Positions 1 through 35,388 of a stretch of 35,388 nt of DNA are shown piece by piece. Location: the NCBI GenBank assembly GCA_050185455.1, contig JBFWZL010000003.1:1-35388 (forward strand), given 5' to 3'. The notes under the pieces are model-generated. The model saw only the letters and a program-made list of their open reading frames with translations, had not been told where the DNA came from and searched no databases. The position numbers and the translations under genes were made by a program. Numbering within the stretch: position 1 is the stretch's first letter; the number at the start of each line of letters is the position of its first letter. This stretch comes from Candidatus Binatia bacterium (GTDB lineage: Bacteria > Desulfobacterota > Binatia > Bin18).

Positions 1-1
1 A

Positions 2-253
2 CGTTGGGGGTTGCTCACAAAAGTTGTCGAACCGGAGGCATTGGCGACAGAGACAAAAAAGTTGGTAGCTCGTTGTCTACAAGTCGGCTGGAAAGCGGCA
101 ACGGCGGCGAAACCACTTTTACGAGACGCGTGGTCGATGGATTTCGAGACCTTGGTGGAAGAAGTGGATCGCGCTCGGGCAGTATCGATTGAAACCGGTG
201 AGTTGAGCGAGTCAATGCAGGTGTATCGGGAGAAGAGACAACCAAAGGTTTAG
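2..253 (+). CDS. Enoyl-CoA hydratase/isomerase (crotonase) family, C-terminal fragment (5' end outside window)
   Basis: Frame open from base 2: RWGLLTKVVEPEAL...AKPLLR...YREKRQPKV*. This resembles the crotonase C-terminal pattern GLVnkVVp.eeL...K.ll...F.EKR.P.f. Confidence 0.7.
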   Translation, partial: RWGLLTKVVEPEALATETKKLVARCLQVGWKAATAAKPLLRDAWSMDFETLVEEVDRARAVSIETGELSESMQVYREKRQPKV

Positions 254-462
254 GGGCTAGGGATTCGGAGCCAAGGGTATTGTGTGAGGGAGAATACTGT
301 CATTGCGAGGAGCGCGAGTGATGAAGCAATCTCTGATCTCGAAAGCAAAGATTGCTTCACTGCGTTTGCAATGACAGCTCAACGTAATCTTGCTTAGTTC
401 AGGATGGATGGCAATATTTCACCGTATTATTTTTCCAGTCCCAAGCCTCTAGCCTCTAGTCC
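247..462. repeat. Inverted pair of degenerate heptamer arrays (GGGCTAG-type at 247-274; CTAGCCT-type at 435-462)
   Basis: Left: GGTTTAG GGGCTAG GGATTCG GAGCCAA. Right: CCAGTCC CAAGCCT CTAGCCT CTAGTCC. The right units are approximately the reverse complement of the left units. Confidence 0.55.
297..377. repeat. Palindromic repeat element of the GTCATTGCGAG...GAAGCAATCT / AGATTGCTTC...GCAATGAC type
   Basis: Outer IR CTGTCATTGC (297-306) / GCAATGACAG (368-377). Inner perfect 11-bp IR TGAAGCAATCT (322-332) / AGATTGCTTCA (349-359). Confidence 0.8.
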
Positions 463-470
463 CTCGTTTT

Positions 471-1661
471 ATGCGTGACGTCATCCTCAACTTCATCAAC
501 GAACTTCGTCAGTCCGGATTGTGCATCTCACTCAGTGAAAGCATGGATGCGATGCAAGCGCTGGCGGCGATTGGCCTTGAGCGTGATTTCCTGCGCGAGG
601 CGCTAGCGGCGAGCCTTGTGAAAGAAGAGGAGGATCGTCCGACTTTTGACGAAATTTTTGCGCGATTTTTTGCCGGACCAGGAAGGAAGCGAAAAGGGAA
701 GCTGGAGAAACAAACCGGCGAAGGGGAAGGGCAGCGGGCGAAAGAGACGGGTATGCAGTCGCGCCCTCAGGAACAACCGGCGAAGAAACCACAAACCGTT
801 GAGCAGTCTTCTCAGTCACAAAAGGAGCAACAAAAGCGGCAAGAACAGCCTGGCACCGTGCAAGAAACGAAGAAACGCAACGAGAAAACAGGAAGGGACG
901 CCAAGGAAGATGAATTACAAGCGCAACAGGAAACAAAATTGGCGCTTCGCCGCGCCCTTCTGGAAAAACCGTTCAAGGAGTTTGACGCGCGTGACGTTGA
1001 ATCTACGAAAGAACTTGTCGCAGAGCTAGCTCGGCGGTTGCGCGGTCGTTTGAGCCGCCGTTACAAACGCGGTCGCCGTGGCAGGTTCGATTTTCGCCGC
1101 ACGTTCCGTGCCTCGGTCGCACGTGGCGGAGCGCCAATCGAACTGTTTTGGCGTTATCGTCGTCCAGGCAAGCCTGATTTGGTGGCGTTGTGTGACCTGT
1201 CCGGATCGGTAGCGATTGTCAGTGATTTTTTACTGGCGCTGATTGCTCCGGCGGCGGACTATTTTCGTCGGGCGCACACCTTTGCATATGTCGATCGTCT
1301 CTGTGAAGTCTCGTTCGAGAATGGGTATGTCGTGCCACACGAGACGCTTGATTTATACGCACGATCCGATTTCGGGAAAGTTTTGCAACAGTTCTGGGGA
1401 GAGAGTGGCGAGCAGTTGTTGACGCGAAATACCATCGTACTGGTGCTGGGAGATGCGCGTAACAATCGTCGCCCGCCACGACCGGATCTCTTGGCGCGCA
1501 TGCACGATCGCGTTAAAAAGCTGATCTGGCTGAATCCTGAACCACGCGAGCGCTGGAACATCGGGGATAGCGTCATGAGCGCTTACACGCAGTCCTGTGA
1601 TCTTGTGTTGGGTTGCGGAAACCTCAAGGAACTGCTGAACGCGTTGACGCGCCTGTTGTAG
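471..1661 (+). CDS. CoxE-like von Willebrand factor A (vWA) domain protein
   Basis: N-terminal FI.ELR..GL..S..E..DA..AL, a Q/E/K-rich linker, MIDAS DLSGS, and C-terminal LGDARNN and IWLNPEP...W..GDS.M motifs typical of CoxE/VWA_CoxE. Confidence 0.88.
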   Translation: MRDVILNFINELRQSGLCISLSESMDAMQALAAIGLERDFLREALAASLVKEEEDRPTFDEIFARFFAGPGRKRKGKLEKQTGEGEGQRAKETGMQSRPQEQPAKKPQTVEQSSQSQKEQQKRQEQPGTVQETKKRNEKTGRDAKEDELQAQQETKLALRRALLEKPFKEFDARDVESTKELVAELARRLRGRLSRRYKRGRRGRFDFRRTFRASVARGGAPIELFWRYRRPGKPDLVALCDLSGSVAIVSDFLLALIAPAADYFRRAHTFAYVDRLCEVSFENGYVVPHETLDLYARSDFGKVLQQFWGESGEQLLTRNTIVLVLGDARNNRRPPRPDLLARMHDRVKKLIWLNPEPRERWNIGDSVMSAYTQSCDLVLGCGNLKELLNALTRLL

Positions 1662-1723
1662 GAGCAGCATAAAGTTTGTTGAATGGAGGAGATTAGGAAG
1701 TAGAGAAACGAGCCGCTACACCT

Positions 1724-3352
1724 CTATGCCGTTCTCAGTTCCGCCAAATATTCCCGAAACCGCCGATTGGTCAAAATCGCATATCCTCCGTTTTTCTCTT
1801 CTAAATAGCGAATCAACGCCTCTCCGCTCAGTCCAAGAAATCCGTGCAGAATACAACCGATCAGTAGACTTGATCGATTTACGCTCGCGACACAGTGGAC
1901 CAGTATTTTTTTATCTGTCGTTCGCAGCAGATCGGCGAGCCATGAACTCAGGCTGTGCAACATTGCCAGGTCTGGTAGGTCTCCATCGTCAACCGGCCAG
2001 GTAAGCGAGATTGCTCCTGGCAGCGGCGGTAGATGGCTTCGCTCCGTTAAATTCACGATGACGCCGATTTGTTTTTTCTTCAACAAAATTTCATCGGGCA
2101 ATCCTGATTGATACAGCCGTTCAGGAATGATCTCGCTCAGCCGCGCCGTGCGCCCTACGCCGATCCAGCCGAAACCTGGATGCTCTGTGTAGGAAGCCTC
2201 TCCTGGTTCCTTGCCCGCCAGCGCGGCCTGGATGAAGGGATGAGCCGTAACGTCGTGATTGAAACGTTGCTCGACGTTGGGGAGGAGCGTGGCGTGGTTG
2301 CGGGTGTAATTGATAGCGCAAGCGCCGAGATTGATCGGTCCCTGATGCCCTGGATTCCATGGGCTGTGCGCTGGATCGCCAAACATATGAAAGACCAGTT
2401 TGAAGAATTCTCCCTGGCGATTGTAGCCAAAGGTGTAAAACGGCATCCACAGTTGTGCATCAACGTAGAAAATGCGCCGTGTATAATGGTGCCCAGGATC
2501 TTTTGCGAGTGCTTCTACAATGTAGGCACGACGCAGTTGATAGAGATCAGTGGGGTACCACCCGTTGCGTCCACCAAAGCTCGCCACACTACTGGGAATA
2601 CCCACTGGAGCCAGGACAACCGTTTCCCCTAAGTAGCGCCAGGTTTGTGTGTGCACGCTGCCATTATACCCATAACCGTCCTCGCCGTGATAATCGCTCC
2701 GTAATGAAGTGACGTGTCGCGGGGCGTACACCCAAGCGTCGTCGGGCTGGCGGTCGTCCTCATAGCGATATGATACGCTTTGCCATCCCGCTAGCTCTTG
2801 GGGACTGGTCATCTCCGAAACGGTAACGTGGTAAAGACCAAGTGAGTTAGGCGGCATTGTTGGCGGCGTAAGAATCGTGCGATGGGTGAACCGCAGCCGC
2901 CGCATATGCATTTCCAGGGCGCTCTCGACTTCGCTTCCTTGAAGAGTCGTCCACAGAACCCGCAGTTCCTCGCTATCTCCTCCGAGCGAGCGAAAACGGA
3001 GATTCCAAGCGATCTTTAATCCGGCTTGGGGATCGGCTTGCTCAATAACTGGGAAGGGAAGCCCGGCAACGTAATTGACCAGGTTTCCCTGTGCATCGAG
3101 CGCAACATCGGCGGCATAGTGTAATGTTGCGGCGCGATAACGTTCGTGGAGAGGATACTCTTGCGGCGGTGCTATTGTAATCGTCAGGCCACCGGTGCGC
3201 ACGAGCACGAGCAATTCGGGGGGAAGGATGTCCCGGGCCGCTTCCCAATTGCGCTCGGAAACAACGTCGCCAGCAGTAAGGTGCAAATGGCTTGGCAACC
3301 CATTCCGGTAAGGAGAAAGGGCGTCACTGATACGTTGCGATGGGCGAGACAT
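1724..3352 (-). CDS. DUF1329-family domain fused to C-terminal dual-specificity/tyrosine phosphatase-like (CX5R) domain
   Basis: DUF1329 motifs (NYVAGLPFP.I...DP.AGLKIAWN, DDAWVY.P, HHYTRRIFYVD) followed by VIVNLTE, WPVDDGDLP acid loop and P-loop ILVHCVASVNRS. Confidence 0.8.
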   Translation of the reverse strand: MSRPSQRISDALSPYRNGLPSHLHLTAGDVVSERNWEAARDILPPELLVLVRTGGLTITIAPPQEYPLHERYRAATLHYAADVALDAQGNLVNYVAGLPFPVIEQADPQAGLKIAWNLRFRSLGGDSEELRVLWTTLQGSEVESALEMHMRRLRFTHRTILTPPTMPPNSLGLYHVTVSEMTSPQELAGWQSVSYRYEDDRQPDDAWVYAPRHVTSLRSDYHGEDGYGYNGSVHTQTWRYLGETVVLAPVGIPSSVASFGGRNGWYPTDLYQLRRAYIVEALAKDPGHHYTRRIFYVDAQLWMPFYTFGYNRQGEFFKLVFHMFGDPAHSPWNPGHQGPINLGACAINYTRNHATLLPNVEQRFNHDVTAHPFIQAALAGKEPGEASYTEHPGFGWIGVGRTARLSEIIPERLYQSGLPDEILLKKKQIGVIVNLTERSHLPPLPGAISLTWPVDDGDLPDLAMLHSLSSWLADLLRTTDKKILVHCVASVNRSSLLIGCILHGFLGLSGEALIRYLEEKNGGYAILTNRRFREYLAELRTA

Positions 3353-3418
3353 AGCCGAGTTTTACCAGTGCGCAAGCGCACTCTACAAGTGACGTTTCAC
3401 ATTTTACCTCTCATGTCT

Positions 3419-3970
3419 TTACTTGTTTCCACTCCCTAATGCCTGATTCAGCGCCTGGCGATATGGGTAGGTATCCATATAGATACGCAATATTTTGAAC
3501 TTGCCCTGCTCGTCGAACGTCCAGAAATTGAGATTGTTCATGACAATTGGGGCGCCGTCTTTGGTCTTTCCTTCTAGATGAAGGGGCGCCACAAGCTTCT
3601 TGCCGTCGATAACGATGTCGGTCGGACCAGCATGGTAATCGACAAGGCTGCTCGTCAGGTTTGTGTAAAACGCGCGTAACGCCTCTTTGCCTTTGATGCC
3701 TTGTTCGCCCGTCATGGGGTTAATGATCACGGCGTCATCAGCAAACAGAGAAAGAATGCCGTCGACATCGCCTTTGGTCACTCGCTCAAAATACGCACGA
3801 GCGGCAGTTTCCATCTGTTGCTCGGCTGGGGTGCGGGCCATACTCATCTCCTTCGTTGTCTTGAGGGGTTCTTCCGCCTGCGCCACGAAACTCCTTGTGA
3901 GTTCCAGGCAAATCCAGACGCTAGACAAGAGGAGCCTTTGCCGGAGTGTTGTTCCTACCCTGAATTTCAT
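3419..3970 (-). CDS. NTF2/SnoaL-like (ketosteroid isomerase-like) protein, possibly exported; alternative internal start at 3841
   Basis: YFERV..GDVDGILSLFADDAV...P...G.KGKEALRAFY and terminal FDEQGKFK.LRIY.D. The N-terminus is signal-like (FVAQA/EE). An AAGGAG precedes the ATG at 3841. Confidence 0.85.
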   Translation of the reverse strand: MKFRVGTTLRQRLLLSSVWICLELTRSFVAQAEEPLKTTKEMSMARTPAEQQMETAARAYFERVTKGDVDGILSLFADDAVIINPMTGEQGIKGKEALRAFYTNLTSSLVDYHAGPTDIVIDGKKLVAPLHLEGKTKDGAPIVMNNLNFWTFDEQGKFKILRIYMDTYPYRQALNQALGSGNK

Positions 3971-4024
3971 TGGCTTCCTCGCGTTGGTGTCTTTGGGCTG
4001 ATAGTTGTCTATTCGTCGCTCCGG

Positions 4025-4912
4025 CTAGCTTAGCTTCACATCCCGCGCGAATCGCTCCATCATACCCGCCATTTCTTCATAATTGCGTGCGAAGTTGAAG
4101 AAGGCGAGATAGAGATAGGTGGCTCCGAGTTCTTGATACTTGGGAATGTCGTCGATCATCGCTTCTGGACGTTTGCCGCGCGGCGACACGCATAACGTGA
4201 TTGTAGAAAGATCTCGTCCAGCCTTGGCCGCTTTCTCTTTCAGTTTGTCGAGTCGTTCGGCGAATTCTTGCGGGCTGAAGACAACTGCCGCCCAACCGTC
4301 GCCATATTCCACGACACGACGTAAGGCAGGACCAAGGTGTCCACCGATCCAAATGGGCGGATGCGGTTTCTGCACTGGACGTGGTTCACAACGCAGGTCA
4401 GCAAAGTTGAAGTAGCGACCGGCGAAGCGCGGATTCTCACTCGTCCACAGCTCTTTCATGGCCGCGACGGTCTCATCGCTCAGCGCGCCGCGTTCGGAGA
4501 ATGGGGCGTTCAAGGCGTTGAACTCTTCTTCCATCCAACCTACGCCTACACCCAGAATCACCCGACCACCTGATAACACATCTAAGGTAGCGACGGTTTT
4601 AGCAGTGACAACCGCGTGACGATGAGGCAGCACCAATACTGCCGTGCCCAAGCGTATTTTAGTCGTACAGGCGGCGGCAAAACTGAGTACGCTGAGGGGT
4701 TCGAGAATAGGCTCTTTGGGGTTGAGCGGAAAGGACCCGCTGGCGGTATACGGATATTTCGAGGCGATATTTGTCGGGGTAACAATATGGTCACCGACCC
4801 AAACGGAATCAAAACCGAGAGCTTCTGCTGTTTGTGCGGTCGTGCGAATATTCGTGAGAACATCGCCCTGGGCAAGCGGTCCAATATGAGGTAGAAACGC
4901 GCCGTATTTCAT
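4025..4912 (-). CDS. LLM-class probable F420-dependent oxidoreductase (Rv2161c-like)
   Basis: AEALGFDSVWVGDHIV, RLGTAVLVLP, TLDVLSGGRVILGVGVGWMEEEF, P.PVQKPHPPIWIGG. Confidence 0.9.
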   Translation of the reverse strand: MKYGAFLPHIGPLAQGDVLTNIRTTAQTAEALGFDSVWVGDHIVTPTNIASKYPYTASGSFPLNPKEPILEPLSVLSFAAACTTKIRLGTAVLVLPHRHAVVTAKTVATLDVLSGGRVILGVGVGWMEEEFNALNAPFSERGALSDETVAAMKELWTSENPRFAGRYFNFADLRCEPRPVQKPHPPIWIGGHLGPALRRVVEYGDGWAAVVFSPQEFAERLDKLKEKAAKAGRDLSTITLCVSPRGKRPEAMIDDIPKYQELGATYLYLAFFNFARNYEEMAGMMERFARDVKLS

Positions 4913-4974
4913 ACATTCCCCCTTGAACGAGAAGGAGCCGTTAGCTCCCCCACCTATTATGGAAGGCAGAAGAA

Positions 4975-5000
4975 CACGGGTAGCAAGCTACCCGTGGCAC
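4975..5000. repeat. REP-like palindrome CACGGGTAGC-AA-GCTACCCGTG followed by GCAC
   Basis: Perfect 10-bp stem. The CAC...CAAG...GTGGC(A/G)C architecture recurs at 25526-25588. Confidence 0.7.
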
Positions 5001-5045
5001 ACAAAAATCCAGATCGTGGTGCGTGCTTCCCTATGTTTTCCACTG

Positions 5046-6518
5046 TCAGCGAGTGACGAATGAATGAGCCAGCATCTGGTTCACTGCCCCCTCAACGATG
5101 GTGTCCTTGAAGAAGTGAGGGTTCGTCGAGGTCCAGAACTTGACAGCGTTGGTAAATACCAGGTCGCGAAAATCCGCATCATTGAGGAGGCCCTGCTCGA
5201 CTAGCTCGTACGCCTCGTGCGCCGCCTCGATCATATCGGGCACGTCCCAATGCCCCAAATCAGACCCATACAGCGCGTAGAGTTTCGTGTCGAACGGCGA
5301 GCCTCTGGTCTCGAAGGCTAGAGCATTTAGTGGGTCATCTCCCTCGCACCCGAAATAGAAGCGCTGCGTGAAGATGTCACGGATTTCTTCGGGACTCTTG
5401 ACGCCGCTCGGCGCCCATTCGTCGAGCAGCGCCGGGTCCTCGCCGCGTGACATGAAAATCTGGTAACTGCGCAAAAGTTCCTCGGCCCGTCCGGCGACGA
5501 GGTTGCCGCCATAGTGACGAGAAAGATTGATGAACGCGTCGGAATCAATAGTGGCGGGGTTGTACTTCTGGACCGCTTCCCAGCTGCGTTTGTCCCAGTG
5601 CGAGAGCAGATCGCAATAGAGGTTGCGCGCCCAGGCGACGCCGCCCTCCATGAAGGCAAACGTGAGCGTGGGAAAGCGCTGCGGCACGCCCCCTAAAAAT
5701 AATCCCCGGCAAATCGCATCCGCACTCGCGGCAAAATTGCCCAGATGGTTGTGCACATAGTTCGTTGGCGTTGCTCTACTTCCCCAGCCGTAGCCCACTG
5801 AATGAAAGGTTGGTGACACGTTTAACTCGACACACTTCGCCCAGACGGGATCATAATCGTATTCACTATCGAGTCCGTAGGTATCTAGCCAACAGGTATA
5901 GCGGGCGGCCTCGGGTGAAATTCGGACGGCGGCCTGAACCGGCCGGCGCACGTAACTAGCCATCATGATGGCGCGTAGCCCCAGTTGGCGAACGGCATAC
6001 TCTAATTCCTCAATTGCCTCCTGCGGCGTGTGCATGGGGATCGTCGCGACCGGCAGCAGACGGTCGGTATAGCCGGCGAACATATCGGCCTTCATCTTGT
6101 TTAGGGCGCGCGTCGCCGCGCGTCGGACTTCTTCGTCCACGATCTGTACGGTCAGCAGACCCAGCGTCGGGTAGACCACTGAGAGGTCGAGCCCCAACTC
6201 ATCCATTCGTTCGTGGAACAGTTTGGGATACAAGGCCGTAGCGAGATCCCTGGTGTTGCGTGCGGGCGTCGCCCACCAAGTGGGTCGCATGCTCCGGCGC
6301 TCGTGACGTTCTTGCGGTGAGAGCGTCCACCAACCCTGGTCGACATAGCCGTCGAAGGTGATGCCGGGAAATCGTTCAGCGACCTTGGGTCCGGCTTCGG
6401 CCCTGAGGTAGTCGAAGAAGATCGGGCCCATTTCAACTTGATGACCATCAGAATCGATGATCGGGTGATTTACCTGTGCGCGGATCGAGGCGGACTTGGA
6501 TATGTGTGTTGACGCCAT
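5046..6518 (-). CDS. Amidohydrolase family 2 protein (metal-dependent hydrolase/decarboxylase, TIM barrel)
   Basis: IIDSDGH, MDELGLD.SV.YPT, YDPVWAKCVEL...PTFH, F.EGGVAW, YGSDLGHWD. GGAGG RBS before the ATG at 6518. Confidence 0.9.
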   Translation of the reverse strand: MASTHISKSASIRAQVNHPIIDSDGHQVEMGPIFFDYLRAEAGPKVAERFPGITFDGYVDQGWWTLSPQERHERRSMRPTWWATPARNTRDLATALYPKLFHERMDELGLDLSVVYPTLGLLTVQIVDEEVRRAATRALNKMKADMFAGYTDRLLPVATIPMHTPQEAIEELEYAVRQLGLRAIMMASYVRRPVQAAVRISPEAARYTCWLDTYGLDSEYDYDPVWAKCVELNVSPTFHSVGYGWGSRATPTNYVHNHLGNFAASADAICRGLFLGGVPQRFPTLTFAFMEGGVAWARNLYCDLLSHWDKRSWEAVQKYNPATIDSDAFINLSRHYGGNLVAGRAEELLRSYQIFMSRGEDPALLDEWAPSGVKSPEEIRDIFTQRFYFGCEGDDPLNALAFETRGSPFDTKLYALYGSDLGHWDVPDMIEAAHEAYELVEQGLLNDADFRDLVFTNAVKFWTSTNPHFFKDTIVEGAVNQMLAHSFVTR

Positions 6519-6676
6519 GGTTGATCCTCCAGCTTGCTCTCCCAACTGCTGTATGTGGGTGGGAAAATCTATCGTAAGTTTGCTGGAAACACAACGATTT
6601 GACTCTGCCTGCTTTGCGCGAGACCACACATCTTGACCTCTACTCTATATTTGCAAACGCGCTTTTGCCGACCTTT

Positions 6677-6692
6677 CGGCATGTATTCTGCT
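6677..6692 (+). promoter_or_regulatory. Putative sigma54 -24/-12 promoter (glutaredoxin-CcdA gene)
   Basis: CGGCATGTATTCTGCT: GG-N10-GC, but the -12 box is CTGC rather than TTGC. Confidence 0.45.
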
Positions 6693-6778
6693 GTCTACAA
6701 TAGCTGAGGTGGTGAATTTATACTGGACTCACGTAAGTCAGAGTAGGCTTTTTGCTGAGATATAGTTGAATATTACTG

Positions 6779-8002
6779 TTGACCAGGTTGCTCTCCGTTT
6801 CCATGATGCAGTTTTTTTTCTTCGCGCTTTTGACTACTTGTCTGTTTCTGCCCGCTCGCTCCGCAGCTGACCTTCAACAGGTACAGGGCGAGCTTGAGGT
6901 GTTCACCCGTCCTGGCTGTCCTCATTGTGAAGACGCCAAACTCTTCCTTGAGGAACTGCGCCGCGAACAACCGGAAATCCACATCGTTGTGCATGATATT
7001 TGGCAGGACCCGGCGGCGCGTGCGCGTTTGCAAGAGCTTGCTACGCGCCAAGGAATACTCACGCCGGGCGTTCCAGCTTTTTACGTACAAGGACAACTAA
7101 TCATCGGATATGGCGGCGCGGATATGACCGGAGCATACCTGAGAGCTTTGTTGCTCCAACCGCAAACTCATGCTCTTAGGGCAGAAGAGAAAACCACCAC
7201 CGGCCTCTGCGAGTCGCGGGAGGATTCCTCTTGCGTGCCAACTGAGCGAAGCCCAACGGCTGAGTCCGAGACCGTGGAAATTCCATTTCTCGGTTGGCGC
7301 TTCACGGTACAGCAGCTTGGTCTTCCATTGTTTACTTGCGTTTTAGGAATATTGGATGGGTTCAATCCCTGCTCGATGTGGGTCTTGATTCTCATGCTCT
7401 CGATGTTGGCGGGTCTCAGAGACCGAAAAAAAATGTTGATCATCGCTGGCGTATTCGTTGCCGTGGAAGGGGTAGCCTATTTTGCTTTTATGGCGGCCTG
7501 GCTGAATATTTTTTTGTTTGTTGGTCTGTCTCGGGCTTCGGAAGTTATTCTCGGAGGGGTTGCCTGTATTGCCGGCGCGATCAATTTGAAGGACTTTTGG
7601 GCTTTTGGTCGAGGGATATCCTTGTCCATCCCCAAGGCGGCGAAACCCGGAGTGTACGCAAAACTGAGGCGGATTCTGCAGGCGGAGAGCCTCTCTGCCG
7701 CTGTGTGCGGCACTATCGTGCTTGCGCTACTCGTCCAAATAGTAGAGTTTCTCTGTACGACAGGCTTCCCAGCGTTGTACACGCGGATCTTGACGTTGCG
7801 ACAGTTAGATAGCGGAACCTATTACAGCTATCTCCTCCTGTATAATTTCATGTACATGTTGGACGATCTCTTGGTGTTAACCATTGGAGTTGTGACGCTC
7901 AGTCAGCGTCGTCTACAAGAAAAAGAAGGAAAATGGCTCAAACTCCTGAGCGGCGTGGTGATGATGATTCTCGGTCTTTATTTACTCAGCCCTCCTGCGT
8001 AG
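6779..8002 (+). CDS. Glutaredoxin/NrdH-like (CPHC) domain fused to CcdA/DsbD-like transmembrane electron-transfer domain
   Basis: Signal-like N-terminus, FTRPGCPHC and cis-Pro GVPAF. The multi-TM region carries DGFNPCSMWVL and VEFLCTTGFP cysteine motifs. Start is uncertain (6779 or about 6803). Confidence 0.82.
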   Translation: MTRLLSVSMMQFFFFALLTTCLFLPARSAADLQQVQGELEVFTRPGCPHCEDAKLFLEELRREQPEIHIVVHDIWQDPAARARLQELATRQGILTPGVPAFYVQGQLIIGYGGADMTGAYLRALLLQPQTHALRAEEKTTTGLCESREDSSCVPTERSPTAESETVEIPFLGWRFTVQQLGLPLFTCVLGILDGFNPCSMWVLILMLSMLAGLRDRKKMLIIAGVFVAVEGVAYFAFMAAWLNIFLFVGLSRASEVILGGVACIAGAINLKDFWAFGRGISLSIPKAAKPGVYAKLRRILQAESLSAAVCGTIVLALLVQIVEFLCTTGFPALYTRILTLRQLDSGTYYSYLLLYNFMYMLDDLLVLTIGVVTLSQRRLQEKEGKWLKLLSGVVMMILGLYLLSPPA

Positions 8003-8033
8003 TTTAACTTTCGGTTCTCTTCCGCGATCTAAG

Positions 8034-8068
8034 TGACAATTTTGCCAGTTTTGAGAAAAATTTTCTTA
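8034..8068. promoter_or_regulatory. Candidate enhancer-binding-protein sites (two imperfect palindromes)
   Basis: TGACAATTTTGCCA (8034-8047) and TGAGAAAAATTTTCTTA (8052-8068), about 60-95 bp upstream of a -24 box. Confidence 0.5.
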
Positions 8069-8128
8069 CTATTTCGCAAAAAAAAGAAACACATTCTGTA
8101 TTCCCTCTTGATTGATACTGTCTCATGT

Positions 8129-8144
8129 CGGCACATATTTTGCC
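8129..8144 (+). promoter_or_regulatory. Sigma54 -24/-12 promoter (cytochrome c)
   Basis: CGGCACATATTTTGCC: GG-N10-GC with TTGC. Confidence 0.75.
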
Positions 8145-8178
8145 CTCTAGGGAGTCAACCTACCCCAGGAGGCGCAGA

Positions 8179-8613
8179 ATGCGAGCAAGATCTCGAATAA
8201 AGAGAAGAGGAAAACAACTCATTCAGGTTGGAGTGATCTTTTTGTTCGCGTTTTGCGTACAGGTGCACCCCGGCTTTGCCCAAGAGGATGAAATCGCGGC
8301 TGGAGGAAGGTTCCAATACCAATCGCATTGCGCGGTGTGTCACGGAGTAAAAGGGGTAGGGGATGGCAGGATGGCTGATGATCTATTGGTCAAGCCGTCC
8401 AATCTTACGCAGTTAGCCAAGAAGAATGGCGGATCGTTTCCTTTTTGGAAGGCTTATCGGGTGATCGACGGTCGTGATGAAGTCGAGGCGCACGGCTCGC
8501 GCGCCATGCCTGTATGGGGGGTCTGGTTTCATCGAATGGAGGGAAGCGAGTTGCTTGCAACCGGGCGTATCTTGGAACTGATCTATTATTTGAAATCCAT
8601 CCAAGAAAAGTGA
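8179..8613 (+). CDS. Monoheme class I cytochrome c, periplasmic
   Basis: Signal peptide, heme motif CAVCH, and HGSRAMPVWG with axial Met. AGGAGG RBS before the ATG at 8179. The 8125 start overlaps the promoter. Confidence 0.9.
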   Translation: MRARSRIKRRGKQLIQVGVIFLFAFCVQVHPGFAQEDEIAAGGRFQYQSHCAVCHGVKGVGDGRMADDLLVKPSNLTQLAKKNGGSFPFWKAYRVIDGRDEVEAHGSRAMPVWGVWFHRMEGSELLATGRILELIYYLKSIQEK

Positions 8614-8707
8614 AGTAGGTGGAAGAGAATCTCATATGGTTCTCTTCTTAAGCATTTCAAAGGAGAGCGTGGGACGGAGGGCTTGGCGTATCTCTCCCCA
8701 CCCTTTG

Positions 8708-9151
8708 CTATGAGGCGGTTTCTTTCCCAACGACTAACACGGGACAAGGCGAATAACGCACGACCCTCTCGGCGACACTACCAAGTAGGGCATGGCGCAC
8801 GCCAGTCCTTCCCTGCGTCCCCATGACAATCAAGTCAATCCGTTCTTCCTCGGCTACTCGACAGATATCGTTAAACGGTTCTCCTATCACAATTCGTATG
8901 TCGATCGCTACACCGTGACTTTGCTGCTTACTCTTCAGGTCGTGTAACTGGGTCTCCGCGGTATCTCGCAGTTTGGTCTCGAACTCTACGAGATCAGCCC
9001 CCGCGAGCATATGTGGATAATTCGGCTGAGGAATGACATGGCAAAGGTACAGATGAGAACGCCACTGTTCCGCCATAGTCACCGCCCAATTCAGCGCCTT
9101 TTCTGAATATTCAGAAAAATCAATCGGAACAAGAATACGACCAATGTCCAT
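8708..9151 (-). CDS. Universal stress protein (UspA family)
   Basis: ILVPIDFSEYSEKAL, DLIVMGTQGRTG...LLGSVAERVVRYSPCPVLVV. AAGGAG RBS before the ATG at 9151. Confidence 0.95.
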   Translation of the reverse strand: MDIGRILVPIDFSEYSEKALNWAVTMAEQWRSHLYLCHVIPQPNYPHMLAGADLVEFETKLRDTAETQLHDLKSKQQSHGVAIDIRIVIGEPFNDICRVAEEERIDLIVMGTQGRTGVRHALLGSVAERVVRYSPCPVLVVGKETAS

Positions 9152-9203
9152 TATCAAACTCCTTCCTTACTTTAATGCATAGCTTTCCAGATTAACCAAT
9201 TTC

Positions 9204-9219
9204 AGCAAGGGGGATGCCA
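9204..9219 (-). promoter_or_regulatory. Sigma54 -24/-12 promoter (usp)
   Basis: Minus strand TGGCATCCCCCTTGCT: GG-N10-GC with TTGC. Confidence 0.8.
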
Positions 9220-9336
9220 GCAACTTTGAGTTTTCCTTGTGGAAATTTTCCTATCTTTGCAAAATCTATTGGCCGTTGTTTCTTGAAGACAAGAATTTTC
9301 AGAGAGATTGCCGCTACATTCCCCAGCTTGTGAGCC

Positions 9337-9352
9337 CGGTATGGGACTTGCT
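9337..9352 (+). promoter_or_regulatory. Sigma54 -24/-12 promoter (pncB operon)
   Basis: CGGTATGGGACTTGCT: GG-N10-GC with TTGC. Confidence 0.72.
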
Positions 9353-9366
9353 CTTATCTCCTGTTC

Positions 9367-10767
9367 ATGAGTTCCCTAACGAGCGTCGCCTTATTTACCG
9401 ATTTGTATGAACTGACAATGGCGGCGAGTTACTTCCAGCATCAGATGTTTGCGCCCGCCACGTTTAGTCTATTCGTGCGCGAACTGCCGCCGCAGCGTGG
9501 ATTTCTGGTCGCTGTGGGTGTGGAAGAGGTGCTACGGACGCTCGAAGATTTCGCCTTCTCCGAAGAGGACATCGCCTTTCTCCGACAAGACGGACGATTT
9601 CACGCCGACTTCCTGGATTACTTGCAGACCTTGCGCTTCTCGGGCGAGGTCCACGCGTTTCCAGAAGGGCGGCTCTGTTTTGCCAACGAACCATTGTTAG
9701 AGATCACTGCTCCGATCATCGAATCCCAGATTATTGAAACCCTCGTGCTCAACTCCGTGCATGTGCAAACGCTCATTGCCAGCAAAGCTGCGCGTTGTTT
9801 CGCCGCCGCGCAAGGACGCATGTTAGTCGACTTTTCTTTACGTCGCACGCATGGAATCGACGCCGGACTCAAGGTGGCGCGCGCGAGTTACGTGGCGGGG
9901 TTTGATGGCACGAGTAACGTTCTCGCCGGAAAACTCTATAAGGTGCCATTTTATGGCACGATGGCGCACTCGTTTGTTGAAAGTTTTGATGATGAAGAGT
10001 CCTCCTTCGCCGCGTACGCCGAAACGTTCCCTGATGATACGGCGCTCTTGATCGATACCTATGACACGATTGCTGGCGCTCGACACGCCGCCCAAGTGGG
10101 ACGACAACTGCAACAACATGGGCATCGTCTGCGTGGGGTGCGCCTGGATAGTGGTGACCTTTTAACGCTGAGTCAGGAGACGCGCGCTATCCTTGATGCC
10201 GCTGGACTGACTTCCGCTCGCATCTACGCAAGTGGCGGGCTCAACGAAGAGAAAGTCGCCCGTTTGGTTGCCGCCGGTGCGCCCATCGATGTCTTTGGCG
10301 TTGGTACGGATATGGGGGTGAGTGGAGACGCGCCGTCCCTCGATATGGCCTACAAATTGGTGGAATACGCGGGAGCGCCTCGGCTCAAACTCAGCACAAA
10401 AAAGATCAGTCTCCTGGGGAAAAAGCAAGTTTTCCGTGTGACGGATGCGGCTGGGCGCTATCAAAGCGACATCATTGCGATGCGCGATGAACGTCCCGAA
10501 GACGTGGCGCCAGCGATTCCCAGAGAACGGATAGTCCCTCTTTTGACGCAAGTCATGGCTAGAGGAAAGCGAGTACAGCCGCAACCTTCACTGCAAGAAA
10601 CTCGGGCGCGGTTTCTTGCCGAATTCGCAAAACTTCCTGAAACGTACAAACAATTACAGCCACCGGAGCGTTACCCGGTTACTCTCAGTCCGGCTCTCGC
10701 CCGATTCCAAGAACAGTCTATTAGGCGGTTGCGCGCGCGTTACAGCGCCGCCACCGCGTCCGCATGA
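9367..10767 (+). CDS. pncB: Nicotinate phosphoribosyltransferase
   Basis: LFTDLYELTM, DFSLRRTH, GTSNVLAG, GTMAHS (phospho-His), LIDTYD, GVRLDSGD, ASGGL, YKLVEY. Confidence 0.96.
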   Translation: MSSLTSVALFTDLYELTMAASYFQHQMFAPATFSLFVRELPPQRGFLVAVGVEEVLRTLEDFAFSEEDIAFLRQDGRFHADFLDYLQTLRFSGEVHAFPEGRLCFANEPLLEITAPIIESQIIETLVLNSVHVQTLIASKAARCFAAAQGRMLVDFSLRRTHGIDAGLKVARASYVAGFDGTSNVLAGKLYKVPFYGTMAHSFVESFDDEESSFAAYAETFPDDTALLIDTYDTIAGARHAAQVGRQLQQHGHRLRGVRLDSGDLLTLSQETRAILDAAGLTSARIYASGGLNEEKVARLVAAGAPIDVFGVGTDMGVSGDAPSLDMAYKLVEYAGAPRLKLSTKKISLLGKKQVFRVTDAAGRYQSDIIAMRDERPEDVAPAIPRERIVPLLTQVMARGKRVQPQPSLQETRARFLAEFAKLPETYKQLQPPERYPVTLSPALARFQEQSIRRLRARYSAATASA

Positions 10768-10789
10768 AAGAAGAGAGAGGAGGAACACA

Positions 10790-11314
10790 ATGTCAACTAA
10801 AACCCAAGGCCGAGGCGGTGTGAAGACTCGACGCAATCTGGCGGAATTCAACGCCACAGATCCTTATCAGCCGCGCCTCGGTCCAGGCGAGGTCGCGGTT
10901 TGCACGGAATGCCACGCCTTGTATCAACGCCGTCATTGGTTCTTTGATCATGACGCCTATGTGCGTGAGACCATGCAGCCCACCACTCGTATGGTGCTCT
11001 GTCCCGCCTGTCAAAAAATTCGCGACCGCTATGCCGAGGGACAAGTGACACTCCGTCCCGGCTCCTTCCTCTCCGCGCACAAAGAAGAGATCATCCACTT
11101 GATTCGCAACGAAGAAGAACGCGCGAAAGGCTTTAATCCGCTGGAACGCATCGTGGAACTCAATGACTCGGACAATGGAATCATTGTAACGACGACAAAT
11201 GAGAAACTTGCTCAGCGAATTGGACGAACGCTGAAAAGCACGCATCAAGGGCAAACGACGTATCGTTGGTCCGATCCCAAATTTCTTTCAGTCGAATGGG
11301 AACGTCCAGATTAG
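10790..11314 (+). CDS. BCAM0308-family protein (two CxxC pairs, putative Zn-binding)
   Basis: DPY...VCTECHALY..RHW...LCPACQKIRD.YAEG.V.L...NPLERI...VTTTNEKLAQRIGR.L. GGAGG RBS before the ATG at 10790. Confidence 0.82.
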   Translation: MSTKTQGRGGVKTRRNLAEFNATDPYQPRLGPGEVAVCTECHALYQRRHWFFDHDAYVRETMQPTTRMVLCPACQKIRDRYAEGQVTLRPGSFLSAHKEEIIHLIRNEEERAKGFNPLERIVELNDSDNGIIVTTTNEKLAQRIGRTLKSTHQGQTTYRWSDPKFLSVEWERPD

Positions 11315-11357
11315 CTAGTAGCGACAAGAAGAACAGTGGCGGCGCATGGAAGAACAG

Positions 11358-11528
11358 CTAGTTATAGGCGCTCAACCCATAAAAGGCGTCGCCGCCGGGC
11401 GAAGAAATCAGCAGCGTGAATTCCCACGCCCCTTGCTGCATTTTGTCGTCCACTGTGTTGATGAGAGCGTGGACGGTTTCTTCCAAAACCGGAGCAAAAA
11501 ATTTCAAAACAGTTGGCTTCCCTTGCAT
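11358..11528 (-). pseudogene. Truncated ClpP/crotonase-like (S14-type) protease remnant
   Basis: VLKFFAPV.E.TV.ALI..VD....FTLLISSPGGDAFYGLSAYN* matches the ClpP N-terminal I(N/S)SPGG...G.AIY motif. It stops at TAG before the catalytic Ser. Confidence 0.7.
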
Positions 11529-11710
11529 TGCCGCGACTCCCACTCATCCTACGAGACAGACGCCGACACTGTAGCAGTGCGGTCGTCGTGTGACGACCAT
11601 TTTTGCAAAAATGAAAAAGATGAGAAAATTTTATTGCACTTCTGAGAACGTTTGCCTCCAGGTTCTTTGAGAACTGGTGAGAAAAAGCTGCGAATCACGC
11701 TCTGACGCCA

Positions 11711-11726
11711 CGGCAAGAGAATTGCG
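11711..11726 (+). promoter_or_regulatory. Sigma54 -24/-12 promoter (CBS gene)
   Basis: CGGCAAGAGAATTGCG: GG-N10-GC with TTGC. TGAGAA(A/C) repeats lie upstream at 11621, 11643, 11668 and 11678. Confidence 0.72.
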
Positions 11727-11768
11727 TAGGTTAATTGCATTCATGTCTTTGCCAAAGGAGGCGGTTGT

Positions 11769-12251
11769 ATGTCACTGCAAAAATTTTGTAAACGGCCTGT
11801 CGTGACGATTTCTCCGGACCAACCAATTGTCGCTGCGTGTCAGTTGCTTCGCGAAAAAAATGTCGGCTGTCTGGTTGCAGTCGAAAACGGCAAACTGAGC
11901 GGCATTCTGACGGATCGTGACATTGCTCTTCAAGTAACTGGTGAAAAGAAAGACCCGCAACAAATCAAGGTACGCGATGTGATGACCGCCAATCCGATGC
12001 GTATCGCCGTAAATAAGACCTTGCACGATCTCACCTCGCTTATGCACACGCATCACGTCCGGCGTATTCCCATTGTCGAGGGTGGAGACACGGTTATCGG
12101 CTTGGTTACACTAGATGATTTACTCATGCTTCTTGGCGAGGAAATGGCGGACATCGGTCAAGGAGTCTCCGGGGCGCTTTTCTACAAACCTTCGCCTACT
12201 GGACAAGAACCCTCGCCGATGCCGATAGAGTGGCTGATGTCGTACCTCTAG
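11769..12251 (+). CDS. CBS-pair domain protein (Hrp1/Rv2626c-like)
   Basis: VVTISPD, NVGCLVAVE.GKL.GILTDRDI, VRDVMT.NP, VRRIPIV...GLVTLDDLL. AAGGAGG RBS. Confidence 0.93.
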   Translation: MSLQKFCKRPVVTISPDQPIVAACQLLREKNVGCLVAVENGKLSGILTDRDIALQVTGEKKDPQQIKVRDVMTANPMRIAVNKTLHDLTSLMHTHHVRRIPIVEGGDTVIGLVTLDDLLMLLGEEMADIGQGVSGALFYKPSPTGQEPSPMPIEWLMSYL

Positions 12252-12283
12252 TGGTTTTTTACAGGCAAGTGAGTAATACGGTT

Positions 12284-12314
12284 CCTTGTAGAGGTGTGGC
12301 GCGCCCCTACAAGG
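12284..12314. repeat. Degenerate GTAG-type REP-like hairpin
   Basis: CCTTGTAG-AGGTG-TGGCG-CGCCC-CTACAAGG: perfect 8-bp outer IR with an imperfect inner stem. Confidence 0.55.
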
Positions 12315-12341
12315 GGCTACCCTGCGTAGAGGCTTTTCGAC

Positions 12342-13211
12342 ATGGAAACGCTGCTTCCAAATGCCGAGATCGCCCGCCGCCTTGAAGAAGTGGCGTGGTT
12401 GCTAGAAGAGCAAGGCGCGAATCCGTATCGGGTGCAGGCTTATCGTCATGGCGCGGATACCTTGCGTTACCTCCGGCGCTCGGTAGCCGACTTGGTGTAT
12501 GAAGCAGGAGTCGAGGGATTATATCGCCTGCCTGGTATCGGGGAGAGTTTAGCCCGATCTATTCGCGAACTCGTGTTGACGGGCAGATTGCCCATACTCG
12601 ATCGACTCCGGGGGGAAGCTGAGCCGGAAAAGTTGCTTGCTTCCGTTCCCGGCATCGGTCCGGTATTGGCGGAACGACTCCATCACGATTTAAGCATTGA
12701 AACTCTGGGAGAACTTGAAGCGGCCGCTCATGACGGACGCCTTGAGACGCTGGCGGGAATTGGCAAGAAGAAGCTTGCGGGCATTATGGACTCCCTGGCG
12801 ACGCGCCTGGGTCGTATACCCAGGTTTCAACACGCGACAACAGCGGAAGAACCTCTCGTCGTGGAACTCTTAGACGTTGACCGCGAGTATCGCGAAAAAG
12901 CCAAGGCTGGCCAGTTACGACGGATTGTGCCACACCGTTTCAATCCCAGTCGTGAGGCGTGGCTACCAGTGTTGCACACCCAGCGTGGCGAGCGGCACTA
13001 TACGGCGCTTTTTTCCAATACGGCGCGGGCGCATAAGCTCGGCAAAATTCACGATTGGGTTGTACTTTATTATGACGGCGGTGCTGGAGAGCGCCAGGCG
13101 ACGATTATTACGAGTCAACGAGAACCGCTTTTCGGGAAGCGGATCGTACGCGGGCGTGAGGACGAGTGCGCTGCACACTATCGAAAACTCCAGATGTCAA
13201 TTCCAGGTTGA
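12342..13211 (+). CDS. Helix-hairpin-helix DNA-binding protein (PolX-like N-terminus plus uncharacterised C-terminal domain)
   Basis: NAEIARRLEEVA.LLE.QGANPYRVQAYR, three HhH motifs (LPGIG, VPGIG, LAGIG), then RFNPSREAWLPVLH...YTALFSNTARAH...DWVVLY. No PolX DxD nucleotidyltransferase motif or PHP domain seen. Confidence 0.85.
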   Translation: METLLPNAEIARRLEEVAWLLEEQGANPYRVQAYRHGADTLRYLRRSVADLVYEAGVEGLYRLPGIGESLARSIRELVLTGRLPILDRLRGEAEPEKLLASVPGIGPVLAERLHHDLSIETLGELEAAAHDGRLETLAGIGKKKLAGIMDSLATRLGRIPRFQHATTAEEPLVVELLDVDREYREKAKAGQLRRIVPHRFNPSREAWLPVLHTQRGERHYTALFSNTARAHKLGKIHDWVVLYYDGGAGERQATIITSQREPLFGKRIVRGREDECAAHYRKLQMSIPG

Positions 13212-13312
13212 GCGCGGCCTTGTTGCATTTTCGCCGCGCTATCCACTGCGCTGCGTCAGTCGCTTTTGCGACACACTTCGCAAACTCTAGTCTTCCAGGT
13301 ATACATGCACGA

Positions 13313-14476
13313 ATGATGCTCTCAGCGTCACGACGAGCAGGCTCCGATCCACTGTGGTCGTATCATCAGGCGGGCGGCCCTGAACGCATTCTCTCGTTCT
13401 ATGATCCGTCCACTCAAATGCGCGCGATCATTGTGATTGACACTACCGCTTTTGGGGTAAGCGCCGGTGGCGTGCGCATGCTGCCGGATCTCTCTCTGAG
13501 GGAAATGATCCGCCTGGCGCGCGCCATGACCTACAAATACTTGATGTTGGAAGTCCGCTGTGGCGGCGCAAAAGCCGGGGTCTGGTACGATCCCACCACG
13601 CACGATCGGCGCGCGATATGGTCAGGGTTTCTGGATGCTCTGCGACCATTGGTGGAAAGACGGCTCTATCTACCGGGAGCAGACATGGGCACAGTGGAAG
13701 AAGATTTTCTTCCACTGTATACAAATGGCTCCCGTCCGCGTTCCGGTGGACTGTTGACTCAAGTGGTTGAAGGACTTGCTCTGGAAGACCAGTTGACCGG
13801 CTTTGGGGTGGTCGAATCTTTACTCGTGGCGGCGAAATTTTTTGGTGTCCCATTGAGTAACGCTACCGTAGCCGTCGAAGGCTTTGGCAAGGTCGGCGGC
13901 GGTGCGGCGCGGTTTTGCGTGCGCGCCGGCGCGCGTGTGGTTGCGGTGTCAACCCTCGCTGGCGCACGCTATGATCCCGAGGGCCTTGATATCGAGCAAT
14001 TACTCGCCTTGAGACAGGCGCATGGAGATGCGAGTGTGCGTTACTATCCTCGCGGCAAGCTTCTATCGCCAAGGCGATTGTTGACGTTGCCGGTTGATGT
14101 ACTCATCCCCGGAGCCCGACCGGATGCGGTCACGGTCCGGAACGTGGACCGGATTCAAGCAAAGATAATTGTTCCGGGAGCGAACATTCCGTTCACCGTG
14201 GATATTGCTAATCGCCTTTCTGTGCGGGGTATCGGTGTGGTGCCGGATTTTGTCGCCAACGGGGGTGGGGTGCTCGCCGCGCTTGCTGATATCCAGGGAT
14301 TGGACACTGCCGGTGCGTTTGCCTCGGTGCGCGATCGGATTACTGCCACAACGACCTTAGTGCTAGAACGAAGCCAAGAGCAGCAGTGCACGCCTTTTGC
14401 CGCTGCTTTACAAATTTGTCGGGAACGCTGGCAACGCACCGCGCCTGTGGGACGGGAATGGATAACGGGAGAATAG
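13313..14476 (+). CDS. Glu/Leu/Phe/Val dehydrogenase family protein
   Basis: GGVRM, LARAMTYK, GGAKAG (catalytic Lys), GADMGT, TGFGV, Rossmann VEGFGKVG, PGAN, VPDFVANGGGV. Start placed after the upstream gene's stop. Confidence 0.88.
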   Translation: MMLSASRRAGSDPLWSYHQAGGPERILSFYDPSTQMRAIIVIDTTAFGVSAGGVRMLPDLSLREMIRLARAMTYKYLMLEVRCGGAKAGVWYDPTTHDRRAIWSGFLDALRPLVERRLYLPGADMGTVEEDFLPLYTNGSRPRSGGLLTQVVEGLALEDQLTGFGVVESLLVAAKFFGVPLSNATVAVEGFGKVGGGAARFCVRAGARVVAVSTLAGARYDPEGLDIEQLLALRQAHGDASVRYYPRGKLLSPRRLLTLPVDVLIPGARPDAVTVRNVDRIQAKIIVPGANIPFTVDIANRLSVRGIGVVPDFVANGGGVLAALADIQGLDTAGAFASVRDRITATTTLVLERSQEQQCTPFAAALQICRERWQRTAPVGREWITGE

Positions 14477-14582
14477 AGGATGGTAAGGGCGGCGACTTCA
14501 ACAACGCCGCAAAAAAGGAAGGGGCTGCAAATTTCGTCTACATCTACCCTTTTTCTGATCGAGCATCCATAGGCTCTTTTAA

Positions 14583-14598
14583 CGGTCTGGGAATTGCT
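14583..14598 (+). promoter_or_regulatory. Putative sigma54 -24/-12 promoter (ICMT-like gene)
   Basis: CGGTCTGGGAATTGCT: GG-N10-GC with TTGC. Confidence 0.58.
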
Positions 14599-14720
14599 CT
14601 ACCCTTCTGTTGTTTTTTGCTTTGAAAGATTCTGTATTCCCTATGTCTTCTTTTTCTTCTTCTTCATCTCTGGAACTGCTTGCCGAATCTTCTCTTCTGC
14701 TTGATGACGGAAACAGATTC

Positions 14721-15488
14721 ATGCGCACGATGCGACGCTGTCTTGTGCCGATGGGACACTTCTTTTTTTCTGCGCGAAACATCCTTTTTCCGCTGACCTT
14801 TATCGGTTTGCTGGTCTTAACCCAGCCGGAGTTTCCTTATGGCAGTGAGCTGGGTGATTGGTGGTTGGACCTCTGCGGGCTTGTCGTTGTTCTTAGTGGT
14901 CAGGCCTGTCGCGCTCTCGCTATTGGCCAAGCTGAAAATATTCGACGAGGCGGGAGAGGGAAGCGTGTTGCCGCGAAGCGATTGATCAATCACGGTATCT
15001 ATGCGCACACGCGCAACCCTTTGTATTTAGGGAACCTGTTGATTATCGGAGGACTAGGACTGATCGCCAATAACTACTGGTGGTATCTCATCGCTCTCCC
15101 AGTGTTTGTTGGCGTGTATTGGAGCATCGTTTTTGCCGAGGAAGGATTTTTGCTGCGGCAGTTCGGGCAAGAGTACGTAGCATACTATCAGTCGGTTAAT
15201 CGGTTTCTTCCCCGTCTTTCAGGGCTTGACCGATCTTGTCGGCAGGGTGCGTTTGATTGGAAACGTGTCTTTCGGAAAGAGTACAGTATTGCCTGCAGCT
15301 GGATGGCCATGGCCATTATCCTATTGATTTGGGAACAGTGGGAAGGCTTTGGGTATGTCGCCAGGAGAACTGAGATCCAGGAATTGTCGTTCCTCCTACT
15401 GAGTGTGTTTGTCTTGTATGTCGGTATTGTCGGTTGGAGAATTCGCGGCAAGGCGCTGTCGGAGAAGACTTCGTCCCGAGAACCTTGA
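14721..15488 (+). CDS. Isoprenylcysteine carboxyl methyltransferase / PEMT family membrane methyltransferase
   Basis: LINHGIYAHTRNPLYLGN, EEGFL..QFG.EY..Y...VNRFLP and several TM helices. Start uncertain (14610-14751). Confidence 0.85.
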   Translation: MRTMRRCLVPMGHFFFSARNILFPLTFIGLLVLTQPEFPYGSELGDWWLDLCGLVVVLSGQACRALAIGQAENIRRGGRGKRVAAKRLINHGIYAHTRNPLYLGNLLIIGGLGLIANNYWWYLIALPVFVGVYWSIVFAEEGFLLRQFGQEYVAYYQSVNRFLPRLSGLDRSCRQGAFDWKRVFRKEYSIACSWMAMAIILLIWEQWEGFGYVARRTEIQELSFLLLSVFVLYVGIVGWRIRGKALSEKTSSREP

Positions 15489-15528
15489 GAAACGCATTCC
15501 TGGCGTTCTCCCATCAGGAAACCAAGCG

Positions 15529-15780
15529 CTAGGCTTCCTTGATCCGTCCGCGCAAATACGCAACGCATCCGTTCAGATTCGTCATCTGCGGATAGTCCGC
15601 TTCAGGGATCTCAACTCCCGTGACTTCGTGGATGGCGATTATCCAATTCAGGATGTCCATAGAGTCCAGGTCAAGCTGTTCTCGCAAGTCGACCGCAGGA
15701 TCGAGTTGTTCAGTCTCGGCCTCTGGGGCAATGTTCCCAAGTTCACGAAGAACTAATGTTTTGATCTCTTCGTCCGTCAT
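15529..15780 (-). CDS. Acyl carrier protein (phosphopantetheine-binding)
   Basis: 83 aa, acidic, LDLDSMD attachment motif, GVEIPEADY. ATGA overlap with the pdhC stop. Confidence 0.9.
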   Translation of the reverse strand: MTDEEIKTLVLRELGNIAPEAETEQLDPAVDLREQLDLDSMDILNWIIAIHEVTGVEIPEADYPQMTNLNGCVAYLRGRIKEA

Positions 15781-17063
15781 AATTTCTCCGGTGTCTGTAA
15801 CAAGCGGTCGATGGCGGATACGAATAGTCCGCCGCGATGCCCGTCGCTCGCGCGATGGTCGGCCGCCAGCGAGGCCATAATCACGGGTTTGGCTCCCACC
15901 ATGCCGTTAGCAGCCCAGGGGCGTTCGACGATCTTTCCGAAACCCACAAGCGCCACTTGTGGAGGATAAATAACGCCAAAGACCGTCTCCACCCCTTGTT
16001 CACCGAGGCTTGTTACGGTGAGGGTGGCGTCGGCAATCTCGGAACTGCGCAGGACGCCCGCCCGCACTCGCTTCACTAAGTCGCGTAGATTAGCCATGAT
16101 TTCGTCAAGATTTTTCTTGTCAACGTCATGAATAGCGGGCGCTATAAGCCCACCTTGGCGGAGAGTAATCGCCACTCCCACGTGCACGGCGTCGCTCGGC
16201 TTAAATGCGTCATCGACCCAGAAGCCATTCATCTCGGGGAATTCGCGTGCGGCCACCGCCACCGCTTTCAGCAGCAGCACGGAATACAACATACGTTCGG
16301 TGACTGGACGTTTGAGATTTTCCGCTTGCAACCATGTCAGCGCCTTACTCACCTCGATATGAGAGCCTAAATAATAATGGGGAATCTCTCGTTTGGAGCG
16401 AGACATGGCGGCGGCAATGGCCTTGCGCATCGCCGTCTGACGATCCGCTGGGGCCATCGCTGGTTTGGCTGGTGGAACAACCTTCGGCGCCCTGGCCGAA
16501 GGCGCTGGCGTCAGAGGCGGTGGAGTCACTGTGGGAGCCGTTTTCGGCGTCGACTGTGTGGCGGCTGCCCGCTTCACATCGGCTTGGGTAATCGCTCCGT
16601 CTAAACCAGTCCCTTTGACTACGGAGACATCTACCCCCAACTCCATAGCTGTACGTATGGCGAGCGGGGAAATCCGCAAACGATCAGAGGAAGTGGCTGG
16701 CGCTTTGCGGGGAAGCGGTTGTTTGGCGCGAGGTCGCGCTGGTGATAGTGACGGAGGAACGGCCTTCGGAAGAGGAGGGGGAGGCGGTGGTTTTTCGGCT
16801 GGTGCGGCTGTCGGTCGCGCTTTTTCACCATCCGCGCTCATAATAGCGAGCACGGCTCCGACCGGAACCGTCTCGCCTATTTGCACGACGAGGTTTTCAA
16901 TGACCCCATTCTCAAACACTTCGATCTCGATGGCGGCTTTTTCCGTATCGACCACGGCGATGATATCGCCACGCTTGACCGCGTCGCCAGGTTGAACGAG
17001 CCACTGAATTAAGGTGCCGACTTCCATGTCAGCGCCGAGCGATGGCATACGAAACTCAGCCAT
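15777..17063 (-). CDS. pdhC: Dihydrolipoamide acyltransferase (E2)
   Basis: Lipoyl domain (MPSLGADM...VDTEKAAIE), subunit-binding domain (SPLA...[13 protein letters not shown]), catalytic domain with DHRASDG. Confidence 0.93.
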
Positions 17064-18057
17064 GGGTCCCTACCAGGTGCTGAACGGTCGTGACAATTGT
17101 TGGCGCCTGTGGAACTGCCGCGTCCTCCAAATGTTTGGGGTACGGCATCGGCGCTTCGGCGCTACATACACGTGCGACTGGCGCATCGAGTTCGTAGAAT
17201 GCGTTTTCCATGATGCGCGCGCTGATCTCGGCTGCAATACTGCCGCTACGCCAACCTTCGTCAATAATCACTGCGCGATGGGTGCGAATGACTGAATCGA
17301 GCAAGGTGTCGTTATCAAGTGGTCGTAAAGTGCGCAGGTCGACCACTTCGGCGTTTATCCCCAGGCCTGAGAGTTCTTCCGCGGCTTGGAGCGTCTTCCC
17401 CAGCGTGCCGCCGTAAGTAATAAGGCTGACATCCGTCCCGGGACGGCGTATTGCCGCTTTATCAATATCCACTGCTCCCGCCTCTTCCGCGAGTTCCCCC
17501 TCCAGGTTGTACAAACTACCATGCTCGAAGATCAGCACCGGATCTGGGTCTTGCAACGCAGTCCATAGCATCCCGCGGGCATCCTCCACCGTGGCTGGCG
17601 TCAATACCTTGAGGCCGGGAATATGGGCGTACCAGCCTTCGAGACTATGGGAGTGTTGCGCCGCGAGTTGCCGTCCCGCACCCGTGGTCATGCGGATCAC
17701 CAGGGGAATGTTGAACTGCCCGCCGGACATGTGCAGGATCGTGGCGGCGTTGTTGACAATCTGGTCAAGCGCCAGGAGGCTGAAATTGACGGTCATGATC
17801 TCCACGATCGGGCGCATGCCCCCCAGGGCGGCTCCGATCCCGGCGCCAACAAACGCCGACTCTGATAACGGCGTGTCTCGGATACGCTCTGGGCCAAACT
17901 CCTCCAACAGTCCTTTGCTGACCGCGAAACAACCGCCATAACGGCCGACATCCTCACCCATGAGGAATACGCGGGGATCTTGTTGCAGGGCGTCGCGGAT
18001 CGCCTGCCGCATGGCTTCGCGGTACGTCATGCGGTTCTTTTTTGTTTCCGTTGTCAT
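17056..18057 (-). CDS. pdhB: 2-oxoacid (pyruvate) dehydrogenase E1 beta subunit
   Basis: [39 protein letters not shown]. Confidence 0.95.
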
Positions 18058-19051
18058 GCGTGCTCTTTCTCAGAATACACAAACCGGGTCAACTCTTCGA
18101 CCGGTTCCCACGTTCCCCCTTCAGCAAACTCCACCGCCGTCGCGATCTCTTGAGCAATCTCATCTTCAAGTTGCTTGAGATCGTCGTCGGTCAAGAGTCC
18201 TTGCGCCTGCATACGCGCTTGAAAGGTTGTGATCGGATCGCGATGTTTCCATTCTTCTACCTCTTGTTTGTCGCGGTAGAGTTGTGGGTCGTACATGGAA
18301 TGCGCCCGGAATCGATAGGTGCGGAACTCCAGGAAGCAAGGTCCTCCGCCCGAACGTACGGCTAATGCGGCCCGTTGTGTCGCCTCTTCGCAAGCGACGA
18401 CGTCCATGCCATCAACCGGCCAGGCGGGCATCTCGTAGCTTGTTGCCTTGAGACATAAATCAATTTCCGACTCGGACCGTCGCAACGCCGTTCCCATGGC
18501 GTACAAATTATTTTCACAACAAAATAACACCGGTAAATCCCAGAGGGCGGCAAGGTTCATGGCTTCGTGAAATTCACCTTCCGCCATCGCCCCTTCGCCG
18601 AAAAAACACGCGGTGACGTGTGAACGGCCTTGCATTTTATCGGCGAGCGCCAGGCCGACCGCCACCGGCAACCCGCCACCGACAATCGCGTTCCCGCCAT
18701 AGAAGCGAGTCGCGACGTCAAAGAGATGCATCGAGCCGCCGCGACCGCGGCTGCATCCCTCTTGTTTGCCATACATTTCGGCCATGATCGAGGCGGCCGA
18801 GAGGCCGCGCGCCAGCGCATGACCATGTTCACGGTACGTCGCAATAATGGCGTCCTCCGACTCCAGCGCTTGCATGGCGCCGACGGCGACCGCTTCCTCT
18901 CCGATGTACAGATGAAGAAACCCGCGAATTTTTGTCGCGCTGTACAATTCCGCGCATTTCTCCTCGAAGCGGCGAATGCGCAGCATCTCTCGTAATAACA
19001 ACAGCGAGTGATGACGTTCGAGCGGGGGAGATTGTAAGACCGCTGGTTGAC

Positions 19052-19055
<4 letters not shown>
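18054..19055 (-). CDS. pdhA: 2-oxoacid (pyruvate) dehydrogenase E1 alpha subunit
   Basis: [28 protein letters not shown] motif GEGA...[13 protein letters not shown]. Confidence 0.95.
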
Positions 19056-20818
<1,763 letters not shown>

Positions 20819-20855
20819 GAGATGCACCTCGATGTTGTGCGTTCCTCTCACCTAG

Positions 20856-20871
20856 TGCAATTCAGATACCG
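20856..20871 (-). promoter_or_regulatory. Sigma54 -24/-12 promoter (acsA-pdhABC-acp operon)
   Basis: Minus strand CGGTATCTGAATTGCA: GG-N10-GC with TTGC. Confidence 0.75.
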
Positions 20872-20998
20872 CGAGAAATGTTCGTAGCAAAAATAAAAAA
20901 GGCGTGAGGATTCTCAAAAATGACAAGGTTCTGCTCCTATTTTCTCAAGTTTGCGATACCCTTGCCTCTTTTCAGAAAGATTGTGGCTGTCGACGTCC

Positions 20999-21014
20999 CG
21001 GCATGGCTCGTGCT
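20999..21014 (+). promoter_or_regulatory. Putative sigma54 -24/-12 promoter (AhpD-like gene)
   Basis: CGGCATGGCTCGTGCT: GG-N10-GC, with -12 box GTGC. Confidence 0.55.
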
Positions 21015-21079
21015 GGAAAAAAGAGAAAATTTATTTTTATGACAGATTTTCTAGCTTTGTTTCGCGTAAGGAGGAAGCG

Positions 21080-21433
21080 ATGGAAAATTCATATCCCCAA
21101 CACCGTCAACACCTCAATGAACTCCTGCTCAAACTTGGGAAAGAACTCCCGGGGCCGATGTCAGGCTTTGGACAATTACACAAGCACGCTGTTGCCGATG
21201 GCGCCCTAAGCACGAAAATGAAGGAGTTAATCGCTCTTGGCATTGGCATTGCCGCCCGATGTGATGGCTGCATTGCCTATCACGTCCACGACGCGTTACG
21301 TGCGGGCGCCACCCGGAAAGAAGTCATCGAAGCCATTGGCGTGGCGATCCTGATGGGCGGCGGCCCGGCGACGATGTACGGCGCGCAAGCGTTTGAGGCA
21401 TTGGAGCAGTTTGAGGCCAGAGAAACGCATTAA
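21080..21433 (+). CDS. Carboxymuconolactone decarboxylase / AhpD-like CxxC protein
   Basis: GALSTKMKELIALGIGIAARCDGCIAYH...GATRKEV.EAI.VA..MGGGP. AAGGAGG RBS. Confidence 0.93.
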   Translation: MENSYPQHRQHLNELLLKLGKELPGPMSGFGQLHKHAVADGALSTKMKELIALGIGIAARCDGCIAYHVHDALRAGATRKEVIEAIGVAILMGGGPATMYGAQAFEALEQFEARETH

Positions 21434-21439
21434 AGAATG

Positions 21440-21470
21440 AAAGAGAGCGGTTCTTACGCTGCTCTCTTTT
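21440..21470. terminator. Probable bidirectional intrinsic terminator
   Basis: AAAGAGAGCGG-loop-CTGCTCTCTTTT hairpin between convergent genes. Confidence 0.65.
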
Positions 21471-21472
21471 AG

Positions 21473-22816
21473 TTACTTCATTGCAGGGATTATTCCCGCC
21501 TCCATCAACGCCTGCGTTTCTTCCTGAGCGTTTTTGATGATCTTCGACGCCTGCGCAAACAATTCATCTCTTATCATTCGTATCTGCGCAATTCCCTGTT
21601 CGATCGCTTTCATTCCCACTGCCGCAGCCTCACGTGGGAAAATTTCCCACTCGTCCATACGGGGGAGAATGTACTCTTCCGTCAAGCCTTTTTCTTCGGC
21701 GCAACGCGCTAATTCTTCCGCGGCGGCGATGCACATTTCGTCGGTAATCGTGCTGGCTCTGACATCCAACACGCCGCGAAAAATCGCGGGAAAACCGAGC
21801 GAGTTGTTTAACTGATTGGGAAAATCGCTCCTCCCGGTCGCGACAACTCTTGCTCCGGCTTCCTGGGCTTCCCAGGGCCAGATTTCCGGGACCGGGTTCG
21901 CGCAGGCGAAAACAATTGCCTCTTTCGCCATGGTTGTGATCCACTCCGGCTTGATCACTCCCGGTCCAGAACGAGAAAAGGCCATACACACGTCAGCGTC
22001 TTGCAACGCTTCGGCGATTCCCCCGCTGCGCCGCTTTTCGTTGGAAACCTCGCACACATTCCATTTGACTGCGTTCTCGGGCGTACGCAGATCGGTTCTT
22101 TCTCTGTGGAGTATCCCTTGCGTATCCACCATGATGAGGTGACCTGGCGGAAATCCAGCCGCCAGGAGCACGCGAAAGACCGAGATGTTCGCCGCGCCAG
22201 CGCCGATGAGGGTGATCCGTGCTTCTCCTTTTTTCTTTCCCACGACTTTCAGCGCATTGAGCAATCCCGCCAGAATGACCGCCGCCGTTCCCTGTTGATC
22301 GTCATGCCATACTGGAATATCCAGTTCCTTGCGAAGCCGGTCCAAAATGTAGAAGCATTTGGGTTTGGCGATATCTTCCAGATTGATAGCGCCAAATGTC
22401 GGCGCCAACCACTTGCACGCTTGAATAATTTCCTCCGGATTTTTCGTGCCGAGACAGATGGGGAACGCGTCAACGCCGCCGAGATATTTGAACAACACGG
22501 CTTTGCCTTCCATCACCGGCAGCGCCGCGTGAGGACCAATATCGCCCAGACCGAGCACCCGCGTACCGTCAGACACAATGGCGACAAAGTTGCCTTTGTT
22601 GGTGTGCGCGAAGACTCGCTCGGGATGTTGGGCAATGTCTCGACATGGAGCCGCTACCCCCGGCGTATACCAAATCGCGAAATCCTCAAGCGTCCGGATG
22701 GGGCACTTGGGGGTGACCGCCAACTTGCCGCGATAGAAGGGATGCAAGCGTAGGGCGTCAGCGCTCGGTTTCTGCGCCTTGCTCAGTAGTTCTTCAACAT
22801 TGATGCGACCTGCCAT
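21473..22816 (-). CDS. NAD(P)-dependent malic enzyme (short form, no PTA domain)
   Basis: YTPGVA.PC, SDGTRVLGLGDIG, VMEGKA.LFK, INLEDI, HDDQQGTA, GAGAA, ANPVPEI, ATGRSDFPNQ.NN.LGFP. Confidence 0.95.
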   Translation of the reverse strand: MAGRINVEELLSKAQKPSADALRLHPFYRGKLAVTPKCPIRTLEDFAIWYTPGVAAPCRDIAQHPERVFAHTNKGNFVAIVSDGTRVLGLGDIGPHAALPVMEGKAVLFKYLGGVDAFPICLGTKNPEEIIQACKWLAPTFGAINLEDIAKPKCFYILDRLRKELDIPVWHDDQQGTAAVILAGLLNALKVVGKKKGEARITLIGAGAANISVFRVLLAAGFPPGHLIMVDTQGILHRERTDLRTPENAVKWNVCEVSNEKRRSGGIAEALQDADVCMAFSRSGPGVIKPEWITTMAKEAIVFACANPVPEIWPWEAQEAGARVVATGRSDFPNQLNNSLGFPAIFRGVLDVRASTITDEMCIAAAEELARCAEEKGLTEEYILPRMDEWEIFPREAAAVGMKAIEQGIAQIRMIRDELFAQASKIIKNAQEETQALMEAGIIPAMK

Positions 22817-22860
22817 GGTGTGTCCTCTCTGACATTGTCTGGGAATCTACCTTCTGTAGT

Positions 22861-22876
22861 AGCAAGCAGCCTGCCG
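22861..22876 (-). promoter_or_regulatory. Sigma54 -24/-12 promoter (malic enzyme)
   Basis: Minus strand CGGCAGGCTGCTTGCT: GG-N10-GC with TTGC. Confidence 0.75.
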
Positions 22877-23043
22877 CTGTCCATTATGGTTCTGTACCTG
22901 GGGCTTAGCTTCGTGGTGACAATAATTCTATAGTTATTCCAATTGCTGCTAATAGGTTCTCCGTTCTTTAGTATTTATGGGAATCTTCTCCACAGTATTT
23001 TTCTTACGCTTTGCGCAGAGGGATTCTCCAAGATTTCTTCTGT

Positions 23044-23059
23044 TGGTACAGCGTTTGCT
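23044..23059 (+). promoter_or_regulatory. Sigma54 -24/-12 promoter (APH-AAA gene)
   Basis: TGGTACAGCGTTTGCT: GG-N10-GC with TTGC. Confidence 0.78.
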
Positions 23060-23161
23060 TTTATCTTCCTTATGTGGCCGCCTGAAAGCCGAAGAACATG
23101 TTATGAATACTACCGAGACAGTGGCATGTGACAAACCAAGGTAGAATAAGGTGTATCTTTC

Positions 23162-24775
23162 ATGAACAATCTCGATCCTCATAACAGCGCGGTCTTTACT
23201 GACCTATTGACGGCCTTATGCCAGCCGGCCTGCTACCCCCATCATCCCGACCATGTAGAGCTGGTGCAAACGCATATCTCCGCAGTCTTTCTAGCTGGCG
23301 ATGAAGTGTACAAGCTGAAAAAGCCGGTTCGTTTCTCTTTTCTTGACTATTCAACCTTGCAACTCCGGCATCATTACTGTGAAGAAGAAGTCCGTCTGAA
23401 TCGACGGCTCGCGCCCACGGTCTATTTAGGCGTTGCTCCCGTGCTGCGCATTGGCAACGAGTATCGCGTTCGTGAAGCGGTCAACATGCGGGACGCCGTC
23501 GTGGTGGACTATCTCGTGAGAATGCGGCGTTTGCCTCCGGAACGAACCTTGGCGGCGCTTCTTACCGCTGAGCGCATCGGTAAAGAGGATATTCAGGTGC
23601 TAGCGAAACGGCTCGTACATTTTCATCAATCCGCGGCGACCAAGGATGCGGCGATGTACGGCGCTCCTGAGGTTGTGTGGCAAGCGCTGGCGGACAACTT
23701 TAGTGAGACGGCGTCCTTTATCGGCGATACTATTAGTCAGAAACAATACTCCTGCATTCAGGACTTCAGTCGACGGTTCTTCGAGGACTATCAGGACCTT
23801 CTCACGCGGCGTATCCTGCATGATCGTATCCGCGAGGGACATGGCGACCTGCGCTGTGATCATGTGTATTTTCTCGATCAAGGCATCGAGATGATTGACT
23901 GCATTGAGTTCAGTCCGCGTCTGCGCACTTGCGATGTCGCGTCGGAACTCGCGTTCCTGGCGATGGATCTTGAACTCCGCGGCGCGCCTACGGTCGCGGC
24001 TGACCTGGTTCACGAATATGTTGTGCAAGCCGACGACGCGGAACTTTTACCGTTGCTGCCATTTTACCAATGTTACCGCGCGTATGTGCGTGGGAAGGTG
24101 GAGAGCCTGAAGAGCCGTGAGCCGGAAATTTCTCCCACGGAACAAGACCGTGCGTGCTGGCAAGCGCGACGCGCCTTTCGCCTCGCGTATCGGTATGCGC
24201 GTGGGCCGCTGGCTCCGTCATTGCTCGTGGTCTGTGGTCGAGTCGGTACGGGTAAGTCCACGGTGGCTCAGCTCTTGAGCGCTCATACCGGCTTTGCCGT
24301 ACACAACTCGGATGTGGTGCGCAAACGTCTAGCCGGGCTTCCTCCGACAGCTCATGCAAATGATGAATATCGCAGCGGCATCTATAGTGAAGATTTTTCG
24401 AGAAAAACGTATGCCGCATTACAGACTCAGGCTGAGGAAACACTGCGGAATGGTCGAGGCGTCATCATCGACGCGACGTGTAAACAGCGAGAGGATCGTC
24501 ACAGTTTTCTGGCTCTAGGCGAGCGATTGGGAATTCCGGTGTTATTCGTTGAATGTCGCGCCTCGCTTACCGAAGTCGAGCGACGTTTACGCGAACGGGA
24601 AAAACGCGGCGATTCGGCCTCCGACGCCACCGTAGACATCGCGCGACAGCAAGAAAGTGATTTTCCTTCTTTTGACGATCTTCCCGCCTCACGTCACTGG
24701 GCGATAGACACCGAAAGTGACCTTGACGAGGCCTTGGTCCCGGTTGAAGAAGCGCTTGTTGTAGTCAATCATTGA
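23162..24775 (+). CDS. Aminoglycoside phosphotransferase-like + AAA_33 P-loop kinase fusion (Rv2004c-like)
   Basis: QTHISAVFL...YKLKKPV, EVRLNRRLAP.VY, REGHGDLR, IDCIEF, D...ELAFLAMDL, Walker A GRVGTGKST, SDVVRK.LAG. Confidence 0.92.
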   Translation: MNNLDPHNSAVFTDLLTALCQPACYPHHPDHVELVQTHISAVFLAGDEVYKLKKPVRFSFLDYSTLQLRHHYCEEEVRLNRRLAPTVYLGVAPVLRIGNEYRVREAVNMRDAVVVDYLVRMRRLPPERTLAALLTAERIGKEDIQVLAKRLVHFHQSAATKDAAMYGAPEVVWQALADNFSETASFIGDTISQKQYSCIQDFSRRFFEDYQDLLTRRILHDRIREGHGDLRCDHVYFLDQGIEMIDCIEFSPRLRTCDVASELAFLAMDLELRGAPTVAADLVHEYVVQADDAELLPLLPFYQCYRAYVRGKVESLKSREPEISPTEQDRACWQARRAFRLAYRYARGPLAPSLLVVCGRVGTGKSTVAQLLSAHTGFAVHNSDVVRKRLAGLPPTAHANDEYRSGIYSEDFSRKTYAALQTQAEETLRNGRGVIIDATCKQREDRHSFLALGERLGIPVLFVECRASLTEVERRLREREKRGDSASDATVDIARQQESDFPSFDDLPASRHWAIDTESDLDEALVPVEEALVVVNH

Positions 24776-24943
24776 AGAACGAGAAACAGACGCTACCGGA
24801 GCAGGCGTCGGAGAACGTCGCCAACTGAGCAGCGTTAAGAGCAAAACAAGCGCCACCATCAGGAAAAAGAAGAGCCAGAGGAGGGAAAAGCGCAGGCGTA
24901 ACCAGCGGAGACGACGGGGCGAGGGGGGCGAAGCATTTGCCAT
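24689..24943 (-). CDS. Possible small membrane-anchored protein or N-terminal gene remnant
   Basis: ATG 26 nt after the ybaK stop. Basic N-terminus, one strong hydrophobic helix and a Pro-rich linker. The last 87 nt overlap the convergent APH-AAA gene. Confidence 0.35.
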   Translation of the reverse strand: MANASPPSPRRLRWLRLRFSLLWLFFFLMVALVLLLTLLSWRRSPTPAPVASVSRSSMIDYNKRFFNRDQGLVKVTFGVYRPVT

Positions 24944-24969
24944 AGGTTCGTTTTCTCTAGTGTTCCGGC

Positions 24970-25440
24970 CTAGAGATGTCGGGCAAACTTTGCGACACGA
25001 GGATGCACGAGACGCTGATAGTCATCATAACGCATGTGGATAGTTTGCCAGTGAGAGCCGCTGTTGAAAGCAATTTCTTCATCTTCCGCCAGTGACACGT
25101 CCATAACGGTATCGAGATTAAATAAATTACCGAACGGCGGTTCGGCGCCGACTTCGCAACCAGGGAAAAGAGTGCGAAACTTCTCCTCTTGTTCAAGTTC
25201 TACGTGTTCGCCTAACACCTGGCGCAGTCGAGCAAAATCCACCTGATGAGAAGCAGGAAGCACCAGCATGACTGGCGCGCCGTTGTCCTTTTTCACGAGA
25301 ACAACTTTGGCCATTTGTTTCCCCGGTATATGTTGCAACGCGGCTACTTCTTGCGCCGTATAGGCGAGTGAATGCGTGAGCACTTGATATTTGATCTTCT
25401 GCTCGTCGAGATACTCTTGGAGTTTTCGTAATATCGGCAC
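24970..25440 (-). CDS. YbaK/ProX-family aminoacyl-tRNA deacylase-like protein
   Basis: H..AYTAQEVA...MAKVVLVK, LVLPASH.VD, FPGCEVGA.PPFG, IAFNSGSH. GTG start with GAGG RBS. Confidence 0.92.
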   Translation of the reverse strand: MPILRKLQEYLDEQKIKYQVLTHSLAYTAQEVAALQHIPGKQMAKVVLVKKDNGAPVMLVLPASHQVDFARLRQVLGEHVELEQEEKFRTLFPGCEVGAEPPFGNLFNLDTVMDVSLAEDEEIAFNSGSHWQTIHMRYDDYQRLVHPRVAKFARHL

Positions 25441-25525
25441 TATGCACCTCGTTCTTTGCGCTAGCAGACTACCCTACTGATGAATTTTGACAAACAAGTT
25501 CGGTAACACCAACGTGGAAACCGGA

Positions 25526-25588
25526 GCGCCACGGACAGCTTGCCGCCCGTGCTAACGGCCGCACGGGCGAACAAGTCGCTAGTGGCGC
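25526..25588. repeat. REPIN-like inverted doublet of REP palindromes
   Basis: GCGCCACGGACAGCTTGCCGCCCGTG (25526-25551) facing CACGGGCGAACAAGTCGCTAGTGGCGC (25562-25588). Same architecture as 4975-5000. Confidence 0.65.
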
Positions 25589-25628
25589 CCTCTCTCACAG
25601 TTATCGATTTTAACCGTCCAACTTTGTT

Positions 25629-25644
25629 AGCAAGCTGTTTGCCG
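25629..25644 (-). promoter_or_regulatory. Sigma54 -24/-12 promoter (ybaK-like gene)
   Basis: Minus strand CGGCAAACAGCTTGCT: GG-N10-GC with TTGC. Confidence 0.75.
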
Positions 25645-25759
25645 AGCCAAGAGGCTGCATGAATCGTCGATTCTTGTCTGTTTCTTCCCATCTCTGATAA
25701 TTTTTTAGCCTCCTTTTCTTATTCACGAGAAAAGGGAGGCGCTCTTTCCTTCTCGCTTC

Positions 25760-25775
25760 TGGTATGGAGCTTGCT
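25760..25775 (+). promoter_or_regulatory. Sigma54 -24/-12 promoter (P-type ATPase operon)
   Basis: TGGTATGGAGCTTGCT: GG-N10-GC with TTGC. Confidence 0.8.
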
Positions 25776-25824
25776 TTTCCAAAGCGAGATTGTGGAAAGG
25801 GGCGCCTTGAGCGCTGGGAGGAGC

Positions 25825-28671
25825 ATGACGTCCGCCTCGATTGAGACCTTGCCAATCTCCTCGGTGTATGGCGCTGTCGCTACCCGCCCTCAAGGATTGA
25901 CGCAAGCGGAAGCGGACGAACGCTTACGGCGGTACGGGTGCAATACTCTTCGCGAGGTTGCTTCTACCTCTCTCGCACGAAAGTTCCTGGCAAACTGTAC
26001 GCATCTGATGGCGCTCTTGTTGTGGATTGGCGGAGGGCTGGGATTTCTTGCGCGCATGCCTGAGTTGGGCGCCGCCATCTGGGCAGTCAATTTGATTAAT
26101 GGCGTCTTCAGTTTTTGGCAAGAGTACAAGGCTGAAAAAGCCCTGGAGGCCCTGCGTCGGTTGTTGCCGATGTACAGCCGAGTGCTGCGCGATGGTGTTG
26201 AACAACGTCTCCTTGCCAAAGAGTTGACGCCGGGTGATGTCATTCTCCTGGCCGAGGGAGAGCACATTTCCGCCGACGCCCGCCTGGTTGAGGAAACCGA
26301 GCTGCGTGTGGACCAATCGACTCTTACCGGAGAATCTCATCCCGTCCGCAAAACGGCGGAAGCCGTGCTGCGTCAGAACCTCACGCGCGCCGAGATCCCT
26401 AACCTGGTTTTTGCCGGGACTAGTGTTGTGGCGGGCGCCGGCAAGGCCGTGGTGTTTGCCAGCGCTATGGAGACGGAGTTCGGTAAGATCGCCCACTTGA
26501 CTCAAGAGGTGAGCGAGACCCTCAGCCCCTTACAAAAAGAAATGATCCGGGTCACGCAGATTGTGACGATTATTGCTGTGAGTGTGGGCGTTCTGCTCTT
26601 TGCGTTGACAGTCGCTCTGGGCGGCATGAATGTAACGGAGGGGTTTATTTTCGCCATTGGGATGATCGTTGCTTTCGTACCGGAGGGTCTTTTGCCTACA
26701 GTTTCACTCGCCTTGGCGATGGGGACGCAACGCATGGCGCGCCGTCACGCACTCATCAAGCGCTTATCCGCGGTGGAAACTCTCGGTTGCACCACGGTGA
26801 TTTGCACGGATAAGACCGGAACCCTGACACAGAACGAGATGACTGTCCGAGAGGTGTGGGTAGCCGATCAACGCTTTCCGGTCTCCGGAGTTGGCTATGC
26901 CCCTGAAGGATGCTTGCTGCAATCCGGGCAGCCTGTTCTTCCTTCTCGCGCTAGCGATATAGGTCAGGTGTTACTTGCCGCCGCACTCTGCAACGATGCG
27001 CGCCTACTACCCCCGAGCAGTGAGTCCCCGCAGTGGACTGTGTTAGGAGACCCGACGGAAGCCGCGTTGCTGGTGGTGGCGCGAAAAGGCGGGCTCGATC
27101 TCCAGGAAGTGTCACGGCAAGTTCCGCGTCTCCGAGAGTTGCCCTTTGACTCTCGGCGAAAACGAATGAGCACGATCCATGACGCCCACGTCACGTTGTG
27201 TCTGGAGCAAGAAAGCAGAACATCCGACGATTCCCCACACGTCTCACAAGATCCACAACAGGCAACCCGGGTCACGCAACACGATGCTTTTGTCGTATAT
27301 GTGAAAGGAGCCCCGAAAGAAGTGCTCTCGCTTTGCACGCAGGTGCAGAGAGATGGGCGAAACTGTCCCTTCTCCGAGACTCAGCGCGCCCAGGTTATCG
27401 CGGTCAACGACGATTATGCGCGCACGGGGTTGCGAGTGCTGGCTATTGCCCAACGACTGTTTAAAGAAAGTCCCACTGCGTGGACTCCGGAAACGATCGA
27501 GCAAGACCTCACTTTCCTGGGTTTAGTCGCGATGATGGACCCACCGCGCGACGAGGTGGCCGAAGCGGTGGAGAAATGCCGTCGCGCCGGAATTCGCATC
27601 ATCATGATTACTGGAGATTATGGATTGACGGCGGAAAGCATTGCGCGCCGCGTGGGGATTATACATGGACCGCAGCCGCGGTTGTTGACCGGCGCGGAGC
27701 TGGCAACGATGGAAGACGCAGCCTTGAAAGAGGTATTGCAAGGCGAGGTCATCGTGGCGCGCGCTGCTCCTGACCATAAACTGCGCATTGTAAAAGCGCT
27801 GCAAGATATGGGTCATGTTGTCGCCGTTACTGGCGACGGCGCAAATGACGCCCCCGCGCTCAAGAAGGCGGACATCGGAGTGGCCATGGGTATAGGGGGG
27901 ACGGATGTCGCCAAAGAAGCAGCGGATATGATCCTCACCGACGACAACTTTGCTTCCATCGTGAACGCCGTGGAGGAAGGGCGAGCCGTCTACGCCAACA
28001 TTAAGAAGTTTATTACGTATATCTTTACGAGTAACACGCCGGAAGCCGTTCCTTTCATTTTGTTTGCATTCAGCGGCGGACGAATCCCTTTAGCGCTCAA
28101 TGTCATGCAGGTGCTCTCTATCGATCTAGGGACTGACCTGGTTCCCGCTCTGGCGCTGGGCGCGGAAGCCCCTGAACCTGGAGTTATGAACAAACCGCCG
28201 CGAAAGCTGAACGAACATGTCATTACTCGCGGTCTGTTGCTTCGCGCGTATCCGTGGTTAGGCGCGTTACAGAGCGTTGCGGCCATCGCCGCCTTCTATT
28301 TTCCCTACTGGATGAACGGGTATTGGGGACAGTGGAGTGATTTGCCGGCGCAAGGGCATTTGCATCAGACCGCAACGACCATGACTCTTGCGTCCGTTGT
28401 GGTTACCCAAATAGGGAATCTCTTTGCTCAGCGGACGGAGTCGCTTTCTATCTTGCAGATTGGTTTTTTCAGTAACCGCCTGGTGTGGGGAGGAATCGCC
28501 ACGGAGTTGGCGCTCATTGTGTTGTTGGTCTACGTTCCTCCTTTGCAAGCCATATTCGGCACCGCGGCGCTGCCGCTCCACAATTGGTGGTTCCTCCTGG
28601 CGTGGACTCCCTTACTCTTCCTGGCTGATGAACTACGAAAAGCGCTGGTGCGTGGGAGCACGATCCCATGA
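25825..28671 (+). CDS. Cation-transporting P-type ATPase, type II (Na+/K+-ATPase-like ion-site motifs)
   Basis: LTGES, FVPEGL, CTDKTGTLT, KGAP, DPPR, MITGD, TGDGANDAPALKKADIG, FTSNTPEAVPF, IDLGTD. GGAGGAG RBS before the ATG at 25825. Confidence 0.95.
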   Translation: MTSASIETLPISSVYGAVATRPQGLTQAEADERLRRYGCNTLREVASTSLARKFLANCTHLMALLLWIGGGLGFLARMPELGAAIWAVNLINGVFSFWQEYKAEKALEALRRLLPMYSRVLRDGVEQRLLAKELTPGDVILLAEGEHISADARLVEETELRVDQSTLTGESHPVRKTAEAVLRQNLTRAEIPNLVFAGTSVVAGAGKAVVFASAMETEFGKIAHLTQEVSETLSPLQKEMIRVTQIVTIIAVSVGVLLFALTVALGGMNVTEGFIFAIGMIVAFVPEGLLPTVSLALAMGTQRMARRHALIKRLSAVETLGCTTVICTDKTGTLTQNEMTVREVWVADQRFPVSGVGYAPEGCLLQSGQPVLPSRASDIGQVLLAAALCNDARLLPPSSESPQWTVLGDPTEAALLVVARKGGLDLQEVSRQVPRLRELPFDSRRKRMSTIHDAHVTLCLEQESRTSDDSPHVSQDPQQATRVTQHDAFVVYVKGAPKEVLSLCTQVQRDGRNCPFSETQRAQVIAVNDDYARTGLRVLAIAQRLFKESPTAWTPETIEQDLTFLGLVAMMDPPRDEVAEAVEKCRRAGIRIIMITGDYGLTAESIARRVGIIHGPQPRLLTGAELATMEDAALKEVLQGEVIVARAAPDHKLRIVKALQDMGHVVAVTGDGANDAPALKKADIGVAMGIGGTDVAKEAADMILTDDNFASIVNAVEEGRAVYANIKKFITYIFTSNTPEAVPFILFAFSGGRIPLALNVMQVLSIDLGTDLVPALALGAEAPEPGVMNKPPRKLNEHVITRGLLLRAYPWLGALQSVAAIAAFYFPYWMNGYWGQWSDLPAQGHLHQTATTMTLASVVVTQIGNLFAQRTESLSILQIGFFSNRLVWGGIATELALIVLLVYVPPLQAIFGTAALPLHNWWFLLAWTPLLFLADELRKALVRGSTIP

Positions 28672-29321
28672 AAATCCTTATTATTGGCTGCGGTCGTGTC
28701 GGCTCCGGTCTGGCGCTGAATTTGAGCCGACACGACCATCTAGTGACGGTCATCGATCACGTCCCGACCGCGTTTGCACGTCTGGGCGGAACTTTCGCCG
28801 GGCAGGTCGTGCTTGGCGCTGCTTTCGACCGTGAAGCATTACTACAAGCCGGGATAGAGCGAGCCGACGGGCTGGCGGCGGTAACGGGGAGTGACGAGGT
28901 GAATTTCGTGATTGCCCGTGCAGCCAAACGGATGTTCCGCGTTCCTCGGGTAGTGGCGCGGCTGTACGATCCACACAAAGCTGACATTTATCGCCGACTT
29001 GGTTTGCAAACTATTAATCCCATTACCTGGGGCATTCATCGCATCGCCGAACTGCTCAGTTTCTCTCATCTTGACGCCATCGTCAGTTTGGGAAGTGGTG
29101 AAATTGACATTATTGAGACTGAACTACCTCCCTTGCTGGTAGGGCGTACGGTGAATGAACTGACGCTTGTCGGAGAAATTCAGGTGGCTGCCATCAGTCG
29201 CGGAGGCAGAACTTTTCTTCCTACGCTGGGGACGGTATTTCAGGAAGGAGATCTGGTGCATCTTGTGGTGTTAGCCGCTTCTGTGGCGAGACTCAAAAAA
29301 CTGTTAGGAGACCACCGATGA
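28668..29321 (+). CDS. trkA: TrkA-family K+ uptake regulator (RCK-N + RCK-C)
   Basis: IIGCGRVG, L.QAGIERAD, VTGSDEVN, VVARLYDP, C-terminal RCK-C (FLPTLGTVFQEGD). ATGA overlap with the ATPase. Confidence 0.9.
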   Translation: MKILIIGCGRVGSGLALNLSRHDHLVTVIDHVPTAFARLGGTFAGQVVLGAAFDREALLQAGIERADGLAAVTGSDEVNFVIARAAKRMFRVPRVVARLYDPHKADIYRRLGLQTINPITWGIHRIAELLSFSHLDAIVSLGSGEIDIIETELPPLLVGRTVNELTLVGEIQVAAISRGGRTFLPTLGTVFQEGDLVHLVVLAASVARLKKLLGDHR

Positions 29322-29752
29322 CCAGCAATGTCCTCATTGTCGGAGGCGGTGAGGTGGGAACGTATCTCGCCCGCCTGCTTGTGGCGAACAAGCAACAAGT
29401 GAAAATCCTTGAAGTGCGACCGGAGGAACTGCCGCGATTGCGGCGTGATGTGCCGGCGGATATCGTCACGATCGGCGATGGCGCTGACCCTGCCGTCCTT
29501 GAGGCTGCGGACGTCCGTCACGTTCAGGTAGTGGCGGCTGTCACCGGAACGGATGCGACCAATCTGGTCGTTACCAGTCTGGCGCGGTTTGAGTTTCAGG
29601 TGCCCAGGACGATTGCGCGAGTACACACTCCGAAACATGCGTGGCTGTTCACTCCCGAACTAGGGGTGGACATGATGATCAATCAAGCGGATCTCATGGC
29701 GCATTTGATCGCTGAGGAGATGGTCTTGGGGAACCAGAGGAAAGATCTTTGA
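29318..29752 (+). CDS. TrkA-family protein, RCK-N only (probably C-terminally truncated)
   Basis: IVGGGEVG, GDGADPAVLEAA, VTGTDATNLV, RTIARV..P. 144 aa with no RCK-C domain. Confidence 0.82.
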   Translation: MTSNVLIVGGGEVGTYLARLLVANKQQVKILEVRPEELPRLRRDVPADIVTIGDGADPAVLEAADVRHVQVVAAVTGTDATNLVVTSLARFEFQVPRTIARVHTPKHAWLFTPELGVDMMINQADLMAHLIAEEMVLGNQRKDL

Positions 29753-29786
29753 AAAAGCGTTGGATCGTCATGATGGGAAGGCGTTG

Positions 29787-31052
29787 ATGCTTACGCCTCT
29801 TGCCGCTCTGGAGCGGCTCTTGGTCGCAGTTCTCATTGGGGCGTTGATCGGTCTTGATCGTGAACGAGCGGAGGCGCGGAAATCCGCGCAAATCTTTGCC
29901 GGCGTCCGCACGTTTCCTCTTATTGCTCTAGCCGGCGCCGTTCCCATGCTTGTGTTTGACATTACCGGACCTTCGCTTCTTATCACGAGCTTTCTCACGG
30001 TTGTGGCAGTGACGATTATTTCCTACGTGCGCACCTCGGCAAGTGGCAAGGTGGGCGCGACGACGGAAATCGCGGCATTGGTGACTTTCTTGCTCGGCGT
30101 TCTAGCCGGCGCCGGACAACTCGTGATCGCGGGCGCCACGGGAATCGGCGTCGCGGTACTTCTGGTCGCCAAACCTCGCCTCGAAGCGTTCTCGCGGGCG
30201 TTGACTAGTGAGGAACTCGCCGCCACGCTCGAACTGGCGGTGCTGTCCGGCATCATTTTGCCGCTTTTACCGAATCAAGGGTACGGACCCTGGAAAGTCC
30301 TCAATCCTTATGACATCTGGCTTGTGGTCGTCTTAGTGAGTGGGCTCTCGTTTGCCGGGTTTGTGGCTGTTCGGTTGTTAGGCACGCAGAAAGGTCTCAT
30401 GATGACCGGAGTTATCGGGGCGCTCGTTTCTAGCACGGCCGTGACGGTTGCGATGGCGGAGCGCTCACGCACGGACCGCCACCTTGCTGCGCAAGCAGCG
30501 GCGGGGGCAATTTTGGCCTCAACGATCATGGGAGTCCGGGTAATTATACTGGGCTCCTTGATCGATGTATCCATCCTTCCTCGCTTACTTCCCGTGATCG
30601 TCTCCATGGTGCTCGTGGGGATGGTGGCCTCCTGGATTCTTATTCGCAAAGCTCGGATTTTATCCACGAATGCCTCCGAACCAAATCTTTCCAACCCCTT
30701 TCGCTTAACGGAGGCGCTTTTCTTTGCCGGTGTGTACGTGTTTGTTCTGCTCGTTGCTGAGGCTGGTCAAGAATACCTTGGCGCACGCGGCATGTATGTA
30801 GCCGCCGCGCTTTCTTCACTTGCTGATGTTGATGCGGTCACCATTGCTTTTACGCATGTGGGAGGTCGTTCTGGAGAATGGCAAGCGCCAGCTGCCGCGG
30901 TGACGATTGCCGTGGTCACCAACACCTTGGTTAAACTAGGAATTGCCGTGTTTGCCGGCGCCGGCAAATTTCGTTGGCATGTTGGTGGAGCGCTGGCCGT
31001 AATGGCCGTGGTAGCTGCGCTTGTCGGAGTTGTGATCTTTACCAAGTTTTGA
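29787..31052 (+). CDS. MgtC/SapB family + DUF4010 integral membrane protein
   Basis: LIGLDRER...FAGVRTFPLI, G.TTEIA, LPLLPN.GYGPW..LNPY.IW, G.LVSSTA.T, LADVDA.T, TNTLVK. Confidence 0.9.
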   Translation: MLTPLAALERLLVAVLIGALIGLDRERAEARKSAQIFAGVRTFPLIALAGAVPMLVFDITGPSLLITSFLTVVAVTIISYVRTSASGKVGATTEIAALVTFLLGVLAGAGQLVIAGATGIGVAVLLVAKPRLEAFSRALTSEELAATLELAVLSGIILPLLPNQGYGPWKVLNPYDIWLVVVLVSGLSFAGFVAVRLLGTQKGLMMTGVIGALVSSTAVTVAMAERSRTDRHLAAQAAAGAILASTIMGVRVIILGSLIDVSILPRLLPVIVSMVLVGMVASWILIRKARILSTNASEPNLSNPFRLTEALFFAGVYVFVLLVAEAGQEYLGARGMYVAAALSSLADVDAVTIAFTHVGGRSGEWQAPAAAVTIAVVTNTLVKLGIAVFAGAGKFRWHVGGALAVMAVVAALVGVVIFTKF

Positions 31053-31073
31053 ATGACTTTTTTTGTCATAACG

Positions 31074-31119
31074 CGTCAGGGAGCGACAGCGTAACCGCTC
31101 CCTGACGGTCGCGGCTCGG
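31074..31119. repeat. REP-like element of CCGAGCCGCGACCGTCAGGGAGCG type (one full and one partial inverted copy)
   Basis: 12-bp IR CGTCAGGGAGCG / CGCTCCCTGACG continuing GTCGCGGCTCGG, located between convergent genes. Confidence 0.7.
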
Positions 31120-31242
31120 ATTAAGCCAGGCCTTCCTCCAAAGCGCCACGGGTCTCATCCAAGTGAAAACCCCTATATACTCGGTGAGCGACGTCAACGA
31201 CAAGTCGTAGGTTTGCTGCTTATGCAGCTGCGGCGCCGTCCT

Positions 31243-32067
31243 CTACGCCGCCACCTGAAAGCGCATCATGCCGAAGCCAACCGCCATCATGGGTTCGTAC
31301 ATGACGACTTCGCCTTTCGCGCCTTTGACCGCGCCCGCTACCGCCACCCAATTGCGGATTTCATGCGTACCGTTGCCGACAGCCTCCATTTCCGTATCCG
31401 TAATTTTCCGTAAGGACGGGCTGTTTTTACAAAGCTTCTTGAGAAACTTCATGTCGAACTTAGGATCGACCCGGCCCATATCCGGAGTGCCGACAGCATG
31501 GGATAATCCCCCAGTGCCAAGAATGGCGACGCGACGCGAACCTCCCCAGTTGCGGATAGCCTGACCGACCATGCGTCCGAATTCGTAACACCGCTTGACG
31601 CTTGGCAGCGGCGGCAGCACGCAATTCTGAATCAGCCACAGGTACGACAGATCCCATTTCGGCGTCAAGAAATGGGGGACGGTGAGAAAACCATGTTCCA
31701 GGCCCGCTTCACCGATACGCGTGAGATCAAAACCCTGTCGCGTGCCTTCTTTGAGCACCTCTTCGGCCAGCTCAGGGACAAAGTTAACCTTAATGCTGTT
31801 GCAGGGCATCCCCAACCAATTTTCCACCGGGCCAACGCCAGTCTCGGCGGTGACAACGCCAAATGAAGGATAGTGGCGTGGACTTAGTGCATTAAAATGT
31901 TCGTCGGAAATCACGACGAGCGTATCCGCGCCGGAGGTCGTCAGGGTGTCTCGGAGTGCATCAAAACCCTGGTGAACCTTATCCCACGCTTTTTGATCGA
32001 GCATGTGAGGAGCGCTAGTCAACAACGGAACATGAACCGACGCCATTGCTGCAACAATTTGTGCCAT
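31243..32067 (-). CDS. Class III extradiol ring-cleavage dioxygenase, LigB-like catalytic subunit
   Basis: SVHVP, ISDEHF, LEHG, ILGTGGLSH and G.HEIRNW: the LigB-type His/His/Glu Fe ligands and catalytic His. Confidence 0.9.
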   Translation of the reverse strand: MAQIVAAMASVHVPLLTSAPHMLDQKAWDKVHQGFDALRDTLTTSGADTLVVISDEHFNALSPRHYPSFGVVTAETGVGPVENWLGMPCNSIKVNFVPELAEEVLKEGTRQGFDLTRIGEAGLEHGFLTVPHFLTPKWDLSYLWLIQNCVLPPLPSVKRCYEFGRMVGQAIRNWGGSRRVAILGTGGLSHAVGTPDMGRVDPKFDMKFLKKLCKNSPSLRKITDTEMEAVGNGTHEIRNWVAVAGAVKGAKGEVVMYEPMMAVGFGMMRFQVAA

Positions 32068-32083
32068 GATGAACCCTCCTTAT

Positions 32084-32184
32084 GAGTCTCGAGTCTGGGG
32101 ATATGATGTCTTTCGGTCTAGAGTCTACCGTTCGAAAACCGAAGGGCTCAGCCTATTTCGACTCTAGACTCAGGGACGCTAGAC
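32084..32184. repeat. Inverted heptamer arrays (GAGTCTA / TAGACTC type)
   Basis: GAGTCTC GAGTCTG...CGGTCTA GAGTCTA on the left, CGACTC TAGACTC...TAGAC on the right. Confidence 0.55.
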
Positions 32185-32451
32185 GTTAGACTGATTTGCC
32201 GTTGCTGCTTTGAGCTGGGCGAGATACTGCGGCAGCTCATAGCGAATCGCGAAAGCGTATTGCACGAGAATGTACGGGTGGGCGCCGTGAGTATAAAGCC
32301 AGCCCATATCTTTTGCCTGTAGATGTTCTTGCTCTTCCTGAGTAAGGTTATACTGTCGCGCGACGGTATCGGGGTCTTGTTGATACCGCGCGAGCGCGTC
32401 CTCTGAATGGAATAGATCAGCCAACATGATGTTTAATGCTTGTGCGCTCAT
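32179..32451 (-). CDS. LigA-like small (alpha) subunit of extradiol dioxygenase
   Basis: 90 aa, ALN....L......ARY..DP......YNLT.EE...L...D...L...GAHPY.L, directly upstream of the LigB-like gene. Confidence 0.82.
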   Translation of the reverse strand: MSAQALNIMLADLFHSEDALARYQQDPDTVARQYNLTQEEQEHLQAKDMGWLYTHGAHPYILVQYAFAIRYELPQYLAQLKAATANQSNV

Positions 32452-32565
32452 ACATCCCCCTTTCGGTCCCTTTATTACTATGGATTGGCGGAAATCGATA
32501 GGGAGAGGGCAAGACCTAGAGGCGAGGGCTAGGAAGAGAAAAGGGGGCTAGAGGCAGGAAGGTCT

Positions 32566-32591
32566 GAGGGGTGTTTCGCGGAACACCCCTC
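32566..32591 (-). terminator. GC-rich hairpin after the LLM stop (terminator or mRNA stabiliser)
   Basis: GAGGGGTGTT-TCGCGG-AACACCCCTC perfect 10-bp stem, without a clear U tract. Confidence 0.45.
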
Positions 32592-32602
32592 GTAAAGCAT
32601 AG

Positions 32603-33955
32603 TTAGACCGAGGTAGCGCTCGTGTCGATTTTCAGATCTTTCAACGGAGAGCGGTCTACCACTGGCAGGCGCTTGGTTCCTGGTTGCAATTTCACCGACC
32701 CGGGAAAACGTTCGAACGGACCAGTGAGCTCAATCTCTTGAGAATACTCTCTGATTGGCGGAATGACTTCTTTGGCAAACAGCCTCATGCTGTTGAGGCG
32801 ATCTTCATTACTGACGGGACCTTGGACTTGGAAGAGGGTAAAAATGCCCGGACGCAGCACGCGCAGAATCGATTTGATCTTTTCTGTAACTGTCTTCGGC
32901 GAGCCAACGATCATCAACAGGTTCTGTTGGGCCTTTTCATAGGCGCCCTGGAGTTTTTGCCGGATCTCGTCGTAGTTCTTTCCCTCATCTTGCTTCTTGC
33001 CGGTTTGCATCTCTTTCAGCCGATCCGCGCTGAGGCCGACCCAGCCTCCGCCCGGACGTCGTCCCAGTAAACGAATCGCGCCTTTGGAATTGTAGCCTGG
33101 TGGTAAAGTATGCTCAGGCTTGGAGAAGGCGTTAGCGCCGCCGCCATAGACGAAGCCTTTGCCGAGTTCCTGGGCTTTCTCGTCAGTTTCTGCCACGAAT
33201 ACGCCCATCAGGTAGCCAAAATTTTCCGGACCGGCCTGATAGCCATGCTCCGCCGCTACATCAGCGTAAAGGTCCCAGATATCACAGGTAGGACCGAGAT
33301 TGGTCACCAGGCCAAGATACGGATACGCATGTTCCGCGCACCATTTCACGGTTTCCGGACTCAATACTCCTGGAATCCACATCTGTGGATGCGGTTTCTG
33401 GTAAGGAAGGGCCCACGGGTTCACGTGGCGATAATGAAAATGTTTGCCTTCGTAGCGCCACGGTCCCGGTTTGGTCCACGCTTGGATGATGAAGTCATGG
33501 GCTTCGTTAAAGTATTCGCGATTGTAGGCAGGATTGGCGTTGTTAAAGAACTGTTCACTGCCCGCGCCGCGCACCCAACCGGTGACCAGTCGTCCGCGAG
33601 AGATCAGGTCGATCTCTGCAAGTTCTTCCGCCATGCGCAGCGGATGCTTGATAACTGGAAGCGGATTACCAATGAGCACGATCTTCGCTTTTTTGGTCAC
33701 GCGTGCAAGAATGGACGCCTCGACGTTCATGACGCTGCCCATGCAGAAGGGGTTGCCATGATGCTCGTTCAACATCAGGGCATCGAATCCGAGTTCTTCC
33801 GCCTCGCAATATTCGTCGATCCAATAGTTATAGTCATCGGCGGCCTTCTCACGGTCAAAATACTTATTCGATACCGCAAAGAAGCCTTCGTTCCTGAGCA
33901 CTTCGTCTTCAGGCACCCAGCGATACGGTCGTTCGGTAAAGTAGCCAATAATCAT
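32603..33955 (-). CDS. LLM-class flavin-dependent oxidoreductase/monooxygenase
   Basis: AEELGFD.LMLNEHH, PLRMAEELA.ID.ISRGRL..G.VRG, NPWALPYQKPHP..W, IVGSPKTV, SMRLFAKEVIP. AAGGAG RBS. Confidence 0.92.
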   Translation of the reverse strand: MIIGYFTERPYRWVPEDEVLRNEGFFAVSNKYFDREKAADDYNYWIDEYCEAEELGFDALMLNEHHGNPFCMGSVMNVEASILARVTKKAKIVLIGNPLPVIKHPLRMAEELAEIDLISRGRLVTGWVRGAGSEQFFNNANPAYNREYFNEAHDFIIQAWTKPGPWRYEGKHFHYRHVNPWALPYQKPHPQMWIPGVLSPETVKWCAEHAYPYLGLVTNLGPTCDIWDLYADVAAEHGYQAGPENFGYLMGVFVAETDEKAQELGKGFVYGGGANAFSKPEHTLPPGYNSKGAIRLLGRRPGGGWVGLSADRLKEMQTGKKQDEGKNYDEIRQKLQGAYEKAQQNLLMIVGSPKTVTEKIKSILRVLRPGIFTLFQVQGPVSNEDRLNSMRLFAKEVIPPIREYSQEIELTGPFERFPGSVKLQPGTKRLPVVDRSPLKDLKIDTSATSV

Positions 33956-34145
33956 ACCCGCTGCTCCTTTTTATAAAGGGTGTATGTAAACTCGTCCTTT
34001 GATAGCAGACCTTTTTAAAAAATGGGAGCCCGGCCAACGTAATTGACGGTTGCCTTTATTGCTTACCGTGGCTGTTTGATTTTTGACGAAAAAAGAAGAT
34101 TCTGCGTGGCTAGAGAACCGTAGGAGAAGGGCTCAATGGGTGGCT

Positions 34146-35090
34146 CTAAGGCTTTGTCTTATTGGACGGTGGGACAGCGGAAACGCTTTTTAAGACTTTG
34201 AGACCAAGAGCTTTCCGCGCTCGTTTCTGCACATACAACGCCTGATCTGCTGCCGCCATCAATTCCTCGACAGAAGCCGTGCTTGTACTCCGAGCTACGG
34301 CGGTTCCTGTGCTCAAGGACAAAATGAAAGGATGAGAATGGCGGGCGTTATAGTCATTGAGATGATGCTGCAACCGACTCAGCAGCGTCTCAGCAGAATG
34401 CTGGGTTGCCTCCACGGCAAAGACGGCAAACTCGTCTCCGCCGAGCCGAGCAATAATGTCCGAGATGCGAAATGTCTTTTTGAGAACTTCAGCGGCTCCA
34501 GACAAAGCGAGGTCGCCTGCTTCATGTCCAAAAGTGTCGTTGATTTGTTTCAAGCCGTCGAGATCCGCGCATACCATGAGACCTTCCCGATTAGCGCGTG
34601 TCGCGACTTTCAATTGTTGCTCAGCCAAAGGCAGAAAACCTCGACGGTTATACAATCCCGTCAAAGGATCAACTAGAGTGAGTCTGCGCAATTCTTCTTT
34701 GAGACGGTGTTGTTCCAGTGCGTAACGGAGCGAGCGCTCAAGGAGGGACGCCGTCACCTGCCCTTTCACCAGATAGTCCACTGCGCCTGCTTCCATCGCC
34801 GCAAGGTCAACTGTACGATCTCCTTGGCCGGTCAGGAAAATGATGGGAATCGAACAACCGCGAAGATAGATCTCATGCAAGAGTTCCAACCCATCACGCT
34901 TGCCGAGCTGATAATCAAGCAGACAGATATCGTACTGCCGCTGTTCCAGCTCCTCGAGCGCGGGTTCATAGCTCGCCACCCACTTCAGTGAGAACCGTTT
35001 TTCCTCAATCTGAGCAAGTAAGTTGCGTGTGACGACGTAGTCATCTTCATCGTCATCTATAAGCAACACGCGAATCAGGGCTGCATCCAT
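34146..35090 (-). CDS. Response regulator diguanylate cyclase (REC-GGDEF)
   Basis: VLLIDDDEDD, LLDYQL (phospho-Asp), DYLVK, DPLTGLYNRR, DLDGLK.INDTFGH..GD, I-site RISD and GGDEF. Start 35090 or slightly upstream. Confidence 0.95.
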   Translation of the reverse strand: MDAALIRVLLIDDDEDDYVVTRNLLAQIEEKRFSLKWVASYEPALEELEQRQYDICLLDYQLGKRDGLELLHEIYLRGCSIPIIFLTGQGDRTVDLAAMEAGAVDYLVKGQVTASLLERSLRYALEQHRLKEELRRLTLVDPLTGLYNRRGFLPLAEQQLKVATRANREGLMVCADLDGLKQINDTFGHEAGDLALSGAAEVLKKTFRISDIIARLGGDEFAVFAVEATQHSAETLLSRLQHHLNDYNARHSHPFILSLSTGTAVARSTSTASVEELMAAADQALYVQKRARKALGLKVLKSVSAVPPSNKTKP

Positions 35091-35302
35091 ACAACTACTC
35101 ATCCTCTGTTCGTGATCAAGTGTGATTAGCAAGAAAAGAACACCGATCTACCCCCGCCCTGGCTCAGGACGCTCTGTCCCTCGATGCCGCCGTCAGGTGC
35201 TTTCCCAATATTTCAACACTAAAAGTTCTAATCTTGAGCCTTCAAGCAAAAGCAAGTGATTGTGGGGATCGAAGAGCAACGTAGTAATGCGCAAGACGTC
35301 CG

Positions 35303-35324
35303 CAGGGTGCATTCGTGCACCCTG
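35303..35324. repeat. Hairpin CAGGGTGCA-TTCG-TGCACCCTG (REP-like or terminator)
   Basis: Perfect 9-bp stem immediately after the stop of the minus-strand gene at 35327. Confidence 0.6.
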
Positions 35325-35326
35325 GT

Positions 35327-35388
35327 TTAGCCCGGGAGTCTCGCTTTCTCTGGCGGCAGTTCGACAACCTGGACCCAGTATCGTGTAA
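35327..35388 (-). CDS. C-terminus of a probable single-domain response regulator (Rcp1-like), partial
   Basis: The minus frame reads TRYWVQVVELPPEKARLPG*. YW..VVELP resembles the Rcp1-type receiver C-terminus. It lies upstream of the REC-GGDEF gene. Confidence 0.55.
   Translation of the reverse strand, partial: TRYWVQVVELPPEKARLPG

Follow-up and report, generated by a model that had tools for sequence, protein, structure and literature searches.

Which sigma factor and which activator control the genes in the central part of this contig, and to what signal do they respond? The window, that is the whole 35,388-nucleotide stretch that was analysed, was initially annotated as carrying a sigma-54 island served in trans by a single bacterial enhancer-binding protein (bEBP). 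Our reading, to which we give a probability of roughly 0.7, is that the genes belong to a low-oxygen or dormancy-like sigma-54 regulon, of which the island would be the largest physical block and which an NtrC-family activator of the type encoded on contig C365 would control. What the sequence shows directly is the elements themselves, how they are arranged, how often they occur relative to chance, how far they are conserved, and which genes lie around them.

All 12 GG-N10-GC boxes proposed earlier are present, in place and in orientation, and the YGGYA start in 11 of them and the TTGC in 10 were both recovered. Bare GG-N10-GC occurs at shuffle level in the window (396 matches versus 385 +/- 18, no enrichment), whereas the sharpened motifs are enriched. 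YGGY-N7-TTGC is found 22 times against 7.4 expected, a count reached by 0 of 100 shuffles, and YGGYA-N6-TTGC 12 times against 1.25 (about tenfold; highest shuffle, 4). These 12 comprise nine of the boxes already listed and three intragenic matches (16412, 19689 and 21238). The same motif occurs 312 times in the genome, a density of 0.052 per kb compared with 0.339 per kb in the window. With the correct N6 spacing the genome holds 101 intergenic and 50 promoter-like matches, while the wrong spacings give 29 and 12 (N5) or 34 and 4 (N7). A PWM trained on 42 sites, all from outside the window, returned 95 promoter-like matches of at least 12 bits genome-wide; nine lie in the window versus 0.56 expected (binomial p 6e-9), and the second-best contig has three. 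The flanking genes, described as lacking boxes, have no intergenic PWM match of at least 10 bits at 1-6600 or 31100-35388. The rpoN gene that such promoters require was found in the genome as one match (E 7.4e-62). Several mechanically listed ORF starts overrun the boxes, and the likelier ATGs are at 8179, 14643, 21080 and 25825. From these sequence features it is very likely that the window contains a sigma-54-controlled island at 6.7-31 kb (Table 1).

Common control is supported by a paired dyad. A sigma-54 box lies 94-273 nt past the bEBP stop codon in 11 of 28 bEBP-orthologue loci, and nine of these 11 (5 genera) carry two dyads at -87 and -55. The dyad PWM was built from the 18 sites of these nine loci, all outside the window and at the promoter adjoining one NtrC-type bEBP. 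The dyad is 16 bp long (TTCnCA-N4-TGnGAA) and occurs twice, 31-32 bp apart. With this PWM, dyad pairs were found in six of the eight island promoter regions, covering 10 of the 12 promoters, and each of the four divergent spacers has one central pair. Proximal dyads lie at -45, -56 to -58 and -77 to -79. At a threshold of 7.5 bits, below which the window has one further, weaker pair, the genome contains 29 pairs at 31-32 spacing, including 22 intergenic ones, whereas six control spacings give 4-8 pairs, of which 0-1 are intergenic. A correctly oriented sigma-54 match lies 35-130 nt from 16 of the 22 intergenic pairs. Only 11 of 4234 sigma-54 matches of at least 9 bits have dyads at -88 and -57 (shifted-offset controls, 0-5), and the bEBP's own promoter is among them. 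Proximal-dyad offsets in this genome (G000) and its relatives are periodic at 10-11.5 bp (Rayleigh p ~1e-7; shared enhancers contribute to these offsets, and some of the sigma-54 matches may be false), and periodicity at 7, 8 and 15 is not significant.

Table 1. Predicted promoters, enhancer pairs and associated genes along the island. Scores are PWM bits; offsets are those of the dyads.
Feature	Position	Strand	Score	Offsets, genes and support
-24/-12 box, unconfirmed	6677..6692	+	14.1	before glutaredoxin-like gene 6779-8002
Enhancer pair, cytochrome c promoter	8042-8057 + 8073-8088		14.2, 10.9	-88, -57 from GG
-24/-12 promoter, cytochrome c gene	8129..8144	+	16.4	ORF 8125-8613, likely ATG 8179
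-24/-12 promoter, usp (8708-9157)	9204..9219	-	15.0	dyads 9248/9280 at -45, -77
Enhancer pair common to divergent usp/pncB	9248..9295		11.8, 9.8	32 bp apart
-24/-12 promoter, pncB (9367-10767)	9337..9352	+	18.9	-90, -58
Weaker enhancer pair, CBS promoter	11602..11648		11.9, 6.6	-110, -79
-24/-12 promoter, CBS-pair gene (11769-12251)	11711..11726	+	11.2	Pfam
HhH/PolX-N gene, downstream of CBS-pair gene	12342-13211			Pfam
GDH-like gene, next downstream	13166-14476			Pfam
-24/-12 box, unconfirmed	14583..14598	+	13.0	before PEMT/ICMT-like gene 14610-15488
Operon acs - E1 alpha - E1 beta - E2	15777..20851	-		Pfam + NCBIfam
-24/-12 promoter, acs operon	20856..20871	-	12.9	-87, -56
Enhancer pair common to divergent acs/ahpD	20911..20957		13.2, 11.5	canonical distance to both
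-24/-12 promoter, AhpD/CMD-family gene	20999..21014	+		ORF 20951-21433, likely ATG 21080
-24/-12 promoter, malic enzyme gene (21473-22816)	22861..22876	-	18.1	-108, -77
Enhancer pair common to divergent mae/aph	22937..22983		7.7, 8.8	symmetric about both
-24/-12 promoter, AAA_33 kinase-like gene (23162-24775)	23044..23059	+	15.3	537 aa
-24/-12 promoter, YbaK-like gene (24970-25440)	25629..25644	-	15.0	-88, -57
Enhancer pair common to divergent ybaK/ATPase	25685..25731		10.4, 12.6	
-24/-12 promoter, P-type ATPase operon	25760..25775	+	18.4	-76, -45
P-type ATPase operon	to 31052			P-type ATPase (to 28671), TrkA 28668-29321, TrkA-N 29318-29752, MgtC/DUF4010 29760-31052; Pfam

The claim that boxes precede nearly every unit, and that one bEBP acts on them in trans, thus stands for the 10 promoters with dyads and is unconfirmed for boxes 6677 and 14583. 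Box 6677 has no dyad of at least 5 bits in the 220 nt upstream and is overlapped by a hairpin (6666-6681), and a same-genus orthologue of its glutaredoxin-like gene was not found among five genomes searched. Dyads were sought upstream of box 14583 and none were found. These two boxes may be chance matches or targets of another activator. The ahpD box scores only 8.7 bits (GTGC at -12), yet has dyads at -89 and -58. Physical clustering was also claimed. Five of the 22 intergenic pairs lie in the window (binomial p 1.7e-7), so the regulon is not confined there; the genome has about 22 such pairs, and the island is therefore the biggest single cluster in a more extensive regulon. The dyads make it likely, on this comparison of sequences, that the ten promoters are served by one common bEBP.

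Usp matches Pfam Usp at 2.6e-39 and PncB matches NCBIfam NF006696 at 590.8 bits. A BCAM0308-family gene follows pncB within 10616-11314 (NF040826, 141.6 bits versus a cut-off of 100). The cytochrome c product reaches 24.5 bits against Pfam Cytochrome_CBB3, under the cut-off of 27. The acs operon encodes an acetate-CoA ligase and a 2-oxoacid dehydrogenase complex, with overlaps of 4 to 8 nt between neighbouring ORFs. The AAA_33 kinase-like gene is presumably homologous to Rv2004c.

As was noted earlier, the window has no activator gene: none of the 30 PF00158 matches in the genome is on this contig. The candidate activator is an NtrC-type response regulator on another contig (G000:C365:2842-4218) with REC, Sigma54_activat and HTH_8 domains, a Walker A motif and a GSFTGA loop; its nearest solved structure is Aquifex NtrC1 (1.6e-108). 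Its orthologues are 58-87% identical to it and its paralogues at most 48%. Its own gene is preceded by dyads at -88 and -57, and downstream of it are CBS-USP and USP2-Hsp20 units with a sigma-54 box on each. The bEBP orthologue lies 0.03-0.8 kb from an AAA_33 kinase-like orthologue or fragment in G020, G007, G017, G024 and G021, and 6-9 kb from one in G018 and G033. Association and autoregulation together suggest that the C365 bEBP is probably the protein that binds the dyads.

Conservation in relatives was examined with a strict pattern (TTC-N10-GAA-N15/16-TTC-N10-GAA) and its reversal as control. In 19 bEBP-bearing family genomes, hand-picked for an orthologue or closely similar copy, the strict pattern has 79 matches versus 8 for the control, and in four family genomes without a bEBP match it has 1 versus 3; counts across these relatives overstate independence because the genomes are kin. 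Two genomes depart from the pattern. G010 has 8 strict dyad pairs, but the search found no bEBP there more than 44% identical to the query, and G007 has the bEBP and 0 strict matches. The box upstream of the AAA_33 kinase-like orthologue is kept in four of five same-genus genomes, and the mae/aph dyad pair is also present in the corresponding spacer of G002, G004 and G005. In G002 the acs box is retained, while its dyads are replaced by an ahpD remnant. Alignment of PEMT orthologues with four relatives gave no conserved box upstream.

These observations bear on three other explanations of the promoters. If the boxes were chance GG-N10-GC and the genes used ordinary sigma-70 promoters, the shuffle-level count of the bare motif would be natural, and sigma-70-like matches number 17 versus 10.8 +/- 3.9 in shuffles. 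The sharpened-motif enrichment, spacing specificity, clustering in the window and fixed geometry of the boxes to an independently defined enhancer already disfavour this idea, which we consider very improbable. It is also unlikely that the island, although sigma-54-dependent, is served by several bEBPs and that the AT-rich dyads are generic architecture, for example bent DNA or a site for a nucleoid protein. The genome does have about 26 strong bEBP matches, two boxes have no dyads, and the AT-rich palindrome found first, GAAAA-N-TTTTC, scored before flagellar and polysaccharide genes too. Against this, the dyads are specific both in spacing (22 intergenic pairs at 31-32 bp versus 0-1) and in position relative to the boxes, are conserved beside one bEBP in five genera and follow its presence across genomes. 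Equally doubtful is that another bEBP, a repressor or a co-regulator binds the dyads and that the C365 bEBP is a mere member of the regulon. The assignment is based on neighbourhood and self-association, and G010 has dyad pairs where no close bEBP orthologue was detected; but dyads precede the bEBP gene itself and the operon adjoining it (9 loci, 5 genera), and paired dyads about 30 bp apart, in helical register before -24/-12 boxes, form the NtrC-type layout, a classic one that is established knowledge and is described in PMC11841059.

The signal is harder to assign. The PAS domain of a FixL-type kinase matches FixL haem-domain structures (1DP6 at 1.3e-31 for the G020 copy; 1D06 at 6e-26 for the G000 copy) and also matches the DosP oxygen-sensor haem domain; its score against the NCBIfam FixL equivalog is 224.7 versus a cut-off of 850. 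A kinase match was obtained in 19 genomes, and in 10 of them it lies at most 7.3 kb from the bEBP orthologue. The G000 kinase is on a separate contig adjoining a NarL-type regulator and a stand-alone receiver, and may signal to these instead of the bEBP. A haem-PAS histidine kinase of the FixL type is the probable input, which makes oxygen limitation the likely signal; we give low oxygen about even odds. A regulon as described that responds instead to NO, to energy or redox status, or to starvation in general is a tentative but serious alternative. Besides oxygen, haem-PAS domains can respond to NO, CO or redox state. USP, CBS, HPF-like and Hsp20 proteins would suit any growth-arrest response, a qNor-type NO reductase gene is found within the G020 cluster, and the G000 kinase has another regulator for its neighbour. 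The oxygen-sensor matches of the PAS domain and the conserved bEBP neighbour speak for oxygen, as do closely similar gene sets induced by low oxygen in Mycobacterium, Burkholderia and Myxococcus (PMC3177182, PMC3721108, PMC11841059).

We infer the binding, the pairing of kinase and regulator, and the signal, and propose the following mechanism for the regulon. Sigma-54 holoenzyme would be held in closed complexes at the -24/-12 boxes. The C365 response regulator (REC, AAA+, HTH_8), once phosphorylated, would act in trans: its dimers would sit on the two dyads, oligomerise at the site and open promoters 45 to ~110 bp away on the same helix face. In the four divergent spacers a single central pair would fire both promoters, and the activator would drive its own gene too. 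The output would be a maintenance programme. In the window this would cover USP and the CBS-pair protein, cytochrome c, NAD salvage through pncB, acetate activation together with 2-oxoacid dehydrogenase, malic enzyme, the GDH-like and AhpD-like proteins, and the P-type ATPase along with TrkA and MgtC. Outside the window, Hsp20, an HPF-like protein, a POR-like operon and further proteins of the USP and CBS families would belong to it.

If this is true, genes resembling the dormancy set of the tuberculosis bacterium are under different control machinery, namely sigma-54 and one activator. DosR is a NarL-type regulator that acts at sigma-70-type promoters, whereas control here would be by sigma-54 and an AAA+ activator. 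The gene families overlap with those of the M. tuberculosis DevR/DosR regulon, which contains USPs and alpha-crystallin, the CBS protein Rv2626c, the pncB2 operon and the cation ATPase ctpF; that regulon also has at least two tandem boxes per promoter, boxes shared by divergent genes and a dependence on helical phasing (PMC3177182). The CBS-pair protein of the window matches Rv2626c in the PDB (2.8e-11).

The closest precedent is the NmpRSTU/NmpR regulon of Myxococcus xanthus (PMC11841059). NmpR is an autoregulated NtrC-like response regulator that activates sigma-54 promoters through a pair of dyad sites, in most cases separated by 14-15 nt. Its operon is headed by a CBS-domain gene, its targets include USP and a P-type ATPase, and it is induced by hypoxia through a haem-kinase input. 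The NmpR site is GCGCA-N5-TGCGC, unlike the TTCnCA-N4-TGnGAA seen here, and the Nmp kinase is a protoglobin kinase with a phosphorelay, whereas here the conserved neighbour is a FixL-type PAS kinase. The NmpR regulon has seven promoters (PMC11841059); here there are about 22 enhancer pairs, a 24-kb stretch takes in six pairs, four divergent spacers are shared by both of their promoters, and central-metabolism operons are included. The Burkholderia cenocepacia lxa locus, with about 50 genes and one motif at 17 intergenic points, is likewise USP-rich and has a cation ATPase, and the BCAM0308-family protein of the window is a further likeness; its motif is Anr/FNR-like (TGA-N6-TCA) (PMC3721108). 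FNR-type boxes are not enriched in the window, and none lie within the island promoter regions. The likeness to FixL-FixJ, the rhizobial two-component systems for oxygen sensing, lies in the kinase PAS domain; the proposed partner here is an NtrC-type bEBP, whereas FixJ is a NarL-type regulator. The sole RNA match is one 255-nt metatranscriptome contig, which is identical to 12008-12262.

Ten of the twelve promoters of the island have one architecture in common: sigma-54 boxes with pairs of 16-bp dyads upstream. The sigma-54 -24/-12 consensus resembles YTGGCAC-N5-TTGCW, with GG and GC exactly 10 nt apart. The initial annotation had claimed twelve boxes, and its counts stand: GG-N10-GC is present in all 12, YGGYA in 11 and TTGC in 10. 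The boxes lie upstream of genes, are oriented towards them, and score 8.7-18.9 bits with a position weight matrix (PWM) trained on 42 promoter-like sites, all taken from outside the window because circularity had to be avoided. The bare GG-N10-GC pattern is uninformative in the window (396 occurrences vs 385 expected). The fuller YGGYA-N6-TTGC occurs 12 times vs 1.25 in shuffles, at 6.6 times the mean density of the genome, and depends on its spacing across the genome, with 101 intergenic and 50 promoter-like matches at N6, 29 and 12 at N5, and 34 and 4 at N7. The whole-genome PWM scan proposed as a check revealed a strong excess inside the window, where nine of the 95 promoter-like matches of at least 12 bits are located (0.56 expected, p 6e-9); every other contig has three or fewer. 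As had been seen by eye, the flanking genes are free of boxes, with no intergenic match of 10 bits or more before them. The rpoN gene, on whose presence the claim hung, is there in one copy (contig C4, E 7.4e-62), and the window, which was said to contain no activator gene, is free of PF00158 matches, although the genome has 30, of which 26 are strong. Box enrichment, spacing, PWM clustering, rpoN and the lack of a PF00158 match on this contig therefore confirm the earlier observation of a sigma-54 box cluster far beyond chance.

The genome comprises 6.05 Mb in 650 contigs with 54% GC, and the window is one complete contig of 35,388 bp. Genes at 6.7-31 kb were named with Pfam and NCBIfam (Table). 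The BCAM0308-family ORF has only a weak NMD3-like match in Pfam; this uncharacterised family takes its name from a gene of the Burkholderia low-oxygen-activated (lxa) locus. The CBS protein matches Rv2626c structures at 2.8e-11, alongside other stand-alone CBS proteins, and a structure search returned no relative of the AAA_33 kinase-like protein among solved structures. A search for related loci over genome contigs gave a single distant match, 33% identical, in Candidatus Kuenenia sp., and an Rfam search of the window gave 0 matches. Because GC is level across the window (0.52-0.57), there is no compositional hint of foreign origin.

The AAA+ domains of the 26 sigma-54 enhancer-binding proteins (bEBPs) of the genome were compared with the surroundings of AAA_33 kinase-like gene orthologues in 11 relatives. 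One bEBP, encoded on contig C365, has a 78-84% identical counterpart beside the kinase-like gene in three relatives (G007, G018, and G020). Across 41 genomes, its orthologues (58-87% identity) are cleanly split from paralogues (at most 48%), and they adjoin or neighbour the kinase-like gene in at least seven genomes. The C365 protein contains REC (PF00072, 2.2e-30), sigma-54 AAA+ (PF00158, 1.6e-71), and HTH_8 (PF02954, 1.8e-11) domains and a Walker A motif. The GAFTGA loop of bEBPs contacts sigma-54, and here it reads GSFTGA, one substitution away. The nearest solved structure is Aquifex NtrC1. Assignments as AtoC (473.4 vs an NCBIfam cut-off of 714), as the NtrC equivalog (408.9 vs 558.6), and as ZraR (397.8 vs 760) all fell below threshold. 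A CBS-USP unit and then a tandem-USP-Hsp20 unit follow 3' of the gene, each preceded by a sigma-54 box. In the genus of the window, the bEBP and the kinase-like gene are on separate contigs, so the bEBP would act there in trans. By these sequence comparisons, the C365 protein is a strong candidate for the NtrC-type activator of the island.

The bEBP loci also supplied the enhancer. In 11 of 28 such loci a sigma-54 box lies 94-273 nt past the bEBP stop codon, and alignment of these 11 regions yielded two conserved dyads; in nine loci from five genera the dyads begin at -87 and -55 of the box, both with the form TTCnC-N6-GnGAA. A symmetrised PWM was built from the 18 sites of these nine loci, all outside the window. 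With it, six of the island's eight promoter regions show dyad pairs at a spacing of 31-32 bp, placed 45-110 nt upstream of 10 of the 12 boxes; by their offsets (Table), a single central pair is located in every one of the four divergent spacers. The proposal of a regulon driven in trans by one bEBP is thus largely right for the ten boxes with dyad pairs, and does not extend to the boxes at 6677 and 14583, which are without dyads. Across the genome, 29 pairs have both dyads at 7.5 bits or more and a spacing of 31-32; 22 are intergenic, five of them in the window (binomial p 1.7e-7), and six control spacings gave 4-8 pairs with 0-1 intergenic. A correctly oriented sigma-54 match is located at 35-130 nt from 16 of the 22 intergenic pairs. 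Dyads at -88 and -57 (+/- 2) accompany 11 of 4234 sigma-54 matches of at least 9 bits, and shifted offsets gave 0-5; the 11 include four window promoters and the promoter of the C365 bEBP itself. The proximal-dyad offsets group near -45, -56, -66, -77, and about -100. With the training promoters taken out and with values that are not all independent, a Rayleigh test was significant for periods of 10-11.5 bp (p about 1e-7) and gave no signal at 7, 8, or 15. These results point to a sigma-54 regulon whose enhancer, the dyad pair, is defined at the sequence level. Several other motifs were set aside. Exact 7-mer enrichment in the eight promoter regions gave weak signals only, and the non-palindromic EM motifs ATTTTCTYAY and a GCAAA...AAAAG tract rose modestly over mononucleotide-shuffle nulls. 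A palindromic EM motif trained on the island, GAAAA-N-TTTTC (LL 36 vs at most 19 in real intergenic nulls), was given up for the 16-bp dyads; its top outside matches were FliL/FliO, epimerase, and cytidylyltransferase promoters.

Related genomes carry the same architecture. About 354 kb from 11 relatives contain 20 dyad pairs (two being training sites), 16 with a phased sigma-54 match; G002, G004, and G005 each have such a pair in the spacer that precedes the AAA_33 kinase-like gene. The strict pattern TTC-N10-GAA-N15/16-TTC-N10-GAA occurs 79 times vs 8 in the reversed control in 19 family genomes hand-picked as bearing a bEBP orthologue or closely similar copy. In four family genomes without a bEBP match it occurs once vs 3 in the reversed control; three of these four are one genus, and counts from kin are not independent. 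Two counterexamples exist: G010 has eight strict pairs and no close bEBP orthologue with the query used, and G007 has the bEBP and 0 strict matches. In G002, which is of the same genus as the window, the acs box is kept, but in place of the dyads there is a truncated piece of ahpD, the 3' end of the ahpD-like gene being all that survives directly upstream of the box. This arrangement suggests that a deletion uncoupled acs from the enhancer.

Features of the island, its flanks and related loci; dyad offsets in nt from the GG of the box, C-numbers for contigs of the genome and L-numbers for loci
Feature	Location	Dyads	Basis or remark
Glutaredoxin-like protein and c-type cytochrome genes	island		Pfam/NCBIfam
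Universal stress protein (USP) gene	island		Pfam/NCBIfam
pncB, nicotinate phosphoribosyltransferase	island		Pfam/NCBIfam
BCAM0308-family protein ORF	10616-11314		NF040826, 141.6 bits vs cut-off 100; NCBIfam model name starts 'lxa_'
CBS-pair protein, HhH/PolX-N protein, Glu/Leu dehydrogenase-like enzyme genes	island		Pfam/NCBIfam
PEMT/ICMT-like methyltransferase gene	island		Pfam/NCBIfam
acs - E1 alpha - E1 beta - E2 operon	island		Pfam/NCBIfam
AhpD/CMD protein, malic enzyme (mae), 537-aa AAA_33 kinase-like protein (aph) genes	island		Pfam/NCBIfam
YbaK-like deacylase gene	island		Pfam/NCBIfam
P-type IIA ATPase, two TrkA and MgtC/DUF4010 genes	island		Pfam/NCBIfam
Luciferase-like monooxygenases, amidohydrolase, LigB, REC-GGDEF protein	flanks of island		Pfam/NCBIfam
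Cytochrome c promoter	island	-88 / -57	
pncB promoter	island	-90 / -58	
usp promoter	island	-77 / -45	pair common with pncB
CBS promoter	island	-110 / -79	
acs promoter	island	-87 / -56	
ahpD promoter	island	-89 / -58	pair common with acs
mae and aph promoters	island	-108 / -77, both	one common pair
ybaK promoter	island	-88 / -57	
ATPase promoter	island	-76 / -45	pair common with ybaK
Inverted repeat TGCCGA-CCTT-TCGGCA	6666-6681		
pncB start ATG	9367		box-to-start stretch 9337-9369
Identical 255-nt RNA contig	12008-12262		
Sigma-54-like boxes, minus strand	24836-24859, 24923-24946		12.4 and 12.5 bits
bEBP gene	C365:2842-4218		
bEBP promoter dyads	C365:2693 and 2723		
CBS - HPF-like - dehydrogenase unit, divergent PCMT-like - tandem USP - CBS - cytochrome c unit	C10:16365-21425 (partly L112)	pair	16.3 and 16.3 bits
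CBS gene, divergent POR-like operon with NorB-like gene	C167:1-6891 (L115 = 1-2500)	pair, -57 and -56 from two boxes	15.5 and 15.5 bits
Second P-type ATPase and PckA-like gene	C225	pair	
USPs	C336, C521, C638	pair	
Cytochromes c	C494	pair	
Hsp20-like gene	C287	pair	
Divergent FliL/FliO	C13:24560-25898 (L104)	no pairs	boxes of 18.8 and 14.9 bits
FixL-type kinase gene	C164:3719-4984		
acs box with ahpD remnant, G002	L054:8310-8435		
Quinol-type NO reductase, G020	L070:11630-13936		

Dyad pairs are found on other contigs of the genome, and thus the window is the largest block of a dispersed regulon, with 5-6 of about 22-24 pairs. Regulon genes outside the window were named by BLAST to window or C365 proteins or by N-terminal reading, with Pfam used only for the C10 CBS-pair and the C638 tandem USP. 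Contig C10 harbors a second, smaller cluster of similar kind with the strongest dyad pair of the genome, and its dehydrogenase is Glu/Leu-dehydrogenase-like. On C167, the CBS gene and the operon diverging from it have one dyad pair in common; judged from N-terminal sequence only, the operon would encode subunits of a pyruvate:ferredoxin oxidoreductase and, after them, a NorB-like protein. The divergent FliL/FliO boxes presumably belong to a separate flagellar bEBP circuit.

A candidate sensor is found near the bEBP orthologues. The G020 cluster contains a PAS-HisKA-HATPase kinase, a qNor gene, CBS genes, and USPs. The PAS domain of this kinase matches the FixL haem-domain structure 1DP6 at 1.3e-31, and DosP as well; that of its orthologue in the genome of the window, on C164, matches FixL 1D06 at 6e-26. 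The likeness spans the whole FixL haem domain, and haem binding is predicted from this similarity. Of the 19 genomes that gave a kinase match, 10 have the kinase and bEBP orthologues no more than 7.3 kb apart. G004 has both on one contig with 31 kb between them, and in G025 the kinase adjoins the AAA_33 kinase-like gene. In the genome of the window the kinase is on a different contig from the bEBP, by NarL-type regulator, receiver, and hydrogenase genes. We infer that the FixL-type kinase pairs with the C365 bEBP, and the sensor of the regulon is probably FixL-type. Contig C332 encodes another PAS kinase, which has a sigma-54 box of its own; at just 25% identity to the G020 cluster kinase, it was set aside. 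The quinol-type NO reductase of G020 (NorB with a cytochrome c-like domain) is encoded within the USP/CBS/bEBP cluster, which hints that NO detoxification is part of the programme there.

DosR/DevR is a NarL-type regulator that acts through Dev boxes at sigma-70-type promoters, whereas the promoters here are of the -24/-12 type with a bEBP enhancer. The lxa class differs as well, since the island promoter regions are without Anr/FNR-like repeats: TTGAT-N4-ATCAA with up to two mismatches is not enriched in the window (18 occurrences, 13.8 expected) and occurs in none of these regions. The regulon hence belongs to neither the DosR nor the lxa regulatory family. Its gene content is similar to that of the DosR, lxa, and NmpR programmes for low oxygen. 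The accessible parts of the reports describe, for Burkholderia cenocepacia, an lxa locus of 50 genes in which 17 intergenic sites bear an Anr-like motif (PMC3721108) and, for M. tuberculosis, two-box DevR promoters that include those of Rv2626c, ctpF, and the Rv0574c-Rv0573c and Rv2005c-Rv2004c operons (PMC3177182). Among the papers listed by literature searches, none other than that on NmpR describes an NtrC-type sigma-54 activator coupled to a FixL-type kinase or an RpoN regulon that contains USP and hibernation genes. As far as the accessible text goes, NmpR of Myxococcus xanthus is an NtrC-like regulator of sigma-54 promoters with two GCGCA-N5-TGCGC sites, and its hypoxia-induced regulon has a CBS gene, USP, and P-type ATPase (PMC11841059). 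The working mode is alike (NtrC-type regulator, sigma-54, paired sites), but the NmpR site is not that of the island, where the dyad is TTCnCA-N4-TGnGAA. The sensors probably differ too: NmpR has the protoglobin kinase NmpU, and the conserved neighbour of the bEBP here is the FixL-type PAS kinase. A protoglobin search of the genome gave a single match to PF11563, on C8, which is borderline at 24.1 bits and contains an internal stop.

Taken jointly, the evidence permits a tentative reading, to which we give a probability of about 0.45: a FixL-type oxygen sensor would signal to a dedicated NtrC-type regulator, and not to FixJ/FixK, and through sigma-54 would control more than 20 operons, a dormancy toolkit rewired. 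If so, the gene set (USP, CBS, Hsp20, HPF-like, pncB, and cation ATPase) matches the mycobacterial DosR and Burkholderia lxa modules, with acetate, pyruvate, and malate metabolism added, and this survival toolkit would have moved onto a third, mechanistically unrelated switch without basal leak. This suggests that the USP/CBS/ATPase/pncB module is conserved across phyla and its regulator exchanged, NarL-type in Mycobacteria, FNR-type in Burkholderia, and sigma-54 with an AAA+ activator here. The helically phased bidirectional enhancers would let a single activator assembly fire two promoters, and the four common divergent spacers would make a compact natural system for studying how two sigma-54 promoters are served by one bEBP oligomer. 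Box, paired dyad, 31-32 bp spacing, and a register of about 10.5 bp amount to a concrete, testable regulatory code for a programme resembling dormancy, in a lineage that is uncultivated, and the dyad pattern can be used to annotate the regulon in related metagenome-assembled genomes.

At the two remaining boxes, 6677 and 14583, no dyad reaches 5 bits. Box 6677, whose -24 part is overlapped by an inverted repeat, could belong to a hairpin or operator instead of a promoter. The glutaredoxin-like gene behind it has no orthologue in the five same-genus genomes searched. Box 14583 has no conserved counterpart in an alignment with four relatives, and the sequences ahead of the PEMT orthologues failed to align. 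Among metatranscriptomes, one run had a 0.05 share of sampled words, and one 255-nt contig is the sole RNA match identical to the island; assembled contigs of this kind reveal neither starts nor induction. Other pieces, on acs, E1, and mae, are short and 90-99% alike and probably derive from other organisms. Where the AAA_33 kinase-like gene and ybaK converge, the spacer holds two minus-strand sigma-54-like boxes that point antisense into the kinase-like gene and could be chance matches or an antisense promoter. The pncB start codon is just 14 nt past the -12 element, and a sigma-54 transcript of this gene would have a leader of a few nucleotides, without a Shine-Dalgarno sequence.
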